Sequence record: MT612989.1
DNA length: 64,000 bases
Reading direction: 5' to 3' (one strand)
Part shown: piece by piece, positions 1 to 64,000 of the stretch
How positions within the stretch are numbered: the first letter of the stretch is position 1
Layout: every line of letters begins with the position of its first letter
Translations under genes and position numbers: made by a program
The notes under the pieces: generated by a model
What the model saw: only the letters and a program-made list of their open reading frames with translations
What the model was told of the DNA's origin: nothing
The model's database searches: none

Positions 1-417
1 TTGCACGCTGGGTCTGATGGTACAATATTCATGTATACTAATGCTCAAACATGGGGCAGCCGTAAAACGTATACACTATCAACTACTGGTGATTTTACAG
101 CACCGGGTAATATCACTGCGTATTCTGATATAAGAATCAAAACTGATATTAAGCGCATTGTTAACCCACTTGAAAAAATTGACAGTCTGAATGGTTATAC
201 GTATGAGCGTACTGACATTGACGGGCCTCGTCAAACTGGTGTGATTGCTCAAGAAGTTATTGAAGTTCTACCAGAAGCAGTTGTCGAGCAAAACAACATG
301 TATTCTGTTTCATACGGGAACATGGTTGGGTTGTTGATCGAAGGTATTAAAGAAGAGAAACGAAAACGCGAAGAACTTGAAAAACGTCTAGAAAGTCTAG
401 AAAAACTACTTAAATAA
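1..417 (+). CDS. C-terminal part of tail fibre protein with peptidase S74 intramolecular chaperone domain (5' truncated by window)
   Basis: GNITAYSDIRIKTDI...LNGYTY...TGVIAQEV..VLPEAV...SVSYGNMVGLLIEGIKE followed by a terminal coiled coil is the S74 autocleaving chaperone signature. Confidence 0.9.
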   Translation: MHAGSDGTIFMYTNAQTWGSRKTYTLSTTGDFTAPGNITAYSDIRIKTDIKRIVNPLEKIDSLNGYTYERTDIDGPRQTGVIAQEVIEVLPEAVVEQNNMYSVSYGNMVGLLIEGIKEEKRKREELEKRLESLEKLLK

Positions 418-443
418 AAAAAGCTCCTACGGGAGCTTTTTTT
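416..443 (+). terminator. Intrinsic terminator (bidirectional)
   Basis: AAGCTCC-TACG-GGAGCTT stem with cUACGg tetraloop, flanked by A and T runs. Confidence 0.85.
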
Positions 444-488
444 ATACATGATAAATAAATGATAAAACGTACTCAATGAGAGAATAAC

Positions 489-3400
489 ATGGCAGAACTA
501 AGATCAACTACCGCAATTGGTGGTAACATAGTTTGGCACGGAGGGAATCTTCGCTTTGACCCGCAAGGCGAGACAATTCGCTACCAAGGCCACAAAATTT
601 ATACAGAACATGATACACCACTACCAGGCGAATTAGGTAACGGTGGGACGACTTCTGCATTCACGAAAGCTGAATCTGATGGTCGTTTTGCTCCGATTGT
701 TGCTGGCGGCTACGTGAAGAAAACCGGCGATACAATGTCAGGTAAATTGACAAACACGGCAAACGAAATTGAGATCAACGGGGCATCGCCACGTCTGTTG
801 TTGCGCGACAACGACAACTCGAAAAACTGGTACATTATGAACTCGACTGATAGTTTCAGTATTCGAGAAAATGATGTAGTCACTACTCGCTTCAGAATTG
901 ATGCTACTGCTGCCGACTTTTCTGTTGATAGTATTGATATCAACATGAAAACAGCATTGCGTGGGTTTGATGATTGGTTGAGAATCAATGATCAGAATGA
1001 GTTTACGTCTGGGGTTTATTACGGAAGCTCTCTATTACGTACAGACGGAACGTTGCAAATCGGCAACAATGGTTCAACTCTGAGTGTAAACGGCTCTGCG
1101 TTCACGTATGAAGGTAATAACGTCTTCACTGAAGCATATCACCCAAATGCGGACAAATGGACATCTGCACGCACTCTTACAACGACTCTAACGGGCGATG
1201 TAAGCGGTTCTGCGTCTATGACTATTGATGGATCGGCTAATGCGACCGTGACTGTTACAGCGACTGTAGCGAACGATTCACACACACATGACGGTAGGTA
1301 CTACACTGAAGCTGAATCTGATGCGAGATTTGCAAATGTTACAGGTGATACATTTACTGGAAACGTTGCGATCAGCAAAGCAGGTGCGCGTTTAAGCTTC
1401 AACGAGACTCTATATGCAACCGAAAACTCAGGTATTAACTGGATTACGGGTGCGAATCAGAATCTGGAATTGATTCATGAGATTAGTGATGTTGACATCA
1501 ACACTGATGGTGGTAACGGTCAAGCATTGATCATTCGTGAGAATGGTTCAACTGCATCGGTCGCAGGACTTGAAGTACAAGGTGAGATCTTCGCGAAAGT
1601 AAACCAACGTGTATTCCACGATGCTTATCACCCAAATGCTGATAAATGGACTGCTGCTCGTACAATCACACTAGGTGGTGATCTAACAGGTTCAGTATCT
1701 ATCGATGGTACTTCAAACGTTACGTTGAATGCATCTGTTCCGTCACTATCAAACTACCCGACATTTGCTGAAGTTGGTATACGCGCAGATCAGCCGAATT
1801 ACTTAGCAACTGGTCGAACAATGTCAGGTGTTGATACTACAGTTGATTGGGATACGTTGACACAAGGTGGTTTCTACTACAAGTTATCACAAGGTACAAA
1901 TAGACCAAGTGGCTTTACTGGTTACTGGTATGTTCAGAACATGACATATGGTTCAACTTCGAATACTACTCAAGTTGCATACCCTTACGGTCTAGCTGGA
2001 AATGTCGGTACAATGGCGATGCGTACTCGTTATAGTGAAGTATGGGAAGACTGGGTATACATGTACCATACAGATTACCACCCATATGCAGACAAATGGA
2101 CAACTGCACGTTCATTATCTCTTGGTAATGAATTGAGTGGTTCGGTGTCTATTGATGGTAGTTCGAATGTTACTCTAAACGCATCGGTTGATCATATCGA
2201 CAACGTATTGAACATCAATCGCGTTGGCGAATCTAACCCGTCTATTTGGTTTAACAACGACACGGGTGAAACTCGCGGTAACATCTACTGGAATCGTATT
2301 GACGGTTCATTGCAGTTTCGTTTGAATGGCTCTGATGGAACTACTGCTCAAAACATCATGTCAATGTACTCAGACCGTACAGTGTTTACAGATGCTATTC
2401 ATACAAGCACATTGTTAAATGATGCAAACACTGAGCAGGGATTGCTAATGTTCAGTGGCGGTACTACTCGCTTGGGTGGTAGTGGTGCAAGTGCTATGTA
2501 TTTCTGTCCGCTTGGTGTTAATTCAAACGCGTCGAGTGATTTTGCAGCATCGCTCAACACGTCTGGTGTAATGTCATTGAATGCATCATCATCGACGCCG
2601 CTTTCTGTACATCGAGTTGAAGAGTCTTCAGTTCCGAACGTTAATATTCGATTCCAAGGAAAGAGTACTGACGGAAATGCACTAGGTGAGGCGTGGTATG
2701 CAGGTTCGTTCACTAACGGAGCAGGGTTTGGTATTGGTACAAATGCAGACTTATCCACAGCATCGAATCGATTGTTCGAAGTTGGTGGCGCGGGAGCAGT
2801 TGTGCGCAGAGAAGGTTCTGGTGCAACGAGTCTGACAGTTCAAGGTACTGACCCGTTCTTGTTGTTTGACCAAACAGATATTGGTAAATCTGGTTACATT
2901 GGGATGGACGGCTCGGGTGTTGATTCACTTTATGTTCGTACCCCGGACGATTCTACAAGACGCAGTATTTACCATGAATCGAATAAACCAACTGCGAATG
3001 ATGTAGTCAATAACGTAATCAGTCTAACTGGTTTAGATGCTACTAAGTTCTATCCAGTTGTTTTTGATGCAAACAATACTGCTGGTTATACGTGTGAATT
3101 TACACTGTCTGTTGGTTCAGGACAAGGCAGCTCACCATATAACAACAACACGTTAACAGGTGTTGCACGTGGCGGCGGTTGGTCAGATCACAATGCATAT
3201 TATGACTTGATTATGCAGAAGTATGTTGATTCAGAAACAAACATACATTCAATATGGGAAGGGACTCAGGGATTCACGGGTGTTGTTATCTACGTTCGTG
3301 GGGGTCAGAGTATAAATCTGCGTAGTAACTCTCGCGCTCAAGTGTATACTTCAGACTACTCATTCGGTGGGTCGGTGTTCCCTGCGGGAATCTCAAACCC

Positions 3401-4502
3401 ATTGGGGGCTCCAACTAATGCTAATATGCTTGCATACTTCGATAGATCAGGACGATACACATCGTGGGCTGCGACGAATTTCAAACTAGATGGTGGTAAG
3501 TATAACATCTACACAGGTACGAATGATGCTGAATTGACATTAGATACCGACGCTAACGTTAATTCGATCTTTCGTATGACTGAAGATGCTGGGCATCATG
3601 GCGGTTATATTCAATATGAAGGCGGTGCAAACGAGTTTCGTTTAGGTACTCGTCAGTCAGATGTTGACACTATTGCATTACGTGTATATCGCGGTTCTGC
3701 AAGTGTACATATCGGAAATGAGCTACTTTCCAAGGCTGTGGATATTGCGTTAGGTGGTCGTATTAAGTTCAATGGTAAACATGCGATTAGAGCTTATGAT
3801 GCTCAGTGGCTGAGAATAAATGACGAAAGTGCATTTACTTCTGGAATTTATTGTGGTAATTCATTGCTACGCACAGACGGTCAAATCACTTCAGGTTCTT
3901 GGTCTGGTTCAAATAAATCAGCTAGAGTTGCATCTAACTTTTACGATTCGACGTGGGCAGGTAACGGAACTGCTGCATTTAGCGTAAACAACCCAGATAC
4001 TGTGGGTGCTCACTGGGCATTTGCTTCTTATTACAACGGTAGTAATATTCGCTCGGGTATTCAGATTCTATCGAACTCTGATGGTCGTATGCGATTCTAT
4101 ACTAACCGTCGTGCGAATTACGTTGAAGTGAGTAGTGGTAGCTTGACTGCTCAGGGTAACGTTACAGCTTACTCAGATGCACGTTTGAAAGAGAATGTCA
4201 AGGTTATTGACAATGCACTCAATAAAGTAGGTGAATTAAGCGGGTATACATATGATAAGCGCAAATCATTAGACTCAGATGAGTTTACTCGTGAAACTGG
4301 TGTAATCGCGCAAGAAGTGCAAAAAGTGCTGCCAGAAGCTGTGATGGAAAGTGACGAAGATCATATTCTATCAGTAGCGTATGGTAACATGAACGGTCTT
4401 TTGATTGAAGCTATTAAAGAGCTTAATGAGAAAGTCGATTCACTTCAGAACGAAGTACAAGAACTTAAACGCCCATGGTGGAAGAAGTTGCTTCGTTTAT
4501 AA
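489..4502 (+). CDS. Long tail fibre distal subunit (gp37-like) with C-terminal S74 chaperone domain
   Basis: 1337 aa, G/S/T/N-rich; internal fibre repeats (YHP.ADKWT.AR...G..GS.SIDG..NVTL x3; WLRIND..FTSG.Y.G.SLLRTDG x2); C-terminal AYSDARLKENV...TGVIAQEVQKVLPEAV S74 motif. Confidence 0.9.
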   Translation: MAELRSTTAIGGNIVWHGGNLRFDPQGETIRYQGHKIYTEHDTPLPGELGNGGTTSAFTKAESDGRFAPIVAGGYVKKTGDTMSGKLTNTANEIEINGASPRLLLRDNDNSKNWYIMNSTDSFSIRENDVVTTRFRIDATAADFSVDSIDINMKTALRGFDDWLRINDQNEFTSGVYYGSSLLRTDGTLQIGNNGSTLSVNGSAFTYEGNNVFTEAYHPNADKWTSARTLTTTLTGDVSGSASMTIDGSANATVTVTATVANDSHTHDGRYYTEAESDARFANVTGDTFTGNVAISKAGARLSFNETLYATENSGINWITGANQNLELIHEISDVDINTDGGNGQALIIRENGSTASVAGLEVQGEIFAKVNQRVFHDAYHPNADKWTAARTITLGGDLTGSVSIDGTSNVTLNASVPSLSNYPTFAEVGIRADQPNYLATGRTMSGVDTTVDWDTLTQGGFYYKLSQGTNRPSGFTGYWYVQNMTYGSTSNTTQVAYPYGLAGNVGTMAMRTRYSEVWEDWVYMYHTDYHPYADKWTTARSLSLGNELSGSVSIDGSSNVTLNASVDHIDNVLNINRVGESNPSIWFNNDTGETRGNIYWNRIDGSLQFRLNGSDGTTAQNIMSMYSDRTVFTDAIHTSTLLNDANTEQGLLMFSGGTTRLGGSGASAMYFCPLGVNSNASSDFAASLNTSGVMSLNASSSTPLSVHRVEESSVPNVNIRFQGKSTDGNALGEAWYAGSFTNGAGFGIGTNADLSTASNRLFEVGGAGAVVRREGSGATSLTVQGTDPFLLFDQTDIGKSGYIGMDGSGVDSLYVRTPDDSTRRSIYHESNKPTANDVVNNVISLTGLDATKFYPVVFDANNTAGYTCEFTLSVGSGQGSSPYNNNTLTGVARGGGWSDHNAYYDLIMQKYVDSETNIHSIWEGTQGFTGVVIYVRGGQSINLRSNSRAQVYTSDYSFGGSVFPAGISNPLGAPTNANMLAYFDRSGRYTSWAATNFKLDGGKYNIYTGTNDAELTLDTDANVNSIFRMTEDAGHHGGYIQYEGGANEFRLGTRQSDVDTIALRVYRGSASVHIGNELLSKAVDIALGGRIKFNGKHAIRAYDAQWLRINDESAFTSGIYCGNSLLRTDGQITSGSWSGSNKSARVASNFYDSTWAGNGTAAFSVNNPDTVGAHWAFASYYNGSNIRSGIQILSNSDGRMRFYTNRRANYVEVSSGSLTAQGNVTAYSDARLKENVKVIDNALNKVGELSGYTYDKRKSLDSDEFTRETGVIAQEVQKVLPEAVMESDEDHILSVAYGNMNGLLIEAIKELNEKVDSLQNEVQELKRPWWKKLLRL

Positions 4503-4505
4503 ATA
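4498..4505 (+). promoter_or_regulatory. T4-type late promoter TATAAATA
   Basis: Exact gp55 consensus overlapping the tail-fibre stop codon, 46 nt upstream of the next ATG. Confidence 0.8.
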
Positions 4506-4551
4506 CACCTGACAGTCAGAGAATAAGACAACCAACATAGGAACCAATACT

Positions 4552-5127
4552 ATGAGCAAGATAGCACAAGTGTTATTAGCTATTATCGGTACTATTCTTA
4601 TACCTCTGGCTATCACCTCAATGAGCGTGGCGACAAACTACGGCGGAATGCAGGAAGCATTACAAGTTGTACAAGAACAAGGAAAAACCGCTGTAGCTCA
4701 AAACGCGATGATCATGCAAGAAATAACTGACATCAAACTAACAAACGCGACACAAGCGCAACAGTTGATTAGCTTAGAAGGGTCACAAGCCCTTTTGGTT
4801 AAGAAACAAGATGAAGTGCTTGTGAACTATGGTAGGCTTGAGAGCGAAGTAAGAGCATTAAGGAATACGTCTGAATTGGGCGACAAAAATCTAGTGAATT
4901 CAGTTAACAGTTTAAAAAACTCACAAACTGATATTTTATCTAAGATAGAAGGTACCCATTCACGTTATTCCAAGATTGAGACTGATTTAGCCAGAGTCGA
5001 GACATTAATAAACATTGATTCGTCTGACCGCTTTACTGGTAAAGACGGTGATATGCTTAACACTCGTATTGATAATCTTGAAACTAAAGTTGACGAGATT
5101 GACAAACGAACTAAGAAAGTACAGTGA
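4552..5127 (+). CDS. Late membrane-anchored coiled-coil protein; positional candidate for holin (T-like)
   Basis: Single N-terminal hydrophobic segment plus long heptad region; lies between the distal tail fibre and the convergent asiA block, where T4 has gene t. No sequence-level match to T recognised. Confidence 0.4.
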   Translation: MSKIAQVLLAIIGTILIPLAITSMSVATNYGGMQEALQVVQEQGKTAVAQNAMIMQEITDIKLTNATQAQQLISLEGSQALLVKKQDEVLVNYGRLESEVRALRNTSELGDKNLVNSVNSLKNSQTDILSKIEGTHSRYSKIETDLARVETLINIDSSDRFTGKDGDMLNTRIDNLETKVDEIDKRTKKVQ

Positions 5128-5134
5128 CCAAAAA

Positions 5135-5156
5135 AAGGAGAGCATTTGCTCTCCTT
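5135..5156. terminator. Bidirectional terminator between convergent late and early blocks
   Basis: AAGGAGAGC-ATTT-GCTCTCCTT with an A-run on the left (U-tract for the minus strand) and TTT on the right. Confidence 0.85.
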
Positions 5157-5160
5157 TCGT

Positions 5161-5457
5161 TTATTCGTCGTGGACGACCCAATCTTCAGCTAAAATGTCT
5201 GCTTGAGATGCTACCCACCCTGGTTGCCATTTCTGTTCAGCCGTAAACATTGCGATATATGGTTGACTATCTAGCGGTGTATCTTCACCGATATGTTTCG
5301 CAGTGCGATCATTGACTTTTCGCATTGTATCTTGAGTGTTAAACGGCGGTAAGTAAAGTGCTGGCATTAACACAATAAACATACCTTGACCATTCCAACC
5401 TTCGCGAGAAATCTTGCGACCTGCTTTTAAAGAAATTAGTGCATTTCCGAAATCCAT
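5161..5457 (-). CDS. tad2: Tad2-like (DUF2829) cyclic-nucleotide sponge, anti-Thoeris/anti-CBASS family
   Basis: MDFGNAL..LK.G.K..R.GWNG.GMF and W..SQ.DILAEDW match the SPO1 Tad2 terminal motifs. Confidence 0.85.
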   Translation of the reverse strand: MDFGNALISLKAGRKISREGWNGQGMFIVLMPALYLPPFNTQDTMRKVNDRTAKHIGEDTPLDSQPYIAMFTAEQKWQPGWVASQADILAEDWVVHDE

Positions 5458-5466
5458 ATTTTTACC

Positions 5467-5766
5467 TTATACGTAGATACTTTCTAAAATTGATTCACCT
5501 TGAGGGATATTCCCCCATGAAAATGTTTCGCGAACTTCGCGTTTAGTACCGTGCGGTAATCGAGCAAACATCTGTCTGAATGACATCTGTGTGAATTCTT
5601 TACCAGTTGTAGTTCTAAACCCAGCTTCGTTACACATTTCTACAAAGAGTTTTTGATTTGTGACGCACTCATCAAATCCCATCTTAACTAACAGTGATGC
5701 ATATGCTGCAATGTCAAGAGCTAGTTGTGTTGTGCTTTTGTAAGTTGTTGTTGATACTTCATTCAT
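5467..5766 (-). CDS. asiA: Anti-sigma70 factor AsiA
   Basis: DIAAYASLLVKMG...FVEMCNEAG....GKEFTQMSFRQMFARL aligns with T4 AsiA (EIITVASILIKFS...FIAFLNEIG...GRKLNQNSFRKIV); T4-like synteny. Confidence 0.8.
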   Translation of the reverse strand: MNEVSTTTYKSTTQLALDIAAYASLLVKMGFDECVTNQKLFVEMCNEAGFRTTTGKEFTQMSFRQMFARLPHGTKREVRETFSWGNIPQGESILESIYV

Positions 5767-5771
5767 AATAA

Positions 5772-6503
5772 TTAAAACTCTTCTTCGTCTAGCGACATTA
5801 ATACTTTGTCTAAATCAGATACATCTGGAATGACACATTTTTTATGAACTTCTTCGAGTTCATTTTCGTCATTCCAATCGTCTTCATCATTATAGTCTAA
5901 ACACTCAATAACGTCAACCGTTTTCTTCCCGATCTGAGCAGGACAGTTGATGTTTTGAGTTTTGTCATAGGCATCTACTACATACCGTAACTTACCGATT
6001 GCAAATGCGTACAGCTTGGGTTTTTGATTCTCGTCGAGAACTAGCATTGCACATGCTCTATCGGCTGAACGTCGAACATTAGAAAGACGCAAACCGCACG
6101 TGTAAAACGTCGGTAATTTATCACGTGTATCTCCGTTCGGGTACTTTACTTTGATTTTGTTCTGTCGCAATATTGATTTAAACCAATCTTCTTGCTGTTG
6201 ATAATAATGATGATGCTCGTATCTTGCTGATTTGATACGTTTCATGCCGTTATTGGCTCTGTTTGATTCAGTGAAATTAGCATATAGATTCATCGAGTTT
6301 AAAAAGATGAGTGATTCAGCGTCCATTAATGTTATCTCTGCGCGAAACCCGTCTAATTTCGACCCTTTGATTCTATTGTCGTACAATGTGTTTGTTACAC
6401 AGCGTACGTGATAGTGATCAAGTTTGCTAGTGTCGATCACTTCGAACTCATACCCCGCATTCCTAACGTTCTTCGTAGGAATGATGATTTCTGTTCTTTC
6501 CAT
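5772..6503 (-). CDS. Hypothetical protein with acidic C-terminus (probable start MERTE at 6503)
   Basis: Long ORF in the operon with asiA; no family recognised. Confidence 0.75.
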   Translation of the reverse strand: MERTEIIIPTKNVRNAGYEFEVIDTSKLDHYHVRCVTNTLYDNRIKGSKLDGFRAEITLMDAESLIFLNSMNLYANFTESNRANNGMKRIKSARYEHHHYYQQQEDWFKSILRQNKIKVKYPNGDTRDKLPTFYTCGLRLSNVRRSADRACAMLVLDENQKPKLYAFAIGKLRYVVDAYDKTQNINCPAQIGKKTVDVIECLDYNDEDDWNDENELEEVHKKCVIPDVSDLDKVLMSLDEEEF

Positions 6504-6663
6504 TAATCGCCCCGATGTGCTGAAACGCACTCTTGTTGAGATAATTTGTAGATAGTGTGTGGAAAATTTTCGTAACTGACATGTCACGAAATTCGGGCAA
6601 CTGTTGTAACTGCTCTGCGATTTGAATTGAACATCGAACTTTCAATTGTTGATTTTCTTTCAT
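6463..6663 (-). CDS. Small ribbon-helix-helix-like DNA-binding protein
   Basis: GGAGG Shine-Dalgarno before MKENQQ; alternating strand QQLKVRCS then two helices with a MSVTKI turn, an Arc/CopG-like pattern. Confidence 0.45.
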   Translation of the reverse strand: MKENQQLKVRCSIQIAEQLQQLPEFRDMSVTKIFHTLSTNYLNKSAFQHIGAINGKNRNHHSYEER

Positions 6664-6715
6664 CGTCACCTCCGTCTAACTATTTTATGTCAAAACCTCT
6701 GAGTTCTAAACAAAA

Positions 6716-6735
6716 AAAGCGCCCGAAGGCGCTTT
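6716..6735 (-). terminator. Intrinsic terminator
   Basis: GCGCC-TTCG-GGCGC plus T7 on the minus strand (cUUCGg loop). Confidence 0.85.
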
Positions 6736-6736
6736 G

Positions 6737-7045
6737 TTAATTGAGTTTCGATGTAATCTGAACTCTATGTCGGTCTTTCTTCATATCATAGTCAGGCGAG
6801 TTGCGGTCATGAATGATAGAACCCAAAGCAGTTGTGTAATGCTTTGAGGTCTTAGTGACTAATGAATACACGCCACCAGGTACTGTTGCGTCATCATAGA
6901 TCTTGATGTTCACAATCTCACCTTCTTCGAGCTGAAGACTTTCGGTTATTTCTTTAGTCTCAAGTTCATACCATTGCTTGACTAGAATGTTGAAGTTACC
7001 GACATCGATTATTTTAACCGTTTGGTTGTCGATAAGTTTTGCCAT
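6737..7045 (-). CDS. Hypothetical protein
   Basis: ORF coupled to phoH (1-nt stop/start overlap). Confidence 0.7.
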   Translation of the reverse strand: MAKLIDNQTVKIIDVGNFNILVKQWYELETKEITESLQLEEGEIVNIKIYDDATVPGGVYSLVTKTSKHYTTALGSIIHDRNSPDYDMKKDRHRVQITSKLN

Positions 7046-7749
7046 TACTGAGCCTTGTCGATAATATCTAGTGCCATTTTACAAGCGCCAGAACGTACTA
7101 CGTCTTTATTAGTGAATTCGATGATTTCAATGCCTGAACGTTGTTGGTTACGAATTTCATTAACCATCCACGCTAGACCACTGAGTTCTTTCTGACCGGT
7201 GCGATAAATCATCTTGTGATCGTCTTGTTTCAAGTCGCCACAGAAAATCATTTTCGTATTCTCACCGATACGAGTCATAATAGTCTGAATTTCAGTCTTT
7301 GTTAAGTTCTGAGCTTCATCAACGATGATAAAACAATTGTCAAATGTCTTACCGCGCACGAATTGAATCGGCTCTGCGTGAATGCGTTTACCCCAATCAC
7401 ACTTGAACTTATCATCACCTAGGCGGTCTTTCAAAGGCTGTGTTACTGTTTGAATCCATGGTTCCATTTTCTCTTCGAGTGTACCCGGGAGATAACCAAG
7501 TTCTTCACCGCATGAGAGTGTCGGTTTCAAGATAACGAATTGAGCGTATTCGAATGCTGAATACATGTCTGCGCCTAATGTAGTAGCAAGCCATGTCTTA
7601 CCGGTACCCGCAGACCCAATCGCAAATACAAACGCACCCGAACCGTCTTCACCGACTTCTTCCCAAATCGCATCTGCGTATTGCTCTTGATTGAAAGATT
7701 TCAGTGTAACACGTTCTTGAATGCGCTCTTCTTTTTTCTTTTTGCCCAT
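7045..7749 (-). CDS. phoH: PhoH-like ATPase
   Basis: GSAGTGKT Walker A, GEELGYLPGTLEEKMEPW, RGKTFDN, IVDEAQN, GDLKQ.D. Confidence 0.95.
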   Translation of the reverse strand: MGKKKKEERIQERVTLKSFNQEQYADAIWEEVGEDGSGAFVFAIGSAGTGKTWLATTLGADMYSAFEYAQFVILKPTLSCGEELGYLPGTLEEKMEPWIQTVTQPLKDRLGDDKFKCDWGKRIHAEPIQFVRGKTFDNCFIIVDEAQNLTKTEIQTIMTRIGENTKMIFCGDLKQDDHKMIYRTGQKELSGLAWMVNEIRNQQRSGIEIIEFTNKDVVRSGACKMALDIIDKAQ

Positions 7750-7811
7750 GTAGTAGACCTTTTGTTGTGTGTTGACAATTTTATAGTAACTTCAATAACC
7801 TAGATGTTAAA

Positions 7812-8297
7812 CTAAAGTTGGCGGCGAATGACTTCGCTGTGACTAATCACACCTTCTTTCGGTGACCAACAATATACATCTGTGCCGTTTCGAACGTCGA
7901 TGTGAACCCACGTCATCGCATTACCACTCTTCAACGGTCCACATTCAATGAATTTCACGTATGGGAATTCATCTGGGTTCTCTAAGATGTATTTACGCAC
8001 TTCATGAGCAGCAATATCTCTGAATTTACAATCAGCCGCACGACCGTATTTGTGCTGAGAACGACTAGCAAGATATTTTTGAGCGGAACCATAGAAGTTC
8101 TCGTCTCTCATACCGCTGTCATCAAACGAACCGCCCCAACTCCAATCGTTTATGGTGCAGGGACCGAATCGTTCTCTGAGAGCGTCTAGCGTGCGTAATA
8201 GACGGTCATCAAAAAGTGTCCAACATTTTTCACCCCAATTTCTATACATTTGAGGTGTCACGAGTTCTTGAATTTTAAAGTGTTTACATTTATACAT
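7812..8297 (-). CDS. Peptidase M15 (LAS metallopeptidase) endolysin
   Basis: FKIQEL, LDALRERFG, SQHKYGRAAD and WVHID zinc-ligand motifs. Confidence 0.85.
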   Translation of the reverse strand: MYKCKHFKIQELVTPQMYRNWGEKCWTLFDDRLLRTLDALRERFGPCTINDWSWGGSFDDSGMRDENFYGSAQKYLASRSQHKYGRAADCKFRDIAAHEVRKYILENPDEFPYVKFIECGPLKSGNAMTWVHIDVRNGTDVYCWSPKEGVISHSEVIRRQL

Positions 8298-8314
8298 GAT
8301 TCAGTCCTAAAAAA

Positions 8315-8332
8315 GGGAGCGTTATTGCTCCC
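8315..8332 (-). terminator. Intrinsic terminator
   Basis: GGGAGC-loop-GCTCCC with T6 on the minus strand. Confidence 0.75.
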
Positions 8333-8338
8333 TAGTAT

Positions 8339-9448
8339 TTAGTAGTCGTCATCTTCGTCTTCGAATTCATCTGCGAGGTCATCCCACAGTTCTTCAAAGT
8401 GAGCAATGAATTTCTCTGGCTTGTACTGGTCCCAGTAATCGAACGAACGATGGTTTACCGTTTCAGTGCGCATTTCTGCCATATCAAATTCGCCGTCCAT
8501 TTCCCAATACATTTCTGGCATTGATTCTTCAATTACGTCACCGTCAGCGTAGATGAAATTGAAATGACTTGCAGGAATTCGACCTTTGTACCCGAATACA
8601 CCTATGCGAGTACTCAACCCACCCAGACGTTTGCCGAATCGACTTTCAATATCATCTTTGTGATACTTCGTCCCGTCTCCGCGTTGATGTGGTAATTGAT
8701 AGAATATGTCAGCATAACCGAGTTCGCTTGCTTCTTCTGAATTTGCACCTAGTACATCAATTACAACGTCATAATCAGACACAAGCTTGCTTTCGTCTGG
8801 TATACGAATCTCGATTATCACAGGGAACGAGTTGTTTCGGTTCGCTGAGTGTGTCGCATGAAACATTGCTTTATCAAGTTCAGTCGTAATGAATACTTTA
8901 TCAGCATGTTCAATATTATCAAATTGAGTTTCGCCTGGGTTCGGCTTCAGACCAAACTTCAACATTGATTCGATGTATGCTGTCGATGTGCCATGATAAA
9001 ACGTCTTTTGTGACAGTTTCTTGTTGAATTCATATCGATCTGTTTCGAAATCGTGCTCAACTTCATCGTAATCAGGGTTAAATGATTGCGTGCGACGAGT
9101 TACACCGTTTAGATTAAGTGCTTTGATCGTCTTACGAAGCGTGTCAGACGTTACAGACGGTCGGTAAGCAGAATCCCCGAACATATCTAGTCTGCCGTTC
9201 TCAATCGTCGCGTATACCGCTTGTGCGCCTTCTCTATACCAATCGTCTAGATCGTATTCTTCCTCGAAGTCAGTTCCCAACTCGCGATTGATGAATGGCA
9301 CTAGACGTTCAAACTCTCTATCGTTATTCCATACCCAAATATTCTTACCGTTAGCAAGTACTTTTGAGCCGTTTCGTGGTCGCCCGCCGCGAATAAAAAC
9401 CTCAGTGACTAACTGAAGTTCTTCCATAAAAGATTTTAGATTTTTCAT
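8339..9448 (-). CDS. NAD-dependent ADP-ribosyltransferase-like protein, possibly an internal head protein
   Basis: FYHGTS..IESMLKFGLKP...VFITT...A..HA...VIIEI resembles the Tpt1/Arr/H-Y-E ART fold; N-terminus MKNLKSFMEE..LVTE resembles the T4 capsid-targeting/gp21 cleavage leader; start chosen from a GAGGT SD. Confidence 0.6.
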   Translation of the reverse strand: MKNLKSFMEELQLVTEVFIRGGRPRNGSKVLANGKNIWVWNNDREFERLVPFINRELGTDFEEEYDLDDWYREGAQAVYATIENGRLDMFGDSAYRPSVTSDTLRKTIKALNLNGVTRRTQSFNPDYDEVEHDFETDRYEFNKKLSQKTFYHGTSTAYIESMLKFGLKPNPGETQFDNIEHADKVFITTELDKAMFHATHSANRNNSFPVIIEIRIPDESKLVSDYDVVIDVLGANSEEASELGYADIFYQLPHQRGDGTKYHKDDIESRFGKRLGGLSTRIGVFGYKGRIPASHFNFIYADGDVIEESMPEMYWEMDGEFDMAEMRTETVNHRSFDYWDQYKPEKFIAHFEELWDDLADEFEDEDDDY

Positions 9449-9468
9449 ACAATACCTCATTTTACTTG

Positions 9469-9476
9469 TATTTATG
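9469..9476 (-). promoter_or_regulatory. Late promoter variant CATAAATA
   Basis: 7/8 match to TATAAATA, just after a terminator and about 20 nt upstream of the ART-like gene. Confidence 0.6.
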
Positions 9477-9484
9477 TCAGACAC

Positions 9485-9509
9485 AAAAAAGCCCCAATTA
9501 AGGGGCTTT
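9485..9509 (-). terminator. Repeated terminator AAGCCCC-TTAATT-GGGGCTTTTTT (copy 1 of 4)
   Basis: Same hairpin at 20554-20580, 30885-30910 (one loop change) and 51726-51751. Confidence 0.85.
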
Positions 9510-9525
9510 ATGAAACTGTCATCGT

Positions 9526-9798
9526 TTACGAGGTGAATTCTTCAACTCGCTTCGCAACTCGTTCGGCGCGTTCTTTAGACTGTGCATGTACGTTGTTCTG
9601 TGCTGCAAGCTCTTGTGCGCGGCGCTCAACTTCTTCACGGGCACGACGCTCTTCCGCTTCGTTTGCTTCAATCTGTTCTTGATCGAACTGAGCACGTGCG
9701 CGAAGCTCATTTGCTTTTTGATTCATGTCGTCAAGAATGTCTTCAGTTGGACGTGGAGTATTTGTAAAGATTGCTACTAGTTTTTGAAAGAATGTCAT
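9526..9798 (-). CDS. Hypothetical coiled-coil protein
   Basis: Charged helical E/R/A-rich ORF; probable start MTFFQK. Confidence 0.65.
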   Translation of the reverse strand: MTFFQKLVAIFTNTPRPTEDILDDMNQKANELRARAQFDQEQIEANEAEERRAREEVERRAQELAAQNNVHAQSKERAERVAKRVEEFTS

Positions 9799-9805
9799 GT
9801 TTTTC

Positions 9806-10367
9806 TCACTTCTGTTGTAGGCGTTTATAGCCTTTGATAATGTATTCACGATATTTGTATTCGAGCGTGTTTGACCACAAGTCGATACCGTTATTTTGAA
9901 TCTGTTCAGTCACAACAACGACGCGATTTGGGTCGCATTGTAGACCATCATTTAACAGCACTTTGTACTGCGTAAAACCCGTGACTATGCATGGCTCGAC
10001 GCACAATCGTTCTTTTGAAAGACGAAACACAATATCTTTCATTTCAATAACGTTGCCGAGCACATCTTTATGCATCTTTAAAGTCATCCCAAGTTGGTCG
10101 AGGTAGTTGCTCAGTACCGAAATTCGGTCCACTGAACATGTACTTACACCACGCATCAAAGATTTCATTACGACGTTCATTGCAAATTCTAGATTTCAAT
10201 ATTCGCAAATTCTTTCGTCCCTGTTCCCACTTCGAGTGAGAATCACTGAATTCATGATACCAATCGAACCCTTCACAATCATGAAAGAATTGATGATCGT
10301 CGGACTCGGGTATGAACTTGGGCTTTTGGGGTGGCATGGGTATACCAGCTAAAACATTATTCATCAT
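9806..10367 (-). other. Two small hypothetical CDS (9806..10180 with probably shorter true start; 10068..10367)
   Basis: Tiled minus-strand ORFs; no family recognised. Confidence 0.55.
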
Positions 10368-10512
10368 AGGCTTTCCCTTTATGTTTCATCTTGCGCTTAG
10401 TCAAACGTTTCGATTTTTTCTTTCGATCTTCTTCAACAGAAGCGTGATTGAAAGTGTTCATGTGCTTCGCAACAAAGTTTTGAGGTTTGTTGTTCTCTTT
10501 ATTTTTAGACAT
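10357..10512 (-). CDS. 51-aa basic protein missed by the ORF track (MSKNKENNKPQNFVAKHMNTFNHASVEEDRKKK...)
   Basis: Translated by hand; GGAG SD and own promoter upstream; N.VAK...FN.A.V..DRKK pattern typical of small myophage proteins. Confidence 0.65.
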   Translation of the reverse strand: MSKNKENNKPQNFVAKHMNTFNHASVEEDRKKKSKRLTKRKMKHKGKAYDE

Positions 10513-10529
10513 TAGATTCTCCATTTTAT

Positions 10530-10574
10530 ATGTCGATTCGCAATTAATTATACACGAATCGACATTTTTATCAA
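10530..10574 (-). promoter_or_regulatory. Sigma70-type promoter (TTGATA-16-TATAAT) with the -10 in the loop of an 11-bp inverted repeat
   Basis: ATGTCGATTCG (10530-10540) and CGAATCGACAT (10555-10565) flank the -10 at 10547-10552. Confidence 0.65.
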
Positions 10575-10577
10575 CTA

Positions 10578-10832
10578 CTATTTAGCTGTTTTCGTCTTTT
10601 TGTAGTTCTTATACAGTGCGGTACCACTGATGTAAATCCAGAATAGCTCAATCATGAAGCTACCTAGGTTGAAGTTGATTAGTAAACTAATCGTAAGTAG
10701 TATAGCACCCGACATATTAGTCCACAAGTACTTATTATCAGTAGGCTTATATTTCTCACTCGTCACCATCCAGAATGCCAGACAGATTAGAATCATACCG
10801 ATAGTACCAACTACGTGACCAAAAAGAATCAT
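10578..10832 (-). CDS. Small multi-pass membrane protein
   Basis: Three hydrophobic segments, Y...N..GA.LL..SL...FNL.S..IE.FW..IS pattern. Confidence 0.7.
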   Translation of the reverse strand: MILFGHVVGTIGMILICLAFWMVTSEKYKPTDNKYLWTNMSGAILLTISLLINFNLGSFMIELFWIYISGTALYKNYKKTKTAK

Positions 10833-10867
10833 ATTATTTTCTCACTTTAAAGGGAATGAAAGGGCAC

Positions 10868-11752
10868 TTATGTGCCCACCGCGTTACCCCAAATCCATAC
10901 GTGTACACGAACAGAAACGTTGTAACCACGCTCCAATGCTTTCCCTGCAATTGAAGCCATATAACCATCTTGCTCTTGCTCTTCTTGAGTAGCACCACAT
11001 GGCATGATATACACTGGAACATTGTGTAAGTTGTTTTCTACTTTATACAACGCAATTGTTGTATCAAGCTCGTCCCAACACGCTTCCTTGTCTACGACAA
11101 CTGGTTTCAACCAAACGTCTGCGATGCGTGCATATTTGTTAACAACTTTAGGCTTAATTGCTTTCTCTGCAACTTCACCTGTTACGTTGAATAACTTAAA
11201 CGATACACTGAAGCTCAACTGTGGTTTCTCAGAACGAGCTTTCCATTGAATCAATGCCCAACGTTCTGAAAATTCGGGCTTGAGATCTCGCGTACCGTTT
11301 GTTTCAATCGTGATATGTTTTGGGTAATTGTCGATTTCGATGAAGTAATTCATCATTTCGATGATCTGTGATTGGTTCATCATAGGCTCACCGCCCGTAA
11401 TTACCCAATGAATTTCTCCCCATTCTCGATTAGGCAGTTTGTCAAGCATTGCTTCGCAAACGTCTGGTACTTCAGACTTAGAAGCAAGATGAGCATACTT
11501 TTTAGCCCACGTGTATGAAGAGTCACAACCACGAGTCCATACAGGTAGATCTTCAACTGAAGTCACGTTGTTTGCTTTCGGGTCGTAATCTTTGAAATCT
11601 AAAACCCATGTGTCTTTGTTCGTCGGGTCTTCTTGACCGAAGCCGTGACATTCTAAATTACAACCCCAGAAGCGAAAGAATAAACTAGCTTGACCAGTGT
11701 ATTTGCCTTCACCTTGAACGCTGTAAAACATTTCTGTCCATCGTACCTGCAT
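10868..11752 (-). CDS. queE: 7-carboxy-7-deazaguanine synthase (radical SAM)
   Basis: EMFYSVQGEG.YTG..S.F.RFWGCNLEC...CDS, VITGGEPMM, IETNGT, C-terminal RVHV.IWGN..GT. Confidence 0.9.
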   Translation of the reverse strand: MQVRWTEMFYSVQGEGKYTGQASLFFRFWGCNLECHGFGQEDPTNKDTWVLDFKDYDPKANNVTSVEDLPVWTRGCDSSYTWAKKYAHLASKSEVPDVCEAMLDKLPNREWGEIHWVITGGEPMMNQSQIIEMMNYFIEIDNYPKHITIETNGTRDLKPEFSERWALIQWKARSEKPQLSFSVSFKLFNVTGEVAEKAIKPKVVNKYARIADVWLKPVVVDKEACWDELDTTIALYKVENNLHNVPVYIMPCGATQEEQEQDGYMASIAGKALERGYNVSVRVHVWIWGNAVGT

Positions 11753-11760
11753 ATATTACC

Positions 11761-12003
11761 TTACTCTGTTGGGTTCCAGACGTACAAAGGCGTTTTCTTA
11801 TTGCCTTTGAATTCATTGTAACCGTGAGGGATTTCACCAACACGTTTCGCTTGTCTGGCTTGTGATTTTGATTTGTATAGACCAAGATGACAAACTAAGT
11901 CAGTAAGTGTGAAAGTGCTAGGCACTCTCACAACTTCTTCGTCCGCAAATAATGTCGCTTGGTCGTTCGGCTGAATGTTGCCGTTTTCGACTATAATGTT
12001 CAT
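11761..12003 (-). CDS. Small protein with S4-like RNA-binding motif
   Basis: LTDLVCHLGLYKSKSQARQA...GEI resembles the S4 motif (L.D.L...GL..SKSEARR.I..G). Confidence 0.45.
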   Translation of the reverse strand: MNIIVENGNIQPNDQATLFADEEVVRVPSTFTLTDLVCHLGLYKSKSQARQAKRVGEIPHGYNEFKGNKKTPLYVWNPTE

Positions 12004-13289
12004 TATATTGCCTTTAAGTCTTTGATAAACTCTTTATGTGGAGTTGTTTTCTTCCAATATAAGAGTTCTTTTTGTGCTGCTGCTGCATCTTTTTCAAGAC
12101 GTGCAATCTCGTCGTCGGTCATTTTATCAACCGACATATTTAGAAGATCGTTGACATGATCTTTAAATGCGTCTTCTGCTTTAAGCTCTGCTGCTACTTC
12201 AGCACGCTTCTTACCGAATAGAACAATTTTACCAGACACAACACGCTTGATGAACTCAACTTTAGCAATCGCTAGTGATGAACGCTTCTCTGTGCGCTCT
12301 GAAGAGTCTTTAATTCGTTTAGGTAAGAATGATAGACGAAAGTCAACGAACCACTTCACAAGTTCTCGTGCGTCGTCAAAATGACGAATCTGATAATTCT
12401 CGTCGATGACGTTGATGTTCTGTGTAAATGTGCTTTGCAGTTTCAGAGTTTTGATTACGAAGTCTTCGGTCATTTTTGCACCGCGCTTGAATCGAACACG
12501 AAACTGAAATGTTTCACCTGTTTCATCAACGTAGCTACTGATTTTACCTTGTTCTACGAGCTTGTCAAGTTCTTTGATATATTTCGTGTGGTCGAAACCA
12601 GTCGGGATTTCAGTAACAACTACCGTCAAACCGCTAACTTCAAAGTTGCCGATCTGAGCGTATTTGTTGTGTTCGAGTTTAACGATCTTGCCGTGAAATT
12701 CAGGGAACTTCAGAACGGGTTCGCTAATCTCTTTACCCGAAAGATATTCAACAACTGCTTTCTTAACCCATTCTGGGTCATGCGGTAGAATGTTACACGC
12801 AAAACCAGTTGCAATACCCTCAATACCATTCAGTAGAACCATCGGGACAACAGGCACATAGAACTGAGGTGGTACATGCTCAACGTCTTTATGTTCAGGT
12901 GATAGATGAATATCTTTGAAATATTTGTCAAAGTTTTCATGTAGCTTTGCATAAACGTAACGAGCAGACGCAGACACTTTAACCATGCGAGAACCAAAGT
13001 TACCGCGACCTTGTACAATCGGTACGTTGTTTGTCCACTCTGCTGCCATACGCGCTAGAGCGTCTTGTGCTGCTGTCTCGCCGTGATTGTAACCAATCTT
13101 TGATACTGAGCTTCCCAACGCTGCGACCTTGTCAAAAGACGTACTAGCGTCTTTGATGACGTTATACAATACAAAACGATGCACTGGCTTGAGACCATCA
13201 ATCCCATTAGCCAGTGCTCGATTCTCGATTGTATACATTGCGTATTCTAACGCTTCATCATTTGTAATACTTGATAATGTACGTTGCAT
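12003..13289 (-). CDS. 52: DNA topoisomerase II medium subunit (T4 gp52, GyrA/ParC-like)
   Basis: YAMYTIENRA...DGLKPVHR, YNHGE, GRGNFGSR...SARY catalytic Tyr, LLNGIEGIATGF. Confidence 0.95.
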   Translation of the reverse strand: MQRTLSSITNDEALEYAMYTIENRALANGIDGLKPVHRFVLYNVIKDASTSFDKVAALGSSVSKIGYNHGETAAQDALARMAAEWTNNVPIVQGRGNFGSRMVKVSASARYVYAKLHENFDKYFKDIHLSPEHKDVEHVPPQFYVPVVPMVLLNGIEGIATGFACNILPHDPEWVKKAVVEYLSGKEISEPVLKFPEFHGKIVKLEHNKYAQIGNFEVSGLTVVVTEIPTGFDHTKYIKELDKLVEQGKISSYVDETGETFQFRVRFKRGAKMTEDFVIKTLKLQSTFTQNINVIDENYQIRHFDDARELVKWFVDFRLSFLPKRIKDSSERTEKRSSLAIAKVEFIKRVVSGKIVLFGKKRAEVAAELKAEDAFKDHVNDLLNMSVDKMTDDEIARLEKDAAAAQKELLYWKKTTPHKEFIKDLKAI

Positions 13290-13309
13290 TTTTCCCTCGT
13301 ATGAAAAAC

Positions 13310-13325
13310 GGGGCTTTACAGCCCC
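13310..13325 (-). terminator. Intrinsic terminator
   Basis: GGGGCT-GTAA-AGCCCC followed by GTTTTT on the minus strand. Confidence 0.7.
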
Positions 13326-13334
13326 TCAAAGAGT

Positions 13335-14339
13335 TTATTTACGCTTCTTAGATAGCATAGTCATCTTAGCAAGCATTTCCCATTTAGTCGGTGATGTTAG
13401 CATCATATCAGCAATGTGTAAACATGTACGAAGCGATAGAGCACGTAGTTCAAGCATGTGTTTCTCAATCCAAGCTATCATGTCAGCGATTTGTGCTGCG
13501 TTTAGACCTAGATCTTCTAGCATTGTAGTTGCTGCTACAACTTGCTTGATGCGAACCATGATTTCTTCTTTTGTATGTACACCTAAGTCAAGGTAGATGC
13601 TACGTGAAATCAGTGCGCTGAAGTGCGGTGAAAGTTTAGTATTCGCTTCAAGTTCACGGTCAAAGTCTTTGTTTGAGATAAAGATTACTGTACCTTCAAA
13701 CAAGAATTCTTGATCGATGCCTTGCTCTTCTAAGTAAGAACTTGCTTTCGCCCATGAAACCCAACGCTCTTCACCAGTGTCTAGTGCTGCTTTTAGAACG
13801 TTCATTTGATCTTCATCTTTGAAAACGTCTACGTCATCTAGAAGAAGAACTGAATCAGGGTGACGGCATTCCCATAGTTTTGTGAACAGACCGATGCCTG
13901 AACATGTACCTGCAACTTTCTTGAATGTGATATCACCGCGTTCTTGAGCTTGATTTAACTCGCGTTCAAGCGTGAACGTCTTACCCACACCCGCTGCACC
14001 TGAGATAAGTAGCGATTTAACGTGACCAGCGATTGCACCGACAGTAAAGATGTCCATCGCTTCGAACGCTTCAGTGATACGCTCTGCAATTTGTTCTTCA
14101 GTTTCAGCTTCAACGACTGGTGCAAGTGCAGGTACTGCTGTTTGTGATGCGTCAGCTTCGTCTACGTACTGTACGTCTTCTTTGTTTACGCGAATAGTAC
14201 GTACTGCACCATCAAGCATAATCTTCATACGACCGTTTTTCTCACCGGCATCTGAACTATTCCAAACTCGTTCGATAAGAGTGTAAGTGCCGTTGATTTC
14301 AGTTTTACGAAAAAGACCGTTTGTGATGATAGCTTGCAT
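13335..14339 (-). CDS. AAA+ family ATPase (early)
   Basis: SGAAGVGKT Walker A, LLLDDVD Walker B, FISN sensor, SRS; N-terminal beta domain. Confidence 0.85.
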   Translation of the reverse strand: MQAIITNGLFRKTEINGTYTLIERVWNSSDAGEKNGRMKIMLDGAVRTIRVNKEDVQYVDEADASQTAVPALAPVVEAETEEQIAERITEAFEAMDIFTVGAIAGHVKSLLISGAAGVGKTFTLERELNQAQERGDITFKKVAGTCSGIGLFTKLWECRHPDSVLLLDDVDVFKDEDQMNVLKAALDTGEERWVSWAKASSYLEEQGIDQEFLFEGTVIFISNKDFDRELEANTKLSPHFSALISRSIYLDLGVHTKEEIMVRIKQVVAATTMLEDLGLNAAQIADMIAWIEKHMLELRALSLRTCLHIADMMLTSPTKWEMLAKMTMLSKKRK

Positions 14340-14340
14340 A

Positions 14341-14425
14341 TAATGTTCTCTCTTTTAGTTAGTTGCGTTGTTCTCTTCAACACCGTCTATATTAATGATT
14401 TTTGAGACCAACGCAACCACTTTTT
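14341..14425 (-). promoter_or_regulatory. Early promoter cassette (AAAAAGTGG-TTGCGT-16-TAATAT ... GAGAGAACATT-ATG leader)
   Basis: -35 at 14411-14416, -10 at 14389-14394; leader shared with other cassettes. Confidence 0.75.
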
Positions 14426-14440
14426 GCATTTTTTTTAAAT

Positions 14441-14659
14441 TTATTTCCAATCAGTGTCATTACCGACGCGAATTAAACTTTGGCGCTTGTTGCAATGTGT
14501 ACACACTCGCTTGCTACCTTTCTTGTATTCCCACGTATGCCAACCAAACATACAAAAGATTTTCTTCAGCCATGGGTTTTGCAGTACAAAAAATAGAACT
14601 GCTGCCAGAAATATAATCATGTTCATTAGTATAGACCTCTCATTAATTGTGGTTTGCAA
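14441..14659 (-). CDS. Small membrane-anchored Zn-ribbon-like protein
   Basis: N-terminal TM segment, C..GWH.W...C..C motif. Confidence 0.6.
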   Translation of the reverse strand: MQTTINERSILMNMIIFLAAVLFFVLQNPWLKKIFCMFGWHTWEYKKGSKRVCTHCNKRQSLIRVGNDTDWK

Positions 14660-15198
14660 GCTTTTAACTTGCGCATTGTGTTGATTATCTTACTTGCATA
14701 CTTCTCAGCACGAGGTTCCCAACGTTTACCTTTGTAGAAACCACCGTTGTAGCTTGCATACACTTCACGCCAATTGTGATGACCTCGAATCTTTTTCCAA
14801 TATTCAAGTTCTTCTATTGCAAGCTGCACTGATACGGTACGATCAGTAAGCAAGATTGTTTTCACGTCTTCAGGGTTATTGAGGTCATACGGACCGAAAT
14901 CTCGACCTGCTTTCTCCCATCGCTTCAAGCGCGTTGTTGCTGTTTTGATGTTGTTTTGCATCAAACCATAGTCTTTCGTTCTATGGTTTATCATCTGCTC
15001 ACCCGCACTTGATTCGACAATTGCGATTGCTGCTAGAGACCAGCTCAAATCATTAAACCAACCGTTCACAAACACTGCACGTACATTATGCCATTGCTTT
15101 TCAGACAGTTCTTGACCTTTAAATTTCACGTGACACTGATTGCTTGCAGTTGCATTAAATGCACACACTGCTAAAAGCAGCGTAAATAACTTCTTCAT
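14626..15198 (-). CDS. SLT-family lytic transglycosylase (T4 Vs.1-like) with signal peptide
   Basis: AIAIVESSAG catalytic Glu, DYGLMQ.N, SYNGG; start MKKLFT. Confidence 0.8.
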   Translation of the reverse strand: MKKLFTLLLAVCAFNATASNQCHVKFKGQELSEKQWHNVRAVFVNGWFNDLSWSLAAIAIVESSAGEQMINHRTKDYGLMQNNIKTATTRLKRWEKAGRDFGPYDLNNPEDVKTILLTDRTVSVQLAIEELEYWKKIRGHHNWREVYASYNGGFYKGKRWEPRAEKYASKIINTMRKLKACKPQLMRGLY

Positions 15199-15228
15199 AT
15201 TTGATCTCTTTGTCGATTTAGCACACGA

Positions 15229-15270
15229 ATGATACAAAAAAGGGCTGACACCTGTCAACCCTTTTTTTTA
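15229..15270 (-). promoter_or_regulatory. Terminator-promoter fusion cassette (GGG-TTGACA-GGTGTCAGCCC-TTTTTT-G-TATCAT)
   Basis: Hairpin 15242-15261 contains the -35 (15253-15258); U-tract forms the spacer; -10 at 15229-15234. Confidence 0.8.
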
Positions 15271-15271
15271 A

Positions 15272-15571
15272 TTATTCTGCACGCGCTTCCCATCGCGCTT
15301 CTTCAAGTGCATGAATTTTTGCCTTGAAGTCATCAAACCCACCAACATGAACACCATCAAAGAACACTTGAGGTAGAGTCTTTAACTCTTGACCAAGTTC
15401 GTGCATTCGTCTTTCAAGTTCTTCACGGTTATGTTTATGTGCGTCTGTAACCTTTTCTTTTGCAAGCGGAATGAAATCGAAAATCAAACCACGTGTTTCA
15501 GCTAGTCGTTTTGCTTTCAAGCAAGGAACGCAGCGAAAATCGCTTTCGTCCCAACCAAATATTTCTAACAA
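15272..15571 (-). CDS. nrdC: Glutaredoxin (T4 NrdC-like)
   Basis: CVPC active site, TLPQVFFDG.HVGGFDD. Confidence 0.9.
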   Translation of the reverse strand: MLEIFGWDESDFRCVPCLKAKRLAETRGLIFDFIPLAKEKVTDAHKHNREELERRMHELGQELKTLPQVFFDGVHVGGFDDFKAKIHALEEARWEARAE

Positions 15572-15572
15572 T

Positions 15573-16697
15573 TTACACCTCTAACGTTTTCAGGAATTCA
15601 GCGCGTACAGTTGAATCAATCTGACCAACAAGATACGAACTCAGTTCAGCTTCTTGTGCTGCTACTTGTACTGAATCACTATTTAGCCATTTGCGAATCC
15701 ACGGTAATGGGTGCTTACGGCGAGGGTATGGGCTGTTTAAACCAACTGAACGCATACGACTGTCAGCAAGATATTCAACGTATTCACATAGAATCTGAGC
15801 ATTCAGACCAGGAACTGTGCCTTTAGAGAACAAAGAATGTGCCCATTCTTTCTCTTGCTCAACAACTTGCATGAAGATTTTTTCAGCTTCAGGTTGAAGA
15901 CGACGAGCAATCTCAAGCATTTCAGGGTCATCTTTACCTGCATGCCAGATGTTGAGTAATGCTTGTGTACCTTTCAAGTGAAGTTGTTCATCACGAGCAA
16001 TGAGTTTCATCACTTTCGCGTTGCCTTCCATGATACCTTGCTCTGCAAAGTTGAAAGTACATGCGAATGATACATAGAAACGAATTGCTTCAAGTGCGTT
16101 TACTGCGTGCATACACAGATATAGTGCTTCTTTTACTGCGGTTTCTTGAATACTCAAGATGTACGAAGTACAATTCATTGCTTTGAGCTGTTGCAATTTC
16201 TGTGTTTCAGCGATGAGTTTATCATAATGCTCTGTAACTGCACTAGCACGAGCCATGATAGATTCGTCGAGAACAATCTCGTCAAACACCGCGCTTGGGT
16301 TTGCATACAAGTTACGCATAATATGCGTGTAAGAGCGACTATGAATCGTTTCACTGAAATCCCATGTCGTTACCCAGTTTTCAAAAGCATTGTCGCTACA
16401 GATAGGCAAGAATGCGATATTAGGTGCGCGACCTTGAACTGAGTCAAGCAGAGATTGATATTTTAGATTTTGAGTGAAGACAAACTTCCAATGCTCAGGC
16501 ATACGGTCAAAATCTTGTGAGTCACGAGTCAAGTCAACTTCTTCTGGTCGCCAAAAGAAACTAAGTTGTTTTTCAGTGAGTTGATCGAATACTGCATGTT
16601 TTACAGTTTCGAAACGAGAAATATTCGGGTCATCGCCCAAGAAAAGAGGTTGCTCAAGATGAGCAACCTGGTTTTTATTAAAAATCGTTTTAGACAT
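15573..16697 (-). CDS. nrdB: Class Ia ribonucleotide reductase beta subunit
   Basis: FFWRPEEVDL, ETIHSRSY, EAIRFYVSF, IARDEQLH; uninterrupted. Confidence 0.97.
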   Translation of the reverse strand: MSKTIFNKNQVAHLEQPLFLGDDPNISRFETVKHAVFDQLTEKQLSFFWRPEEVDLTRDSQDFDRMPEHWKFVFTQNLKYQSLLDSVQGRAPNIAFLPICSDNAFENWVTTWDFSETIHSRSYTHIMRNLYANPSAVFDEIVLDESIMARASAVTEHYDKLIAETQKLQQLKAMNCTSYILSIQETAVKEALYLCMHAVNALEAIRFYVSFACTFNFAEQGIMEGNAKVMKLIARDEQLHLKGTQALLNIWHAGKDDPEMLEIARRLQPEAEKIFMQVVEQEKEWAHSLFSKGTVPGLNAQILCEYVEYLADSRMRSVGLNSPYPRRKHPLPWIRKWLNSDSVQVAAQEAELSSYLVGQIDSTVRAEFLKTLEV

Positions 16698-16706
16698 TAT
16701 CTACCT

Positions 16707-18935
16707 TTAAACTTTACAACCATCACAGTCTTCATCGCCTTCGTTGCCGTCAGCACCGTCGCGAGTGTTAGAATAATAAAGCGTTTTGATACCGTAGTGA
16801 CTACAGAACGCAAGCTCTTCGAAGATTCGTTCCATTGCGATCTTACCGTTAGCAACTTGGGACGGGTCGTAGTATTCATTCGCTGAAATACTCTGGTCTA
16901 CAAACTTCTGCATGATTGCTACAAGAGTCAAATAACCGAAGTTGTCTTTACCACATGCTTTCCATGCTAGACCGTATTCATCTTTCAGTAAATCAACTTC
17001 AGGTACAACTTGGTTGAATACACCGTCTTTTGATTGCTTAGTCGAGACTAGAGCACGCGGCGGTTCAATCCCGTTTGTGCTGTTGCTAATCTGAGAGCTA
17101 CTTTCACAAGGCATGAAAGCTGAAGTGGTGTCATTTCGCATACCGTAACGAATTACGTCAGCGCGAAGTGCTTCCCAATCTAAATTATAATTCGGCTTGA
17201 CAAGCTTATCAACATTTTTATTGTACCAGTCAATCGGTAATTTACCTTGAGCCCATCGAGTCTTACGATGCCACTTGTTCGGCCCTCGTTCTTTCGCTAA
17301 CATCATCGATGCTTGAATGTTGTAGTAAGACATTGCTTCCATCCACTCATGCACGAGATACTTAGCTGAATCATCGTAACCAACAAAGTTCTTCGCTAAG
17401 AAATAAGCAAAGTTAGTTATACCAACACCTAGAGCACGACGATATTTCGCCTTTTCCGCTGCTTTCACAGGGTAATCTTGGTAATCTAGTAGATTATCAA
17501 GCGCACGAATGATGATCGGTGCAAGATGAGCAAACTCACTAGGCGATTCGATAGCACCTAAGTTGTATGCAGCAAGCGTACACAGTGCAATCTCTTCATC
17601 TGCTGAGCCTAACGGGTACGTAGGAAGAGCGATTTCCATACACAAGTTTGATTGCTTGATTGCTTCGATGTACGGTGATTGAGCATTCAAGTTATCAACA
17701 AAGATCGGGTAGATACGACCAGTGCCGTTACGCTCTTGACCAAACATACTGAATAGCTCAGTTGCTTTGATGCGCTTTTTACGCACATTCGGGTCAGCTT
17801 CAAGTTCTAGGTAAAGTTTTTCGAATTGCTCTGGGTTTGTGTGATATTCACCATATAGAGCACCATGACGTTCGTCAGGACTGAATAGCGTGATGTAATC
17901 GTTATTCACAAGACGCTCAAGCATCAATCGACTGATTGATACACTGTAGTCAAGATGACGAATACGGTTTTCTTCAACACCTTTGTTGTTCTTCAGAACT
18001 AACAGTTTTTCAACTTCTAAGTGCCAAATCGGGTAAGTTAGAGTCGCAGCACCCCCACGTACACCACCTTGAGAACACGATTTAACCGCAGTTTGAAAGT
18101 GTTTCCAGAATGGAATTACACCAGTGTGACGAATCTCACCTGAACGAACGACTGCCCCTTCAGCACGAATCGCACCGCCGTTAACACCGATACCTGCACG
18201 CTTACTAATGTAACTTACAATTGATTTAGCCACTTCATTGATTGAATGCAAAGAGTCGCCTGATTCAATCTTAACACACGAACTAAACTGCCGTGTCGGG
18301 GTACGAACGCCTGCCATAATCGGTGTCGGTAATGAAAGTTTGTGAGTCGAAACTGCATTGTAGAAGTCAACGACGTGCTTAATGCGGTCATATTTCTCTT
18401 CTTGATGAAGACACATTGCAATGAGCATGTAAGCATACTGAGGTGTTTCATAGATTGCGCCAGTACCGCGGTTTTTACATAGGTACTTTTCTTTCAACTG
18501 CATTACGCCAGCGTATGCAAATTCAAAGTCGCGCTCATGTTTCACTTGCGATTCTAGATATTCAAGTTCATCATCTGACCATTTCTGAAGAATCTCAGAG
18601 TCGTAAACTTCAATCGCAGTGTTTCGTTCGATTAATTGTTTGAATGGGATAGGGTCGAACTGACCATATACATCTTTGCGAAGACCATACATAGCAAGAC
18701 GAGCCGCGACATATTGATAGTCTGGCTCGTCTACTGAAATGCTATCGGCAGCGATCTTAATCGCTGCCTTTTGAATGTCTTTGCTCGTCATACCGTCGCT
18801 AAGTTGAGCTATAACGCGGTCAAGTAATTGATGTGGATTTATTTTGGTGTTTTCACATGCATCTGATAAAACACGCATCAATTTACTTTCTTCAAATTCT
18901 TCTGTAATGCCAGAAGACTTCACTACAAGCATCAA
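16707..18935 (-). CDS. nrdA: Class Ia ribonucleotide reductase alpha subunit with ATP cone
   Basis: TPTRQFSSC, QGGVRGG, SNLCMEI, CTLAA, C-terminal CDGCKV; uninterrupted. Confidence 0.97.
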   Translation of the reverse strand: MMLVVKSSGITEEFEESKLMRVLSDACENTKINPHQLLDRVIAQLSDGMTSKDIQKAAIKIAADSISVDEPDYQYVAARLAMYGLRKDVYGQFDPIPFKQLIERNTAIEVYDSEILQKWSDDELEYLESQVKHERDFEFAYAGVMQLKEKYLCKNRGTGAIYETPQYAYMLIAMCLHQEEKYDRIKHVVDFYNAVSTHKLSLPTPIMAGVRTPTRQFSSCVKIESGDSLHSINEVAKSIVSYISKRAGIGVNGGAIRAEGAVVRSGEIRHTGVIPFWKHFQTAVKSCSQGGVRGGAATLTYPIWHLEVEKLLVLKNNKGVEENRIRHLDYSVSISRLMLERLVNNDYITLFSPDERHGALYGEYHTNPEQFEKLYLELEADPNVRKKRIKATELFSMFGQERNGTGRIYPIFVDNLNAQSPYIEAIKQSNLCMEIALPTYPLGSADEEIALCTLAAYNLGAIESPSEFAHLAPIIIRALDNLLDYQDYPVKAAEKAKYRRALGVGITNFAYFLAKNFVGYDDSAKYLVHEWMEAMSYYNIQASMMLAKERGPNKWHRKTRWAQGKLPIDWYNKNVDKLVKPNYNLDWEALRADVIRYGMRNDTTSAFMPCESSSQISNSTNGIEPPRALVSTKQSKDGVFNQVVPEVDLLKDEYGLAWKACGKDNFGYLTLVAIMQKFVDQSISANEYYDPSQVANGKIAMERIFEELAFCSHYGIKTLYYSNTRDGADGNEGDEDCDGCKV

Positions 18936-18964
18936 AATTCCCTCGTTTGTTAATTGTTTTCTAT

Positions 18965-19648
18965 TTATTGATCTGAATCAACCTCACTTTCAGCTTGTTC
19001 AAGATCTTCAGATGATTTCACTCGAATCTTGTATGCTTCGATGATTCGTTGACGGTATTTGCTGTTACGTTCTTTATAACACGTTCTCAAGTTTACATAA
19101 ACTTTACCTGTCTGAGCTTTATTGATTGTAATGCCAACCATGTACGGTGAATCAGGCTTATTACCGTATACGTTGATATGCTTCGGTCTTTCGCTTGCAG
19201 GCATGTTAGCAATTTTTAAGATTTCATCTTGGTGATTTTTAATCAATCGACCTACGATAATTTCAAACACACGTGCAGGGAAAGAGTGATCCATGATTCG
19301 GTCAATCACATGATAGTCCATCGTGACGTAAATACCTTTGTCTACTGCACCATGTCGATGAGCAACTTTGTTGATGTATTCACGACCTTCACGTAGAACT
19401 TTGTAACGATTCGTACCGTTAAAAACTGATTCATATGGCATAATTTAATCTCCAATTTTCTTTAAAAGAAATTTTAATAGTTTACGAGCACCTGCTGATG
19501 TTTCAGTGTGCTTCTCTAAAGTATAGATAGTCTCGTCATCGAGCGTGTTGAGATAATCGCATATTTTAATCTGCTGTTCAACACTTAATTTAACAAAGGG
19601 AAGTTCTTCAACACGCAAGCGCACTAAGTCTTGTGAAAGTAGACGCAT
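18965..19648 (-). other. Two hypothetical CDS (18965..19441, 19445..19648)
   Basis: Tiled ORFs behind the promoter TTGACT-17-TAAAAT at 19682-19710. Confidence 0.65.
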
Positions 19649-19716
19649 TGTTTAATACCTTTCTTACTTGCGATAAAATACATTTTACACAATAACACAA
19701 TGAGAGTCAACATTTT

Positions 19717-19947
19717 ATGAAAGCAAATTTCAATATTCTCGCAATTGATAAATGGGAACAGGTTGTTGTCATTGATTGGGGTGATGATTGCGTGTATAAG
19801 CACGTATTACCGCGTGAAATAGTCGAACACGAATTACCACTTGAGTCAGTTATTCATATTCTTGAAGACTTACGACCTCAAGCACCTGAAATCAAATCAT
19901 TAAAATCACTGAATGCTTTAATGCAAACGAACGAAAAAGGGAGCTAA
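19717..19947 (+). CDS. Isolated plus-strand 76-aa hypothetical protein
   Basis: Fills a gap with no competing minus-strand ORF; ends in the bidirectional terminator at about 19935-19962. Confidence 0.5.
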   Translation: MKANFNILAIDKWEQVVVIDWGDDCVYKHVLPREIVEHELPLESVIHILEDLRPQAPEIKSLKSLNALMQTNEKGS

Positions 19948-19962
19948 TCGCTCCCTTTTTTT
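19935..19962. terminator. Bidirectional terminator
   Basis: AAAAGGGAGC-TAATC-GCTCCCTTTT with A/T runs on both sides, between convergent ORFs. Confidence 0.85.
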
Positions 19963-20467
19963 ATTCATACGTTACTTCAAATTCAAATTCAAAACCGCTT
20001 GGCATATGGTCTGGTTCGATTTCATATACATCTTCATCTTCAGATTCAAAATCAATGATTACCAGCTTTCGATCTGACGCATACAGAACTTGCACATCAA
20101 CGTATTCATCATTAACCCATGCTTTAATAAATTCACCTGATTGAAAAGGAACTTTAACTCGCGTGTTTTTAGTAGTTTCATATTCGAACGTAAGCGTGTT
20201 TTTATCAACAATGCACTCACGACCACCCCACTCAGTTAGATAATGTGAGACTTCAGCTCCTGTAGTAGTAAGACCGTCAACTACAGACAATGCATGACCT
20301 GTATCTGTCGAGACAAACGTGGCTGAATTTAAAGTTGAGTCACTATGAACTTTAATCATATTTTCGTCTACACGACCTGATTCAAAAACGATTGAAACTT
20401 TATCATTTACACGTAGTGGGCGAGTTTTAGTGACTACTTTCTTTTCGTTAGTAAATTTGTAAAACAT
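19961..20467 (-). CDS. Hypothetical early protein
   Basis: ORF behind a promoter cassette. Confidence 0.7.
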   Translation of the reverse strand: MFYKFTNEKKVVTKTRPLRVNDKVSIVFESGRVDENMIKVHSDSTLNSATFVSTDTGHALSVVDGLTTTGAEVSHYLTEWGGRECIVDKNTLTFEYETTKNTRVKVPFQSGEFIKAWVNDEYVDVQVLYASDRKLVIIDFESEDEDVYEIEPDHMPSGFEFEFEVTYE

Positions 20468-20494
20468 AATATAATCTCCAATTATTAAAATGTA

Positions 20495-20580
20495 ATCTCG
20501 TTTCGATGTAGTAATAATAGGGTTTTATTGATTGTCATGCAACCACTAAAACGAAAAAAAGCCCCAATTAAGGGGCTTTT
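20495..20580 (-). promoter_or_regulatory. Terminator plus early promoter cassette (GTGG-TTGCAT-17-TATTAT-...ACATCGAAACGAGAT)
   Basis: -35 at 20537-20542, -10 at 20514-20519, preceded by the repeated AAGCCCC terminator. Confidence 0.8.
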
Positions 20581-20596
20581 TGTGATTCAAGTCACA

Positions 20597-21316
20597 TTAT
20601 TTGTTGATTTCGACTTCTAACTTGAGCATTTCACACTGTAGAACTAGACCTTTGACTTCATCATAGTGCTTGGTTGTTAGTGGTTCACCAGCATCGACTA
20701 CGCTCATTAGTTTCACCTTAGCTCGATTACAGTCTTTAACTGAACCACGTAGGTCACGAACAAGCTCAGGTGATAGAAGCACATCTTCATTAATCACTAC
20801 AGACTCTTCAATCACTTTTTCAGCTTTGATTTCTTTCTTGCTGAATTCTTGTTCTTCGATTACGACGCGATCTTTGATTTCTTCTGCTTCTTCTTTCGCA
20901 AGTTTGATTTGCATTGCAATTCGAGCGCGATCTGATTTATTACATTGCTCAACTAACGGGATGCCGTACTTCAGTTTCCATTGATTGCTCAACGTGTAGT
21001 CTCGTTCGAGCATACCATGCTCACGCTCTGCTGCAATTACAGAGTCAATGACATCACAGAACGGTACTTCAGCATCTGAACGAGGCGTTGGATCTTGACC
21101 GAAATGTACTCGATTCTTAACGATTTCAACGTACACGTTATCATAACGACTTAGAAAACTCGGCGCAGCAAACACGTTCAGCATGTCTTTTTCAGTTTGA
21201 GATAGCACGGGTTTTGCCGCGTCTAAACGATCTGTTGATGCAGTGTCAATAGTGTCAGTACAACCAGTCATTGCTACTGATGCTGCTAGTGCTACGATTG
21301 CGATTAATTTTTTCAT
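20597..21316 (-). CDS. Lipoprotein, paralog of 26854..27555
   Basis: MKK + hydrophobic segment + MTGC lipobox; shared RSD.E.PFCDVI, SNQW...YGI.L.EQCN, DCNRAK and C...KLEVE.NK. Confidence 0.8.
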   Translation of the reverse strand: MKKLIAIVALAASVAMTGCTDTIDTASTDRLDAAKPVLSQTEKDMLNVFAAPSFLSRYDNVYVEIVKNRVHFGQDPTPRSDAEVPFCDVIDSVIAAEREHGMLERDYTLSNQWKLKYGIPLVEQCNKSDRARIAMQIKLAKEEAEEIKDRVVIEEQEFSKKEIKAEKVIEESVVINEDVLLSPELVRDLRGSVKDCNRAKVKLMSVVDAGEPLTTKHYDEVKGLVLQCEMLKLEVEINK

Positions 21317-21327
21317 GATGTTCTCTC

Positions 21328-21588
21328 TTATTTGTCAAATTTGATGTAGAAGTATTGTGGGCCATTAGTTCCTCGTGGCACGCAAGTCAAGTACGGTTGC
21401 ATACCTTCGGGACACTGAGCAAAAAATTCAGGGTTAAGACGCTGAACAACGTACCAGAATTCACTGCGTTTTTCTTCCCACTCTGCTAATGCTTTCTTTC
21501 TGAATTTCATTGGCTTTTGGTGAAGCACTACATATGCGCGTCGATGTAGCCAATGATTTTTAATGTGAAGAGTTACTTCATCTTTCAT
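21328..21588 (-). CDS. Hypothetical early protein
   Basis: ORF behind promoter TTGACA-17-TAATAT. Confidence 0.7.
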   Translation of the reverse strand: MKDEVTLHIKNHWLHRRAYVVLHQKPMKFRKKALAEWEEKRSEFWYVVQRLNPEFFAQCPEGMQPYLTCVPRGTNGPQYFYIKFDK

Positions 21589-21609
21589 GATATTGTTCTC
21601 TCGTTAGTT

Positions 21610-21648
21610 GTTGAGTGACATATTACAGCCACTCAACGTTGTTGTCAA
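21610..21648 (-). promoter_or_regulatory. Sigma70 promoter with the -10 in the loop of an 8-bp inverted repeat
   Basis: -35 TTGACA 21643-21648, -10 TAATAT 21620-21625; GTTGAGTG (21610-21617) / CACTCAAC (21630-21637). Confidence 0.75.
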
Positions 21649-21652
21649 CTAT

Positions 21653-22882
21653 TTAGTTGAAATTAATTGCTTGACCGTCGTCTACATCACGTAGCACATC
21701 GTATTCTTCGATGAATTGAGCCATTTTACAGTTCTTATCACCGACTGTGAAGCTGCTTTGTTCATTCATGTATTCAACGGCAGCAAGATAATCTTGATAT
21801 TCTTGGTCATCTTCGTCATACCATTCGCTGAACTTCTCGTGCAGGTCTTCGCGGCGTAGAGTCAGGCGAGTTGTACGCTCGACTTTGAGTTGAACTGATT
21901 CTTCAAAATACCAATCTGGTTGTAGATCTTCGATGATGTCTGCCATTTTACGAAGACGTTCAGCGTCTGCACACATGTCGTGACATTGACCAGAAGTCAT
22001 AGCAGGCATAAATTCAAGGTTATTCACCAAGAAGAAGCGAGACGTCCATTTACCACCGATATATGCTTCAGCAATCTTTTGACCGAAATCGTTTTCTTTC
22101 ATGTCAACAATCGGGTGAGTTTCAGTCAACCATTCTGAGCGTTCGAACTGCGTATCAAATTTAACCATGTCAACTTGCAGTTCGATTAAACTATCAATGA
22201 TTTCTTTCTTCTCATCTTCTGTTTTCGTATCGTCTTTTTCAAGTTCAATACGCGCACGTTCGATTTGAAGTCTACCACGAGCTGAAATCATTTCAAGATC
22301 AGATGTAGATTTTGAATATTTCGCTACAAATTCGTCAACTTCTTCTGTAAACGTGTATGTCTTCGCGTCTTCACCCCAACCCGTAGTATACGTACCATCG
22401 AGAATCATTTGCTGATAAATCTCTTCGTGAATTGCCATTTTCGCAATCAGACTAACGCCGTGACACGTTTTCACACGCAACGCACCGCTATGTTCCATGT
22501 CTTGAAGTTGATTCATATCTTCGATTTCATCAATTTCCATGTAATCGTGATATTCGTTGTAGTCGTCAAGCGACTTCCCTTCTGGAACACGATTCGGCAT
22601 ATAAATGTTGTTAATCGCCTTGAGCGTCAACGATTCCATATCAGCGTCTTCGAATTCATAATTGTTGTAGTCAGCATACTTAGCTAGAAGCGGGTAACCA
22701 ATGACTTTAAACGTATCCCACGGGTAACACTTACTTCCCATTAGAACATTGCTGTAGAGCGATTTCGAGCGCAAGTTGTAATGCTGATCAAACGTGTCCA
22801 TGACTAAGAAGAACACACGCGCTTTCTGACCTTCTAGAATAGGTGTACGTGAGATTGCGCAAGTTGTGTTGAATGAACCCAT
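21653..22882 (-). CDS. Hypothetical 409-aa acidic protein
   Basis: Long ORF, N-terminal MGSFNTTC motif; own promoter TTGCAC-17-TAGAAT at 22923-22951. Confidence 0.8.
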   Translation of the reverse strand: MGSFNTTCAISRTPILEGQKARVFFLVMDTFDQHYNLRSKSLYSNVLMGSKCYPWDTFKVIGYPLLAKYADYNNYEFEDADMESLTLKAINNIYMPNRVPEGKSLDDYNEYHDYMEIDEIEDMNQLQDMEHSGALRVKTCHGVSLIAKMAIHEEIYQQMILDGTYTTGWGEDAKTYTFTEEVDEFVAKYSKSTSDLEMISARGRLQIERARIELEKDDTKTEDEKKEIIDSLIELQVDMVKFDTQFERSEWLTETHPIVDMKENDFGQKIAEAYIGGKWTSRFFLVNNLEFMPAMTSGQCHDMCADAERLRKMADIIEDLQPDWYFEESVQLKVERTTRLTLRREDLHEKFSEWYDEDDQEYQDYLAAVEYMNEQSSFTVGDKNCKMAQFIEEYDVLRDVDDGQAINFN

Positions 22883-22934
22883 TATGTTGTCTCCATTTGA
22901 GCGATTTTAAGTTGATGTAAGTATTCTAATTGAA

Positions 22935-23261
22935 TTAAGCGAAGTGTGCAAGCACCTTTTTACCAAATTCGTTAGATTCTTCAAGAGAAGCAGCACCTGC
23001 ACTCATTGTTAAGAATTGATCTGTCATTGTTTGCATAAGAATAATGCGGTCGAAATCAGCAACTGTCGCTTCAGCGATAATAGCTGCCTTACCAGTCACG
23101 ATAGTTGAAATTAGATTGAATCGACGAGCGACATCTGAACCTTCCATAGCATAAGAACCGTTACGAAACTTATATTGACCTTGATTTGTTTCGCGCTCGA
23201 AGTTGAAACCTTCAACAACTTTAGTTTTTTGAGCTTTAGTCATGTTAGTAGTTAGTTGCAT
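22935..23261 (-). CDS. Hypothetical early protein
   Basis: Directly behind cassette 23262-23340. Confidence 0.75.
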   Translation of the reverse strand: MQLTTNMTKAQKTKVVEGFNFERETNQGQYKFRNGSYAMEGSDVARRFNLISTIVTGKAAIIAEATVADFDRIILMQTMTDQFLTMSAGAASLEESNEFGKKVLAHFA

Positions 23262-23340
23262 AATGTTCTCTCTTTGTTTTCGTATCCCGTTTCGATGTAG
23301 ATATAATACAAAAAAAGGGTTGCCGAAGCAACCCTAAATT
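23262..23340 (-). promoter_or_regulatory. Terminator-promoter fusion cassette (GGG-TTGCTT-CGGCAACCC-T7-G-TATTAT-...ATCGAAACG...GAGAGAACATT-ATG)
   Basis: cUUCGg hairpin 23317-23334 contains the -35 (23326-23331); -10 at 23303-23308. Confidence 0.85.
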
Positions 23341-23368
23341 TACGATTTTTAGTGATCAATGTCACGTT

Positions 23369-24862
23369 TTACGCTGTTCGAATCTTCTTGGCGATTTTCC
23401 ATTCACCTTCGTTGATAAAATCAGCTTGCACGTCAGACAGTTTACGAGCTTCTTCAAGTGAGAAGTCAGCAACTGTTACACCGTTTTCGAAGATTGTCTG
23501 CATCACGCTCTGAGGGTGTACGCGATTGTCGTAATCTTCAGTAGAGAACGTCACGTAACCACGAGCTGCTGGGTTCGGATTTTCTGCATCGACTGCAATC
23601 AAATCTAAGAAACCTGCTTTTGATGCTTTTGTTGGGTCAGTCTTCGGCATTTTGAACACACTAACGTATTCGCCGTTGATGATCGCCGCTGACATTTTCA
23701 TTGCAAAACGTTGAGTATCACGGTCAAGTTGCTGAAGCAAACCACCACCCATACCGAATGCAATGTTTTCTGCCGACCAACCTTTACTTTCCATGTAAGA
23801 TAGAATTCGACGAATTTCTTCGATGTTCACGCCGTCGCCTTGAATGATACGGTAACTAGGGTGTAGAACTTTGTAACCCTTGCTGTTGATTGTGTAACCA
23901 ACGTTCTTAGCAAGAATTTCAAGACCTTTCATTACTACATCTACAGGTACACCAGAGTCAGGACGAGCAACAAACGTACCGCCTTTACTGATGATTAACT
24001 CTTTGAAACGACCAGTCGAGACACGATTCATTGCTGCTTCGTAGTCGTAGCTGTCCATTACACAAGCGTATAGAGCTGCGCCCCATTGCTCGATAGAGTT
24101 CAAGAATGCTTGATCTTCGCCAAATTCTTTGTAGATTGTAGTTGTTGAGTGTTCACGTGCAGGGATAGAGAATCCCGCAATGAAGTCTTCAACATCTTCA
24201 GCGTAAAGCTCTTCAACTGCAACAAGTGCTTCTACATTGTCAGTTCCCAAGAAGTTTTTCAAGTGAGCTGCGCCGCCAATAGCTGCTGATTCGCCACTTG
24301 ACACACCACGAGAACCGAAGTCGTGAAGTTTAAACGGCTCTTGTTCTGCAATGCGTTCATCATCAACCGTTTTCTTCATGAATTCACGAATGATTTTCTT
24401 CACTTCGAACGAGATCGTTGCTACAGTTGTCGGGTACCAAATCGCACGTAAGATAAACGTTTCAAGATAACCAGGTAGCCAACCGAAACGTGGATCTGTG
24501 TTCTCAATCGTCAAGATAGGGTGCTTAACTGGTACTACAGTACCTTCTTTTACCGCACGAATCTTAATAGGCAGTTTGCCGTTCAGTTCGTTAACGATGA
24601 TTTCCCAACCCTTGTCATTGAAGACTTCAGAACCGAAGTGCTTTTTGAACAGACGTTTCGCACGCTTGACATCGTTCATTGCAACACCTTTTTCGAGAAT
24701 ACGACACATGTATGCCATACCATCGATCATAATTTTGTCGAACTTGCCGCCCCGGCTTTCAACGTAATATTGACTGTACTCTAAACCACGAGGGAATTGA
24801 GACCAGTGTGAAACTTTGTAGCTGTCTGTTGCGATTGCGATATTTTGATTAAGATTAAGCAT
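23369..24862 (-). CDS. nadV: Nicotinamide phosphoribosyltransferase (Nampt)
   Basis: TDSYKVSHW.Q.P, LHDFGSRG, SIPAREHST, DSYD, RPDSG, IIQGDG, FGMGGGLLQ...RDT..FAMK. Confidence 0.95.
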   Translation of the reverse strand: MLNLNQNIAIATDSYKVSHWSQFPRGLEYSQYYVESRGGKFDKIMIDGMAYMCRILEKGVAMNDVKRAKRLFKKHFGSEVFNDKGWEIIVNELNGKLPIKIRAVKEGTVVPVKHPILTIENTDPRFGWLPGYLETFILRAIWYPTTVATISFEVKKIIREFMKKTVDDERIAEQEPFKLHDFGSRGVSSGESAAIGGAAHLKNFLGTDNVEALVAVEELYAEDVEDFIAGFSIPAREHSTTTIYKEFGEDQAFLNSIEQWGAALYACVMDSYDYEAAMNRVSTGRFKELIISKGGTFVARPDSGVPVDVVMKGLEILAKNVGYTINSKGYKVLHPSYRIIQGDGVNIEEIRRILSYMESKGWSAENIAFGMGGGLLQQLDRDTQRFAMKMSAAIINGEYVSVFKMPKTDPTKASKAGFLDLIAVDAENPNPAARGYVTFSTEDYDNRVHPQSVMQTIFENGVTVADFSLEEARKLSDVQADFINEGEWKIAKKIRTA

Positions 24863-24919
24863 TGTATGGCTCCCATTTTATGCTGTTAAAGTTTCTCGAA
24901 TGTTCGAGTGTAAGTGTCA

Positions 24920-25423
24920 TTAAAAACGAGCTTTAAATGACATAGTTACGACTGGCACCCAGATATCAGAACCCATCAACAACCCAAGCTCTGCACCTAA
25001 GTTATCAGTAGCCCAATAAGTAACTGATGGCTGAATCGCAGGTAGAATACCGAGATCATAAACTTCAGTATAACCAGTCGCTAGACCAAGAAATAAATCA
25101 TAGTCAATTTCTTTACTTGGTGTGTATGTGAAGTGATAACCTGCAACAAAACTACGCTCATAGAAGCTGTTTTCTAAAGTCATAACTTCCCAATTTTTAT
25201 ATCTAACACCAATTGCATTGTTTGTTTCATTGTACTCTTTAAAAACAGACGTTTTACATTTATCTGCTAAATCAGGACAATATCCGTCACCTGAAAGGTG
25301 GTAAGACCACCCACCTAATCGAACCTGAACATCGTCAATGAACGTAGTCTGTTCGTTAGTAGATGCATTTGCGCTTGCAACGCTAGATAAAAGCAATAGT
25401 GATAGTGCAGTAAGTTTTTTCAT
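24920..25423 (-). CDS. Small outer-membrane beta-barrel, PagP-like
   Basis: Sec signal with ANA cleavage site, GGWSYH...YNE.NNAIG...NSFY...G.ATGY, alternating strands, terminal Phe; promoter TTGCAA-17-TATAAT at 25451-25479. Confidence 0.55.
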   Translation of the reverse strand: MKKLTALSLLLLSSVASANASTNEQTTFIDDVQVRLGGWSYHLSGDGYCPDLADKCKTSVFKEYNETNNAIGVRYKNWEVMTLENSFYERSFVAGYHFTYTPSKEIDYDLFLGLATGYTEVYDLGILPAIQPSVTYWATDNLGAELGLLMGSDIWVPVVTMSFKARF

Positions 25424-25486
25424 AATGTCTTCCTCTTATTGAATGAATACATTATATTATTCTTTTTCTCACATTGCAAGCTTTTT

Positions 25487-26020
25487 TTAATAATATTCGA
25501 TGTTAATTTTAGCCGAAGACCCTACCGCAGTCGATAAGAAACTCTTCCATTGTGATTCATTGTTAGATGTCAACTCGTAAAAACGCTTTGACGGCGAGCG
25601 ATGACTGAATATAAACACAGTACCACTTTCAGTTGTAACTCGTAGTGTTGATTGTGTCAGATCAGAAGACAATGCAATGAACGATTCAGTCGATATTTGG
25701 TCTTCGCTATATGCTATGTCAGTTACACTTCTACCACCAATAGTAGTAGGAGTCAACGAACCTGCGTTTTCGAAGTTCGGACTATTTTTCGCATAACCCC
25801 AACCAGAAGAACGAGGTTCACCAAAACGATATAACAACCCTCGAACTATAGTATGCGAGAATGCAGATTTACCTCTAAGATCTCCCATTGATATCGACCC
25901 GCTAGGTCTCTCTGCTAGGTCGCGCACATCTGCATCACCTAGCGAGATAGCCCCGCTAGGTCTGTCCAACTCGATTCGAACATCATTAAGTGATATTGGA
26001 CCAGTTGATGGTAATCCCAT
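25487..26020 (-). CDS. Late-expressed putative tail-tip/adhesin protein
   Basis: N-terminal LPSTGPISLNDVRIEL...SGAISLGD..VR.LA..PSG.ISMGDL.GKS motif of phage fibre-tip/gp38-type proteins; perfect late promoter upstream. Confidence 0.5.
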   Translation of the reverse strand: MGLPSTGPISLNDVRIELDRPSGAISLGDADVRDLAERPSGSISMGDLRGKSAFSHTIVRGLLYRFGEPRSSGWGYAKNSPNFENAGSLTPTTIGGRSVTDIAYSEDQISTESFIALSSDLTQSTLRVTTESGTVFIFSHRSPSKRFYELTSNNESQWKSFLSTAVGSSAKINIEYY

Positions 26021-26047
26021 TATGTTATTCCTTTCATGTTAAAATCG

Positions 26048-26055
26048 TATTTATA
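26048..26055 (-). promoter_or_regulatory. T4-type late promoter TATAAATA
   Basis: Exact consensus (TATTTATA on +), 27 nt upstream of ATG 26020. Confidence 0.8.
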
Positions 26056-26060
26056 CATGA

Positions 26061-26846
26061 TTAACCGTTTTCACGAATGTATTTTACAAGCTTGGCGTAG
26101 TCTTGTGGTTTAAACATTCTAGGGAATTGATGTGACAACACTTCAGCTTCTTTGTACTGTTCTGCTGTTACAATCTGTGATTTTGCAATTCTCTGCGGAT
26201 GCTTACTATTAGACAATGCATAACAGTAATCATCATCGAACGGATCATCACCTATAATATAATACTTTTCGTCCATGTAATAAACATGTTCTACGTCAGA
26301 ATTTTGCTGACTTGTTACAATATGCGATTTTGCAATCGCTGCTTCTCGTTCAGCTTCGACAATTGCTTCTTCAAGCTCAAGATCGGTAATGCCATGATGA
26401 GTGTTGTTAATAGGTTCAGTTCGACCTTCTTCAAACCCCTCAGACGGTGAAAATACATCAATGGCTTGTAACTCGCACAATGCTTTATCTACGTCTGTTG
26501 CGTCAATGTACTGAGCGTTTAACGAAGATAGATCAGGGCGCCATGACTTACACGAATCAAGCTCGCCGAGATAGTGTGATTGACATCGACCAACTTCACC
26601 ACTTTCAGTTTTATATTCGACTGGTAGATTGCTAATTGACGGTTGATTGAATGCATAATCACGCCAGTGAAATTCACGAATAACCCATGACGGTAGTACT
26701 GAGTTCTTCAAGATATTTTCGTTCATAACTTCAGGACATTGACGCCATTCACGAACTGAACTTTCATCATTCGCTGAATTTGCCACTCGGTCGAATGGGT
26801 GCATTTTGATCTTTAGATCTTCAATTGCGATATTCGTTCTTAACAT
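26061..26846 (-). CDS. Hypothetical protein
   Basis: 261-aa ORF; no family recognised. Confidence 0.7.
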   Translation of the reverse strand: MLRTNIAIEDLKIKMHPFDRVANSANDESSVREWRQCPEVMNENILKNSVLPSWVIREFHWRDYAFNQPSISNLPVEYKTESGEVGRCQSHYLGELDSCKSWRPDLSSLNAQYIDATDVDKALCELQAIDVFSPSEGFEEGRTEPINNTHHGITDLELEEAIVEAEREAAIAKSHIVTSQQNSDVEHVYYMDEKYYIIGDDPFDDDYCYALSNSKHPQRIAKSQIVTAEQYKEAEVLSHQFPRMFKPQDYAKLVKYIRENG

Positions 26847-26853
26847 GTTTTTC

Positions 26854-27555
26854 TCACTTATTCAATTCAACTTCAAGTTTATGCATTTTGCATTCGATTA
26901 TCAACTTACGCGCTTCAGACCCGTCAGCTTGTGTTAATGGTTTACCTGCTTGTGTTAGCTCAAGTAACTTTGTTTTAGCTCGATTGCAGTCGCGTGCAGA
27001 TTCAATGAGATAGTCATACTCATGCGGGTCTAACAGCTCGATTGTCGCGTCTTGAACATCATCCATATTGTTGATATTACCAGACAATGCGTTTTGTTCA
27101 CGCTGATTTAACTCAGCTTGCATTTCAAGTTTTTCAACGCGCTGTGCTTTCTCTTCTAGAGATTCAGGAGCATCGTAATTACATTGCTCACTCAAACTAA
27201 TACCATACTGCGTTCGCCACTGGTTACTCATCGTGCGTTCGTATGTACTGCGAATGTCGTCTTCGGCTTCGACAAGTGATGCAATCACATCACAGAAAGG
27301 GATTTCATCGTCTGAACGTCGCACTGCATTAGAACCGTATTTGTTACGAGTGGCAAGAGCAGTCCACAATGGGTTATACAAATAGTTACTAGCGTCAGCA
27401 TCTGCCAGCCAGTAGTTGATCATTTCACGCTCTTTTTTATTCACAACTGCATTTACCGTAGTGAATTTTTTACCAGTCTTGGTTTCAAGTTGTGGTCTTT
27501 CACCACAACCTGCCAGTACTGCGACTGTAACTGCCACGAGAATTGATTTCTTCAC
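26854..27555 (-). CDS. Lipoprotein, paralog of 20597..21316
   Basis: GTG start, VLAGC lipobox, four conserved Cys shared with paralog. Confidence 0.8.
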   Translation of the reverse strand: MKKSILVAVTVAVLAGCGERPQLETKTGKKFTTVNAVVNKKEREMINYWLADADASNYLYNPLWTALATRNKYGSNAVRRSDDEIPFCDVIASLVEAEDDIRSTYERTMSNQWRTQYGISLSEQCNYDAPESLEEKAQRVEKLEMQAELNQREQNALSGNINNMDDVQDATIELLDPHEYDYLIESARDCNRAKTKLLELTQAGKPLTQADGSEARKLIIECKMHKLEVELNK

Positions 27556-27608
27556 TCTAATACTCCTAATATCTCTAACTTCACTAAAACCACTAATACT
27601 ACTAAGAT
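27555..27608. repeat. Six imperfect 9-bp tandem repeats with invariant CTAA core
   Basis: ctctaatac tcctaatat ctctaactt cactaaaac cactaatac tactaagat. Confidence 0.75.
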
Positions 27609-27626
27609 GAGACGGAATTTTTCCGC

Positions 27627-28313
27627 CTAATCGGTTTCTGTCGCTTCGCTCTTCTCGATTATATTACCTTCTAAGTCAACTTCACCATAGATAAAGTCGT
27701 TTTTGAATGTTTCCCAATCATAGAATGCTTCGTGATGTTCGCACAAATCAAACCCTTCATAGCTATTCAGCTTGCGAGTACTAATAGAGCTTCGAATCAA
27801 TTCAAGGCTGCTGTTCTTTAAAATCTTGCTAATCAAATTCTCGTTGTACTCTGAGATATCTCGACCATAATCGTACTCATCGAATACGACTCTAACTTGT
27901 CGGCGATCATGCTTGTCTACTAGAATAACTGCACGACACTTGATCGTTCCTTTAAATGTAAATGAACTAGACACATCGAATGATTTCTGTTCTGTGTAAG
28001 CTGCTACTTTCCATTCACGGTCTGGGAATATTTTTTTGAAAAGTTTCTTTAACATGTTGACCTCTTATAGAACGATGCGAGTGTGACGACCGTCGAATTC
28101 AGCTTGCAAACCTGCATGGCGAAGAAGAGATTCTAAGTCTGCTAGATTTGGGACAGTGTACTTGCCAGAATCACGTAAGTATGTTGCGTAATCTGAAATG
28201 AAGTTATCGCTACCTGCTTTCATTGCATACTCAAGAACGAAGTTTGTGAACTCGTCTGCTGCTTTCTCGTTCTCGTCCCACCACATTAGAAGTTTGCGAA
28301 GATTGATTTTCAT
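27627..28313 (-). other. Two hypothetical CDS (27627..28055, 28065..28313)
   Basis: Tiled ORFs behind cassette 28314-28394. Confidence 0.7.
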
Positions 28314-28394
28314 AATGTTCTCTCTTTTTGTTTAACTCGTTAGCTGTTGTGACTATAATAATAAAAGTGGCTGCATAGCGCAACCACTTTTTTC
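28314..28394 (-). promoter_or_regulatory. Terminator-promoter fusion cassette (AGTGG-TTGCGC-TATGCAGCCACTTTT...TATTAT)
   Basis: Hairpin 28363-28391, -35 at 28378-28383, -10 at 28355-28360, GAGAGAACATT-ATG leader. Confidence 0.8.
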
Positions 28395-28396
28395 AA

Positions 28397-28726
28397 TTAA
28401 TTTAAAATAACGTACATCGTTACCAAACTAGCTGCATGTAAGAACTGGTCAAAGCCAATGACTTGGAAGAACTTACGAGTTTCACCTTTCGCCCAAAGTG
28501 AGCTTGTCATTCTCGAAGTCGCATAGTCAACGACCATGTGCAACATACCAGTTAATATTGCAAACACGATACCGAATGGCAAGAAGCAGATTGCATACGT
28601 GATACAGTGTCTTGCTAATGGCCACATGTTTTTGCTTTTGTTTAACGCTTGATGTTCTGTCTGTACGAAGAAATCAGCAATGAAATGCACTGCGAACAGT
28701 GCAAGTAAAGTTGTTAATGAGATCAT
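28397..28726 (-). CDS. DUF3307-like membrane protein
   Basis: H..ADF..QT...A..K, H...Y, H..VDY, GFDQFLH motifs. Confidence 0.75.
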   Translation of the reverse strand: MISLTTLLALFAVHFIADFFVQTEHQALNKSKNMWPLARHCITYAICFLPFGIVFAILTGMLHMVVDYATSRMTSSLWAKGETRKFFQVIGFDQFLHAASLVTMYVILN

Positions 28727-30791
28727 TCAATCACCTTTAGAGGCTCGAATCGTACCGAGTCTTCCTTAGTTGCCCATGCTTGGTAAACTCGTTTCTTTGA
28801 GTTCTCTGTTTCGATGCGATTTTTGATGGCTGATTCAGCTAAAGCGCGTGCACCAGATTCGGTTTCATCACACCAACCACTCGGCTCCCAATGATCGAAG
28901 ATAATACCTTCGTTGAGTTCTTGAGTGTACCAGTAGTAGCCGTTACCTAATTCACCACAATCGCGACCGTAATCTTTGTTGTATTCATACACAACACGAT
29001 ATTTCAGTAGCGGTTTTTCAGCTAAAGGGTCTGATTGAATCACTTTAGTACCGACTACACCTAGTGCAACTGCGATTAAAATTGATACAAGTGGCTTTGC
29101 TTTTACAAATTCGTTTACTTTTTCTAACATTGTTTTACTCTCTTGTTGTGGTTCATGGGTGTTGACTGGCATCCCGTTTTCATAAATGATCATAATTTCA
29201 AGCTAGAATAGTTGATAATTACCATCGATGTGTGAATGTACGACTGTGCAAGCTGACCGTTGTCTTCTGAGTAATTGTACGTGAACGCATAACCTTCAGT
29301 ATACGGGTGCTTTGTAATACCAGTCACGCGAACAATATCTTGACCGCCTTTAAACGGTTTGCCTGATTTCTTCACTACGTCTTTGCCGATTGCATGTAAC
29401 GGGTCGTTGATTTCGCATAGAGTTTTGTCAATGCGCTTTTCGATACAACTAATTTCAGCTAAAATCTTTTCGTTCATTTCGTCGCGTTTCTGCCACATGT
29501 ACTGAATGTTGTCTGGTAAAGCAGACATGACACGCTGACCACGATGAGACAAATCATCGTTTAATGCTTCTTGGAAGCTAATGACTGGATCAAACAATCT
29601 AACTGCTGCTCTTACGCGCATTGCTTGACGTGCAAATTCTTCTTGTGATTTCATTTCCAAAACTCCCACCATTTCTTTTCTTTTTTCTGAGTCTCACCTA
29701 GGACTACTACACCAATACCGCGATCACGCTCTGTTTGAGAACGAAGTGAATCTGTTTTAGATTGCTCGACATGTTGAATTTTCGTCGCTTTCTTTTTCGG
29801 CTTGAACTTTTTAGCAATAGTTTCTTGCGTTCGAGACTTCTTGAATTCCATTGCTTCTGTATATGCAGCACGTAATTGACGAGATTGCTCAGTTGTGAAT
29901 ACGCGCTCTGTTGTGTTCCCGTTCCAAATATCACGAAAGTCACTGCGCCATAAGCAAACACCATTGTCAAAATCAACTCGATATGTGGTTGTTTCGAATT
30001 TATCAGGTGTCTCTCGCATAACACGACACATTTCATCAACGGTGTCTTGCATTTTGTGTCGTTTAGGTTCTTGTTTTGAGCGACCTTCAAGCTCGTAATC
30101 AGACCAACCTTTAGTCATTTTTAACCTCTATTTTTATCTCGTGAAGATAATTACCAGGTGAACGATTATCTTTTGAACCGTAACCAAGACGAACGTGCAA
30201 CACGTTTTCAGACGACTCAAGTACAATGTGACGATTGAACTGTCGCATGTAAGAGCCACTGCTTCGATCTAAAATCGACTGTTCGACGACTGCGACAATG
30301 TGTTCTAGATCATCGTGCTCGTACTCAGGTAGCTTTTCGCCGTTTTTCTGAACGCCAGTCAGTAAGTACTTGCCTTCTTTAAGACATTCAGTGCTATTCC
30401 AGAATGTATCTTCTGTGATGTCGCCTACAGTGAGGCGACTAACGTCTTTTTTAATCATAATCTACTTCTTAAAAATTTGAAATGATGCATGTGCATAACG
30501 ACACCACGGTTTGTTGTACTCGACAACATAGTCATTTGGAAGCATGTCGTTAAACTCGCGTAGAACCTTCTGTATCGTCTTCTCAGGGACAGAAAGACGT
30601 ATCCCGACAAATCGTACGCTCTTACCAGAAATGTTGCTACGATGCGTTGACGTGCGTTTCTCGCGGTAAAGCTTGCCATAACCAACGTTGTTACTACGCA
30701 GTACTTCTTTGAACAGCTTAGTCACTAAATCATTTGATGATACAGAAGCGTGACCGAAGTGAATATCGCTTGTCATAGTAATTTTTGTCAT
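28723..30791 (-). other. Run of hypothetical early CDS (28723..29193 TM-anchored, 29190..29672, 29651..30118, 30111..30458, 30462..30791)
   Basis: Overlapping start/stop tiling on the minus strand. Confidence 0.65.
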
Positions 30792-30809
30792 AATTTTCTC
30801 TTTCTGTGT

Positions 30810-30917
30810 TTCGTTTCGATATACACATAATAGGTAAATTCTAAACACTCGTCAAGAACTTTTTCAAATATTTTCTTCAGACCTAAAAAAGCCCCGATTA
30901 AGGGGCTTTTATTAACG
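30810..30917 (-). promoter_or_regulatory. Terminator plus early promoter cassette (TTGACG-17-TATTAT-...ATCGAAACG)
   Basis: -35 at 30850-30855, -10 at 30827-30832; 30871-30917 is a 46/47-identical copy of 51712-51758. Confidence 0.8.
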
Positions 30918-32507
30918 CCAGTCTTTGAAAGACTCGTATGGTGTTTTCTCTATAGTAAAGACAGTTTTACCGTAAATGCGATTGATTTTGTCTACAGACC
31001 AACCTTTCAAGAACTTTTGAACATACTCACGCGGGATGATTTGGTCAATCATCAAGTATCGAGTATGAGAGTTGTAATTTGATTTTGTATCGTCGAGCAT
31101 GTCTAGCTCGTAATCTCGATTACCGAATTGGTCTTCTTTTAATAGCAAGCGACACTTCACTTGTGGTTTGCGATCTGTTACTGTCCACAGATCTATGTTT
31201 TCAGAACGACCTATGACTTTCCAGTGCTTCTTAGAAAATAATTGTGTTATCAAATTAATCATAAGTCCCTACTACCTTTCTAAACTTTCGCGCTTTTCTG
31301 CGTTCTTTTCGCTCTTCTAGTTGCAAGAACTCAACAAGTGCTTCGACATTATCTCTCTCAACGACATAACTACCGCCGTAACCATTCGGTTTAGTCACGG
31401 TTGACCAGAATGGCCAATACCAAGTTCTTGCTTGAATTCGATATGTCTTTTGCCCATAACCGTCTTCTAATTCAATAAATCTGATTTTCATCATGACTCC
31501 AACCATTTTAGCGTGCGTTCTAAACGCTTCGGGTTAAACCAATTATTGATAAAGTCTTTGCAATTGCTCTGACCGCGTTTCTTCACGCCACAGAAACGAT
31601 GTTGGTAAGTTTTCTTGATGACTTTCTCACCACACCCAGGGCATTCAAACTCATCACCAATTGACATTTCATCGGCAATCATGTAACGAGTCTTTGCAAG
31701 TTTCTTACGTTGCGCGTCTGACATACCAACATCTACCATTAGATGATTCTGATACACTTTGTGTCTCGCTACGTCAGGGTAGTTATCAAATGTGATTTTT
31801 AGATAACGCTCTGATGGCTGTGTCATCTTTTGCAACAACTCGCGTTTGATTCTGAACATATCGAACATGTCATCGACGGGATGAAGAGAAATAAACTCTT
31901 CATCTTCGTCTAGTTCTGAAACGTTACGGGGTGTAACGTCACGTTGCATGAGAGTTTTCACTAGATCTTCAAGCTTAGATACTCGCCTTTTCAACGCGAT
32001 GATTTCTGCTCTATGGCTATTCATTTACTCACCAAATACGATTGCTTTGTTTTGAGTTGGTGGCGCGAAACGAATCAAGTGGCTGAACTTCAGTAAGATT
32101 TCCTCTTGACTAAAGTAATACCCGCCGATGAAACAGCCGTTATCGTGATTTGGTCGTAGTGAAACGCTCATTAAAGGACCGCCCGCAAGTTCCATGCACT
32201 TCTGCAAACCCGCAGCGGTATCCCAAAGATTACCTTTGAATTCTTCATAGTGATAACCTTTGTTCTTGAATACAGTACCACCTTTCATTCGTAGTTTGAA
32301 TGTGCGACCTGCAAACCCACCCTGTTCACCGATTGTAAAGTGACGCCAAACACCGTCTGTATTACTAATCAGAAAACGACCGTGGCGCTCATACACTGCT
32401 TCGGCTGGAAGACGGTCGACGATTAGATTGAAACTACCTTGTGCGATTGATGAACCGCACATCATACCAGTTGTTAAATTGTTAATATGAATTGCATATA
32501 CTTTCAT
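30912..32507 (-). other. Hypothetical CDS run (30912..31262, 31255..31506, 31491..32024 with CPGC..FC..C zinc ribbon, 32025..32507)
   Basis: Tiled ORFs. Confidence 0.65.
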
Positions 32508-33331
32508 TACGCACCTACAATGTGTTTTAAGTCACGAGCAATTTTCTCGTAATTTTCTGCCATTCTTTCGTTTGCTACGCTTTCGAACATTGAAACTAGC
32601 GTGTCGCCTCGCAATGCCTGCGCTTCTTTCTCAAGCTTCTCGATATACATGCGAATGTTATTAACCAAACCGTCTGCGACATCGTGGTTCCATGCCATTC
32701 GCTTGTTGCTGAAACGTTTATCTTCGGTTACTTCTCGAATGAACTCAAAAGGCGCGACGAATGCATCTGCATCTTCTTCGTTATTGAATTCAGCTTCGAT
32801 GATGTAAAACGGGCGATTGGTGAATCGATCAGCGTCATAATGCACGTCATCAACTTCACCAGACCAACGAACTTTTTTAATCAAGCCGGTAGGGGTCACT
32901 TCAGTTGTATTGTGATTGAGCTTGTCATCTTTCTCAATCGCATCAACGATCAAATCTGTATAACCAAACTCTAGTGGAATGTTGATTTCACGCTTTGAAA
33001 TGCCGTCACCGTGAGGTAACTTGATGGTGAATTCAAGACTTTCAGATGAATCTTCATGCACAGTTCGACGCATACGAGCACCGAGCTTGCGTAAATTCAC
33101 GCCAGTTAAGTCGGGACAATCTTTCGGTGCCTTGATTAGATAACCGCGATTTTCTTTCACACGACTGTTGATGTAAAACGAACCATCAATAAAAGAGATT
33201 TCATTTTTCTTGAAATAACGTTGATAGATGTTCATTCCAGTAGTGTCGCTGTCACGATAGCTCAGCCAGTTTACAAATTCGCGATATTGTTCGCCAGTAA
33301 CTAGCCATTTACGTTCGATTTCAATTTCCAT
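32507..33331 (-). CDS. CYTH-domain (triphosphate tunnel metalloenzyme) protein
   Basis: EIERKWLV, RMRR, FTIK, KREIN, IKKVR, IIEAEF and SN..MA motifs. Confidence 0.85.
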   Translation of the reverse strand: MEIEIERKWLVTGEQYREFVNWLSYRDSDTTGMNIYQRYFKKNEISFIDGSFYINSRVKENRGYLIKAPKDCPDLTGVNLRKLGARMRRTVHEDSSESLEFTIKLPHGDGISKREINIPLEFGYTDLIVDAIEKDDKLNHNTTEVTPTGLIKKVRWSGEVDDVHYDADRFTNRPFYIIEAEFNNEEDADAFVAPFEFIREVTEDKRFSNKRMAWNHDVADGLVNNIRMYIEKLEKEAQALRGDTLVSMFESVANERMAENYEKIARDLKHIVGA

Positions 33332-34649
33332 TAGTCTGCCGCTCGTGTAATAAAGTTGTCGTTTTCATCAAGTCCGTGATGTACACGGTAGTGCTCATCA
33401 ACTAATTGCTTAACAGTCGTTGCGTTTAACCCGCGTGAAGCTTCGATAAGTTTAATATCGTGCTCGATTGATGTAATCTGTACTGCAATGTCAGAAATGA
33501 TTTTCTGAACAACTGCAATTTCACCACCTTGTTTGTGAGGCAATGCTACAACCCACCCGAATTGTTTTTTCTTCAGAGATTCGAGCTTTTCATTTAGTAA
33601 TTCTAACGTGTACTGCATTAGATAGTCTCCACTGTTTTGTCTATCTTACCACATTTCACGCACGTCATAATGATAATACGCTTGCGTGACGTGAGTTCTT
33701 GCATGTGATATGAGTTACGAGGTGTTGGGACGTTGCCTGTCATTTCGCCGTATACTTCACCACTTGATTTCGTTGTTTCGTCTTTGACGATCATCCAGTC
33801 ATGCTTGCAGTCTTTTTTGCAAGTCAGATATATGGCAATACAAGCACATACTCCCGAGAAAATAAGCCATTCCATGATTAACCCCACTTACGGTCAAATG
33901 TCACTGTGTTGATGATGTAGTCTTGATTAGCACTGCACCACTCGATTGTGTAACGCTGCTCGTGCGTGCATAGACGATCTTCATTCCATCTTTCAGCACA
34001 ATTGTTGATAAGATCTTCAACGTCAGCGATTGTACGTTCGCTTGCACGCTCTGAGAAAAGCACATCAAATGAATCTTCTGTAATGATAACAATCGTGTAG
34101 CTGTTTTTATGAAAGTTGATTGTCGCATCTAGCGGTTCGAGTACATTAAAGTGATCACATAGCGGTATGCTAGGGTGAACTGCATCAAAAACAAATTGAT
34201 TGTACTTCGCAGCAAACAAACGAATGCCAGTGCCTTCGACGTTAGAGATCATTTCTTCCCAAATTCGAAGACCGGTTTGTCGCTCAACATCTTGAAAAGA
34301 CCAAAGTACAGGTGATAATGAGTAAATCATAATGCGCTCCTTATAGTGCGATACCGTGAACAGATTCTGTGTCGTTTTCTTCGTAGATTTCAAAAAGCAT
34401 TTCTGACATTGATTCGTTGAAGATAAGACCGATTTCATCGACGTGATCGAAGTCACTTGCTTGAACTGCTTTTGCTAATGCAAGAACATCTTCGCGTGAC
34501 AACTCAAGATGGTACAACAACTCAAGTTCATACACAGTAGAGTCGAGAACTGTCTTTGTTTTAACAAAGTTCATGATTGGAGCACTTAGTGCTGAATCAA
34601 GTACGCAGAAGATAGCTAGTTGTTCTTTGTTTGTAGATAGTGTAATCAT
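33331..34649 (-). other. Hypothetical CDS run (33331..33618, 33618..33887, 33878..34331 approx., 34341..34649)
   Basis: Tiled ORFs; start of last corrected to MITLS. Confidence 0.6.
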
Positions 34650-34725
34650 AATGTTCTCTTTAGTCGTTGTCGTTTCGATGTAGCTATAATACAAAAAAGG
34701 GCTGACATCTGTCAACCCTTTTCGA
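34650..34725 (-). promoter_or_regulatory. Terminator-promoter fusion cassette (GGG-TTGACA-GATGTCAGCCC-TTTTTT-G-TATTAT-AGCTACATCGAAACGAC)
   Basis: Hairpin 34699-34718, -35 at 34710-34715, -10 at 34686-34691. Confidence 0.85.
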
Positions 34726-36265
34726 AAAGTTTTTTGATTTTGTCTATAAGTGACGGAGGCACGATAACTGGCTTTTCTTCTTCAGTGTAGCCAATAAATG
34801 GTCTGCGTGCTAAACTGTAGCAGTCATTGCACAGAATCATACCAACACCATCACTGTACCCGTCAGGGTGTCCGCAGATTTCACACTTCATAGAACAACT
34901 CCGACATCTTTCAAGAAAACTTTATTACCTTTGTATTCGAAGTATTTTCCGCGCTTACGATCTTCATGAATCGGTTTAAAGCGAACAATACCAATACGAC
35001 CTGTATCGTTGTTTCGTAATGCATACGCGATGCGTTTTACATTACGTGAAATCTCAGCAATCACCAATTGCTTGTTACCGAGATTCACTTTTGTATAAGC
35101 AAACGGTACGTGAAACCATTGATAGCTCATTTCATTTCCCGATGCATTAAAGAACGTAGTTTTCATCTATACCTCTGAGAGCGTCTGTGCGTCGATTTGA
35201 GACATTTTAAGATTAACGGGACCACATACAAATCCTTTGTCTGTTCCGCCCCATATGCCTACGCTACGTTCGTTAGAGCCGCACATACAGAACATATATG
35301 CTTTGCCTTCGATTAATTTCGGAGGTGGCTTGCGAATTGTACCGAATACACCGTGAACTTCTTCGACTGTATGATATGCAAAATCGAAATTAGGAACCAT
35401 CTGTACGATTCTAGATTCTCGAAATCCCCAATTGGGTTCAGTCTCAGTGACTTTATAATACGCGCCGATTTGATATTCGTTACCAGAAGCGTCTTTGATT
35501 ATTTCTTCGGGTTGATAATTTGACATGATTAATCTTCACAATTTTCAAGTTCAATTCGAAGCTCGTTTGTTAGAACGACATCTTCCCAATTTGTTTCAGG
35601 ACAACATACAAACCATTTACCGTCTTTAAACATGTAGTTGTATTCTTGCTCGGGGATGTTGTCGATGTAAATCGTAAGGTCTTCACCACGATCACGAGCG
35701 TAGAAAACGCTATCTTCGATTGTACCACTAAGTGAGCTACATTCACCTTGATCGATAAGTGCATTGATTTCGTTTTCTGTTCGGTAGAACTGAAGTAGAT
35801 TGTCAGCAACACCACCATCCCATAAACCACCATCCCAGTGACAGTAGATTGAACGAACTTGACCGTTTTCTTGTGTAATGCTAATGCTTGAATTTGTGCT
35901 CATTAAATTGCTTCCCATGTTGTGATTGTTACTTCGTGTGCTGGTTCCCATTCATACTGCTCTAAGCATTCTTGAACTGAGTACCAATAAGGGTCGATTG
36001 CGTCTGATAAGATCCAATAACCGACTAGCTCTGGGTCAATATCTCGCTCTTCGCATGAATCTTGACTTAACCAAGATGTTTTGAATTTAGTATACGTGCC
36101 TTGTCGTATCTCTATGACATACTTCGCTTGTGGCACGCCCTTTCTATCTGCAAGATTGACAGTATCAATATGCGAGTAGTTGTGCTTGATTTGATCAAGC
36201 TGCTCTTCAGTGAATACCATAAGTACCTCAATATCCCAAGGAGCTGAAACAGTGTCGCCAGACAC
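34712..36265 (-). other. Hypothetical CDS run (34712..34891 CxxC/CxxC peptide missed by the track, 34888..35166, 35167..35526, 35529..35903 with IYCHWDG motif, 35903..36220 approx.)
   Basis: Tiled ORFs; IYCHWDG is a widespread phage motif of unknown function. Confidence 0.6.
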
Positions 36266-36273
36266 TCAGCTCC
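36240..36273. other. GC-rich bulged hairpin in an intergenic gap
   Basis: GGAGCTGA/TCAGCTCC outer stem, 4-nt bulge, GTGTC/GACAC inner stem, 4-nt loop; no U-tract. Confidence 0.6.
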
Positions 36274-36294
36274 GCAGGAACGCCGATTTTTGTA

Positions 36295-37029
36295 CTATTT
36301 TTGCACAATGTATTCAATTTTGCCATCTACTTCTTGCGGGATTGCTTTCTCAACAACGCCACTGAAAGTAAACTGCTCAAGCGAGATTGCCGCTTGCTGA
36401 TCGTCGCCAGTACCGAATTCATTCACCGGTTTCACGTCAACCTTGATGATGTCTTCGGCAGGGACCGGCTCATTTTCAGGGATTGTGTAGAAAACACCAC
36501 CCGTGTGATACAGAAGCTTCCACTTGCCCCAGCCGTCCTCGGTAAACGTCTGAACACGAAAGATAGCGTCGCGCCTTGGCATCTGAATAGTGTAGCGAGT
36601 GTCGCACTCAGGGCAATGACGTACTGTACGACCTTTCATGTCTTGCGAACGCACACTAAGCAATCTGTGATCTTCAGTATGACATAGACATTTATCGTCT
36701 GGTGTTTGGTAGTGATAGCGCATGATCTCAACTGAGGTCGCAATGCCGCAGAAGTATGGCGCGTGAATTGCTTCTTTCGGCACACGTTCGTCAATAACGT
36801 AGGCATAACGATAGTTTTGTTGCATATTGTCTCTAAACAACAGCACTTCGATTTGCCCGTCAGGCAAGTAATCGTTAGCAACTAGATGTTTAAGATTCTC
36901 TGCCCATAAGTTGACAAAGTAATAGCCTTGTGAGTTGCTACAGTAATTGCCGTGTGCGAACGGGAATGAACCTGATACGCCACAAAGAGACGACATACCG
37001 ATTTTTGCTTCGATTTTAGCTTTTTTCAT
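36295..37029 (-). CDS. Cys-rich hypothetical protein with visibly higher GC than its flanks
   Basis: 244-aa ORF, CLCH...CPEC motif. Confidence 0.7.
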   Translation of the reverse strand: MKKAKIEAKIGMSSLCGVSGSFPFAHGNYCSNSQGYYFVNLWAENLKHLVANDYLPDGQIEVLLFRDNMQQNYRYAYVIDERVPKEAIHAPYFCGIATSVEIMRYHYQTPDDKCLCHTEDHRLLSVRSQDMKGRTVRHCPECDTRYTIQMPRRDAIFRVQTFTEDGWGKWKLLYHTGGVFYTIPENEPVPAEDIIKVDVKPVNEFGTGDDQQAAISLEQFTFSGVVEKAIPQEVDGKIEYIVQK

Positions 37030-37178
37030 TAGATGCTATATCCGTGATTAGTGAAACACCGAACCCGATTACAACCATCGCAGGTGCGATGAGCATCATT
37101 GGGTTGTGTGAGTATAGAGTCGGTGTCATTACACCAACTGCATAGATTGCGACTATTCGAAATAGCGTGAATATTGCT

Positions 37179-38305
37179 TTAGGCATTTTTCTTACTCATT
37201 TTTTCAATGAGGTACGTAATCAGATGTTTTACTGGCGCCTGCACATCTTTAACGAATGTTTTTCTATTATCGAACCACATTTCAAAAATTAGCCATGAAC
37301 TGACACCAATCGCCATCCCAGGTAGCAACCCGATGATTGTCGGTACTGCATGTTCATACATTGACGATGCAATGAATACATTGAACGTGATTATAAACGC
37401 ATGATAGTACGTTAAACATACGTGACGTTTCCAGATAATTTCTTTTTGTACTGTCACTACTATTCTCCAAGCTCAAGTTCTTCGATGATTTCTGAAATTG
37501 CCATGCCAGCCGCAACATCTGCGCCTAGACGAGCAACAGCCATACCTCTGATTTCGCCTTCAGTTAGACCGTCGATGATCTCAACTGCGTCGCGAATCGG
37601 TGATGTTGCATGATGCACAGTCTGACCAATCGGGTCGTTGATGAAGTCGTCTACTGTGTTAACTGCACTGTCAAATATATCTTCTACAAAACCAAACATG
37701 ATGTTTTCCTTTAAATGTGTGTTAGTGTTGCGTTGTCAGCTAGACGAAACAGCTCAGTTTCATCTAAGCGAGTACCATCGGTGAAAATGTAAATGCTGTC
37801 ATCGTCATACACGGCAACGAAGTGACCGCGAATCAACCCGACATGAGTCGTAAATACTTCTTCAGTGCGAATATTCTGTACGCGAATTGGCATACCGACT
37901 TGAACAACTTGTTCAACGTCAAAAACAGTTAGTTTCAACATATTATTTCCCTTGATTGAATAATTCATTCGTACTGTCAATGTACAGTGAACTGTACTTA
38001 GCAGGTCGCTCGAATTTGTACATACCAGTTTCCATTAACTCACCGTTGTCGAGAAACGCATATGTTTCATTTTCAACGTCGATTCGACACAAGCTAGTGC
38101 GATCATCGTTCATAACGCGATACACATTTGAGTGGTCGATTGATGCATTTTCAAGAAACGCTTTTTCGAACTCATCTAGTGCAACAATCACCCAGCCGTC
38201 AGCTTGATTGAATTCATTATTGAACCAACCAAGAACAGGTGTCGTGATTTCAAGTTCAATGTGAGTCGTGCTTGTTACTGCATTGTCGCGTAGATGAGTT
38301 TTCAT
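37179..38305 (-). other. Hypothetical CDS run (37179..37457 TM, 37460..37699, 37711..37980, 37943..38305)
   Basis: Tiled ORFs behind cassette 38306-38418. Confidence 0.6.
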
Positions 38306-38418
38306 AATGTTCTCTGTATCTCGTTTCGATATAGCTATATTAGGGGTATTCGTCATTTAATGCAACCACTTTTTCAAATTATTTTATTCAAACCGAAAAA
38401 AAGACGCCGAAGCGTCTT
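38306..38418 (-). promoter_or_regulatory. UUCG terminator plus early promoter cassette (AAAAAGTGG-TTGCAT-17-TAATAT-...ATCGAAACGAGATACAGAGAACATT-ATG)
   Basis: Terminator 38401-38418, -35 at 38360-38365, -10 at 38337-38342. Confidence 0.8.
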
Positions 38419-40324
38419 AGAAGTATGATGGTTCATAGAAAACCCACATGTATGCAATGAATACCATTAATGACATAAAGAACAAAAACAAACATACAGC
38501 TATTCCGATTTCTGAATCGTCTGTTTCTGGTATCCACTCCATTGCTCCCGCTGTGAATAGAAGAAGAAACGCTTCTATCACAGTGAACAAGATCGGTGAC
38601 TTGATGATCGTGAAGTGAATCGCATCTAACATCACTCACCTCTTGTTGGTGCGAGATCTGGTAAATGGCTCATTACAGTTTCTTTTGACCATACCATACC
38701 ATATGCCTCGACATAATCCCACTCAACACCTTTCTTCATAGTGCCGTTTAGAATCGCGCTGTGTTCGATGTCGTCTGCAAGATCAGCCAAGAAGTGTTCT
38801 TCATGGAAGACCCAACCACAGTTGCAGAAAATATAACCTAAATGTTCTCGCTCGCCGTCTTCATGAACAGCGAAGAAATGTGCAGTACTAGGTGCGCTCA
38901 TATTAGCCTCCCATAGGCGTATAGAATAAGGCAACAAACGTCATGATGCCGTGAATAAATGATGAAAAGAATAACACAACGCAATTTCTAAACGTAATTG
39001 CGTGCATTATCACGAGTGTTAGAGCAACAATGAAACACATTGTGATGATTTCATTGTCGTTCATTAGATGGAAGATTAAATCTGGTACTTGGTTCATGTG
39101 ATACTCCTTTTTTAAGAGTATACACGAATCAAAACACTACATCAAGTATCTTCTTTCAAGTTTTTCACGTACTACATCAAAAACATTCATCATCGTTTCG
39201 AGGTGATAACGATCACGGGTCATAAAGCGACCTTCACTGTAGCGACTTTTCACAAGAGCAGCTTCGATATTTTCGATATCTTCATCACAATACTCAACCC
39301 ACCATAGTGCTTTGACTTTGTATTCGTCATCTACAAGATGGTGTGGGTAGTACAAATATAACTTCGATACATCACCATCGTAAATACGATCAGCTTCTTC
39401 TTGACGTAATCGTTCCATGATTTGATGGCGTTCACGATCAATGATAGCGTTTCTTAACGTCTGAGCAACCGCCATTGTATGACACTGAGCTAACCGATAA
39501 CGCTGTTCTTCGGTTAGCATCTTGCAATCACGCCAATAAGGTTCGACTTTATCAAATACGAAATGCAAATTCGTCATTTGCTCGTCAGTGCAGTGCTCGA
39601 AGTTCTCACGTAAGTCGAACTTTCGATATGTCATGCCCACGCCCCTCGAATCTTGTAAATGGTACCCGTGTTCGGGATTTCTGCATAATGGTCAACGTCG
39701 TACAAGTATAGTGCAGTTGCACCTTCTTGAATCGCGCCGTCCGCTAGTTCTTCAAGTACTTTCTCAAGCCACAAATTCGGTTTGCTCAAGAAGCTTCGCA
39801 TTTCCAATACTTGCTTTTCGACATCTTCTTGAACAGTGCCATTTAGTGGAGCTTTAGTTTGCGCATCGATCATGATGCACGGTGAGCCAACTAGATAAAC
39901 TGGTAACCCTTTAACAACCATCGCCAATCCAACCTTTTGTTTTTAGTTGCTCGTAACCGTTTAGCATGACTTGACAATCAACGCTGTTACGGTCGAGATC
40001 GTGAATGAATGCAAGCTGCAATGCTTTGTCTAATGCTTGCGGTAGTGCGTTATCAAAGACAACTGCTACAACGTCAGTATCTGGAAAACGCTTCGTGAAT
40101 TCACCTGTTGTCTTGAAAACGGCGTTTACAGCGTCTTTCACTTCGTCCCATGTGCTATCGTCGATAACACCAAGGCAATTATCTGCATCAACCAAGAACG
40201 TGGTATTTGCTTTGTAGTACTTGCCGTTGAATTTGATTTCACCTTCTTGTGGGATATATTCAAGCCCGTTGTGAAATTCTTCAACTTCTTTGCCGTTGTA
40301 GCCGTTGAATATGATTTGTCTCAT
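38417..40324 (-). other. Hypothetical CDS run (38417..38635 TM, 38632..38937, 38903..39097 TM, 39137..39640, 39631..39927, 39911..40324)
   Basis: Tiled ORFs. Confidence 0.6.
39101..39145 (-). promoter_or_regulatory. Promoter TTGATG-17-TATACT with an SD-occluding hairpin
   Basis: ATACTC/GAGTAT stem (39101-39121) overlaps both the -10 and the AAGGAG SD of 38903..39097. Confidence 0.5.
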
Positions 40325-40995
40325 GAATTCACCTCAATGTATTCGTTTTTCATGCCTTCTTTATGCCAAATTGCAATTGCATACGCAGCGTTTGCCAAGA
40401 AAATGCAGTACTCAGCGGCAACTACAATTACACCTTGTGTGCTGTAGTTCACAATGCATACCACGTTAACTGCAACCCAGTACCACCATGCTTCGACTTT
40501 ACGCTGAATCATTAACATGAACGCCATGATACTTGCTACTGTCGTGAAAGCGTCTTGTACCGCAAGTTCAGCAGGAATATGTACGTAATCGGTAACGAGT
40601 AGTGAACCACTGAAGTACATAATCGGGTCGATGAAGTAAGCTAGTGCAGCAGTACCGAATAACGTCGCGACAATTGAACCAACGAATTTTCGCATTTTCA
40701 AATATCTGATCTTGACTTCGTTCTCACCTTGTTTGTTCCATTGATAGAAGCCGAAGATCGACATTGCAATGAAGAATCCCTGCAAGAGCACGTCACTGTA
40801 CAACTGAATCTGGAAGAACAGTATTGCAAACCCGATACAGTTGACAATACCGACTGTGAAGTTGTGCTTCATGTTCATTCTCGCCATGATAACACAGATT
40901 AAACCTGTAAGTGTCGCCCATAGTTCTAGACCAGACACTGCATAATCACCGATAGAAAACACAGTGTGGTTAATGTTAAACAATAAATCAAACAT
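40321..40995 (-). CDS. pnuC: Nicotinamide riboside transporter PnuC
   Basis: LE.WAT.TG..CV, QIQLYSD..LQ, G..QW, DAFTT..S, ..RK.E.W..W..VN. Confidence 0.92.
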   Translation of the reverse strand: MFDLLFNINHTVFSIGDYAVSGLELWATLTGLICVIMARMNMKHNFTVGIVNCIGFAILFFQIQLYSDVLLQGFFIAMSIFGFYQWNKQGENEVKIRYLKMRKFVGSIVATLFGTAALAYFIDPIMYFSGSLLVTDYVHIPAELAVQDAFTTVASIMAFMLMIQRKVEAWWYWVAVNVVCIVNYSTQGVIVVAAEYCIFLANAAYAIAIWHKEGMKNEYIEVNS

Positions 40996-41019
40996 AATAT
41001 ATTTCTCTCAAAGTAGTTG

Positions 41020-41956
41020 TTAGCGACGTAGGCGATTTATTTTGCTGAAGATATCTTGCCCAAACACGAGCTGCATTATTTCTTCATACGCCCATTGCGT
41101 GTCTATTTCTCGATCTTTTAATTCATCTTCGAGGTAAGATTGAGCTAGGCTAGTAAGTCGTGCTTCTACATCTTGAACTGGTGTATTGCCAAGAACTACT
41201 TGAATACTATCACGTAGTTCTCGTTCAGCTTCGCGACGTTGCAGTTCTTCACGCAGTTCGTTCTCGCTGTAATCTGTTAAACTCATTTTTTAATAAACCC
41301 TGTAATAAATCGGACAATGAATGGGATGGCAATCATAAACCATATGACGGCGCTTTGCTCTAACAGCCACAAGCTGATTAATGTTACTATGAATCCCACA
41401 ATCAAGTCAAACATTAAGTACGCGACGACGTGATCATCATTGTGCATAAACCCATTTGTGGCCCATTCATACTTGAATTCTTGATAAGCTCTAGCCCAAT
41501 CTACGAACGGAATTTCACTGCGAAACATGTAGTTTATCAATGTCCCGCCCACAGAAAGTACAATAGGGGTGGCTAAGTTAATCAGCCACATCAGGATCAG
41601 TATTGCGCCGACCGTTTTTATTAACATTTTTTCACCTTAATAACGATGATTCGAATTAGAATCAGAATGAGTATGATAAATGCGATTACAGGAAACGCAA
41701 CGCTCAGTAACCATAACAAGCCCAATATAACAACGTCAAACACCATGAATGTAAACGCCCAGAACGCCATATCGTCTTTATCTTTAGTAATTTCATGCAT
41801 CATTTTATTGGTGAATATGTGACGATATTTGAAAAGTTGCAGCTTATCAAGATATCGATTAAACTCGATGTCCATCATAAACACACACTTCATGATTATT
41901 GTAACTAACAAAGTTGCAACAACAATAGCGATATTAGAAATCCAGATTATACCCAT
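41020..41956 (-). other. Three small CDS between nadR and pnuC (41020..41286; membrane proteins 41283..41627 and 41621..41956)
   Basis: Tiled ORFs, the two larger with multiple TM segments. Confidence 0.65.
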
Positions 41957-42927
41957 TTTACTTTATCTCTCAGTAATGAAACATGACTTGCTGTTTCGTG
42001 TAAACGTTCTTCCCAATTGTTACCTTTCTGAACAATCAAGAATGGTTTGTTCAATCGAAGAAGCATAGATTTAGCAAGTTCAAACCAACGTTCGCGATCT
42101 TCTTGTGACTGTGTACGAGTCCCGTCTTGAACAAATTCGCAGTTTGGTCGAAACAGTACGTAAGCATCAATGCTTTCAAATGCAGCTAATGCATTAAGAA
42201 GAACCGATGATTGATTGAATTGAAACTGACTGTAAACAGCCGATGTAACGGCTGAAGAATCAACGATTACAGTGTCACTTTCTTTACCAGTCGCTTCAAT
42301 TCGTGCAGTTTGTGCAATCGCGAACTCTAGTACGTCGTGTTCAGTGTAGTGATTGTCACTCATGATATCGCGTGCTGCTTCAAGTACAAGTTCATAACCG
42401 TTAGCGGCTGCGATTGATGCTGCGTTCCAAGACTTACCACAAGACTCGGGACCGATGAATGCAATTCTCTTTACACGATCTTGCTGTGCGCTCGGGCTGT
42501 AGAACTCGTGTGAATCGTTCTCGCGAACCGAAGTACTTGAGCAAGGTGTGATTTCACGCGCTTCATCGTAGATGATTCCATCGAAGTTACCGTACTCAGC
42601 ACAGTAATTGATGTATTGCTCAGAACCAACGAATGCATCAATCTCTGGGAAATGCTCGTCGATGTACTCAGCCCATTGCTTTGATACTTCGCGATCTGAT
42701 TCAGATTTATTAGATAGACCTTCATCGCTCGGGCAGATCACTTTGATGCAGATACGATTACCGAAATCTTGATGCATCCATTTCATGCGTGTTTCGACAT
42801 CAATCGGGTCAGTGTTTTCAGTGCAAAGCAAAACAGTTACTTTGTCTGCAAGCGATAGCGCGAACTTAATCAGCTTGAAATGACCTTGATGATAGTTATT
42901 AAACTTTCCAATTACACCTGCGTGCAT
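41947..42927 (-). CDS. nadR: NadR-like NMN adenylyltransferase / ribosylnicotinamide kinase (no HTH)
   Basis: GKF...HQGH nucleotidyltransferase motif, R..W, SST..R, GPESCGKS P-loop, F.QDG.R. Confidence 0.9.
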   Translation of the reverse strand: MHAGVIGKFNNYHQGHFKLIKFALSLADKVTVLLCTENTDPIDVETRMKWMHQDFGNRICIKVICPSDEGLSNKSESDREVSKQWAEYIDEHFPEIDAFVGSEQYINYCAEYGNFDGIIYDEAREITPCSSTSVRENDSHEFYSPSAQQDRVKRIAFIGPESCGKSWNAASIAAANGYELVLEAARDIMSDNHYTEHDVLEFAIAQTARIEATGKESDTVIVDSSAVTSAVYSQFQFNQSSVLLNALAAFESIDAYVLFRPNCEFVQDGTRTQSQEDRERWFELAKSMLLRLNKPFLIVQKGNNWEERLHETASHVSLLRDKVKWV

Positions 42928-44155
42928 ACTTTATTCTCCAATTCGCTAAGATGGTCAAGAAACTCACCGTATGATTTGATGTCGTTCTCTTTGAAATAAT
43001 CAAGCATATGAAACGCTTGAGCGTCTTTGTCGTACGTGTGAATCAACTGATCTTGATAAAACACGCCATTCGTTGGTACGATTTGTAGCTTTTTCATGTC
43101 CATTCTGGTGAATGGCTTCACTGCCCAACAGTCAAGTTCAGCTTTTCGCTTGAGCACTTGAGACTGAACGCGAGTCATAACATTTGCTAAATGTTCTAAA
43201 CGGCGCTGTTCATACGGTTTTGCTTTGAGTAACTGAATTGCTGTTTCTAGCAAGTCGATGTCCGTCGGCAAGCCTTTTAGTTCGTTATCGTTCATTTGAA
43301 TACTCGCTTGTTCGCTTCTTCAACTGTGTTGCTTTTGTGATCAACTACATGTTCGTTTGCGTAAACTTTTTCACCGCGCTTAACTTTACCGTTGAACGAT
43401 ACACCTCGTTGAACTTTACCGTTTTTACCAACGCGATATTCAGTTTCGTCATTGAAACGCAAGAAAACCAACAAGCCTTTTTCGTGCTTCGTCGCGTTTT
43501 CGTATACTACTTTCATAATTCTCTTCCTCTAATTCTTCCCTGACTTTATCGACTGCTTTGCTAAACTCGTCGAATCCCATTGGTGATAAGTCGTTAAGGG
43601 ATAGCGTGAACTGCATACCATCCCTTTTATATTAGAAGCTGCGCGAGACCGCAACTAATAAATTGTAAGTGAACATCACGATTGAACGTGAAACTCGCCA
43701 GATTTGTACTCGTGTTTTAAAGCTCATATCTATTCCCTCGATTACTTGTTATCATATTTGTCAAAGCATGGCATCCATGAGTAACATACAGAAGACCTTA
43801 CCGTATAACCGTTACGACCTTTGCGTGTTTCAACACGATCTTCGTATACGCGACGCTCTAGAAAGATTTTGTCGCCGACGTATATCATATCATCACCTGG
43901 GTAATCTGTCACGCGAATTCTACCAAGATTGTATTTGTCAGTTCTAACTAAACAATCTATTGAATGCTTTCGACTATCACATGATGATACTGACACGACT
44001 TTACCGTAATCAGTAGTCAGCGTTCTTAGAACTGTGTCAGACTTCGATAACGAAGAGTAAGTCAGACACGCGATAAATGCAATCCCGATTACGCACGCTG
44101 CAATTAATAAATTCAAAACCCATTTCAAATCGTTGTCGATGCTTGTGTTTTTCAT
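42912..44155 (-). other. Hypothetical CDS run (42912..43295, 43292..43516, small ORFs at 43520-43740, TM-anchored 43742..44155)
   Basis: Tiled ORFs behind promoter TTGCAT-16-TATAAT at 44184-44211. Confidence 0.6.
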
Positions 44156-44409
44156 AATGATTCTCTCTTCAGTTGATGAGTTCATTATACGTATCTGTTT
44201 GGACAATGCAACCACTTTTTTACATATTCCACACACCAATATCTTCAGGCATCAATCCGTTCTCGACTGCTTTGTGATAATAGTTCTCGTGCTTGACAAT
44301 ACCACGCTGTAGATAATGACGATTCGCTTTGATGAACTGATCGGCAGCTTCTATGCTGTCTTCATGCGGGTGTTTGAGTTCAAACGGCGCACCGTTGTCA
44401 ATAAGCAAG

Positions 44410-45200
44410 TTACATAGTTCGATCTGCTTGTCGGTTGCTTTCATGATTGATTTTCTCGTAGTTGCGATAGATATGACGCTTTTTCATCTTCCACTGATAT
44501 TGCTCGCCGTCGTCGTTATACGCCTTATTGTCTATCATTTTGTAAATGTAACGAACGTCGTCGCCGTCTTTGCTGATTTCAGTGATTTCGATCATCGTTA
44601 CTTCGTCGGGGTCGCTTGCAAATTCTGATACCTTGACAGTTTGATAAACATCACCGACTTTAATATCAGGTTTGAGCATCGAATATCCCGTCATGTGGAT
44701 CATGAAGAAAATAAGAATGCCAATCCATGTAGTTACAATTAAACCTACGAATCTCGGGGCGGTCATTTAGTTTTCTCCGTTGTAGTATTGATGTCAACGC
44801 TGTCTTCATGGACATAAGAATACTTTAGCGCCGTAAACGACATTTCTTTCTCAGGTAGCGCATCCAATCCAATGTACTTGTAACGTATTCTCTCAGCATT
44901 GTAATTCACGTCAGTTACAACAATGCCAAAATCAACACTCTGACTGCGCTCCCATCCCACATCGTTTAGAAGATAATAACGGTCACCGATTTCAATCTTG
45001 TTTGGCAGTAGCCCGAAGCAAGCTGACAATGCGATACCTGCTATAGTCACGAAGAACCAAATCATAATAATTTTGAGTATTTTCTTATCTTCTTTTTCTT
45101 CAGTTACTTTACAGCGTGTCTTACGAATCGGTGGCTTTTCTGGCACTTTAAAATCAGAACGCTCGTATAATTCATCTTGTTGAAACTGTGCTATTGTCAT
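44410..45200 (-). CDS. Two TM-anchored paralogs with SH3/KOW-like domain (44410..44766, 44763..45200); third copy at 45626..45895
   Basis: Shared P.(I)..G.(R/V)Y ... I.(I/V)..(I/V)...G..(I/V)(R/Q)Y pattern. Confidence 0.55.
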
Positions 45201-45210
45201 GATACTTTCC

Positions 45211-45633
45211 TCAGTTTAATGTTAATGCTTCAGATTTCGCGGCGTCAAAGTTGCTGCGCTTGACTAATCGCGCCATATTCAAATACATGTCTTCTGGTCG
45301 CGGTGTCCAATAATTCCAATACGGCGTGTCAACGAACGTACGTTCAATCCATTCGCATATATCATCGAACTGTTCAACGTTGATATTCACACCACGATGT
45401 AATAACTCTTCGCAAAGGTCACGATAACGAACGTAAAGATAATGCAACTTATCAAAAAAGAACGTTTCGTGACCTGTACCAAGCACATAATGCTCAGGAA
45501 TGACCACATTACCCATTGTATGCGCTTGTATGCGCTTCTCCACCTTGTTGAAGGGACGAGTTATCTCTTTGTACTCTGCAAGTAAATGCTTGTCTGAGAG
45601 CGTTTCAACCGGCATACAATTGATTCTAGTCAT
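45211..45633 (-). CDS. denV: Pyrimidine dimer DNA glycosylase / endonuclease V
   Basis: MTRIN (N-terminal Thr nucleophile), L.DKHL.AEY.E..R, Y.LGTGH..FF.DKL.YL..RY..L..E...RG; start at 45633. Confidence 0.92.
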   Translation of the reverse strand: MTRINCMPVETLSDKHLLAEYKEITRPFNKVEKRIQAHTMGNVVIPEHYVLGTGHETFFFDKLHYLYVRYRDLCEELLHRGVNINVEQFDDICEWIERTFVDTPYWNYWTPRPEDMYLNMARLVKRSNFDAAKSEALTLN

Positions 45634-46465
45634 TATGTTTCTCGAAATAGTTATAAAGGTGATGTGTTGACATTTCGTATGTAGTTCTAGACGATATCGA
45701 ATGGTCTTTGCCCTCGATGCACACCCAATCATATTGTATGTGCTTACCGTCTTTCGATACATTCACGACTTCGATTATATTCGCTCCGACGCTCGTGTCA
45801 ACCCAATCTTTGTCAATTTGAAGATATCTTTCACCTATTTCAGGTGGTGTAATCGTCGGGAAAAGAAATTCTTTGATTTTAACTAGTAGTTTCATGCTGT
45901 CTCCAATTTCTCAAGTTCTTGTTTGAACTGTTGCTTGTACTCGTCAGAAGAACCATACATAGGCCACCCATTTTCAAGACCAAGCTCGTTTGCAATAAGA
46001 TCGAATACGACATCACGATCAGCGGTGTCAAGTGACTTGCAATCGTGTGTGTAAAACGTTGCCCAATATTCTTGCTCACACGCACTAGCGACTTTCTCTG
46101 CGATTACAGATGGCAGTACGCGATCTGTATAGCTCGTGAACTCACTATTAACTGCTTTTAAAAGACTAACCATGTTACACCTCTAGTACTTCACGTGAAA
46201 AACCAACACAACCCGGGATATCACGCCAATCAAAGTTCAAGTAAGATTCAGCACACTTACTCATTGCAGGACGATTCGCTGCTTTGCGGTCTAAATGACG
46301 CTCTGCAATCGAACAGATAGAAGACATAGCAATAGACACTTCTTGATCTTGCTGTGCGCGATATGCAGCGCGAAGCTTCTCAACATTACCTTTTGTAATC
46401 TTGTCTGATTTCAATGTAGCAACTAGATTCATGCAAGCTTTGATTGTTTCAGTTGTGTAGTTCAT
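45626..46465 (-). other. Hypothetical CDS (45626..45895, 45892..46173, 46175..46465)
   Basis: Tiled ORFs behind cassette 46466-46537. Confidence 0.65.
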
Positions 46466-46537
46466 AATGTTCTCTCTGTATCTCGTTTCGATGTAGCTAT
46501 AATACGCAAAAAGGGTCGCCGAAGCAACCCTTTTTTT
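46466..46537 (-). promoter_or_regulatory. Terminator-promoter fusion cassette (GGG-TTGCTT-CGGCGACCC-TTTTT-GCG-TATTAT-AGCTACATCGAAACGAGATACAGAGAGAACATT-ATG)
   Basis: UUCG hairpin 46513-46530, -35 at 46522-46527, -10 at 46499-46504. Confidence 0.85.
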
Positions 46538-46539
46538 AG

Positions 46540-47603
46540 TTAAATTTGTAATTCACTGAAAATGTATTTCTGCATGAGACGTTTAAGCTCTTTTTTCTCT
46601 TGAGTTTCGTTTTCTTTCTGTTCGCGCTCTTGTTCAAGTTTCATTTTCTTGTCTCGTTGCGTCGCCTCGTCAATGTAACCTTGAATCGTTTTTACAGTGC
46701 TTTCAGCGTCCCAGAAGTCTTGAATGTTATGAGAGTACGTAATCACACCCTCATCACCACCCGCGTACATTTCATCAAAGCGAATACAGACATCACCATC
46801 TTCGTCTAACACTACGCTTGTCAGCGTGAATTCAGAGCAGTCGAATTGTTCAAATTCCGACAAATTGTATTTGATGCGATTTGCAAACTCAGTCGCGTTG
46901 TGAAGAACATTTTGAACTTTATTCTGGAAGAACGTCATCGTTTCTTCGCGTTCTTCGTCAGTTGTCTGACCCATTTCAAGTAGATGTTTAGCACGCGCAA
47001 TAGCTTTCTTGTCAGGACAGTCGTTGGTTTGAATTGAGATTGCATTATCGGACTTATGATAATGATGCAACTCATCAACACTAAACCAATACACGTAGAC
47101 GTAATTTTCGTCATCTTCGTGTGCGAGTAAACCAATGTCGCCAGTAGGGATGTGACTTGAGTTGCGACCTTCTTCTTTCAATACGTATTTCATGTTGACC
47201 TCTATTGGTATTTTTCAGAAAGACGTTTTAACTCAGCGCGTTCTCGCGCTTCAATTGCGGCTTTCTCATCTTCTTTTTTCTTTTCGTTTCGCGCTTCGCG
47301 TTCAAGCTTTCTTTTTTCTGCTTGTTCGATGTATGAAGCAATCTCTGCGTCTGTCGATTCAGCGGTAAAGAAATCACCTATATCGTGCGTGTAACCGATG
47401 TCGTCAAACACTTCACCACGGAAACGATCTTCAAATAGAACACAGATATCACCTTCTTCGTCGATTGTAGCACTGACAAATCGCATAGAACCATGAATCT
47501 TTCGGTTTTCATAATCACTCAAATAAGGGTGAATCGCGTTCGCGTAACGTTCAGCGTTTTCTAAAATTTCTTCGCACTTTGCTCGGTATTCTTCTAAATT
47601 CAT
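46540..47603 (-). CDS. Tandem paralog pair (46540..47193, 47202..47603)
   Basis: Shared DE.GD.C..F, Y.H.I.DF..AEST...I..YI..A, E..ELKRL..KY. Confidence 0.75.
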
Positions 47604-47604
47604 G

Positions 47605-50600
47605 TTAACCTCGAATTAACGGAAAGTCATCTTTCCATAGTGTTAGATAAGAATTGCATTGTCCAACCCCACCGCCCGAACCACAGTTAACACCTGGTAT
47701 GTGTCCTAGATACTTGCGATACAAATCAAACGATTTTCTACTACCTTGTTGTTCCCAATGACAACGAATATTGCAAGCTAGACCGCGCTTAATATCTTCG
47801 TTGTTTTCTGACCACATCGAGCAAGTATTCTCACCAACTGGCGCACTGTGTGTCATACGCGCTTCGATAAATGGCTTGTGTTGAGTACTGAAAAGACAAT
47901 ATTCCCATCTGACATTCATCATTCGCGGTGTTTTACGCTCTTCACCGTAGTAGTGTAACACGTGAATCGCTTCGATGATCATGTCTTCTTCATCTTGAAT
48001 GATTTCAAACAAGTGCTTGAACGAACATGCACGCAATCGAATCGTGTCGAGATACTTGCTTGCTTGTGCTTGCTGAATTGCTTTAACTTTTAAAAACGTG
48101 TCGTGTTGACGACAACGCTTTTCATGAGCTGCAACTTCACCTTGTAATATGCTTTGAAAATCGCAGTAGTCGCATACGTGTACTGTCATTTGATGCATTT
48201 GATATCTCCGTGTTCAATTTTTTCCCAGCCGCCAGTGATTTCATCTGGGTCAATACCGCGACTACTAAGTTCTGCAATCATGTAATCTTTGAAATCGTGA
48301 CCACTCATGTGATTCTCGGGTGCTTCGAACCAATAAATCACTTTACCGAAATTAGTACGCCAGTATTTCTCTGCGTTAGTCAGTTCACAGTAACGCTTAA
48401 CACCACCGCCACCACCATTCACGTGACTTAGAGAATCAAACCATCTTGCCTCTTCGTCTAGTTGTTCATCGCCCGCATCGAATTCAATTGGCTCTGGTTT
48501 ATACGGCATACCGTATCTGATACAGAGATAAGTGCCGCTTTCACGCGGCAATCTTTCTCTTACGTCTATTGGTTGCATTATGCACCCTTCTGCAAGTCGC
48601 GAATTTGAACCCCGTGGTCGTCGAGAACACCAAGATGATTTTTCACAACATAGTTTACATTCTTTTCGTATGTGTTCGCGTGACTGCTCAAGATCTTTTT
48701 CGCTGCGTCTGTCTTAGCTTCGTGAATGTATTGAAGTACTGTCGCTTTTCCAACCTCAATTGAAGTGAACTTCTTATGACGGTACGACTTATCGACAATC
48801 ATTTCAGCGATACATTGTTCGATTAATGCAATGATACCGGTTTTCGGGACTGCTTTGCGACCATCTTTATATGGCACAGATACGATGCCTAGTTTGTCTG
48901 CTTCTTTACGACATAGGTAGCGAAAAACAGAAACATTTTCTACTAAGTTTTTCTTACCGACATATCGAGACAACAACCCTTTCTCTACACCTTCTCGCAG
49001 TTCATCATGAACTCGGCGGCGAATTGAGTCGATGTAAAACGGATCCAATGAGTCGTCATAACGATCTTGTGCAATCTCATATGTGCTAAGATTGTATACG
49101 CCTTTAAATGAAAGTGCTAAATTTACTGCTTGGTTCATAATATTTCTCTCAGAATTTTGAATTGTGAAGATTAACGGTTGTTTACGAATTTTGCGATATC
49201 TTCAATGGTCAGACCATTTTCTGACATATTATTGACAACGCATTCAAGTGCTTTGCATTTATCGTGTTGTTCAACAATTTCTTCTGCTTGTCGAACTGTT
49301 GTACACGATTCACCGCTTAATTTTGATACTAATTTTACAAACTTTTCGTCTGAACGTTTTCGACCCTCTATAACTTTTGACATTTCATCCATTGTTACGT
49401 CGCCGCGATTGACTGCGATTTGCGAGCCTAATGGCGTGTTAAGTCGAAGATCTTGACTCTCAACTGAGTTTATTTTGCTCGTCTTGCAGTTTTTTCTCTT
49501 TTCTCGATTTTTGATCTGTTCGATTCGCTTTTCTTCTTTATAACGACGGTGTAACTCAAGTGCTTCTTCGTAATGTTCTTTGATGCAGTAGTAGCAATTC
49601 TCAACCGTATCGCCAGTCATTTCTACAAATTCATCAAATGTGATCGGAGTATACTTGCTTATATACTTCTTAGTAACGATTTTAATCTTAGTGGCACTTC
49701 CATCAGTATAGTTCAGAAAGTATTGAGATGGTGTTAAGTGAGCAGCTACAAAAAAAAGCCCGTTACAAGTGAAGATTTTCACGTCTTTAATATCATTGAT
49801 GTTCATAATATGTCCTTAAAATGTATCATATAGTGTTGTAATCAGTTCGAAAGATTCTAGCTCATGAACTTCGTACGTGTCAAGAACTAATTCAGCATGT
49901 GAGAGTTTTTGTACTTCACACTTGTTATCTCGATGAGATTTCACAATGAAATCTTCACCGTTAATACGTCTGATTTGATTTACCATTTTATCTGCCTTTT
50001 AGCTTGTTTACAACCATTATGAATAACTTTTCTACAGCAATTGCCGACCCAATCACAATTATAAAGATTGAAATAAAGGGCCATAACATACCAATCACTA
50101 GAACACGTTGAGCAAAATCACTCGTTGTCTTCTCTTTGTTGTTTTTAACTTCGTAGTAAATGTAATACGCGATAATCAACAACATAACACCGAAGTACGA
50201 ACCGAAGTATACGATAGCTGTAATATCAGACATTTATCACCTCCCAATACTTCTTGTAATTCTCTTGAAAGTGTGTCAGTGCATCATCGTATGTCTCACC
50301 GTCGAAATCAACATCTGCCGCTTTGACAAAACACAGACGCTTGACCATACCCGGCTTACCGCACGGGTAGAACAAGTCTAATTCGTCATTGAACATGCGA
50401 ACATCAGTAATGTTATCGCGAAGTTCTTCAGCAGTGTTAATAGGGATTCTGTCGTATACAACTCGCGATTTAATTAACGCTAACATGCTGTGCCTCACCT
50501 TGATAATGCTCTAATGATACGCTCGTATGATCTGCAAGCGAAATTAAACCTTTCTTGAGTAAAGCACGACACGTAATCGTCATCGGCAATACACACGGTC

Positions 50601-51005
50601 TGTTTTGCTGCTCATGAAAGCATAGCTTGTTATTGCTAGTGTAAGCGTATGCAATCATCGTGCCGTTGCGTAGACCTTCTAGAATACGCTCTTGTTGTCT
50701 TGTCATAGTCCCAACGCCCATCGCTCTTCTTTGCTCAGTTTCGCTAACGCAGCTTGCTTTAGACTCTCTCTATGCGCGGCTGTGCTTTCGTCAAGTGATT
50801 CGTACACTGTGATTTCTTTAACATCCCAATCAGGATACGCTTCATTTCGCCAGTCGCCTTTTGCAGGCTTGCGACCCATGACACCAGTCTTACCTTTAGT
50901 ACAAGCCCATGCATCATCTTCGTTTGTGAAATACGCGGTTGGTTTCATCATACCGCGACCTTCAGTCATGTCAGTTTGATAGCGTACAACATAAATCTTT
51001 TGCAT
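47605..51005 (-). other. Hypothetical CDS run (47605..48198 CxxC, 48186..48578, 48578..49138, 49171..49806, 49988..50233 TM, 50226..50498, 50470..50721, 50703..51005)
   Basis: Tiled ORFs. Confidence 0.6.
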
Positions 51006-51589
51006 TACAGTGCTCCCATTACTACTAGTTTCTTCTTGAATACGTCTAGACGTTGCTCAAATGCATTGCCTTCAGCGTCGTTGCTCATGATGTACCAATC
51101 TTTGTACTTGCCACGCTGCTCAAATGTGATGTCAGTCATACCAAGAATCTCTGTTGCTTTCTCAGCTACTAAATCACGTGCTGCTTGACCACGTACGTTA
51201 GTTTTCTTTGGCGCTTCAGTTTTCTCAACTGCCTTCGCTTTCGGCTCAACTGCTTTCTCAACTTTTGGCGCAGTGACTTTCGCAACTAGCTCTTCGTATT
51301 GACCAACGAAGTCATTTTGTGCAATCGCCATTTCAGCAATTTGACCCGCAGTGTGCTGAACATCATTCAACTCAGCTTGCAAGTAAGCTTTCGCTTCTTT
51401 AAGTGTGTCACCGCATACTTCAGTCACTGATACGTGTGCGTCTGAGTTTTCGTCGTAACATACAGCAGCGCGTAGTACAATCTCATCTGCTTCTTCAGTA
51501 GCAAAGATAGTGAAATCTTTGTATAAAATAGTGCTGATACCGAATTCGCGAATGTCTTTGATTTTGATGTTGTTTAGATTGCTTGGCAT
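51005..51589 (-). CDS. Hypothetical early protein
   Basis: Directly behind cassette 51590-51758. Confidence 0.75.
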   Translation of the reverse strand: MPSNLNNIKIKDIREFGISTILYKDFTIFATEEADEIVLRAAVCYDENSDAHVSVTEVCGDTLKEAKAYLQAELNDVQHTAGQIAEMAIAQNDFVGQYEELVAKVTAPKVEKAVEPKAKAVEKTEAPKKTNVRGQAARDLVAEKATEILGMTDITFEQRGKYKDWYIMSNDAEGNAFEQRLDVFKKKLVVMGAL

Positions 51590-51758
51590 AATGTTCTCTC
51601 TTAGTTAAGTCGTTTAAGATTGTGTATCTCGTTTCGATGTAGATATAATACTAAATCACCATTCACCACGCAACCACTTTTTGCAAAAAAACTTAAACTT
51701 TTTTCTTTTATTTTTCTTCAGACCTAAAAAAGCCCCAATTAAGGGGCTTTTATTAACG
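51590..51758 (-). promoter_or_regulatory. Repeated terminator plus early promoter cassette (GTGG-TTGCGT-17-TATTAT-ATCTACATCGAAACGAGATAC)
   Basis: -35 at 51668-51673, -10 at 51645-51650; terminator block duplicated at 30871-30917. Confidence 0.8.
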
Positions 51759-52046
51759 GCTAATTAAATCTTCACCGCTTTTTATCTTTTCAATCTGACC
51801 ACGATCTAATCGAGAACCGCGTTTAGTTACAAGAGAAGTAAACTGCGCTACGCTTGCTGTTTTCACTTCACTTACACTCACACCTGTATACTCAACATAA
51901 TGAACTGTATCACCTGATACATTCCAATTACCAGAATCATCAGTTACATCTAACACAACTAGATCGATGTTTCGATTCGGCGTGTTGTATATGAAATTTT
52001 TCGATACGCGCATGACCGACTCGTTGAATTCTTTAAAGCTTTTCAT
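51753..52046 (-). CDS. Putative internal head protein (IP-like)
   Basis: N-terminus MKSFKEFNE resembles the T4 capsid targeting sequence (MKTYQEFIAE, MKTFKEF). Confidence 0.45.
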   Translation of the reverse strand: MKSFKEFNESVMRVSKNFIYNTPNRNIDLVVLDVTDDSGNWNVSGDTVHYVEYTGVSVSEVKTASVAQFTSLVTKRGSRLDRGQIEKIKSGEDLISR

Positions 52047-52078
52047 TGTTGTTCCTTATTTGATGACTTACGTATTAC

Positions 52079-53030
52079 TTATGATAGATCAATTGTCACT
52101 GGCGGTTCAAGACCTATACTTCTGTAATACGCATGTTTTATCGGACGACTGAATTCACGCTCTGCGTCGATAGTCGTTATATCGTTTTCAATACACACTG
52201 TGATAATGTGCTCTAACCAACCACCAATCTTTAGATCGGGCCAATGTGGATTAGCTAGTAGCACATCAATCATAGATAGACAACGGTCACGCTTCTCAAC
52301 TGGTAAGTGAACAGACAACAAAGCCGCCCGCTCACATAACGCAGTTAATGTACATTTGTCCATTACTTGTAAACAGTCATTGTGACTTGATGCGGGTGTA
52401 CTTCTGTTACATCGTCAAGTGTCGGCATGTCTAAACACATGTCACTTGCACAGTTATCACCAGTAATGTGATAATCAAACGTAGCGAAGTATCGCTCTAC
52501 ACCGTCGATGTCAACTGCATGTACGACAGAACGAACGTCATACCAACGATGCTCAGAATCGGTTTCTTCTTGGACGACTCGCTTGCTCAAACATTCTACA
52601 AATGTTTCATACATCGAATCTGGCTCGTTTGAATAACCATGTTCGTCGTTGTACGCTTTTACTGCGTCATATAGTGCTTGGCTCATTTTGCCCACCCCAT
52701 TTTGTATAGTAGTTCGCAAGTTGCTTCAACGTCATTTTCGACATCGGCAACCCATTCGAATAGCTTTTCGTTAATATTACATACGGCATACACGTCCATG
52801 TAACCGCTCATATACGTACTTTCTTCTTCAAGAACTTTCACGTATGATTCGTCGTATTGAACAACTTTACCGTCGGCATCGACTTCAATCGAATACGATT
52901 CTTCGGGATCATCTTCAACTAGCTTCATGACATCTAGAAACTTGTCTAAACACGGGTCTGTCATCGGTATAAAACGATGCCATGTTTCACCTTCGTGATC
53001 GTTATATTCTGTATAACGTACGTATTTCAT
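52079..53030 (-). other. Hypothetical CDS (52079..52363, 52363..52719, 52683..53030)
   Basis: Tiled ORFs. Confidence 0.65.
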
Positions 53031-53329
53031 CCCAACACCCTTTTCACTTTCAAATATGTTTCGTAATCGGTCTTCTGAATTTGCGCTTCAGAACCGATTA
53101 CACCTTTAAGACGATAATTTATATTGTCATCGTCTGAATCAAAATGCATACGAGTACCACAGTCAATGCATTTCACTTCATTCCAATAACAATCACACGT
53201 CGGGTCGTAATTGCCCGTGTTAGACTTGAGTTCATAAGCCACACGAGTATGCTGGCAACGACTGCGCTCTTGTTCTAACTTATGCTGAAGCTCGGCAATC
53301 TGCGCTTCTAATTCAAATACGCTGTCCAT
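53027..53329 (-). CDS. Zn-finger-like protein, paralog of 53908..54240
   Basis: ELEAQ...E.ER..C.HTRV...V.CIDC...NY....IGS...I....Y..YL.VK. Confidence 0.75.
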   Translation of the reverse strand: MDSVFELEAQIAELQHKLEQERSRCQHTRVAYELKSNTGNYDPTCDCYWNEVKCIDCGTRMHFDSDDDNINYRLKGVIGSEAQIQKTDYETYLKVKRVLG

Positions 53330-53899
53330 CTAAATCCCCTTTAGAAAATGCTTACGACACATACTACGGTAATCAGTATCACCGATATGTGTCTGCTCGC
53401 CTTCTGTTACGCGCTCACCATCGATGTACAAGCCGATATGTGTTGCTTTCTTATGACAACCATCAACTGAACACATTGCTTTGATTTCGCGAATCTCATC
53501 GGCATGACACATCAACGCAGCAGAACCGTCGAATAAATTACCCATGTAATCATTACGTATGCCATAACAAAGCACTGGTATGTTGTACTGATCAACCAGA
53601 GTAGCAAGCTGAAGTACTTGTTTCTCAGTTAGAAACTGACATTCGTCAACGAAAATCGCAGCAGGAACTAGTTCAAATAACGCATAGTCAATGAAGTCGA
53701 AGTCCTCAGAGTACAATACTGCATCATGCTCAAGCCCAATACGACTTGAGATCTTACCAGTTCCACCAAAACGATTGTCTTGGTAGTAGTTAAAATACCA
53801 CACAGTAGAACCAGTCTGTTCATAGTTATGAGCAGCTTGTAACAACTGTGCAGATTTGCCCGCGTTCATAGCGGAATAATTGTAGTAAAGTTTTGCCAT
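53330..53899 (-). CDS. tk: Thymidine kinase
   Basis: YSAMNAGKS, SSRIGL, FVDECQFL, YGIRNDY.G.LF.GS, C..C Zn site, YRSMCRKH. Confidence 0.95.
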   Translation of the reverse strand: MAKLYYNYSAMNAGKSAQLLQAAHNYEQTGSTVWYFNYYQDNRFGGTGKISSRIGLEHDAVLYSEDFDFIDYALFELVPAAIFVDECQFLTEKQVLQLATLVDQYNIPVLCYGIRNDYMGNLFDGSAALMCHADEIREIKAMCSVDGCHKKATHIGLYIDGERVTEGEQTHIGDTDYRSMCRKHFLKGI

Positions 53900-53907
53900 G
53901 TTAGTCC

Positions 53908-54240
53908 TTAATATGGATATGGTGGAACTGGCTCACCGTCAATCGCTGCTTTAACTTGCAAGTAGATTTTGTACTTCTCTTCTTCAATACTCAAATCACT
54001 ACCAATCTCACGTTGCATATGATAGTTTAATATATCAACATGAGAGTAGAAACGATGTACGGTCTTGCAGTCAATACAACGAACATCACGCCAATCACCA
54101 CTGTCATTTGAACCAATAGTATACGTGACTCTTGTATGACGACATTTATCACGCTCTTCGTCAATCTCTTTCTGAAGAGCTTTCATTTGCGCTTCTAATT
54201 CAACTATTCTCATTAGATAATCACCATTGACAACCATCAA
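53908..54240 (-). CDS. Zn-finger-like protein, paralog of 53027..53329
   Basis: Same C.HTRV...CIDC motif. Confidence 0.75.
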   Translation of the reverse strand: MMVVNGDYLMRIVELEAQMKALQKEIDEERDKCRHTRVTYTIGSNDSGDWRDVRCIDCKTVHRFYSHVDILNYHMQREIGSDLSIEEEKYKIYLQVKAAIDGEPVPPYPY

Positions 54241-55151
54241 TTATCTTCATTCTTCTCGTAATCACTTAGGTTATACGGCTTCATATTCGTATAACCAGTA
54301 TCTGATTCTTTGTATTTCGTCTGTGGCTGTGCATTAACAACAAACGAACCGAATTTCTTTGTTTCAAGCCAGTCGATTATCTCATCTAACCACGTCTCAA
54401 TACCGAAGTAATCACTCCATACTTGTAGACGACGAAACTTACGAATCGCATCGGCAACGCTGTCTTCATCTACGTCAGTTAGCTTACACTTAGGGCCAGG
54501 TAAATCAACGTGCTTAACATCGATGAAATCAGGATGTGACAAGCTCTTCATTTCACGCCATTTACCATGTACGTCGCGCATATGACGGTCATTGGCATAC
54601 AGATCAGTTGTAATACGACCAATCGAGTATCTAATACCTTCTTTGAATTGCTTCTCTGTTACATGACCTTGAGCATGACCCGCAGGAGAGATAAAGCGTA
54701 TGATTTCGAAATCACATGAGAACGGTTGACCATAATCACCTTGTAATACGAAATTGTGAATATCACAACGACCTGTCATACTGACATTACGACATGCATT
54801 CGGCTTTAAGGTTCGATTCGTGTAATCTTTTTCTTGAGTATCAGAAAGTAAAACTACGTCTTTTCCGTTGACATTGATTACACGCTTTTCGTATAAATCA
54901 GATTGAGCTTCTAACGGAGCTCGTGTCTCTACACCATGCGTGTCATGTTCATCGAGATAGTCATCTGGTAGATAATCTAAACTCCAACGACCACAACACG
55001 AACCACACGACGCTGGACATAAAAATCCCTTGCGTATGTTCTCTTGAATGCGCATCGTCTTAGGGACGTACAAATTACCCTTGTATCGAAAAGGGGTTTT
55101 ACTCACCATCGACATGTACATGGCAATCTTGTCTACTGAATCAACTTTCAC
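54237..55151 (-). CDS. YkgJ-type CxxCxxCC cysteine-cluster (Fe-S/Zn) protein
   Basis: CPASCGSCC...C.N....GRCDIH...QPFSC. Confidence 0.65.
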   Translation of the reverse strand: MKVDSVDKIAMYMSMVSKTPFRYKGNLYVPKTMRIQENIRKGFLCPASCGSCCGRWSLDYLPDDYLDEHDTHGVETRAPLEAQSDLYEKRVINVNGKDVVLLSDTQEKDYTNRTLKPNACRNVSMTGRCDIHNFVLQGDYGQPFSCDFEIIRFISPAGHAQGHVTEKQFKEGIRYSIGRITTDLYANDRHMRDVHGKWREMKSLSHPDFIDVKHVDLPGPKCKLTDVDEDSVADAIRKFRRLQVWSDYFGIETWLDEIIDWLETKKFGSFVVNAQPQTKYKESDTGYTNMKPYNLSDYEKNEDN

Positions 55152-57713
55152 GCAATGCCCCTTCTACTACTTCAGTCCAATGAGCACCACCGTTATAGTG
55201 ATACGTCTCGAAATGAATATCACCGTTCTCTTGAACGTCAGCATTGGCAATATGACACAGTTCTTCGCGCTCATGCGAGAACGTGACAGTGTAAGGCTTG
55301 TCTAAAATAAACTCCAACCCAAACTCACAAGCGTTATCACGTAGATATTCAACTTTAGAATCGTAGAAACCTGGTAAATATGTCACTAGTTCTTCAGCTA
55401 GTTCTTCAATAGATTTATGAACTGGTGTCAATACCCCTTTATTATATTCCATCTGGCTCATTGTCTTTCCTCGTTTAGCTTACGACATAACTCATAAGCC
55501 CCGTTGTAAGTGAAATGATATGAAACAGTTCTTCGGTCGTAGTTGTCTGAGAATATAACGACTTTCCATAACAACCCGTATAGAGAAGAACGAATGGCAT
55601 ACATCTTGTTCATGATTTAAACCCGTGCTCTAACATTGCCCCATAACCAGTACCGTTCTGACCGCCATGAAAGAACACGTATAACGGCTTGTTATCATGT
55701 TCAGTAATAGCAATTATAGTCACTGGTTGACCGTCGATATTGTGATAACGACTAGCTGGCGCAGCAGAGACTTTAACAACGTCACCTACTTTCATAACTC
55801 AACCCCTTGCATAGATAACCATGTTTCAAGCTCACGTTTAGCAGAGACTAGATTGTTTCTCAGTGCATGAAAATCTTTAGAGTGAACTCGATTGCGCTCG
55901 ACTGTGTGATAATCACTGTAATGGAACATGGCGTAATCAAACCCCTCTTTATCAATACAACGCTGTAAGATAGATTTATCTTGAGCTGATAAAGTAAGAT
56001 CTTGTGTTTCAATAGAACCGAGACAACGTAACTCGCGAATATCGTAAGTACTAAAGTCAATAGTACCCCAAGCGTGAACATGACCGAGCAGAATATAACG
56101 ACCATGTTCTTCTTTGTATAGATCATTCATGTCAGTCATATACGCTCGTTTGCCTTCGTTGGCATGGTCGTCTGTCATTTCAATAAGACAGATATCATTT
56201 GATGTTTGCCAGAAACGGTAAATCATGTTAATAACCTCGCTTTGCTCGTTTCGCTTTAATGGCGCGCTTTACACGACGGGAATATTCAGAGTTGTCATTA
56301 CTCTTCAGTAGGAAATCCTCGTACGATTCTGAACGCTTGTCTAAGTCTATTCCCGCGGGAGTGTTCATATTACCATTATACATTTGCTTCTCACTTTATT
56401 ACTTTAAATCGACTAGACGTTTTGTTAATGGTCATGTTTGCACGATAACCATTAACGATTTTCTTACCAGCTACACTTATAACTTGCATTACAAATGAAT
56501 ACTTGTCTTTCCGAACCGTTACTGGCGAGACAATTTCATAGTTGAACGCATCGCCGAGCAAAGTCTCTTCTAAAACACTACCCTTTTTGAGTTTCATTAT
56601 CAACCCCATACACGTCTGGGAAGTACGTCTTGTATTCTTCAAATTGACATGGTTTATGTTCGCGTAGATATTCACCATGTTCAATAATTGCTTTTTCACT
56701 CGACCAGAAATCTTCAATACAACCACCACATTCACACTCAGGGCATTGAATTTCAGTATAAGGTGGCATTTCCCAACCGTCGTGATGCCCGTAATCATGA
56801 ATACAATCTGCAACTGCAAAGTCTTTATGACATACAGTACATCGACATTCATCGAATACAGGACCATCACGCTCTTGTTTGACTCTGGCGAGCAATGATC
56901 TTAGATTAATCATTTTTCTTACGTTTGTAAGCTTTATGAGCTTCTACAAATGGCCATGTAATTGCTGCTAGAAACGCCCCGAGTACAGTCGCAACAATAC
57001 CGATGATGACAGCACCTAATAGTACCACCAGCCCGACGAGGAATTCAATTATCGACCAGATAACCCCAACAATCGCCATAAACGCGACTACGAAAACAGT
57101 CGCAATACCTACAATTAAATCTTTCATTTTTTATTTCCCGTGAAATAGTTGACCATATCAAGCATACGGTCTCTGATAAAGAATAGCACAAGTGCGAACC
57201 AGATTAAACTAAAGAAAGCAATGCACTTATGCGTTTCGATTGATGTAATCGGGAACTTGTTGTCTAACTTGCCTTTGAGCTTGTACATGGCATAATCACC
57301 ACCAGCAATATACAGATAAGCACCAAGTGCGACAAGTAGATAAAACGCTAGAATATTAATGATCATAGTGGCTTCCATAGTTGTTGCATTGTTTGATGAT
57401 GTACTTTCAAGTACTCGATAAAACGCGGTACTTCGTCTTCAGTAATAGAACGAATGAAGAACGGCGCGAAAATACCTTTACGTTGATGCATCATAAAGAT
57501 CTCAGCGTAGTACGTATCAAGCGGCGTTTCGCAGTCTTCAGACAAGTTCGGTTTGACATCCCAACGGAATACTAGATTATAATCAACGTCAGCGTCTTCG
57601 AACTCGTCTAAAAACTCTGTCATTGTCTCAAATACACCACCAGACTCATTACTATGGTAATTACTATCAGCACAGTAATACGGATGTTCTACTGCTAGTT
57701 CAGCTAAAGTCAT
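55141..57713 (-). other. Hypothetical CDS run (55141..55461, 55610..55795, 55792..56226, 56391..56594, 56578..56913 Zn ribbon, 56906..57127 TM, 57124..57378 TM, 57363..57713)
   Basis: Tiled ORFs. Confidence 0.6.
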
Positions 57714-57715
57714 GA

Positions 57716-58957
57716 TTATACCTTTCTTTGATTTTCATGTTCACTCGGCTGAGTCAAGATAAACTCTAGCCATTGGCGACGATATTCAGTAAATAGCTCT
57801 AAATCTACTTTGCCATTGTCTTGAATAGCAATATCATGAATAAACGTACCGCGGTAATAATCGACGTTTAGACAGGCTTTAAGCTTAGACATTGCGAATT
57901 CAGACAAGTTGATTTTGCCTTGTACTGCGTTGTCATAAACTCGCTTAACAAATGGAGCTGCAATCTTAGATAACGTGTTTTTCACTGCGGAGTAAATCGT
58001 AAAACTAACAAGTGGCTCTGTGTTGAATTTACTACGTACAATAAACGCAATTTCATTACACGTATAGCCGTACATGTCAGTTAAAATATCACCATCTTTT
58101 AGTAGTTCAGCAGCAGCTACTTTGATTTCACCTAGATGTTTCATTACGCATTCTCCACGATATGTTTCAGCCATGCTTTACGAGTTGTTGCAAAACACTC
58201 TGAGTCAACGTCTTTACCGCGCATAGCAATCACGTGAATGAAAGCAGACGAATAGAATTTATCAGCTACGATAGACTTTAGTTCAGAACGCGCTGCCTCT
58301 TCTGGTTCAAAACCAAGTGTTTCGACTGGCTTACGCAATACCGTATATAAGAACGACTCAGCGAGTTCACGAATAACTGCTTTAACCTCGTTATGCGTGT
58401 AAATGCTACTAGATGAAATATCATCGGCAATGCGATTGCACGTATAGCTATTGATGTTTGAAGTGATGTCATCTTCAAGTAATTCAGTCGCGGCTTGGCG
58501 AATGCGTTCATGTAGATTCATTTTATTTTCCCTCGTACTGTGACAAGAATTTCAACCATGCTTTACGTGCTGCTACGAAATGTTCTTTATTCAACGGCCC
58601 GTATGCACGAGCAATCGCGTGTACAAATGCACCTGCTAGACCCCAATCAAAATCGTCTTGTAGTTCATCGATTGTATCTTCTGGTAGAATAAAACCAAGT
58701 ACACCGTAAGAGTCTGCAATGACAGTTTTAACAAACTCAAGACCTGCTTCTTCTACATGTTCATTACATGGTGCATAAAGTCTTGCTTTTTCTCTTTTCG
58801 ACAAGTCATATCGAGCTTCAAACAAATCTGAAACACGATTAATGACAATACAACAGCTATACTCGTAAGAGTCTGCAAGTAAGGCATTGTCATTAGACAT
58901 TTCAGTAGCCATTGCGCGAATTTCTTTGATGATTTCTGATTTCTCAATTGCTCTCAT
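57716..58957 (-). CDS. Three tandem members of a five-copy paralog family (57716..58144, 58144..58521, 58523..58957)
   Basis: Shared A.E(L/M)....Y(T/S)C ... (A/T)F(I/V)H ... R(K/R)(A/Q)WL(K/E)(F/H) motifs. Confidence 0.8.
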
Positions 58958-58960
58958 ATC

Positions 58961-59447
58961 TTATCCCTTGTAAGCTGCTTCGATTTTCTCAATGATTTGA
59001 CCGTAAGGCAAACCACTCTTGTATAGCTCATTGAACATTTTGTTTACGTTGTTCGCGACTTCACGCATAACATTAGCTGAAGCAGCAGTCGTTTTGTGAC
59101 TGATTTTAACACCAGTACGACCGATGAATAGCTTTACTTCGCTCTTATCAGCAGTCAAGATTTTAAGCCAAAGTGAATCGTGATTGATTTTGCTGCGTGT
59201 GATTAAGTTCATAATGTTCTCTCTCGTTTCAATAAAGCTATTATCGGCTATTGCTGGTGGAAGTGTCAAGCACTTAGTAGTTAATTTTACCAGCGCGACG
59301 TAAGTCAGATTGAGCTTTCATGACTTTTGCAGAAAACGCGTAATCATCATTTGCATTTGATTCAGCAATAAGGTCGTAGAACTGGTCTTCTGTCATTGAC
59401 ATAACAAGTTCAATTGCGTCGATTTTAGTAGCGTTTGCGTAAGTCAT
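58961..59447 (-). other. Two small early CDS (58961..59212; 59274..59447, 57 aa, missed by the track)
   Basis: Each has a GAGAGAACATT-ATG leader; second translated by hand (MTYANATKIDAIEL...). Confidence 0.65.
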
Positions 59448-59520
59448 AATGTTCTCTCTGTATCTCGTTTCGATAAGAGAATAATACAGTAAGTGGCTAC
59501 ATCACGCAACCACTTTTTGT
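59448..59520 (-). promoter_or_regulatory. Hairpin-promoter fusion cassette (AAGTGG-TTGCGT-GATGTAGCCACTT-ACTG-TATTAT-...ATCGAAACGAGATAC)
   Basis: Hairpin 59491-59515 with two G-U pairs, -35 at 59504-59509, -10 at 59481-59486. Confidence 0.8.
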
Positions 59521-59532
59521 ACTTTTTTGCTT

Positions 59533-59940
59533 TTATAGTGAATTAATCAAGAATTTTAACCATGCTTTACGCACAAATACAAAATCAATATCATCGGCAT
59601 CTTCAAATACACGCGATACGCTATGTACAAATGCACTAAGCTTGTTTTGAAAAATCTCGTTGAGATATTCAGCTTCAGTTGAAGTCAATTCACGACCAAA
59701 TACAGCTACAGGATTAGCTTGTAGATGGTCACAGAAAGCTTCGCCTTTATCTTTAATGATACGCATAGCCTTTTGTTGAGCAAGAACGCCAAGCTTGATT
59801 TCGACGTGTTCATCTAAAATATGACACGTGTAAGCGTCTTCATCGCTTAAAATCGCGGTATTTTGACGTAATTCCAGTGCTTTTTCGCTAATTACACGGC
59901 GAATTTCAGTGTTATCAAGGAAATCTGGTAGAATTTTCAT
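59533..59940 (-). CDS. Fourth member of the YTC/AFVH/RKAWLK family
   Basis: ALEL...AYTC...AFVH...RKAWLKF. Confidence 0.8.
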   Translation of the reverse strand: MKILPDFLDNTEIRRVISEKALELRQNTAILSDEDAYTCHILDEHVEIKLGVLAQQKAMRIIKDKGEAFCDHLQANPVAVFGRELTSTEAEYLNEIFQNKLSAFVHSVSRVFEDADDIDFVFVRKAWLKFLINSL

Positions 59941-59944
59941 AGTT

Positions 59945-60262
59945 TTATCCCTTATCTTGGTACATACGTACAGTGTTAGAAGCAAAATCGATGTCTAAAT
60001 CGTAGTATTCGCCGACTTGAAAGAAATTATTCTTGGCATTAATCTCGTTAATGCGCTCAATACGTAGCAGTGTATAAGTCATACCACTGTCAATTGTGTA
60101 GTCTTGACCTTCAATCATACCGTATTCAGCAGCTAGATAAATGCGAACTGAAGACAAAGCATTACCGTTCTTCGCGTACATGCTTTTATCAAGCTCATGG
60201 CGCATACCACCACGCGGGTGACAAGAAACAGTAAATGACTTAGTTTCGTTGATGATTTGCAT
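59945..60262 (-). CDS. Hypothetical early protein (start MQIIN)
   Basis: Directly behind cassette 60263-60340. Confidence 0.7.
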   Translation of the reverse strand: MQIINETKSFTVSCHPRGGMRHELDKSMYAKNGNALSSVRIYLAAEYGMIEGQDYTIDSGMTYTLLRIERINEINAKNNFFQVGEYYDLDIDFASNTVRMYQDKG

Positions 60263-60340
60263 AATATTCTCTCTAGTCGTTGTCGTTTCGATAAAGCTAT
60301 AATACAAAAAAGGGCTGCATAGTGCAACCCTTTTCTTCAA
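60263..60340 (-). promoter_or_regulatory. Terminator-promoter fusion cassette R (GGG-TTGCAC-TATGCAGCCC-TTTTTT-G-TATTAT)
   Basis: Hairpin 60312-60330, -35 at 60322-60327, -10 at 60299-60304. Confidence 0.85.
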
Positions 60341-61416
60341 TTATTTTTCTTGCGGGCGTTCTTTGGCATATGAGCACAGCACTCATCAAGAAAACCCTTT
60401 CTCTTAGCAGAAGAATAAGCCGCACTAGAGTTTTTCTGCCAATCACTTCTAGTCTTATATTTCAATGCATCTTCTTTAAGACGTTCAAGTGTCCAGTATC
60501 CATTAGGTTTTCTTTGTAATTCCATATGAGCACAGCACTCATCAATTATACCCTGATTATAAGCATTACTACAACCGCTAGAGTTTTCCCTCCATTCTCG
60601 GCGAGTCTTATATTTCAATGCATCTTCTTTAAGACGTTCAAGTGTCCAATATCCATTAGGTTTTTGATGCATTGTCATATGAGCATAACACTCGTCAAGT
60701 AATCCTTTCTTATGAGCAGCAGCGTAAGCACTGGGTGACATTTTCCGCCACTCAGAACTTGTCTTGTATTTCAACGCATCTTCTTTAAGACGTTCAGGTG
60801 TCCATTTTAATGTTGAACTCCCCAATGCACCAGCTTTAGAACGATTTAAAATAATCCATCCATTGTTTCTGTAGTACTCAATGTGTTCTTTCTCTGCAAT
60901 TTGCGCCAGTTCTTGATTCATATACTCAGTCAATTGCTCGAACTTGACGTTTTCAATGCCATGACGTTCGATTAGGTCTATGACCTGAGTTGTTTTCTTT
61001 CGATGAGAACTAAAGCGTTGCTTAGTATCGTAAGTCAACCCAATGTAAATCTCATTACCTGCATAGATTCGATATATACAGCGAGAAAATGAGTTTTTAG
61101 TTGATGGCTTCATATGAGCACAACACTCGTCAAGTAATCCTTTCTTATGAGCAGCATCATAAGCACTGCATGACATTTTCTGCCAATCACTTCTAGCCTT
61201 GTACTTCAATGCATCTTCTTTAAGACGCTCTAACGTCCAATATCCATTAGGTTTTTGAAGCATTGTCATATGAGCACAACACTCGTCAAGTAATCCTTTC
61301 TTATGAGCAGCAGTATAAGCACTGCATGACATTTTATTCCATTCATTTCGAGTCTTGTACTTCAATGCATCTTCTTTAAGACGCTCTAATGTCCAATATC
61401 CGCGTGGTTTTCTCAT
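60337..61416 (-). CDS. GIY-YIG endonuclease flanked by 52-aa repeats (2 N-terminal + 3 C-terminal)
   Basis: CIY-RIYAGNE-IYIG, R...H, E and N catalytic positions present; WT.ERLKEDALKYK...DEC.AHM x5; start MRKPRG with GGAGG SD. Confidence 0.85.
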   Translation of the reverse strand: MRKPRGYWTLERLKEDALKYKTRNEWNKMSCSAYTAAHKKGLLDECCAHMTMLQKPNGYWTLERLKEDALKYKARSDWQKMSCSAYDAAHKKGLLDECCAHMKPSTKNSFSRCIYRIYAGNEIYIGLTYDTKQRFSSHRKKTTQVIDLIERHGIENVKFEQLTEYMNQELAQIAEKEHIEYYRNNGWIILNRSKAGALGSSTLKWTPERLKEDALKYKTSSEWRKMSPSAYAAAHKKGLLDECYAHMTMHQKPNGYWTLERLKEDALKYKTRREWRENSSGCSNAYNQGIIDECCAHMELQRKPNGYWTLERLKEDALKYKTRSDWQKNSSAAYSSAKRKGFLDECCAHMPKNARKKNN

Positions 61417-61440
61417 AATGGCCTCCAAATCAAAGTCAAT

Positions 61441-61482
61441 AGAATACAAAAAAAGGGCTGCATAGCGCAACCCTTTTCTTCA
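61441..61482 (-). promoter_or_regulatory. Terminator-promoter fusion cassette S (TTGCGC-18-TATTCT)
   Basis: Hairpin 61455-61473, near-identical to R and T. Confidence 0.8.
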
Positions 61483-61483
61483 T

Positions 61484-62704
61484 TTATTTTTTGACTCGTT
61501 TTGGCATATGACCACAACATTCATCAAGTATACCTTGTATTCGAGCAGCTTGATACGCACTAGATTTCTTCTGCCATTCTCGCCGAGTCTTGTACTTCAA
61601 TGCATCTTCTTTTAGACGTTCGGTTGTCCAATAACCACTCGGCTTTCTTGTAGTAGTCATATGAGAACAACATTCATCAATTATACCACGTTTTCGAGCA
61701 GTTTGATACGCACCACTAGAGTTCTTGTACCATTCATTTCGAGTTTTGTATTTCAATGCATCTTCTTTTAGACGTTCAAGTGTCCAATAACCACTCGGCT
61801 TCTGTCTTGTAGCGGGCATATGACCACAACATTCATCAATTATACCACGTTTTCGAGCAGCATCATAACCACTAGAGTTCTTCTGCCATTCATTTCGAGT
61901 TTTGTATTTCAATGCATCTTCTTTAAGACGTTCGGTTGTCCAATGCAACATATCACCACCAAGACTACCAGCCTTAGAACGATTCAAAATAACCCAATCG
62001 TTATTCGCGTAGTACTCAATATGTTCCGCCTCTGCAATCTGAGCAAGTTCCGGCTCCATGTAGTCAGTCAATCGCTCGAAAATCACATTCTCAATCCCAA
62101 CTCGCTCTATTAAATCTACAATCTGCGGCGTTCCTTTACGATGGTCGTGGAATCGTCTATCAGTATCATACGTCAACCCGATGTAAATCTCATTACCAGA
62201 ATATATACGATAGATACAACGCTTTGATAAATTCTTGACATTTGTCTTCATATGAGAACAACATTCATCAATTATACCACGTTGTTGAGCGGCACTATAA
62301 GCGCCACTAGAGTTCTTGGCCCATTCTCTGCGAGTCTTGTACTTCAATGCATCTTCTTTAAGACGTTCAAGTGTCCAATAACCACTCGCCTTCCTTGTAG
62401 TAGTCATATGAGAACAACATTCATCGATCAACCCATGATAATGAGCGGCACTATAAGCGCCACTAGAGTTCTTGTGCCATTCATTTCTGGTCTGGTATTT
62501 CAAAGCATCTTCTTTAAGACGTTCAAGTGTCCAATAACCCCTCGGCTTTACCAGTGCTGTCATATGACAGCAGCACTCATCAAGCAATCCTCTCTTATGA
62601 GCAGCATCATAACCACTACGTGATTTCTTCTGCCATTCACCACGAGTCTTGTACTTTAAAGCGTCTTCTTTAAGTAACCCAAGCGTCCATTTAATTCTAG
62701 CCAT
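61484..62704 (-). CDS. GIY-YIG endonuclease flanked by 52-aa repeats (3 + 3), paralog of 60337..61416
   Basis: CIY-RIYSGNE-IYIG, RRFHDH, E, N; six repeats; start MARIKW. Confidence 0.85.
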   Translation of the reverse strand: MARIKWTLGLLKEDALKYKTRGEWQKKSRSGYDAAHKRGLLDECCCHMTALVKPRGYWTLERLKEDALKYQTRNEWHKNSSGAYSAAHYHGLIDECCSHMTTTRKASGYWTLERLKEDALKYKTRREWAKNSSGAYSAAQQRGIIDECCSHMKTNVKNLSKRCIYRIYSGNEIYIGLTYDTDRRFHDHRKGTPQIVDLIERVGIENVIFERLTDYMEPELAQIAEAEHIEYYANNDWVILNRSKAGSLGGDMLHWTTERLKEDALKYKTRNEWQKNSSGYDAARKRGIIDECCGHMPATRQKPSGYWTLERLKEDALKYKTRNEWYKNSSGAYQTARKRGIIDECCSHMTTTRKPSGYWTTERLKEDALKYKTRREWQKKSSAYQAARIQGILDECCGHMPKRVKK

Positions 62705-62728
62705 AATATTCTCTAATTCAAAAACTGT

Positions 62729-62768
62729 AGAATACAAAAAAGGGCTGCATAGCGCAACCCCTTTCTTT
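62729..62768 (-). promoter_or_regulatory. Terminator-promoter fusion cassette T (TTGCGC-17-TATTCT)
   Basis: Hairpin 62742-62760, near-identical to R and S. Confidence 0.8.
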
Positions 62769-62773
62769 AACTT

Positions 62774-63385
62774 TTACGAATGAAGCTCTTCATCGTACTG
62801 ACTAGCAAGATAACGACCATCAATACGATAATCACCACAATCAGATACTAAACCATCTACACTAGAATCACCAACTGTAAACACAACTAGTTTACCATAC
62901 GTCTCAACGGCAATTTGTGTCGGACGAGATACAACAACTGTCGCGTCATGTGCATATGCCAATACACTATCGCTTTCGGCATAAATGTCTAGTATCTCAC
63001 CAACCACTAGCTCATGCTCTTCATCGACAAAATCAGTTTCTTTATACGTGTAAACAAGACGACCGCTCTTCCACTTACAAGGATACCAATCCCAATCTTT
63101 CGCAGATAGCTTCAGGCGTGCATCTACAGAGACTTTTTGACCATTAATCTTAGTCTCTCGCTGAACATTACCATTCACGCGCTCTTCTTCTACTGAATAA
63201 AACGAACCGTCATCACATACAAGCATATATGTCGGCTGCTCTACACCACGAATACCATCACCCGAATCAATGCAATTCAAATAACCAGACCATGTGTTGT
63301 AGTACGTCTCAACTCGCGATAAACTACCACTCGGCATAACCGCTTGCTTCTCTACTACCTTTTTGTTTCTTTCTACTCGTTTCAT
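62774..63385 (-). CDS. Hypothetical protein
   Basis: 203-aa Val/Asp-rich ORF. Confidence 0.65.
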   Translation of the reverse strand: MKRVERNKKVVEKQAVMPSGSLSRVETYYNTWSGYLNCIDSGDGIRGVEQPTYMLVCDDGSFYSVEEERVNGNVQRETKINGQKVSVDARLKLSAKDWDWYPCKWKSGRLVYTYKETDFVDEEHELVVGEILDIYAESDSVLAYAHDATVVVSRPTQIAVETYGKLVVFTVGDSSVDGLVSDCGDYRIDGRYLASQYDEELHS

Positions 63386-63456
63386 CTAATACCCCTTGGA
63401 AAAATTCTACATCACTGCAACGCTTATAATCATCTGCCAGTAACGGCAGACTACGT

Positions 63457-63786
63457 TCATATCTTAACCTTATTAATGTTCTCTATAATGTATTTCAACC
63501 AGCTCTTGCGCTCATATGCACGCAACTTACGACGCTCACAAGGCGGATGATACGCACAGATAAAAGAATAACAATCTTCTAACTCATTAGGCATATCACT
63601 CTGGCGTACATACATACGCTGCAAATGCTTTAATTTAAGCTTAATCAAGCTAACCATTTCTGAATTCACACCACGCTGCAACTCTAAACAGGTGTACACG
63701 CGATGCAACTCACCACAATTCAATAACTCTAGAGCACGAGCACGTACATGGCGATTCACTCTGTAATTCTTAAACAACATTACCAA
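63457..63786 (-). CDS. Fifth, diverged member of the YTC/RKAWLK family
   Basis: ARALELL...VYTC...SFI...RKSWLKYI. Confidence 0.65.
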   Translation of the reverse strand: MVMLFKNYRVNRHVRARALELLNCGELHRVYTCLELQRGVNSEMVSLIKLKLKHLQRMYVRQSDMPNELEDCYSFICAYHPPCERRKLRAYERKSWLKYIIENINKVKI

Positions 63787-64000
63787 TTACCAGTGAACAT
63801 CATTACACCACAGAACATCGTGGCGATTAATGCAAAGTCTAAAATACATGTACCAAGGTACAAGTCACTTGGTCGCTCACTGTATTGCATGTCGCGACTC
63901 ATATAAAACAAAGCTAATGTTATCATATCACCCCTCCCAAGGTGTTCAGTTGTCTTCTCATTCTCTCACATAATGCCGCTGGCTGTCAAGCAAGAAGATG

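Follow-up and report, generated by a model that had tools for sequence, protein, structure and literature searches.

Does a gene that stands alone among early-type neighbours in Vibrio phage vB_ValM_R11Z encode an enzyme that travels in the phage head and modifies the next host cell? To our knowledge, T4 Alt is the only well-studied enzyme that is carried in a phage head, injected and used to modify the host by ADP-ribosylation. Comparative work predicts that many myoviruses use other ADP-ribosyltransferases (ARTs) likewise, with almost no named cases, and the R11Z gene is a concrete candidate: it is a conserved core gene in a group of phages that can be cultivated, and its product is modelled with confidence. 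The candidate also has unusual conserved residues (an invariant Asp-x-Asp, and a Phe that replaces a Tyr), is under late-promoter control and has given an initial indication that its product is associated with virions. The window analysed here is a stretch of 64,000 nucleotides from the R11Z genome record (MT612989). The earlier note, made from its letters, had proposed a virion-packaged ART of a non-Alt type. The reading that we favour, at a probability of about one half, is that of a late, His-type ART-fold enzyme which is packaged in low copy, injected and modifies a host macromolecule. It is built on the fold, the conserved residues, the anatomy of promoter and terminators and the distribution of the family, all established in silico.

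The open reading frame on the minus strand ends at position 8339, stop codon included, and its best start is the ATG at 9448 (Table 1). The GenBank entry (MT612989) places the start seven codons downstream of this ATG, but the N-terminal MKNLKSF is common to the orthologs. The span of 8339–9476 given in the earlier note was right at its lower end, which is the end of the gene, while 9476 marks the outer limit of the promoter motif and not a gene boundary. Orthologs include KVP40.0290 and VP6E351A_0357 (QZI87545.1, from phage 6E35-1a), and the corresponding protein group is PHROG 11974. Homologues are found at E values down to 1e-250, the gene is under purifying selection (dN/dS 0.14), and it is part of the core genome in 18 of 18 Schizotequatroviruses. 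In 6E35-1b the annotation splits the ortholog, at one break, into two ORFs, a sign that the gene may be dispensable. Its neighbours in R11Z are early-type genes, with no head genes alongside. A literature search found no paper naming KVP40.0290 or its accession, and no biochemical data on any member of the family.

Table 1. Features of the ART-fold gene of Vibrio phage vB_ValM_R11Z (MT612989) and of its product; positions are those of the 64,000-nucleotide window
Feature	Position	Strand	Description
Upstream intrinsic-terminator-like hairpin	9488..9509	-	8-bp stem with 5 G-C pairs and a T-run; ends the early-type transcription unit before it
Late-promoter-like motif CATAAATA (T4-type gp55 promoter, NATAAATA variant)	9469..9476	-	20 nt upstream of ATG
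Shine-Dalgarno GAGG	9455..9458	-	6 nt upstream of ATG 9448, read off the sequence
Coding sequence	8339..9448	-	369 aa + stop, 43 kDa, pI 4.6
N-terminal leader, predicted helix ending V14-T15-E16, residues 1-16	9401..9448	-	Candidate propeptide / prohead-protease site
N-terminal alpha/beta domain, residues 17-137	9038..9400	-	Secondary structure from model; conserved W38, S101, K106, L111
ART-fold core, residues 150-301	8546..9001	-	H152-G-T154 on strand 1, F186 on strand 2, H197, D225-Y-D227, Y287 in G286..P292 block
Helical insert within ART core, residues 226-283	8600..8773	-	Lowest model confidence, pLDDT 65-79 for residues 251-280
C-terminal helical region and strongly acidic tail, residues 303-369	8342..8542	-	25 D+E vs 4 K+R
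Downstream terminator-like hairpin	8314..8333	-	5 nt past stop codon

The gene had been described in the note as a stand-alone late unit between two terminators, and the sequence bears this out. Terminator-like hairpins lie on both sides, within a 4-kb region that holds eight of them against 3.1 expected; in KVP40 the upstream hairpin keeps its stem and T-run, and its loop is different and longer. The motif CATAAATA in front of the gene is identical in KVP40. Its raw count was dropped as evidence, being no more than chance (one copy in the 64-kb window, at 9476..9469, against 3.5 expected), and it is position and genome-wide context that carry weight. Judged from sequence, the position of CATAAATA, its conservation in KVP40 and the terminator, taken together, are not a product of chance. 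Across the R11Z genome (247 kb), NATAAATA occurs 31 times, 18 of them in promoter position, mostly ahead of the genes for gp23, gp22, gp24, sheath, fibritin, baseplate, tail fibres and the Alt-like protein, and thus mainly of virion genes. The form CATAAATA is found in promoter position three times, before the Alt-like gene, a long-tail-fibre gene and the ART-fold gene. A TAAATA core lies at most 60 nt upstream in six of nine distant stand-alone relatives; its frequency in random windows is 2.6%. In late promoters of the KVP40 type, the first T shows little conservation (PMC1524935; PMC2984593). A search of the literature for the transcriptome of a KVP40-type phage found none. From its promoter anatomy, late control of the gene appears well supported.

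An AlphaFold2 model built from a deep alignment of 138 relatives reached a pLDDT of 92.4 and a pTM of 0.90, with values above 95 in the body of the protein against 81–83 in the leader. The structural comparison that the note had suggested gave a uniform answer: the best 50 Foldseek matches in the PDB were all ART folds (best E 4e-4) and include pertussis S1, cholera A1, PltA, TreX, Tpt1/KptA and DarT. An earlier model from a shallower alignment also matched ART folds only, and the matches in BFVD were Bacillus phage G ARTs, a phage Tpt1-like protein, DarT and Arr. TM-scores were modest, at most 0.53 on the target, and the protein is therefore a divergent member of the fold. On the strength of the model, we assign it an ART fold.

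Sequence profiles were searched as well. PARP (PF00644) was the sole Pfam family matched by the query, over residues 129–225 (E 1e-4); the gathering cut-off of 26.7 bits was reached neither by the query, at 22.3 bits, nor by the best of ten relatives, at 25.0 bits. Among 20 relatives, ten matched PARP, five Tpt1 and two Arr, all below threshold, and neither the query nor these 20 matched ART-PolyVal (PF18760) or MuF. A single-sequence search of the PDB gave no significant match, PADLOC gave none for the protein, and Pfam and other profile and sequence searches gave no family match for residues 17–137. Neither Pfam nor PHROG lists a function for the family, and no paralog of the protein is encoded in the 247-kb R11Z genome.

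When the family profile was compared with solved structures, those of Tpt1 matched at E 8e-4 over about 35 residues, the YHGT..GL.P stretch that forms the NAD-binding strand-helix. The proposal of a His-side, non-Alt ART is upheld by this alignment, by the ART folds matched by the model and by the lack of a PF03496 match. The same alignment also suggests that the protein could be a Tpt1/KptA-like RNA 2'-phosphotransferase serving an RNA-repair set of the phage, since every one of the top sequence matches to a solved structure is to Tpt1/KptA, Tpt1 recurs among the fold matches, and R11Z encodes PNK and two RNA ligases (Rnl1 and Rnl2). Such a role is nevertheless very unlikely in our judgement. 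The match is confined to those few residues; the only Tpt1 match in NCBIfam is negligible (NF002013, 12.4 bits against a cut-off of 231), and PF01885 (Tpt1/KptA) gave a best E of 0.005 among relatives, short of its cut-off. Tpt1 requires an Arg-His-Arg-Arg catalytic tetrad. The three conserved Arg of that set are absent from the family: in 138 representatives, the basic residues in columns conserved to at least 75% are only K106, H152, H197 and R290, that is, one Arg column (R290, 122 of 138) and one Lys column (K106). Moreover, the protein is twice the size of Tpt1, its pI of 4.6 is unusual for an RNA-binding enzyme, its expression appears to be late, and its gene is distant from the RNA-repair genes.

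Conservation was counted in the same 138 family representatives. D225, D227 and Y287 are invariant (138 of 138), and H152 (137), G153 (136), T154 (137) and H197 (134) are nearly so. The H-G-T stretch of His152 aligns residue for residue with the Y-H-G-T of the Tpt1 structures. On the predicted second strand, 34 residues past H152, F186 is Phe in 135 representatives and Tyr in three; by its spacing and the partial PARP match it is a candidate for the second-strand aromatic position of H-type ARTs. Most likely, the NAD+ site belongs to the His type known from Tpt1/KptA, PARP, Arr and DarT, with H152-G-T and F186. All four motifs picked out in the note are present (YHGTS at residues 151–155, GLKP at 166–169, VFIT at 185–188 and IIEI at 211–214); its inclusion of the IIEI Glu in the catalytic core did not hold, as E213 is Glu in only 66 of 138, while D225 and D227 are invariant, and E213 was ruled out as the catalytic residue on conservation. 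In the PARP model, the catalytic Glu falls in a part that the match to the query does not reach. D225 and D227 are, by spacing and conservation, the best candidates for the catalytic acid, which would most likely be one of the two.

The want of a conserved canonical Glu at E213, and an acidity like that of scaffold-core proteins, would also suit a catalytically dead ART-fold protein in a structural or scaffolding role. We regard this as extremely unlikely, given that the residues which in related enzymes line the NAD+ pocket (H152, T154 and F186) and both Asp are invariant or nearly so in a family of about 430 clusters, a pattern typical of an active site, and that purifying selection (dN/dS 0.14) acts on the gene. 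The spacing of His, aromatic and Asp (152, 186 and 225/227), which we take to resemble that of compact H-Y-D enzymes, points in another direction, to an Arr-like small-molecule ART or an NADase that would hit a small metabolite or an NAD-derived immune signal and not a macromolecule. Weak Arr-ms matches in two of 20 relatives, the one Arr match in BFVD, the NUDIX fusions of some relatives and the abundance of NAD/ADP-ribose genes in the phage are in keeping with such an activity. The Arr scores, however, are far under the cut-off (13–14 against 25 bits), and the protein has a large N-terminal domain, an insert of 60 residues and an acidic tail, all of which resemble elements of macromolecule recognition; the small-molecule reading is quite unlikely. 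The insert (about 60 residues) is bordered by the invariant D225/D227 and by G283..Y287 and, on the model, may serve in substrate recognition. Of 138 relatives, 102 have an acidic tail, counted as seven or more acidic residues among the final 15.

Whether the enzyme leaves the producing cell inside the virion depends on its N-terminus and on particle data. In T4, a sequence of 10 residues targets proteins to the capsid, cleavage follows a Glu, and Alt has a 7-residue propeptide (PMC9026906). The note had seen a likeness to such a gp21-type leader in the R11Z protein, and V14-T15-E16 is indeed like the sites of known prohead-protease substrates: [L/I/V]-x-E lies near the N-termini of R11Z gp22, gp21, the gp68-like protein, the Alt-like protein and gp23, although the residue two before E16 is V and not L or I. 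In the family, E16 is Glu in 135 of 138 and position 14 is L, I or V in 131 of 138. The leader ranges from about 3 to 35 residues, some relatives having three or four residues before the site, and [L/I/V]-x-E is kept in three of five family copies that are internal to larger fused proteins; because of these fused copies and very short leaders, the motif may be part of the fold. About one quarter of proteins would be expected to have [L/I/V]-x-E in their first 20 residues by chance. N-terminal [L/I]-x-E was rejected as a stand-alone discriminator in the R11Z genome, because non-processed late proteins show it by chance. The site is compatible with cleavage by the prohead protease and may nonetheless be structural.

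Packaging itself, also part of the earlier proposal, is only partly supported by particle mass spectrometry. The ortholog VP6E351A_0357 was detected in particles of 6E35-1a with 18 and 4 spectral counts (PMC12028318 Table S4). These counts are low and inconsistent, dropping from replicate 1 to replicate 2 where nearly all structural proteins go up; the particles were only PEG-precipitated (PMC12028318), and contaminants are present in the same list, which includes helicase (7/19), dUTPase (7/10), spanins (12/10) and SSB (4/2) (PMC12028318 Table S4). Per kDa, VP6E351A_0357 is about 14-fold under the portal protein, which would put it at roughly one copy per particle. Two further orphan late-promoter genes of R11Z-type phages are also represented in the 6E35-1a particle proteome. 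Late expression together with this low-level detection in a sister phage makes delivery into the host with the DNA possible.

The same data bear on the rival that we take most seriously, unlikely as it appears to us: a late ART or NAD+-consuming enzyme that acts in the producing cell, its particle signal being carry-over from the lysate. A PEG-only preparation in which several clearly cytoplasmic phage enzymes have similar counts would produce such a signal, and the fall from 18 to 4 against the structural trend, an abundance of about one copy per particle or less, the lack of head genes beside the gene and a motif that may be structural all fit it. Action in the producing cell sits less well with the late promoters of R11Z, which mark mainly virion proteins and, in the same variant, a packaged Alt-like enzyme; with the two other orphan late-promoter genes whose products accompany the particles; and with the retention of late-promoter control in very distant relatives. 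We know of no late intracellular role of an ART in T4-type phages, which also counts against carry-over.

The family comprises about 430 clusters, and its members were found in phages alone, for the most part large marine myoviruses; when the most conserved 8-residue pattern was sought in about 185,000 bacterial and archaeal genomes, no relative turned up. As hundreds of members come from marine phage metagenomes and none from that genome scan, a function for the family would annotate a sizeable part of the viral dark matter. Some relatives form one part of a giant ORF that also encodes NUDIX and PARP domains, and one adjoins two ART-PolyVal genes and an NAPRTase. R11Z itself is rich in NAD/ADP-ribose genes (NAD+ salvage, NUDIX, macro-domain and sirtuin), among them the salvage genes that the note had claimed for the phage, and a function for the family would bear on why such phages carry them. 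The macro-domain gene is about 150 kb from the ART-fold gene, and the PNK, Rnl1 and Rnl2 genes are also distant from it.

The course of events under the favoured reading, a packaged and injected His-type enzyme, can be outlined as follows; catalysis, processing, injection and target are inferred. The product would be one of a large family of ART-fold enzymes that is confined to phages and has so far no name, and the gene would be transcribed alone from its gp55-type late promoter, between the two terminators and in time with the virion genes. A few copies of the protein would enter the prohead, where the 16-residue leader is perhaps cut off after E16 by the gp21-type protease, and the packaged copies would enter the next host cell along with the DNA. 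There, with NAD+ as donor, the injected enzyme would ADP-ribosylate a macromolecule of the host, probably selected by the helical insert of about 60 residues and the N-terminal domain; the takeover or anti-defence role proposed in the note would follow from such a step. The strong acidity of the enzyme makes a protein the likelier target, ahead of a nucleic acid. We put forward a more far-reaching version tentatively, as possible rather than probable: the R11Z protein may be the first cultured representative of a large ART family found only in phages, with a His / Phe / Asp-x-Asp active site that replaces the classical triads. In Schizotequatroviruses and in many uncultured marine jumbo myoviruses, a cleavable leader might direct this enzyme into the head, and once injected it might act as a second effector, independent of Alt, on a host protein that no known phage ART touches and that is possibly part of host defence.

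One of the closest known systems is T4 Alt, a head-packaged, injected ART of the R-S-E or VIP2 type (PF03496). Like Alt, the R11Z protein is an ART-fold protein of a T4-type phage under a late promoter, CATAAATA being also the form at the R11Z Alt-like gene; both have an N-terminal [L/I/V]-x-E site, and orthologs of both were seen in particle proteomes. Unlike Alt, it has a His and not an Arg on the first strand, and its abundance in particles is about 16-fold lower than that of the Alt-like protein (mean of 11 against 177.5 spectral counts). Kinship with Alt was rejected: hhalign against R11Z's own Alt-like protein gave a probability of 0.2%, and PF03496, which matches the Alt-like protein at 24.2 bits, had no match in the query at E ≤ 1.

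Tpt1/KptA, the best sequence match among solved structures, shares the Y-H-G-T and G-L-x-P strand-helix and a two-part build, with an N-terminal domain followed by the ART lobe; the R11Z protein differs in being twice as long and acidic, with its insert of 60 residues and its acidic tail. The strand-1 His and an aromatic 34 residues on are PARP-like (H-Y-E, PF00644), and one relative is named PARP in GenBank; the aromatic, however, is Phe in 135 of 138, and the family scores under the PF00644 cut-off. Arr (a rifampin ART) and DarT (a single-stranded DNA ART) are both among the fold matches, and Arr also among weak Pfam matches. These matches are very weak, and Arr and DarT, unlike the R11Z protein, are compact, small, single-domain enzymes; DarT, moreover, has a macrodomain antitoxin as its partner, and the R11Z gene is arranged otherwise.

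Among phage enzymes, the Bacillus phage G ARTs are the nearest non-orthologous structural neighbours (BFVD). The survey of Iyer et al. 2022 predicts that myovirus ARTs are often packaged and injected (PMC9503650); no mention of the present family by name was found in its text. Like the polyvalent ARTs of phages, relatives of the R11Z protein occur within giant multi-domain ORFs or beside ART-PolyVal genes; unlike polyvalent and MuF-fused ARTs, the R11Z gene stands alone, with a promoter and terminators of its own.

The window corresponds to the final 64 kb of Vibrio phage vB_ValM_R11Z (MT612989; 100% identity), a Schizotequatrovirus of the KVP40 type, and contains the ortholog of KVP40.0290, which encodes a 369-aa protein (43 kDa, pI 4.6) with a predicted ADP-ribosyltransferase (ART) fold. 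The span 8339-9476 proposed in the earlier note holds a real gene ending at 8339, but its most likely start is the ATG at 9448, preceded by GAGG, and 9476 is the edge of a promoter motif. In GenBank the start is at 9427, the second in-frame Met, seven codons 3' of that ATG; this omits seven conserved N-terminal residues, common to all close orthologs, and a good ribosome-binding site. The ortholog is labelled 'hypothetical protein' in 52/52 cultured-phage records (51 Vibrio phages and Salicola phage SCTP-2), the single exception seen in naming being AUR86026.1 (Vibrio phage, from a large protein collection), automatically named after the PARP catalytic domain. PHROG 11974 (function unknown) matched the full length of the protein, and the gene is core in Schizotequatroviruses (18/18; dN/dS 0.14). 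In phage 6E35-1b (OZ196891) the annotation splits the ortholog into two ORFs (206 and 176 aa), and tblastn likewise gave two pieces with one break; in the sister phage 6E35-1a the ortholog is intact.

With the query alone, Pfam gave one weak match, to the PARP catalytic domain (residues 129-225, E 1e-4, 22.3 bits, cut-off 26.7); matches in 20 relatives, all sub-threshold, were to PARP (10/20), Tpt1/KptA (5/20) and Arr (2/20). Among solved structures, a profile of 138 relatives matched Tpt1/KptA alone (best E 8e-4), over the strand-helix with Y151-H152-G-T154 and G166-L-x-P169. A Tpt1-like RNA 2'-phosphotransferase would share this segment, but its matches lie below cut-offs and the conserved Arg-His-Arg-Arg set is absent from the 138 representatives, and we consider it very unlikely. 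Structure prediction and fold search, proposed earlier as a check, were run with AlphaFold2; the model from 20 sequences was mediocre (pLDDT 73), that from 138 good (pLDDT 92.4, pTM 0.90). For either model the best 50 PDB matches were all ARTs, among them pertussis S1, cholera A1, PltA, TreX, Tpt1/KptA and DarT, with E from 4e-4 upward and target TM-scores of at most 0.53; the ART fold is therefore clear, but it has no close structural relative. Within the ARTs the protein is assigned to the His type. Beyond orthologs, neighbours in a viral structure library were many Bacillus phage G ARTs, a phage Tpt1-like protein, DarT and Arr; that the protein is an Arr-like small-molecule transferase or an NADase is improbable. 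An ART fold with NAD+ use is, in our judgement, highly probable.

The AlphaFold2 model comprises a leader helix (residues 4-15), an N-terminal alpha/beta domain (17-137), an ART core (150-301) broken by a helical insert (226-283), and C-terminal helices with a terminal acidic tail. Over 138 representatives (50% identity clustering), D225, D227 and Y287 are invariant, and H152 (137), G153 (136), T154 (137), G289 (137), H197 (134), K106 (134), R290 (122) and F186 (F 135, Y 3) are nearly so or strongly conserved. A dead structural protein, set against such residues, is the least probable reading. The Glu of 'IIEI' (E213), which had been placed in the NAD-binding core, is E in only 66/138 and is therefore ruled out as catalytic acid; D225 and D227 are the best candidates. 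The acidic tail occurs in 102/138 members and the median pI of the family is 4.8, which would favour a protein over a nucleic acid as partner.

HMMER, run over all 1.84 billion cluster representatives, gave 430 relatives (E <= 1e-3), mostly of 320-380 aa and built like the R11Z protein. Their contexts are large, myovirus-like contigs (some >300 kb) with T4-type replication and baseplate genes. One adjoins two ART-PolyVal genes and an NAPRTase. Screening one genome from each of 185,579 bacterial and archaeal species with the best-conserved 8-residue pattern gave no relative, and the R11Z genome has no paralog. A few copies are embedded in giant ORFs that also encode NUDIX domains and genuine PARP domains. 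Uninterrupted ORFs of 1108-1868 codons occur in uncultured large phages (relatives P0134, P0136 and P0102; contig L013:1381-6987, plus strand, 1868 codons); those of the three relatives join NUDIX domains to an ART-family copy, with bona fide PARP domains in P0136 and P0102. Their architecture is polyvalent-protein-like.

The gene stands alone between two terminator-like hairpins behind a late-like promoter, as the earlier note had described. T4-type late promoters read TATAAATA at -13 to -6, the first T being poorly conserved in KVP40, RB49 and S-PM2, with CTAAATA in Aeh1 (PMC1524935; PMC2984593). We scanned the whole 246.8-kb R11Z record, defining promoter position as 5-70 nt upstream of an ATG with a ribosome-binding site. 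Just 31 copies of NATAAATA were found, 18 in promoter position, mostly upstream of gp23, gp22, gp24, tail sheath, fibritin, baseplate, tail-fibre and Alt-like genes; four further sites precede proteins without annotated function or a prohead-protease-inhibitor gene. Apparent exceptions are nrdA and regA, early genes in T4: AATAAATA lies 29 nt upstream of the nrdA start (window 18969 region, minus strand; record 201800), with a second copy upstream of regA (record 51994), which would be due either to chance or to combined early and late control. CATAAATA is in promoter position three times, at the Alt-like, long-tail-fibre and ART-fold genes. The terminator-to-ATG interval of the latter has no room for, and no match to, a sigma-70-type promoter. 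In KVP40 the motif is conserved, as is the stem of the upstream terminator, whose loop differs. A TAAATA core lies <=60 nt upstream in 6/9 distant stand-alone relatives, against 2.6% of random 60-nt windows from the same contigs, and two of the six are directly 3' of a terminator-like hairpin, as in R11Z. Together, the relatives, KVP40 and the genome-wide motif context argue for late control as a trait of the family, and late transcription of the R11Z gene is, on this sequence evidence, very probable.

Features of the R11Z genome considered here (window coordinates unless marked as record)
Feature	Position	Strand	Remark
Late-promoter motif GATAAATA	450..457	+	before 1337-aa tail-fibre gene, ORF 489..4502 (+)
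Late-promoter motif TATAAATA	4498..4505	+	before 191-aa ORF 4552..5127 (+), hydrophobic N-terminus
Endolysin-PHROG gene, 161 aa	7812..8297	-	next downstream of ART-fold gene; phrog_894, E 1e-34
Downstream terminator-like hairpin	8333..8314	-	same strand as gene
ACTAAATA motif	8336..8343	-	overlaps stop codon of ART-fold gene
ART-fold gene	8339..9448	-	stop included
CATAAATA late-promoter motif	9476..9469	-	20 nt upstream of ATG
Upstream terminator-like hairpin	9509..9488	-	same strand as gene
Nicotinamide phosphoribosyltransferase (NAMPT)	23369..24862	-	
Hypothetical gene, 177 aa, PHROG 26817	25487..26020	-	mid early-type gene block
TATAAATA, perfect	26048..26055	-	27 nt upstream of 177-aa gene
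PnuC-like nicotinamide riboside transporter	40321..40995	-	
NadR-like protein	41947..42927	-	
Orphan gene, 83 aa (6E35-1a: 84 aa), PHROG 13298	record 9294..9545 (L023:9294-9545)	-	NATAAATA in promoter position
Hypothetical gene, 293 aa, beside Alt-like gene	record 67842..68723 (L024:17842-18723)	-	terminator, then TATAAATA; early L-I-E site
Orphan gene, 123 aa (6E35-1a: 122 aa), PHROG 14513	record 172603..172974 (L026:22603-22974)	-	NATAAATA in promoter position

Capsid targeting in T4 needs no more than the first 10 residues of internal protein III; cleavage by the prohead protease falls after Glu, with determinants located two residues ahead of it, and a 7-residue propeptide is removed from Alt (PMC9026906). 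In R11Z, [L/I]-x-E is found near the N-terminus of gp22, gp21, the gp68-like protein, gp23, the Alt-like enzyme and its neighbour. The capsid-targeting, gp21-cleaved leader suggested earlier would end at V14-T15-E16, which immediately precedes strand one of the folded body, with E in 135/138 at position 16 and L (95), I (29) or V (7) at position 14; about 3 to 35 residues precede the site across the family, and this part is modelled with lower confidence. However, about one protein in four is expected to carry [L/I/V]-x-E by chance, the motif is kept in 3/5 copies internal to larger fused proteins, and some members are almost without leader, all of which weakens a pure cleavage-site reading; cleavage after E16 is a tentative proposal, at somewhat less than even odds.

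A 2025 Schizotequatrovirus study detected 94 proteins by mass spectrometry of 6E35-1a particles that were PEG-precipitated only (PMC12028318). Among those in its tables is the ortholog VP6E351A_0357 (371 aa, PHROG 11974, = QZI87545.1, in the 90% cluster of the relative P0005), with spectral counts of 18/4 (replicates 1/2), alongside the Alt-like enzyme (122/233), portal (165/280), NAMPT (16/23), DNA helicase (7/19), dUTPase (7/10), spanins (12/10) and SSB (4/2). Its counts drop between replicates, those of nearly all structural proteins increase, and per kDa it is ~14-fold lower than portal. As portal has 12 copies per particle, about one copy of the ortholog would be present if counts scale linearly. 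The PEG-only preparation, the falling counts and this copy number make the data compatible with a low-copy packaged enzyme and equally with carry-over, so that the packaging claimed earlier has gained an observation that can be read both ways; we lean slightly towards a true virion component. The same enzyme active only within the producing cell would account for the counts as carry-over, and is unlikely though the most serious alternative. We prefer, at a probability of about 0.5 for the whole chain, an ART that would be made late and in few copies, carried in the head, passed into the next host together with the DNA, and there ADP-ribosylate a host macromolecule.

Products of further genes were compared with the same particle proteome (PMC12028318). 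The PHROG 14513 and PHROG 13298 genes each have an early [L/I]-x-E site and their orthologs counts of 3/0 and 6/13, and both products are candidate internal head proteins; the leader of the 123-aa product resembles that of the ART-fold protein. The 293-aa neighbour of the Alt-like gene has no Pfam match, and its ortholog VP6E351A_0094 has counts of 16/61. The PHROG 26817 gene is predicted to be another isolated late gene; its PHROG number was not found in the portion of the 6E35-1a tables that was covered. The 161-aa endolysin-PHROG product matched no Pfam family and its ortholog has counts of 2/0. The interval from the 8314..8333 hairpin to the ATG of this 161-aa gene leaves no room for a promoter. 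Transcripts from ACTAAATA would start a few bases 3' of it, inside the first arm of the hairpin, and late transcripts would thus escape the terminator.

The NAD salvage genes invoked earlier as fuel are real (table), and NadM/NUDIX, NMNAT, a macro-domain protein and a sirtuin-like deacetylase are encoded elsewhere in the genome, but their tie to the ART-fold gene is circumstantial.

The Alt-like enzyme of R11Z matches PF03496 and shows no relationship to the ART-fold protein (hhalign probability 0.2%), and the 'non-Alt type' assignment is therefore correct. That myoviruses encode ART-fold enzymes was already known, as was the proposal that many of these are packaged (PMC9503650). New here are a specific, widespread ART-fold family without curated model, with unusual invariant residues and a distinct domain build, its conserved, probable control by a late promoter, and a first indication from proteomics that it may be associated with virions.

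Follow-up and report, generated by a model that had tools for sequence, protein, structure and literature searches.

A putative fusion of early promoter and terminator hairpin, very probably of the PeSL type, in the KVP40-like Vibrio phage vB_ValM_R11Z

Promoter-early stem-loops (PeSLs) of T4-like phages are composite elements in which a sigma-70 promoter is combined with a stem-loop (Arbiol 2010, PMC2839356; Comeau 2014, PMC4122927). In phages RB49 and phi1, five subclasses have been described, some with stem-loops overlapping the -35 or the -10 box, and lacZ fusions demonstrated both terminator and promoter activity (PMC2839356). For KVP40 and nt-1, the consensus consists of a stem-loop, A3-4 G3-loop-C3 T3-4, and a promoter, TTGYVH-N17-TAWWAT (PMC4122927).

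The DNA analysed here (the window) is the final 64 kb of Vibrio phage vB_ValM_R11Z (MT612989.1), a T4-type, KVP40-like jumbo phage (Schizotequatrovirus); positions 20000-40000 match that record at 100% identity. It holds 18 cassettes, nine of which carry a hairpin fused to the promoter. The best reading of these nine is that of early promoters with the -35 box inside a terminator hairpin, and the R11Z cassettes are very probably PeSL-type composite regulatory cassettes. The element itself is already known: it is the PeSL cassette of T4-like phages, published for the close relatives KVP40 and nt-1 in 2014, and the composite promoter/terminator reading that a preliminary description had put forward matches the published PeSLs (PMC2839356, PMC4122927).

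The pattern GGTTG-N6-9-RRCCMYTT has exactly nine matches in the window, all on the minus strand, i.e. the gene strand (15239-15260, 23314-23333, 28365-28385, 34696-34717, 46510-46529, 59491-59511, 60309-60329, 61452-61472 and 62739-62759). Chance would yield a mean of 0.02 (maximum 1 in 100 dinucleotide shuffles), which bears out the nine minus-strand copies of the preliminary description. Folded as RNA, they reach -14.3 to -19.5 kcal/mol (z -4.3 to -6.3), equalled by 0 of 200 shuffles. Every copy has TTGNNN within the 5′ arm and, as had been described, a -10 hexamer of TATTAT (six copies), TATTCT (two) or TATCAT (one) after a spacer of 17 nt (six copies) or 18 nt (three: 15258, 34715 and 61470). 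Straight after the stem, 5-7 consecutive T follow in 7/9 window copies, irrespective of pairing with the upstream A-run; copy 23332 has T7 despite a near-absent A-run. The run is short in copies 28384 (TTTTA) and 59510 (TTAC), the very two singled out before (hairpins at 28363 and 59491). There are three stem types, with GGG/CCC and GUGG/CCAC subfamilies, and the loop GCTAT is common to several copies.

Cassette 62758 (62705..62773, minus strand, as are all cassettes below) has its -35 box, TTGCGC (62757-62752), in the 5′ arm, a 17-nt spacer made up of the 3′ arm and the T-run, and the -10 hexamer TATTCT (62734-62729), followed by the 5′ UTR and the ATG of the gene ending at 62704; it folds at -18.0 kcal/mol (z -4.6) and scores 63.6 bits with model R1. 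Cassette 61471 (61417..61483; -35 TTGCGC 61470-61465, 18-nt spacer, -10 TATTCT 61446-61441; -19.3 kcal/mol, z -5.7) and its gene are a tandem duplicate of this unit. The top-scoring R1 match (73.5 bits) is the cassette at 60263..60336 (-35 TTGCAC 60327-60322, 17-nt spacer, -10 TATTAT 60304-60299; -18.7 kcal/mol, z -5.3), with the conserved 5′ UTR ATCGAAACGA... The GTGG/CCAC stem variant occurs in cassette 59510 (59448..59532; -35 TTGCGT 59509-59504, -10 TATTAT 59486-59481; -14.4 kcal/mol, z -4.5), whose U-tract UUACUG is weak, and in cassette 28384 with its short T-run (28314..28396; -35 TTGCGC 28383-28378, -10 TATTAT 28360-28355; -17.3 kcal/mol, z -5.6). The two cUUCGg loops noticed earlier are those of cassette 46528 (46466..46539; -35 TTGCTT 46527-46522, -10 TATTAT 46504-46499; -17.5 kcal/mol, z -4.9) and of cassette 23332 downstream of nadV (23262..23368; -35 TTGCTT 23331-23326, 7-T run, -10 TATTAT 23308-23303; -14.3 kcal/mol, z -4.3). 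In cassette 34716 (34650..34729; -35 TTGACA 34715-34710, 18-nt spacer, -10 TATTAT 34691-34686; -18.5 kcal/mol, z -6.2), the upstream gene has its TGA stop (34714-34712) within the -35 box and the 5′ arm. The ninth cassette is found at 15199..15271 (-35 TTGACA 15258-15253, 18-nt spacer, -10 TATCAT 15234-15229; -19.5 kcal/mol, z -6.3).

Five cassettes had been reported to lack the right arm (14411, 20537, 38360, 44206 and 51668); they lie at these positions and fail to fold, with -2.3 to -8.8 kcal/mol and z near 0 except for cassette 20543 (z -2.7). Four further cassettes of the same family, 30855, 59269, 25479 and 21649, were found in addition. In four armless cassettes, a separate terminator stands just upstream of the promoter. 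Cassette 51674 (51590..51752) has the terminator GCCCCTTAATTGGGGC plus T6 ahead of the family promoter AAAAAGTGGTTGC...TATTAT, a layout that is equal in KVP40, nt-1 and 6E35.1a. Cassette 38366 (38306..38416) has the family promoter and the terminator GACGC-TTCG-GCGTC plus T7; its layout is conserved in KVP40 and nt-1, and a terminator of this type is absent from the 130 nt inspected in 6E35.1a. Cassette 30855 (30792..30911) pairs TTGACG-17-TATTAT with GCCCCTTAATCGGGGC plus T6, and in cassette 20543 (20468..20596; promoter GTGGTTGC...TATTAT) the terminator GCCCCTTAATTGGGGC plus T7 has its end some 12 nt upstream of GTGGTTGC. The latter cassette also retains, across the -35 box, a weak stem (-8.8 kcal/mol) that may be a decayed fused arm. 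Hairpin-less cassettes are located at 44156..44219 (AAAAAAGTGGTTGC...TATAAT; -2.3 kcal/mol, z +0.8; no terminator in its gap), 14340..14440 (AAAAAGTGGTTGC...TAATAT; -3.1 kcal/mol, z 0.0), 59213..59273 (cassette 59269; TTGACA-18-GATAAT and the family 5′ UTR) and 25424..25486 (cassette 25479; AAAAAAGCTTGCAA-17-TATAAT). Cassette 21649 (21589..21652; TTGACA-17-TAATAT) is a different PeSL subclass: its hairpin (-18.2 kcal/mol, z -4.9) encloses the -10 rather than the -35 box, has no T-run, and is kept with an altered stem in KVP40 and nt-1.

Since the 5′ arm is the same in fused and armless copies and the difference is confined to the spacer, the hairpin is an add-on to the promoter. The plain spacers seen in hairpin-less members of the family also agree with the fused promoter-terminator reading. 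The four separate upstream terminators, in turn, show a terminator followed by a promoter to be the general plan, of which fusion is a compaction.

Across R11Z, KVP40, nt-1 and 6E35.1a, the fused design is present in 30 sense-strand copies in total, and none was found in a 50-kb structural-gene control. The nadV identity to the window is 94% for KVP40 and 90% for nt-1, and ranges from 80 to 94% among the lineages that keep the hairpin at orthologous sites. Orthologues of cassettes 28384 (in KVP40, nt-1 and 6E35.1a), 23332 (in three other lineages) and 34716 (in KVP40) retain the stem with changed loops, and the nt-1 orthologue of 28384 carries a compensatory G-C to C-G change. In a 14-copy set, 95.2% of cells are paired, as opposed to no more than 64.5% when partners are slid. 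Three stem pairs show double changes, and the covariation score is 0.257 versus 0.164 in shuffles (0/500 as high), values that reflect few independent events because much of the covariation separates the GGG/CCC from the GUGG/CCAC subfamily. Internal stem mismatches on the sense strand are all T.G or G.T and never A.C, G.T and A.C having been given equal penalty, just as the preliminary description had it for the minus-strand reading; the near-universal U.G wobble may go back to a single ancestral cassette instead of having been selected in every case. Loops measure 3 to 5 nt and are UUCG in 9/30 copies, UACG in one and UGCG in one. Stem conservation, sense-strand G.U pairs and UUCG loops support a hairpin under selection in the sense-strand RNA and followed by a terminator-type T-run. 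The earlier proposal of selection on RNA structure rather than on a DNA cruciform is supported by sense-strand wobble, UNCG loops and compensatory changes, and that of a fused promoter and intrinsic terminator is supported at the sequence level by fold energy, orthologue compensation and conservation in four lineages.

Each cassette lies between two early genes of one strand. Its 62-107 bp comprise an A-rich tract that contains the upstream stop codon and is likely an UP element, then a sigma-70 early promoter of the form (G/T)GGTTG(C/AC), 17-18 nt, TAT(T/C)(A/C)T, and a short conserved 5′ UTR with a Shine-Dalgarno sequence before the ATG. In nine of the 18 cassettes, the otherwise free spacer is complementary to the -35 region. 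An upstream-derived transcript would fold an 8-9 bp G+C-rich hairpin with the -35 box in its 5′ arm and a U-rich tail formed by the remaining spacer and the -10 hexamer. This is how an intrinsic terminator is built. The new transcript would begin downstream of the -10 box and would not contain the hairpin. If host RNA polymerase that comes in from upstream terminates, wholly or in part, at the U-tract and sigma-70 holoenzyme re-starts about 7 nt past the -10 box, each small gene block would therefore be its own early unit until AsiA blocks -35 recognition. AsiA is encoded at 5467-5766 (Pfam PF09010, E 4e-46), and AsiA of KVP40 is an inhibitor of the E. coli RNA polymerase (PMC2988021). By analogy with the tested RB49/phi1 PeSLs, we infer promoter activity and termination for the R11Z cassettes; their start site, AsiA shut-off and insulation of modules are predictions, and occlusion by the terminating polymerase or its hand-over to re-initiation, also raised earlier, is speculative. 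No transcriptome for the KVP40 group is among the papers that a literature search retrieved. The sequencing runs that share a high proportion of words with this DNA look like assemblies of DNA with contigs broken at the repeats, and coverage in the sole RNA-labelled run is limited to part of nadV.

The core hairpins (-10.0 to -15.2 kcal/mol, 4-7 U in the next 9 nt) can be set beside the stand-alone terminators of the window (-6.7 to -11.3 kcal/mol, 6-8 U). Termination may be weak or partial at some copies because their U-tracts are interrupted (UUACUG in 59510; UUCGCG and UUCUUG in KVP40 copies). Such poor U-tracts would also suit an RNA hairpin without a terminator role, i.e. one that is read through and either protects the 3′ end left by nuclease processing or serves as a site of pausing or attenuation, with units separated post-transcriptionally. 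The sense-strand RNA signatures fit any RNA hairpin role, and the -10-enclosing class is conserved with altered stems and no T-run at all. We nevertheless regard this alternative as unlikely, given the T-runs of seven window copies, energies and tails that match the phage's own stand-alone terminators, and an RB49 PeSL stem-loop that cut lacZ read-through about as much as rrnB T1 (PMC2839356).

A DNA-level palindrome, be it a dimeric-regulator operator over the -35 box or a cruciform or homology site for recombination and module shuffling, would make the RNA hairpin a mere by-product. A mediating role in recombination and in the formation of mini-circles has been proposed for PeSLs (PMC2839356, PMC4122927), related phages have assemblies that break at cassette repeats, and cassette type differs before near-identical genes: KVP40 and nt-1 have a hairpin-less TTGACG...GATAAT promoter before the orthologue of the gene after 46528, and in KVP40 the orthologue (96% identical) of the gene after armless 59269 is preceded by a fused cassette. 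Homology breaks in comparison with relatives fall in cassettes 2-3 times as often as uniformly expected, yet junctions at cassettes show them no more often than other gene junctions do (Fisher p 0.11-0.89). Moreover, G.T-only mismatches weaken a DNA cruciform but stay paired in RNA, UUCG loops are an RNA feature, and variable loops with compensating arms are unlike a protein site with fixed half-sites, all of which renders this explanation very improbable; a recombination role for the whole cassette repeat is compatible with the terminator-promoter reading, not opposed to it. That the copies are functionless recent duplicates of one cassette with a chance inverted repeat is scarcely credible: 61471 and 62758 do lie within a tandem gene duplication and several copies share one loop, but three stem types exist, orthologous hairpins persist with loop turnover and compensatory changes, and T5-like vibriophages and an Aeromonas phage show the design again, with -10 and 5′ UTR sequences specific to each lineage.

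Among known systems, the terminator-promoter cassettes of R11Z share with lambdoid morons the single gene with its own promoter and terminator (PMC2839356); in morons, these two do not overlap and a conserved repeated flanking cassette is lacking. A fused design was also seen in T5-like vibriophages (Achelous group, Demerecviridae) and in Aeromonas phage 2L372D/X, where a minority of the repeated TTGCTT-N17-TATAAT cassettes carry AAAGGGTTGC-TTCG-GCAGCCC-TTTT. These early-promoter cassettes have the same hairpin over the -35 box and the T-run as spacer, whereas the phage families are unrelated to R11Z and the -10 box (TATAAT) and 5′ UTR are their own; judged by titles and abstracts, the PeSL literature searched includes nothing on a T5-like phage.

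In the PeSLs of T4 and PST, the early promoter follows the stem-loop, as in R11Z cassettes 51674, 38366, 30855 and 20543 (PMC4122927), but the stem-loop lies just upstream, unfused, and the -35 box is TTTACW. RB49/phi1 PeSLs resemble those of R11Z in the A/T-rich tract with the upstream stop codon, the sigma-70-like -35 and -10 boxes, the stem-loop with G-T pairs, the Shine-Dalgarno sequence and the ATG (PMC2839356). They differ in their polyG/polyC stems, their near-perfect TTGACA/TATAAT promoters and the position of the stem-loop, mostly between the -35 box and the -10 box or over the latter rather than over the -35 box; the reporter evidence is limited to these cassettes, whose stems differ from those of R11Z.

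Closest are the PeSLs of nt-1 and KVP40, genomes in which copies orthologous and paralogous to the R11Z cassettes are present. The 2014 text is not explicit on the -35 box within the stem, on sense-strand G.U-only mismatches or on compensatory changes, and it counts some TGCTT-containing copies as middle-promoter PmSLs (PMC4122927); in R11Z, TTGCTT lies 17 nt from the -10 box and reads as a -35 box. The published consensus fits the R11Z copies, both sets are found between small ORFs of hyperplastic regions and have a Shine-Dalgarno sequence and ATG at their end, and there is no essential difference between them, R11Z being outside the set of the 2014 paper (PMC4122927).

Nine cassettes on the minus strand of the window, at 62758, 61471, 60328, 59510, 46528, 34716, 28384, 23332 and 15239–15260, combine an early promoter with a terminator-like hairpin such that the −35 element lies inside the 5′ arm of the stem and the U-tract doubles as the promoter spacer. 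The preliminary description had listed nine such hairpins on this strand, and the pattern GGTTG-N6-9-RRCCMYTT indeed returns exactly nine matches, all minus, compared with an average of 0.02 in dinucleotide shuffles. Every copy carries TTGNNN followed by TAT(T/C)(A/C)T after 17 nt (six copies) or 18 nt (three), the −10 element being TATTAT in six, TATTCT in two and TATCAT in one; both the spacing and the variants agree with what had been read by eye. An annotated ATG on the same strand lies 27–71 nt downstream of the promoter (29–41 nt in 7/9), and the stop codon of the preceding gene is found 0–45 nt upstream. A-runs of 3–9 nt abut the 5′ side of the stem in 8/9 copies, with a mixed tract (AAATTTA) taking their place at 23332. 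At 34712–34714, the TGA stop of the upstream gene (34712–34891) falls inside TTGACA, the −35 hexamer, and also inside the 5′ arm of the hairpin, meaning that coding sequence, promoter and terminator overlap; the KVP40 orthologue shows the same arrangement.

As RNAs, the nine copies have folding energies between −14.3 and −19.5 kcal/mol (z −4.3 to −6.3), a stability matched by 0/200 shuffles. The five cassettes that had been described as lacking the right arm are likewise present on the minus-strand reading and fold like shuffles, with the exception of 20543 (−8.8 kcal/mol, z −2.7), whose residual fold may be a decayed arm.

A census of every minus-strand intergenic gap of at least 40 nt places these cassettes in a wider context. 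The window corresponds to positions 182832–246831 of the record (annotation; Straboviridae, Schizotequatrovirus), and its segment 20000–40000 shows 100% identity to Vibrio phage vB_ValM_R11Z (MT612989.1, record positions 202831–222831), a KVP40-like T4-type jumbo phage, and is matched by 50 related vibriophages. Beyond ~5 kb, almost every gene is encoded on the minus strand, and the majority are small ORFs of unknown function that together form a hyperplastic early region. Besides the nine fused cassettes, the gaps contain four members of the promoter family whose intrinsic terminator stands apart, upstream in the same gap (51674, 38366, 30855 and 20543), five with neither fused hairpin nor separate terminator (44212, 14417, 59269, 25479 and 21649) and five stand-alone terminators, giving 18 cassettes across ~50 kb of small ORFs. 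Gaps measure 62–107 nt in the fused form versus 111–163 nt where the terminator is separate. The census therefore identifies terminator-then-promoter as the general plan and the fused form as its compact version. The 5′ arm, (G/T)GGTTGC, is identical between fused and armless copies, the difference being confined to the spacer: the promoter sets this arm and the spacer has evolved as its complement. Together with their SD and ATG, the cassettes constitute dispersed repeats of ~60–100 bp (repeat families D2, D3, D5, D6, D8 and D10). A stand-alone terminator repeat, AAAAGCCCCTTAATTGGGGCTTTTTT, is present in four near-identical copies with shared flanks (9471–9517, 20541–20587, 30871–30917 and 51712–51758), three of which lie upstream of armless promoter cassettes. 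Downstream of the −10, fused and armless copies of all four lineages (R11Z, KVP40, nt-1 and 6E35.1a) have a conserved leader in common, (AGCTAC)ATCGAAACGAGATAC...AGAGAGAACATTATG (e.g. 46466–46498, 23262–23302 and 38306–38340), which beyond the SD could serve as a translation signal or be recognised by an RNA-binding regulator, for example RegA. A possible internal promoter, a perfect TTGACA-16-TATAAT, lies at 45774–45801 (minus) within the coding sequence of the gene at 45626–45895, shortly before the endonuclease V gene.

How closely do the fused hairpins resemble intrinsic terminators? Each is a G+C-rich hairpin with a short loop and a U-tract, located downstream of a gene on the same strand. 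Core stems of 8–9 bp with loops of 3–5 nt reach −10.0 to −13.9 kcal/mol and are followed by 5–7 U within 9 nt, or −10.0 to −15.2 kcal/mol and 4–7 U in the widest tally, this tail being made of the remaining spacer and the start of the −10; for the stand-alone terminators of the window, core energies range from −6.7 to −11.3 kcal/mol, with 6–8 U. At 23332 there is a T7 with almost no complementary A-run, whereas 59510 combines a good A-run with a poor T-run, so the two runs vary independently, which favours a U-tract combined with a UP element over a simple lengthening of the palindrome. The short T-runs reported for two copies are real: 59510 and 28384 have weak, interrupted tails, as do several KVP40 copies (UUCGCG, UUCUUG), and all of these are probably leaky as terminators. 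Because a transcript started by the cassette begins past the −10 and lacks the hairpin, the latter can act only on RNA arriving from upstream. Generic promoter and terminator scans were dropped in favour of custom ones: overall, they did no better than on shuffles, and they list only 5/9 hairpins because the A-U extension consumes the T-run.

Conservation was assessed by comparing the homologous regions of KVP40, nt-1 and 6E35.1a (nadV identity to the window 94%, 90% and 81%, respectively) and one further KVP40 early region, with a 50-kb structural region of KVP40 as control. All four lineages have fused cassettes, 30 copies in total, and these lie on the gene strand. The covariance model of the fused cassette (R1), built from 14 copies, recovers 9/9 window copies on the minus strand and has no match in the structural control region, and no Rfam family matches at gathering score. 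At orthologous sites, the loop differs and the stem is retained. Before the gene at 28313, for instance, R11Z has GUGGUUGC-GCUAU-GCAGCCAC, KVP40 and 6E35.1a keep this stem around the loops UCUAU and GCAUU, and nt-1 has GUGCUUGC-ACUAC-GUAAGCAC, i.e. a double change from G-C to C-G. In the 14-copy alignment, 95.2% of cells are paired compared with at most 64.5% when partners are slid, double changes affect three pairs, and 0/500 shuffles reach the covariation score. The model-based alignment A3, which mixes sense matches with palindromic antisense shadows, was for this reason left out of the pair counts. With G·T and A·C given equal penalty, the internal mismatches of true copies are all T·G or G·T on the sense strand and never A·C, as had been noted for the minus-strand reading, and the loops are UUCG in 9/30 copies, UACG in one and UGCG in one. 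Strand bias of the wobbles, UUCG-type loops and compensatory changes thus mark a sense-strand RNA hairpin, in line with the selection on RNA structure originally proposed. The pattern of compensatory pairing is what would be expected of a structured RNA under selection, albeit with few independent events, since most of the covariation separates the GGG/CCC and GUGG/CCAC stem subfamilies; the common U·G wobble may have been inherited from one ancestral cassette.

These features also bear on other readings of the cassettes. That the hairpin serves in RNA without terminating transcription is unlikely: T-runs, wobbles restricted to the sense strand, UNCG loops, compensatory changes and conservation across lineages all speak against it, as they do against the two readings that follow. 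That it is instead a DNA operator or recombination site is very unlikely. Regarding recombination, homology breaks fall in cassettes 2–3 times as often as uniformly expected in three genome comparisons, and in these comparisons cassette junctions carry them at no higher rate than other gene junctions do (Fisher p 0.11–0.89); we therefore do not claim statistical support for a recombination role at the given divergence. That the cassettes are functionless duplicates is hardly credible given this evidence. Overall, a composite promoter-terminator of the PeSL (promoter-early stem-loop) type is very probably the best explanation.

Individual loci are compatible with exchange at the level of whole cassettes. 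The cassette at 46528 is fused in R11Z, and KVP40 and nt-1 have an armless TTGACG...GATAAT before the orthologous gene, and the upstream genes differ. Conversely, 59269 is armless in R11Z, and KVP40 has a fused copy ahead of a gene that is 96% identical. Finally, the block 59915–62731, comprising two paralogous genes with a fused cassette before each, is absent from KVP40. These tandem paralogues (60337–61416 and 61484–62704, minus), also absent from nt-1 and 6E35.1a, contain internal repeats ~153 nt apart and a weak GIY-YIG match just under the Pfam cut-off, their other sub-threshold Pfam matches looking repeat-driven; the cassettes before them have TATTCT and an atypical 5′ UTR. Together, the two genes may represent a mobile endonuclease-like insertion. 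An apparent 4.7-kb insertion in phage Va3 turned out to be an artefact in which a paralogous cassette match had been joined to the main alignment of a collinear region.

The anatomy, conservation and RNA-type covariation of the composite promoter-terminators are observed; initiation, termination, start site and an AsiA-dependent switch are what we infer. Early in infection, the host σ70 holoenzyme would initiate at each cassette, and polymerase arriving from the upstream unit would meet the hairpin and U-tract, resulting in full or partial termination. Termination and fresh initiation at each cassette would thus make each small gene block its own unit, served by an individual copy of the standard promoter, 5′ UTR and SD. 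An AsiA anti-σ70 homologue is encoded at 5467–5766 on the minus strand (PF09010, E 4e-46), and KVP40 AsiA inhibits E. coli RNA polymerase (PMC2988021), so the −35-dependent cassettes should shut off as AsiA accumulates.

A literature search for a KVP40-group transcriptome found none among the papers retrieved, and almost all sequencing runs containing R11Z sequence are presumed to be DNA. A single RNA run, from seawater, shares 6% of words, its coverage being limited to part of nadV. In runs X1, X2, X3 and X18, contigs break at cassettes and depth is doubled over 23182–23372, which indicates a repeat rather than transcription. The joint 27626/28304 in X1 and X3, of which one side is only 24 nt, is taken to be a match to the shared 5′ UTR/ATG repeat. 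Intergenic degenerate 9/18-nt tandem repeats at 27554–27626, TTAG-rich on the minus strand, are covered ~fourfold by contigs from related-phage runs and are thus probably another dispersed repeat. In practical terms, the cassettes explain assembly breaks at ~75-bp repeats in KVP40-like phages and offer annotation a reliable marker of where early transcription units lie in KVP40-like jumbo vibriophages, a group with several candidates for phage therapy in aquaculture.

Scanning IMG/VR for AGGGTTGC-N4-5-GCRRCCCTTT matched 76 stretches, KVP40 and VH7D among them, and revealed two further groups with the hairpin exactly 17 nt before TATAAT: the Achelous group of T5-like vibriophages (Demerecviridae, Thalassavirus; L018:1767–1815, L075:7240–7290 and 10320–10368, and L066:1880–1928) and Aeromonas phage 2L372D/X (L064:3534–3582 in 2L372D). 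All share the order A-run, GGGTTGC-TTCG-GCAGCCC, T-run and TATAAT at 17 nt, with lineage-specific −10 and 5′ UTR in the T5-like vibriophage and Aeromonas phage cassettes. In the Achelous group, the fused arm is a minority variant, present in ~3/18 members of a group-specific TTGCTT-N17-TATAAT family. This distribution points to convergence or exchange between phage families. Convergence is plausible since the C(UUCG)G loop arises directly when a TTGCTT −35 is followed by CGG; co-infecting phages of different families may also have exchanged the design, given a stretch of ~37 nt that differs at one position between a KVP40 copy and an Achelous copy. Of the eight PeSL papers in the literature searched, none is about a T5-like phage by its title or abstract.

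Single-molecule work has found that RNA polymerase often stays on the DNA after intrinsic termination and diffuses, and that the retained bacterial enzyme restarts at nearby promoters (PMC6978380, PMC6978322, PMC10372574). These recycling studies lend some footing to the earlier suggestion that terminating polymerase could hand over to re-initiation. In a fused cassette, polymerase would be released inside the promoter that follows, either at the −10 or next to it, and could therefore be passed along an array of cassettes from unit to unit. It is a tentative and rather unlikely proposal that the fusion of terminator and −35 is a recurrent coupling of termination to re-initiation, beyond a compaction peculiar to T4-like phages; if true, early genes could gain an edge in capturing host polymerase.

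The fused cassettes are PeSLs, which have already been published, and their recognition in R11Z is an independent rediscovery in a close relative. PeSLs were defined in RB49/phi1 (Arbiol et al. 2010; PMC2839356) as an A/T-rich tract with an upstream stop, a σ70-like promoter, a stem-loop with G-T pairs, an SD and an ATG. In lacZ fusions, they acted as strong promoters and their stem-loop lowered read-through about as well as rrnB T1; promoter and terminator activity and the formation of mini-circles have been demonstrated only in RB49/phi1 (PMC2839356). A later study (Comeau, Arbiol and Krisch 2014; PMC4122927) described PeSLs in the nt-1/KVP40 pair as well, whose stem-loop consensus A3-4 G3-loop-C3 T3-4 and promoter consensus TTGYVH-N17-TAWWAT both suit the copies described here. 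The R11Z cassettes share every sequence feature of PeSLs, and the fused terminator-promoter reading is supported at the sequence level and by the published work on the family. A second class of hairpins in the window, at 21589–21652 (−18.2 kcal/mol) and 10513–10577 (−16.6 kcal/mol) on the minus strand, encloses the −10 rather than the −35, lacks a T-run and corresponds to the RB49 PeSL subclass that 'overlaps the -10'; KVP40 and nt-1 both retain the hairpin at 21649, its stem being altered. While little is added to the biology beyond the PeSL papers, this phage group now provides explicit comparative evidence for a stem maintained through compensatory changes specific to the sense strand. A further addition is that the promoter dictates the 5′ arm, which the spacer evolved to match, and the T5-like vibriophages, where the design recurs, offer a modest new lead on insulated expression units in compact phage genomes.

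Follow-up and report, generated by a model that had tools for sequence, protein, structure and literature searches.

Homing endonucleases of the GIY-YIG type are the textbook example of how a sequence-tolerant nuclease can be tethered to a DNA-binding tail made of modules, and the nuclease of I-TevI is already in use in engineered editors. The DNA analyzed here (a window of 64,000 nucleotides, the last 64 kb of the T4-like Vibrio phage vB_ValM_R11Z) encodes two neighboring proteins in which a GIY-YIG domain lies between two arrays of a small repeat, raising the question of what such repeats do and how genes of this kind come to occupy this locus. The answer favored here, with moderate confidence, is that vBValMR11Z_381 and vBValMR11Z_382 are free-standing, early-expressed putative endonucleases of the GIY-YIG class, homing or selfish in type, equipped with arrays of an undescribed, putative DNA-binding repeat. 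The window is 100% identical to R11Z; a value of 91.6% was rejected because it arose artificially when BLAST pieces in shifted repeat register were joined. Both minus-strand open reading frames lie exactly where an initial annotation of this DNA had placed them (Table 1), although the frames as listed begin at upstream TTG codons whereas the annotated genes begin at ATG. Orthologues of the shorter protein are phiGrn1_0289 and Va3_342.

Table 1. Positions of the two genes, their domains and repeats, and the flanking PeSL elements in the window.
Feature	Position	Strand	Details
PeSL upstream of _382	62728-62775	-	TTGCGC-N17-TATTCT overlaps stem-loop GGGTTGC..GCAGCCC and T-run; exact stem-loop 62738-62760
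vBValMR11Z_382	61484-62704	-	406 aa, annotated ATG start; 3 repeats, GIY-YIG, 3 repeats
N-terminal array of _382	62249-62704	-	N1 62561-62704, N2 62405-62551, N3 62249-62395; HMM domains, TRF period 156
GIY-YIG catalytic domain of _382	61967-62233	-	residues about 158-246 of 406; weak match to Pfam PF01541
C-terminal array of _382	61505-61966	-	C1 61817-61966, C2 61658-61804, C3 61505-61648; HMM domains, TRF
PeSL between _382 and _381	61440-61482	-	exact stem-loop 61451-61473; terminator-like site 61480-61448
vBValMR11Z_381	60337-61416	-	359 aa, annotated ATG start; 2 repeats, GIY-YIG, 3 repeats
N-terminal array of _381	61111-61413	-	N1 61267-61413, N2 61111-61257; HMM domains
GIY-YIG catalytic domain of _381	60829-61095	-	residues about 108-196; Pfam PF01541, E 2e-4
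C-terminal array of _381	60367-60828	-	C1 60676-60828, C2 60523-60666, C3 60367-60513; HMM domains
PeSL downstream of _381, upstream of vBValMR11Z_380	60300-60346	-	-10 TATTAT; exact stem-loop 60308-60330

The central domain is an intact GIY-YIG nuclease, as the initial annotation had proposed. Pfam PF01541 scores below or at the cutoff for the window proteins and clearly for their homologues, and the PHROG homing-endonuclease families 314, 7168, and 5123 match the nuclease region (shown for the _381 domain). In profile searches the nuclease of _382 matches UPF0213, I-TevI, and UvrC, with T4 EndoII (2wsh) also a weak match. UPF0213 ranks above I-TevI and UvrC by profile; by fold, among solved structures, I-TevI is nearest, followed by UvrC. 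Foldseek places the central domain of _382 closest to 1ln0, the catalytic domain of I-TevI (probability 1.0, TM 0.68). The catalytic positions of the 406-residue protein (Y165, Y174, G176, R184, H188, E225, and N241) align with those of I-TevI, UvrC, and UPF0213; across 50 homologues the two Tyr, the Gly, the Arg, and the Glu are invariant, while the His and the Asn are at least 90% conserved. The domain thus has the GIY...YIG beta-hairpin, the Arg, His, Glu, and Asn residues, and the alpha/beta fold that define the GIY-YIG superfamily.

On either side of this domain the repeats follow the layout first described for them, namely eleven units of 156 bp arranged 2+3 and 3+3, a few one codon short. 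Tandem Repeats Finder (TRF) returns four arrays with a period of 153 or 156 bp and scores of 402-651, and a regular-expression and HMM scan places eleven repeats of 52-aa period in the 64-kb window, with no others elsewhere in it; three of the eleven are one codon shorter. Among these eleven, columns 6-21 and 39-48 are nearly invariant and variation falls in columns 22, 25, 27, 29, 30, 33, 34, and 36-38 as well as in the linker, in agreement with the invariant scaffold and two variable blocks noted earlier. This invariance is not the product of recent duplication, because DNA identity among the window repeats amounts to only 65-91%, dS is about 0.8, and the scaffold dN/dS is 0.10. Repeats N1 and N2 of _381, at 91% DNA identity, are a recent duplication. 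Gene conversion, or homogenization at the DNA level, was considered for the invariance of helix 1 and rejected, its synonymous divergence being the same as elsewhere in the repeat. At the variable sites dN/dS among paralogous repeats is 0.74 against the 0.10 of the scaffold, and between orthologues the corresponding values are 1.18 and 0.21. A value of about 1 at the variable sites is not clearly above 1 and is not separable from neutrality.

The 48-residue repeat is predicted to form a four-helix mini-domain (pLDDT 91 alone and >90 in the full protein; mean pLDDT of the AlphaFold2 model of _382, 88.9), which bears out the earlier view of each repeat as a small helical unit. Successive repeats are joined by a conserved linker, HM-x3-4-KPxGYW. 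Their packing against one another is modeled without confidence (pTM 0.38), and no superhelix is predicted. Variation affects about 10 of the 48 positions and is located on the exposed sides of helices 2 and 3. In helix 3 conserved residues recur at i, i+3, i+4, and i+7 with the variable ones opposite, in the 11 window repeats as in a diverse set of 509, and across that set variability again peaks at these positions, over a conserved buried face. The 'SAYxAAxxx' helix, to which specificity was originally ascribed, varies on one side, as does the preceding helix. Of the possible ligands for the metal stabilization initially suggested, H47 shows 98% conservation, and 79% of the 509 repeats have two or more Cys among columns 11, 44, and 45, C44 and C45 partly compensating for each other; the other 21% have one Cys at most. 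Each repeat offers three candidate ligands only (C11 or C44, C45, and H47), without the fourth invariant Cys/His ligand that a zinc-finger-like module would have. Both proteins have a pI of 9.4, and net charge is positive in every repeat. A TALE- or zinc-finger-like recognition code, as initially suggested, does not sit well with these properties: some ten variable positions stand against a two-residue code, inter-repeat packing is of low confidence, and dN/dS at the variable positions is about 1. The TALE hallmarks of one or two hypervariable residues, near-identical repeats, and superhelical packing were not found in these repeats.

The architecture had been singled out as a departure from the I-TevI and Seg enzymes. 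It is indeed unusual by that comparison, but it is not rare, as the repeat is carried by about 9,800 protein clusters (50% identity). The repeat-profile search proposed at the outset also recovered the anticipated copy-number variation, with as many as 17 copies in a single protein, 1-8 on each side of the nuclease within the family, and 7-13 in proteins consisting of repeats only. The fusion partners identified are all DNA enzymes, namely GIY-YIG domains, SF2 helicases (ResIII/DEAD plus Helicase_C), and a weak match to REase_MTES_1575. In Rhizobium phages a homologue lies beside the DNA primase gene, and in BcepSauron it stands alone on the opposite strand, placements typical of freestanding homing endonucleases in these unrelated phages. 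Solitary chromosomal copies are found in Vibrio, Colwellia, and Prevotella; a related-locus search with a single bacterial protein as query, a thin survey, yielded two loci in Prevotellaceae MAGs. In line with the departure noted at first, no NUMOD or HTH family of Pfam is significant for the whole proteins or for 107 single repeats. Whole-protein matches to Insulin, SusF_SusE, HTH_48, Metallothio_11, UL128, and zf-C2H2_8, some of them above cutoff, were rejected as spurious: none recurs in the 107 single-repeat scans, and they are therefore taken to be weak matches to a Cys-rich repeat that add up over its copies. The precomputed assignments PF27474 and PF26058 were likewise rejected as the repeat family, being 'faint' YvzJ and DUF8019 matches. 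The repeat has no Pfam family or solved relative in the libraries searched. A PDB sequence search with the repeat profile gave a chance match only (E 0.41), Foldseek matched the repeat to no PDB entry and to no DNA-binding fold, and in BFVD it matched only members of the same family. PADLOC defence models returned nothing meaningful for these proteins. Literature searches found no paper describing the repeat, and the 2006 phylogenomic survey of GIY-YIG proteins does not mention it. The 48-residue repeat is probably a modular DNA-binding unit of a new kind.

All copies in Schizotequatrovirus occupy one slot adjoining a conserved 203-aa gene, and in at least 12 genomes of this genus the number of such genes in the slot is 0, 1, or 2. 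Presence and absence are found within species (phi-Grn1 vs. ValKK3; VH1_2019 vs. KVP40), the polymorphism at a single locus among close relatives by which homing endonucleases are recognized. Between the R11Z and KVP40 lineages the nuclease gene is 76-81% identical in nucleotides, against 69% for the adjoining backbone gene (59.7% in amino acids). The gene has crossed between phage lineages while keeping to the same slot. The arrays are equally changeable. Layouts of 1+2, 2+2, 2+3, 3+2, 3+3, 4+2, and 1+4 are found at this locus in relatives, along with recent repeat duplications, almost identical repeats before and after the nuclease, and one fusion joining the two paralogues, all of which substantiate the earlier suggestion that repeats are shuffled by recombination. 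Such rapid change in repeat number at a fixed locus fits poorly with a strict relation of one array to one target. Comparison with relatives lacking the genes, another early proposal, did identify the empty slot, but its contents differ (104 bp of filler in ValKK3, the unrelated gene KVP40.0175 in KVP40), so that no single conserved target stands out.

The region is hyperplastic, and each of the two genes forms a cassette with promoter/stem-loop elements (PeSLs) as its boundaries. PeSLs have been assigned a role in cassette shuffling (Arbiol 2010, PMC2839356; Comeau 2014, PMC4122927), and their consensus in nt-1 and KVP40 is TTGYVH-N17-TAWWAT (PMC4122927). The -35 hexamers (TTGCGC or TTGCAC) fit this consensus in all three PeSLs of the locus. 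Both genes have an early promoter overlapping a stem-loop terminator at either end, although the -10 element fits TAWWAT only in the copy downstream of _381, those upstream of _382 and _381 reading TATTCT, one position off. Insertions, a replacement, and a tandem duplication at the locus all begin and end at PeSLs; indel boundaries coincide with the three exact stem-loops, where 0.02 would be expected by chance, and the PeSL downstream of _381 is the only copy found at the empty ValKK3 site. Flank identity profiles of genomes with and without the gene reveal no co-conversion tract or gradient, and PeSL recombination alone could therefore explain the indels.

Under the favored interpretation, the two arrays flanking the nuclease would take the part that the NUMOD/HTH tail plays in the I-TevI and Seg enzymes. 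The basic arrays may lie along double-stranded DNA, each repeat turning the variable side of its helices 2 and 3 (columns 22, 25, 29, 30, 33, 34, 36, and 37) toward it, while the linker and the invariant helix 1 would set the spacing. Between two half-footprints, the one-metal GIY-YIG site at the center would then nick or cut, presumably in a site-specific manner. The cassette could move between co-infecting phages by homing from a nuclease break, by PeSL-PeSL recombination, or by both, while array length would keep changing through recombination between repeats. A bolder form of this proposal, in which each repeat is a sequence-reading module for a short block of bases and arrays around a monomeric GIY-YIG nuclease or a helicase specify long, re-assortable targets retargeted by shuffling in phages and bacteria, is considered improbable.

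The strongest competitor, itself unlikely, is that these are nucleases of conflict and not of homing, early enzymes comparable to the GIY-YIG protein T4 endonuclease II that degrade the DNA of the host or of competing phages, with arrays that provide binding of high avidity and low specificity. Early expression, indicated by the PeSL early promoters, would suit such an enzyme, as would the weak profile match to EndoII, the flanks without a co-conversion gradient, and the very plastic repeat number and within-array duplications, which suggest avidity over a fixed target. The solitary chromosomal homologues in bacteria are also consistent with this role and could be defence or selfish nucleases. 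A core host-shutoff function, however, would not be expected to reside in a gene that is dispensable and polymorphic within phage species, and the nearest PHROG annotations are homing endonucleases. Entry into the same slot across phage lineages and the lack of any PADLOC defence model match also argue against it.

Least likely of the readings weighed is that the repeats do not read double-stranded DNA, and instead are protein-protein, RNA, single-stranded DNA, or structure-specific (e.g., hairpin) modules, or a scaffold, whose variable positions are unconstrained surface, the nuclease being a passenger that moves by PeSL recombination only. The strongly basic character of the proteins and the action of all identified fusion partners on nucleic acids speak against this reading, and the fixed 52-aa period with its conserved linker suggests a periodic ligand. 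The near-neutral dN/dS of about 0.7-1.2 at the variable sites is what an unconstrained surface would give, but the recurrence of the same most-variable columns in 509 diverse repeats, over a conserved buried face, is not readily accommodated. The failure to match any DNA-binding fold, the repeat-only proteins, and the PeSL stem-loop at every cassette boundary count in its favor. Even if the repeats are not DNA readers, the locus is a clear case of a nuclease gene traveling as a PeSL cassette.

Homing endonucleases with DNA-binding arrays, the preferred interpretation, can be set against three known systems. With TALE and C2H2 zinc-finger proteins the repeats share fixed-period tandem units, a conserved scaffold, variable copy number, natural fusion to a nuclease, and variation on one helix face, and the linker HM..KPxGYW is comparable to the TGEKP linker of C2H2 fingers. 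The unit differs in being a four-helix domain of 48-52 aa without the Cys2His2 set or predicted superhelical packing, and in having about 10 variable positions, where TALE repeats have 2 and zinc fingers 3-4. Were the repeats to read DNA, they would constitute a new natural scaffold for long-target recognition, and the Schizotequatrovirus locus, with arrays from 1+2 to 4+2, would be a natural experiment relating array composition to target. The I-TevI and Seg enzymes have the catalytic fold and residues in common with these proteins; both are phage-encoded and free-standing, present or absent at a fixed intergenic slot of a T4-like genome, and both join a modular nuclease to a separate (here putative) binding apparatus. 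In I-TevI and Seg, however, the nuclease is N-terminal and is followed by a NUMOD, IENR, zinc-finger, or HTH tail, whereas here it is central, with 48-aa repeats on both sides. The finding adds to these enzymes a large family in which paired arrays of a small repeat, with neither a name nor a solved structure, take the place of the tail. Published PeSL cassettes, finally, share the -35/N17/-10 promoter that overlaps a GC stem-loop together with a T-run and that here comes close to the nt-1/KVP40 consensus. They mostly carry small genes without known relatives, whereas the cargo here is a nuclease that could itself make a recombinogenic break, and a nuclease within a PeSL cassette would connect two of the mechanisms proposed for the plasticity of T4-like genomes.

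Window positions 54298-64000 match, at 100% identity, the final 9,703 bases of MT612989.1, the record of vB_ValM_R11Z, a T4-like Vibrio phage in the genus Schizotequatrovirus. Longer open reading frame versions of the two neighbouring GIY-YIG genes, vBValMR11Z_381 and _382, start at in-frame TTG codons upstream of the ATG, and each ATG is preceded by GAGA/GGAG, resembling a ribosome-binding site. Both proteins have a pI of 9.4. In the central domain Tyr, Tyr, Gly, Arg, and Glu are invariant and His and Asn nearly so across an alignment of 50 homologues, and a PDB search with a profile of these homologues matches UPF0213 proteins, I-TevI, UvrC, and T4 endonuclease II, the catalytic residues being in register. 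In the AlphaFold2 model (mean pLDDT 88.9 for the full protein) the central domain most resembles the catalytic domain of I-TevI (1ln0; probability 1.0, TM 0.68, rmsd 2.8 Å) and, next, UvrC. Judged by its sequence, the nuclease is intact. The nuclease region is matched by PHROG homing-endonuclease families, and the whole protein is assigned to phrog_20046, of unknown function.

The initial annotation described tandem GIY-YIG genes with 11 repeats on a near-invariant scaffold, as confirmed here by Tandem Repeats Finder, motif scan, HMM, and dN/dS. Four arrays have a period of 153/156 bp, and the motif scan and a repeat-derived HMM place 11 units (2+3 and 3+3, before and after the nuclease) around a central segment of ~90 residues, with no further units in the remainder of the 64-kb window. 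One codon is missing from 3 of the 11. These units hardly vary at columns 6-21 (WTLERLKEDALKYKTR) and 39-48 (G..DECC.HM), while columns 22, 25, 27, 29, 30, 33, 34, and 36-38, and likewise five linker residues, carry three to six amino acids each. Recent duplication as the source of scaffold invariance is ruled out by pairwise DNA identities of 65-91% and synonymous divergence of ~0.8. Given this divergence, equal in the invariant helix-1 segment and the rest of the unit, and a dN/dS of 0.10 in the scaffold vs. 0.74 in the ten variable columns, it is selection on the protein that maintains the scaffold. The respective values for the orthologue pair R11Z_382 and VH1_2019_31 are 0.21 and 1.18, the latter, from a small sample, being compatible with neutral or diversifying change.

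A set of 509 repeats, drawn from 120 homologues, yields the consensus KPxGYWTKERCxEEALKYKTRxEFxKxSxxAYxxAxKNGWLDE(I/C)CxHM, with W6, H47, and M48 conserved at 98% and entropy highest at columns 3, 12, 22, 25, 29, 33, and 36. Each unit is predicted with pLDDT >90 to form four short helices (H1 to H4, of 9, 7, 9, and 4 residues), both within the full protein and as an isolated unit modelled from an alignment of 107 diverse repeats; units are not placed relative to one another (pTM 0.38). In H3 conserved columns 28, 31, 32, and 35 occupy one face and variable columns 29/30, 33/34, and 36/37 the opposite one, and H2 varies at columns 22 and 25. This variability fits an exposed recognition surface and equally any unconstrained surface. 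His47, Cys45, and a Cys at column 11 or 44 are the candidate metal ligands. Of the 509 repeats, 79% have Cys in two or more of these three Cys positions, with C44 often present where C45 is lost, and 21% have at most one Cys; no fourth ligand was found in this sample. The repeat profile matched no solved structure in a PDB sequence search, and Foldseek found no match in the PDB and, in BFVD, only members of the repeat's own family. Insulin, SusF_SusE, UL128, YvzJ, and DUF8019 matches to whole proteins were rejected as summed weak or "faint" Pfam matches.

All Schizotequatrovirus copies occupy one slot, whose contents differ between genomes (see table); since ValKK3 has a non-coding filler there and KVP40 has KVP40.0175, the slot swaps different cargos. 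The linear R11Z record stops, at window position 64000, within the hyperplastic region holding the nuclease genes, whereas the PVA23 record opens with these genes, numbered 3-5. Positions therefore look unrelated between records though the locus is the same. In this region five small paralogues around the nuclease genes make up a tandem family with the common motifs Y-T-C, AF-H-x-I-A, and C-terminal RKAWLKF(I/L).

Features of the locus and its counterparts in related genomes (window positions unless a locus handle, L, is given; n+m, repeats before and after the nuclease)
Feature	Position	Strand	Description
vBValMR11Z_381	60337-61416	minus	359 aa; deposited as hypothetical protein
vBValMR11Z_382	61484-62704	minus	406 aa; deposited as hypothetical protein
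vBValMR11Z_380			318 nt; slot lies upstream
Conserved 203-aa gene	62774-63385		slot lies immediately downstream
Exact stem-loops	62738-62760, 61451-61473, 60308-60330		0.02 expected by chance
Stem-loop copy, 3 mismatches	28364-28386	minus	
More degenerate copy	~59445-59527		upstream of gene 59274-59447
Small paralogues	57716-58174, 58144-58521, 58523-58957, 59533-59940, 63457-63786	minus	109-152 aa
ValKK3 slot	L002 5069-5172		104-bp filler only; no repeats
KVP40 slot	L003 5088-5507		unrelated KVP40.0175, 139 aa; no repeats
phi-Grn1 slot			_381 orthologue, 96% nt; 2+3; same species as ValKK3
VH1_2019 slot			one gene, 3+2; same species as KVP40
VH7D slot			one gene, 2+2
R10Z slot			one gene, 4+2
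XZ1 slot			one gene, 3+3
phi-ST2 slot			one gene, 1+2
R11Z and Va3 slots			two genes each, 3+3 and 2+3
PVA23 slot			_382 and a different gene, 3+3 and 1+4
phiST2_0046 (phi-ST2_46)	L009 1986-2735		249 aa
Colwellia homologue	L015 11984-13692		

Shuffling of repeats by recombination, suggested initially, is plain. N-terminal repeats N1 and N2 of R11Z_381 share 91% DNA identity; in PVA23_5 the C-terminal repeats C1 and C3 are alike, as are C2 and C4; and likeness crosses the nuclease in VH7D (N2 and C1) and XZ1 (N3 and C2). The phi-ST2_46 gene, of _382 type at its 5' end (94.8%) and _381 type at its 3' end (95.3%), looks like a fusion of the tandem pair by recombination through the repeats. Comparison of the R11Z lineage with that of KVP40 shows less divergence in the nuclease gene (76-81% DNA identity) than in the adjacent backbone gene (69% DNA, 59.7% protein identity), which points to passage of the nuclease gene from one lineage into the same slot of another.

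A 43-48-bp element lies upstream of _382, _381, and _380, and the empty ValKK3 site has a single copy. It consists of TTGCGC-N17-TATT(A/C)T overlapping a stem-loop, GGGTTGC-N5-GCAGCCC, with a T-run; one of the three stem-loops also scored as terminator-like. The early promoter-stem-loop (PeSL) consensus of nt-1/KVP40 is TTGYVH-N17-TAWWAT (PMC4122927). The -35 hexamers fit it, as does the -10 upstream of _380 (TATTAT), and those upstream of _382 and _381 (TATTCT) are one position off. In the hyperplastic regions of T4-like phages, PeSLs have been proposed to mediate the shuffling of cassettes (PMC2839356). Elements this close to the consensus at gene boundaries mark _381 and _382 as PeSL cassettes with early-type promoters. 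The region behaves like a chain of cassettes with PeSLs between them.

A word-indexed search gave at least 800 matches to the repeat proteins, and when 1.84 billion representatives were searched exhaustively with the HMM, 9,818 proteins passed E <= 1e-3 and 3,825 of them E <= 1e-30. Copy number, whose variation an HMM search was initially proposed to examine, ranges over 1-8 repeats before and 1-6 after GIY-YIG, with a maximum of 17 per protein. Other architectures include repeats alone (7-13 copies), SF2 helicases (ResIII/DEAD + Helicase_C) that carry 7-11 repeats behind the helicase, and a REase_MTES_1575 fusion, a weak match. Metagenomic proteins P0139, P0163, P0164, P0169, and P0116 are such helicases with C-terminal arrays, and P0002, P0014, and P0028 comprise 9-13 repeats with no other domain. 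Database labels read only "GIY-YIG nuclease family protein" or "hypothetical." Carriers include Vibrio, Photobacterium, and Colwellia chromosomes, Prevotellaceae MAGs, and phages infecting Rhizobium and Burkholderia; only 26 of 50,697 phage records have the repeat. Some 4 kb separate the Colwellia homologue from primase-like genes (DUF5906 and Toprim_3) amid unannotated ORFs, which suggests residence in an integrated mobile element.

We infer that the repeats bind DNA because they occur with DNA enzymes only, carry a basic charge, recur with a fixed period of 52 residues, and are joined by a conserved linker. The two proteins are probably free-standing homing-type GIY-YIG endonucleases carried as PeSL cassettes, with paired arrays of an undescribed helical repeat as DNA-binding apparatus. 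Genomes with and without the gene have flanks of 92-100% identity right up to the junctions, in which no co-conversion tract was found; the comparison therefore demonstrates mobility without demonstrating the nuclease as its driver. An early nuclease acting against host or competitor DNA, with arrays of low specificity and high avidity, is rather unlikely. A stronger version of the homing-endonuclease reading, the TALE- or zinc-finger-like code first proposed for the repeats, is unlikely, as the number of variable positions, the predicted packing, and the ligand set give it no support. It is quite improbable that the repeats bind a ligand other than double-stranded DNA and that the nuclease is a passenger of PeSL recombination.

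The putative binding repeat of these probable homing-type endonucleases has neither a solved relative nor a Pfam family: 107 single repeats gave no consistent match to any, and a match to a characterised family with known non-specific binding would have counted against the initial proposal. No description of it was found in the literature searched, and the bipartite repeats-nuclease-repeats architecture, common in sequence databases, is absent from the list in the 2006 GIY-YIG survey. The catalytic domain and lifestyle of _381 and _382 are of known kinds, the central domain having its catalytic fold and residues in common with I-TevI.

Follow-up and report, generated by a model that had tools for sequence, protein, structure and literature searches.

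This locus raises the question of how two nuclease genes came to alternate with three nearly identical short repeats in Vibrio phage vB_ValM_R11Z, a KVP40-like Schizotequatrovirus. Within the window analyzed (a 64,000-nt stretch of record MT612989.1), three cassettes of ~37 nt alternate with two minus-strand genes for GIY-YIG nucleases, in a surrounding region of small genes of unknown function. The upstream flank is gene 383 (62774..63385, minus strand, 203 aa, phrog_13976, function unknown), followed on the same strand by cassette 3 (62731..62767), which carries the predicted terminator hairpin of gene 383 and a candidate promoter for nuclease 2. A leader of the LA type (62705..62730) precedes the gene for nuclease 2 (61484..62704, 406 aa), a protein with a GIY-YIG core and 3+3 repeat modules. 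Cassette 2 (61443..61480), with the predicted terminator hairpin of nuclease 2 and a candidate promoter for nuclease 1, and a leader of the LB type (61417..61442), with GGAGG ahead of the ATG, lead into the gene for nuclease 1 (60337..61416, 359 aa), whose GIY-YIG core is accompanied by two N-terminal and three C-terminal modules of a 44-aa repeat. Cassette 1 (60301..60337) has the predicted terminator hairpin of nuclease 1 and a candidate promoter for the downstream flank, gene 380 (59945..60262, 105 aa, phrog_16620, function unknown), all likewise on the minus strand. The stop codon of nuclease 1 (60337-60339) shares the last base of cassette 1, those of nuclease 2 (61484-61486) and gene 383 (62774-62776) are 3 nt and 6 nt from cassettes 2 and 3, respectively, and the spaces between genes at the array are 67-74 nt, mostly cassette. 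Gene 380 adjoins the slot in all valkk3-like relatives, and homologs of gene 383 lie upstream of it in KVP40 and nt-1 too.

The 19-nt core of the repeats (GGGCTGCATAGYGCAACCC) occurs exactly on the plus strand of the whole window at 60312, 61455 and 62742, with a two-mismatch copy at 28368 and no copies expected (100 shuffles), and a repeat search returned the same three as a direct-repeat family (60287-60345, 61430-61488 and 62717-62775; spacing 1143 and 1287 nt). Differences between the copies are confined to one base of the loop, one A of an A-run and one base past the stem. In gene sense, all three read AAAR-GGG-TTGCRCTATGCAG-CCC-T6-7 and form a strong hairpin with a U-run (cassette 1, -20.4 kcal/mol, z -4.7; cassette 2, -19.7 kcal/mol, z -5.8; cassette 3, -18 kcal/mol, z -3.9), and no shuffled sequence folds as well. 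The stem includes a sigma70-like -35 box, and a -10 box comes past the U-run.

These traits fit those of the PeSLs, the promoter-early stem-loop cassettes of T4-like phages (Arbiol, Comeau & Krisch 2010, PMC2839356; Comeau, Arbiol & Krisch 2014, PMC4122927). The nt-1/KVP40 consensus, as worded in the text of PMC4122927, is a stem-loop A3-4G3-loop-C3T3-4 with a promoter TTGYVH-N17-TAWWAT; the R11Z stem-loops have this form and the fold of an intrinsic-terminator hairpin. The candidate promoter of cassette 1 (TTGCAC, 17 nt, TATTAT) fits the consensus exactly, and those of cassette 2 (TTGCGC, 18 nt, TATTCT) and cassette 3 (TTGCGC, 17 nt, TATTCT) have a -10 box one position off; the TATTCT -10 boxes and the 3/6 match of the -35 box are weak, and a generic promoter scan did not call them. 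The setting agrees: the copies lie between genes, in gene sense and within a hyperplastic region, with a Shine-Dalgarno sequence and a start codon after them, and they mark the joints where near relatives differ by an insertion, a deletion or a replacement. An earlier note on this DNA had placed PeSL-type cassettes at these positions; core matches and the repeat search bear out its coordinates, and the anatomy, as a predicted terminator and promoter, bears out its classification. All three repeats represent a single locus-specific PeSL, which combines predicted terminator and early-promoter activities.

A covariance model of the cassette family returned eight strong matches in the 64-kb window, each oriented with the genes (minus strand) and upstream of an ATG; cassettes 1, 2 and 3 scored 76, 66.7 and 60.7 bits. 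Pairing in the family helix reaches 98%, and two pairs show compensatory changes. A strict pattern gave 14 matches in the R11Z genome (12 on the minus strand, and two palindromic sites that can also be read on the plus strand), and a control pattern gave none in the same scan. A fourth PeSL-type element (59474..59529, minus strand), ~800 nt downstream of the array, has a different stem (GTGGTTGC...), the variant that bounds the slot in KVP40 and VH1_2019. The TTGCRCTATGCAG stem variant is confined to the array locus except for two degenerate copies elsewhere, which rules out an identical repeat dispersed throughout the genome. The orthologous slot of nt-1, a phage of another genus, has the same cassette.

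Between the cassettes, both genes are predicted to encode GIY-YIG nucleases. The isolated 94-aa core scored 26.7 bits against PF01541 (cut-off 22.6), with matches in 7/7 alleles, and the whole protein scored 22.0 bits, just under the cut-off. The ESM Atlas neighbors are GIY-YIG clusters at 0.96-0.97, PHROG "homing endonuclease" families are hit at 1e-6, and the motifs IYRIY and YIGLT and the residues R29, H33, E75 and N86 are invariant across seven alleles; by analogy with I-TevI and UvrC, these residues may have catalytic roles. On such matches the assignment of both proteins holds. NUMOD or other known DNA-binding domains of homing endonucleases were absent from Pfam and NCBIfam searches, NCBIfam and PADLOC gave no meaningful match, and a profile search of PDB sequences gave no significant match to the core or the 44-aa repeat. 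Relatives of the family number more than 900, many of them bacterial and annotated simply as "GIY-YIG nuclease family protein"; among Schizotequatrovirus records the family is present in this slot only.

The number of nuclease genes in the slot varies among phages that otherwise hardly differ. Genomes with flanks 96-100% identical have zero, one or two copies, a sporadic presence at one site in genomes that are 97-98% identical, and in the valkk3-like group n nuclease genes are always accompanied by n+1 cassettes (9/9 genomes): no gene and one cassette in ValKK3; one gene and two cassettes each in XZ1, phi-Grn1, R10Z, phi-ST2 and VH7D; two genes and three cassettes each in R11Z, Va3 and PVA23. 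A small ORF found in the nuclease-less ValKK3 and nt-1 is missing from every nuclease-bearing locus. In the KVP40 species, the same slot, bounded by two PeSLs, is occupied by KVP40.0175 or by a nuclease. Searches for further arrays returned only VH7D again and two distant jumbo contigs from IMG/VR, and nothing from an exact-pattern scan of metagenome contigs; a distant homolog had no flanking repeats except chance AT-rich matches.

Where the variants differ, the joints can be located. R11Z and PVA23 are identical at 60072-60319, densely different at 60320-61442 and identical again at 61443-61499, so the swapped block begins in the loop of cassette 1 and stops immediately ahead of cassette 2. 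The same joint pattern is seen in other genome pairs, and the leader segregates with the nuclease gene, not with the cassette. Variants in public sequencing runs (24 runs) were read from Logan contigs (k=31), and the common core of the cassettes is ~35 nt. In a form with nuclease 2 only, seen in contigs of two studies, the joints run from 60305 to 61449 and from 60340 to 61484; both skip exactly 1143 nt, and depth over nuclease 1 is zero. Two further contigs consist of gene 383, one cassette and gene 380, a scarless empty site that differs from an in-silico recombinant of cassettes 3 and 1 by four substitutions and no indels in 160 nt. Every deletion and every empty site corresponds precisely to whole units, with one intact hybrid cassette left and no scar. 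Some breakpoints are intragenic, within internal repeats of 150 nt, as in R11Z versus Va3 at 61092-61448 and in phi-Grn1 versus VH7D, which have the first ~60 nt of the nuclease gene in common, and indels in the neighborhood (the small ORF and a 309-nt gene) do not break at cassettes. The spaces between genes being so short and mostly cassette, any exchange of a whole gene would map near a cassette, and the coincidence is less discriminating than it appears. A joint in X2 that "goes back 3003" was dropped as a candidate circle, as it ends at the last base of the stretch with 40 nt on one side; it is read as another PeSL further along the contig. The earlier note had suggested that modules are gained and lost at the cassettes and that relatives be compared: nucleases have indeed been gained, lost and replaced with joints there, and breakpoints unrelated to the cassettes are not the pattern of the array.

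That note had also attributed the two genes to tandem duplication, which the comparison of alleles does not support. The cores of nuclease 1 and nuclease 2 are 70% identical in nucleotides (the proteins 69% in amino acids), and each groups with the single-copy gene of another phage: the core of nuclease 1 is 100% identical to that of phi-Grn1, and the core of nuclease 2, identical in Va3 and PVA23, is 88% identical to, and in the core tree sister to, that of VH1_2019. A recent tandem duplication is thereby ruled out; the array is two diverged alleles side by side rather than a copy made in place, and the R11Z array is best read, from the core tree and identities, as two alleles of a single-slot nuclease gene that unequal recombination at a cassette would have joined. 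In the tree, the alleles found in this slot form at least five diverged lineages.

The account that we consider probable is recombination between PeSL cassettes. Each copy would end the upstream transcript with its 7-8 bp G+C hairpin and U-run and probably start the next one, with the -35 box in the 5' arm of the stem and the -10 box just past the U-run. Because the cassette of ~37-40 nt is the sole sequence common to neighboring modules, homologous recombination would join modules there, presumably by the T4-type machinery of the phage, within one genome or between co-infecting relatives. An equal exchange would swap nuclease alleles, an unequal exchange would add one gene (1+1 gives 2), and an exchange between two copies in one genome would remove one gene and one cassette. 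Such events may still be occurring, and with homology so short (one or two differences within it) they should be rare. Mini-circles of RB49 are reportedly detected at about one per 100,000 virions.

Homing might instead account for the distribution of the genes. Free-standing endonucleases of the Seg type would cut nuclease-less genomes near the slot, and break repair from a co-infecting donor would copy the gene with its promoter and terminator, making the cassettes passengers or landing homology. The GIY-YIG core and the PHROG matches at 1e-6 suit this explanation, as do the free-standing position of the genes between conserved ones, their sporadic presence among 97-98% identical genomes, the diversity of at least five lineages in one slot, a variable number of putative DNA-binding repeats as in other phage homing endonuclease genes (PMC10055350), and the absence of the ValKK3/nt-1 small ORF wherever a nuclease is present, as if a target had been replaced. 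However, n+1 identical cassettes, tandem arrays and an empty site with no scar are not expected from homing alone, and no tract of co-conversion from a KVP40-like donor adjoins nuclease 2. The more than 900 relatives, many of them in bacterial genomes and named only as GIY-YIG nucleases, and the missing NUMOD or other known DNA-binding domain also count against it. Co-conversion had been considered as a homing signature and was set aside, gene 383 having two mosaic alleles of which neither tracks the nuclease alleles. As the main explanation homing can be held only tentatively; it is compatible with cassette recombination, alongside which it may contribute. A bolder combination, which we regard as rather unlikely, is that the nucleases start the exchange by cutting at or next to a cassette or in the small ORF, the cassette serving as repair homology; such a unit would mobilize itself, as a homing endonuclease framed by PeSLs, and tandem arrays would be the trace of competition among alleles whose repeats encode different specificities.

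A different possibility is that the cassettes are alike solely through a shared need for terminators and promoters, the two genes having arisen by an old duplication in situ followed by differential loss through ordinary or illegitimate recombination. Functional constraint on the hairpin and promoter motifs is plain, the same cassette stands at the orthologous slot even in another genus (nt-1), and the genes are as divergent as old paralogues (70% identity). Function, though, does not demand this sequence, as other PeSLs of the same genome have different stems; the local cassettes are ~95% identical, against 70% for the genes between them; the deletions and empty sites span whole units precisely, with one intact hybrid cassette and no scar; and at least six independent precise losses would be required, all of which makes this history improbable. 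That the array is an assembly artefact of a repetitive region is scarcely credible: the nuclease genes do contain 11 internal repeats of ~150 nt, at which short-read contigs break, but the layout of two genes and three cassettes recurs in three independently sequenced complete genomes (R11Z, Va3 and PVA23), and one-gene layouts in five more.

With cassette recombination as the preferred explanation, the locus adds a clear new case to a mode of gene shuffling known from T4-like phages. Mini-circles and indels bounded by PeSLs were demonstrated in RB49/phi1, T4-like phages with PeSLs have no integrases, and the PeSL model and its comparison with integrons have been published with this phage group included (PMC2839356, PMC4122927). 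Like published PeSLs, the R11Z cassettes combine a predicted terminator hairpin with a candidate early promoter of sigma70-like type, have a Shine-Dalgarno sequence and ATG after them, lie in gene sense in a hyperplastic region, and flank ORFs that are inserted, deleted or replaced between near relatives, integrase-free. The position of the -35 box inside the stem may be a difference, judged from the text of PMC4122927 rather than its figures. In most published cases the cargo is ORFans and the flanking PeSLs are dispersed and non-identical, whereas R11Z has one locus-specific stem variant in triplicate and a cargo of two large nuclease genes, with a documented series of zero, one and two copies and a form with nuclease 2 only; this locus is not among the examples named in the texts of the two papers (PMC2839356, PMC4122927).

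The resemblance to integrons, already drawn by Arbiol et al. (PMC2839356), lies in a linear array of single-gene modules, with a short repeated element between them, that varies in module number. Unlike an integron, the array has no integrase (Pfam found none among six ORFs at or beside it), no attI and no attC, its repeat being a terminator hairpin with a U-run; the modules carry their own candidate promoters in place of a common Pc, and exchange would be by general homologous recombination. SegA-G, the free-standing GIY-YIG homing endonucleases of T4-type phages (PMC2988022), similarly join a catalytic core to extra putative DNA-binding modules and occur sporadically in near relatives between conserved genes, with their own expression signals. 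The R11Z-type nucleases differ in lacking NUMOD, in having three to six copies of the 44-aa repeat on both sides of the core, and in the tandem presence of two diverged copies in one slot; their cleavage and homing are putative. In phage T6, SegB-driven segmental amplification likewise ties a GIY-YIG homing endonuclease to a change in tandem copy number of its own segment (Chihara et al. 2026, PMC13096335). The T6 amplification is recent, selected by host defence and dependent on SegB cleavage (PMC13096335), whereas the R11Z units are old, diverged alleles for which dependence on a nuclease is hypothetical.

PeSL shuffling is a proposed route of gene turnover in the variable regions of T4-like phages, and loci with every intermediate state are few. 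Here almost the whole series exists in nature: an empty site with no scar, another with the small ORF, five single alleles, the form with nuclease 2 only, and two-gene arrays. Since all these states occur in otherwise near-identical genomes, the rates and mechanism are directly measurable, and since possibly selfish nuclease genes lie inside modules of regulatory cassettes, cooperation between homing and cassette recombination becomes testable. The analysis also gives a predicted function to genes that carry only the label "hypothetical protein" in ten published vibriophage genomes used in work on phage therapy in aquaculture.

The array region (window 59500-63500) is 100% identical to record positions 242331-246331 of Vibrio phage vB_ValM_R11Z (MT612989.1), a KVP40-like myovirus (genus Schizotequatrovirus) with a genome of 247 kb. 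Because every gene of the region is carried on the minus strand, its elements are given in gene sense. The alternation of cassettes and nuclease genes described in the earlier note was borne out: the 19-nt core of the roughly 37-nt cassette is present in three exact copies at 60312, 61455 and 62742 (none expected by chance), and between them lie two ORFs, nuclease 1 (60337-61416, minus strand, 359 aa) and nuclease 2 (61484-62704, minus strand, 406 aa), both annotated in the record as hypothetical proteins, with stop codons 0-3 nt from a cassette. This was the one three-copy repeat family detected at the array, its copies being 1143 and 1287 nt apart and varying at one loop base, one A of the A-run and one base past the stem. 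A fourth copy of the core, with two mismatches, is at 28368. The PeSL (promoter-early stem-loop) at 28348-28403 shares its loop with the array cassettes, its outermost stem pair has changed from G-C to U-A on both sides, and an 82-aa ORF lies downstream.

Each cassette consists of an AT-rich stretch, an A-run, GGG, TTGCRC, a short loop, GCAGCCC, T6-7 and GTATTAT or GTATTCT. The RNA hairpins fold at -18 to -20.4 kcal/mol (z -3.9 to -5.8, no shuffle being as stable), and since a U-run comes after the hairpin, the cassette is a predicted intrinsic terminator of textbook form. The candidate -35 box TTGCRC, which matches just three of six consensus positions, sits in the 5′ arm of the stem, 17 nt (cassettes 1 and 3) or 18 nt (cassette 2) from the candidate -10 box, TATTAT in cassette 1 and TATTCT in cassettes 2 and 3. 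The PeSLs of the nt-1/KVP40 group were described as a stem-loop A3-4G3-loop-C3T3-4 with a promoter TTGYVH...N17...TAWWAT (Comeau, Arbiol, Krisch 2014, PMC4122927); cassette 1 fits exactly, and cassettes 2 and 3 are one position off the -10 consensus. Searched with a covariance model built on 12 examples, the 64-kb window gave eight strong hits, each on the coding strand; a strict pattern matched 14 times in the whole R11Z record (12 on the minus strand), its reversed control giving no matches in the same record. Helix pairing is 98% family-wide, and two pairs have changed on both sides. Stems differ among other members (TTGACA..TGTCA, GTGGTTGC..); the TTGCRCTATGCAG variant is limited to the array locus, save two degenerate copies, and is also found at the orthologous slot of nt-1, which belongs to another genus. 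The leader of about 45 nt past the -10 box of gene 380 (59945-60262), the downstream flank of the slot, resembles leaders past other PeSLs (34679-34735 versus 60240-60300); near-identical leaders at 34693, 46508, KVP40.0175, KVP40.0176 and nt-1 ORF041 therefore define, with that of gene 380, a conserved PeSL unit of about 85-90 nt. The nuclease genes have two other, shorter leaders.

The proteins are probably GIY-YIG nucleases. The isolated 94-aa core scores 26.7 bits against the Pfam GIY-YIG model (cut-off 22.6), all seven alleles match, and the motif residues are invariant. Weak matches (1e-6) were obtained to PHROG families named 'homing endonuclease', the nearest ESM Atlas clusters are viral GIY-YIG, and of more than 900 relatives, several encoded by Vibrio, Colwellia and Photobacterium genomes carry the name 'GIY-YIG nuclease family protein'. 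The gene is missing from the published homing-endonuclease survey of phi-Grn1 and phi-ST2 (PMC5107563). On either side of the core are 44-aa repeat modules (W-T-x-E-R-L-K-E-D-A-L-K-Y ... D-E-C-C-x-H-M), five in nuclease 1 and six in nuclease 2 (window 60367-61398 and 61505-62692, minus strand), for which sequence search of Pfam, NCBIfam and PDB returned no known domain. Their number varies among alleles (N-terminal, C-terminal: 2,3; 3,3; 4,2; 1,4; 1,2; 2,2; 3,2), which suggests in-frame recombination between the DNA repeats of about 150 nt and perhaps alters target specificity.

When the slot was compared between homologs of gene 383 (62774-63385, the upstream flank) and gene 380 in nine valkk3-like genomes, n nuclease genes were accompanied by n+1 cassettes: none and one in ValKK3; one and two in XZ1, phi-Grn1, R10Z, phi-ST2 and VH7D; two and three in R11Z, Va3 and PVA23. 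In every pair, flank identity is 96-100%, against 60-80% identity or an indel within the slot. In the KVP40 species, with flanks at least 96% identical, the same slot lies between two PeSLs with other stem types (TTGACG-type upstream and GTGGTTGC-type downstream in both KVP40 and VH1_2019) and is occupied by a nuclease gene in VH1_2019 and by KVP40.0175 in KVP40 (L012:2900-4090 versus L013:4770-5220, respectively). A conserved ORF of 33-34 aa with CxxC...CxxC spacing separates the gene 383 homolog from the cassette in nuclease-less ValKK3 (L002:2850-2951, its start overlapping the stop of 383) and nt-1 (L014:4045-4146, ORF040), with 84% identity across genera; no nuclease-bearing locus has it, nor does the clean empty site of two public contigs (L023, L024).

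The joints between slot states lie at cassettes. In the sharpest case, R11Z and PVA23 have no differences at 60072-60319, dense differences at 60320-61442 and none at 61443-61499; the exchanged block therefore extends from the loop of cassette 1 to one base before cassette 2. A 26-nt leader segregates with the nuclease gene, and the cassette segregates apart from it. In public runs X1 and X2, from separate studies, contigs join 60305 to 61449 or 60340 to 61484, each omitting exactly one 1143-nt unit, and the depth of nuclease 1 is zero; this arrangement contains nuclease 2 only. L023 and L024 have a single cassette between gene 383 and gene 380 and equal the in-silico recombination product of cassettes 3 and 1 with four substitutions and no indels over 160 nt. 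The nuclease-2-only and scarless empty states come from public contigs (k=31 assemblies), none being in the phage collection. Because the intergenic spaces are nearly all cassette, whole-gene exchange would map near a cassette anyway; some breakpoints fall inside nuclease genes, in the internal 150-nt repeats, and neighbouring indels have breakpoints off cassettes. Gene 383 and its homologs form two alleles with 65-93% identity along most of their length, and that of R10Z changes to the R11Z allele in the final 120 nt beside the cassette; recombination is therefore frequent in the flanks too.

The tandem duplication proposed in the earlier note was not borne out. Nucleases 1 and 2 of one genome are only 70% (nt) and 69% (aa) identical, and each is nearer to the single gene of another phage, so recent copying in place was rejected. 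A tree built on the 282-nt core places nuclease 2, identical among R11Z, Va3 and PVA23, as sister to the VH1_2019 single gene (88%); nuclease 1 of R11Z and Va3 equals the phi-Grn1 single gene (99-100%), and that of PVA23 is near the phi-ST2 gene (95%). Most plausibly, the array arose when two allele lineages of a single-slot gene came to stand in tandem. Since the cassette is the sole sequence common to the 3′ flank of nuclease 2 and the 5′ flank of nuclease 1, unequal homologous exchange there would be the simplest route. An old duplication is possible but less economical, as it would require at least six precise losses.

Seg-like homing would fit several features of the slot: the nuclease family, the sporadic distribution among relatives, the many diverged alleles in a single slot and the variable repeat number, such variation having been discussed for other phage endonucleases (PMC10055350). 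The restriction of the CxxC...CxxC ORF to the nuclease-less ValKK3 and nt-1 slots is suggestive, in a small and phylogenetically non-independent sample. However, homing alone leaves the n+1 identical cassettes and the scarless empty site unexplained, and no co-conversion tract linked to nuclease alleles was found. Homing and cassette recombination could cooperate; in T6, segmental amplification dependent on the SegB nuclease was recently shown (PMC13096335).

T4-type phages have high recombination activity. From this and from work on RB49/phi1 that examined indels bounded by PeSLs, promoter/terminator activity and mini-circles, the last detected with inverse PCR at roughly 1 per 1e5 virions (PMC2839356), we infer a mechanism beyond the cassette anatomy, n+1 rule and joints: unequal homologous exchange at a cassette between two single-gene phages would produce the two-gene array, and the reverse exchange would produce nuclease-2-only, nuclease-1-only and empty forms. 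PeSLs as a concept, their recognition in the nt-1/KVP40 group and the comparison with integrons, which the earlier note also drew, were published already; new are three copies of a locus-specific PeSL, a PeSL cargo of GIY-YIG nuclease genes, a near-complete natural series of slot states with joints at base level, and the recognition of the array's 'hypothetical proteins' as putative nucleases.

Beyond gene 383, window 63386-63456 holds the vestige of a 309-nt gene, which is complete in ValKK3, phi-Grn1, R10Z, XZ1 and VH7D; its first bases and 3′ end alone remain in R11Z, Va3 and PVA23, and the breakpoints of this indel do not fall at a PeSL. At least five small neighbour genes (57716-59985 and 63457-63786) resemble tandem paralogues sharing a C-terminal motif, F-I/V-H ... 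R-K-A/S-W-L-K-F/H/Y-I/L.
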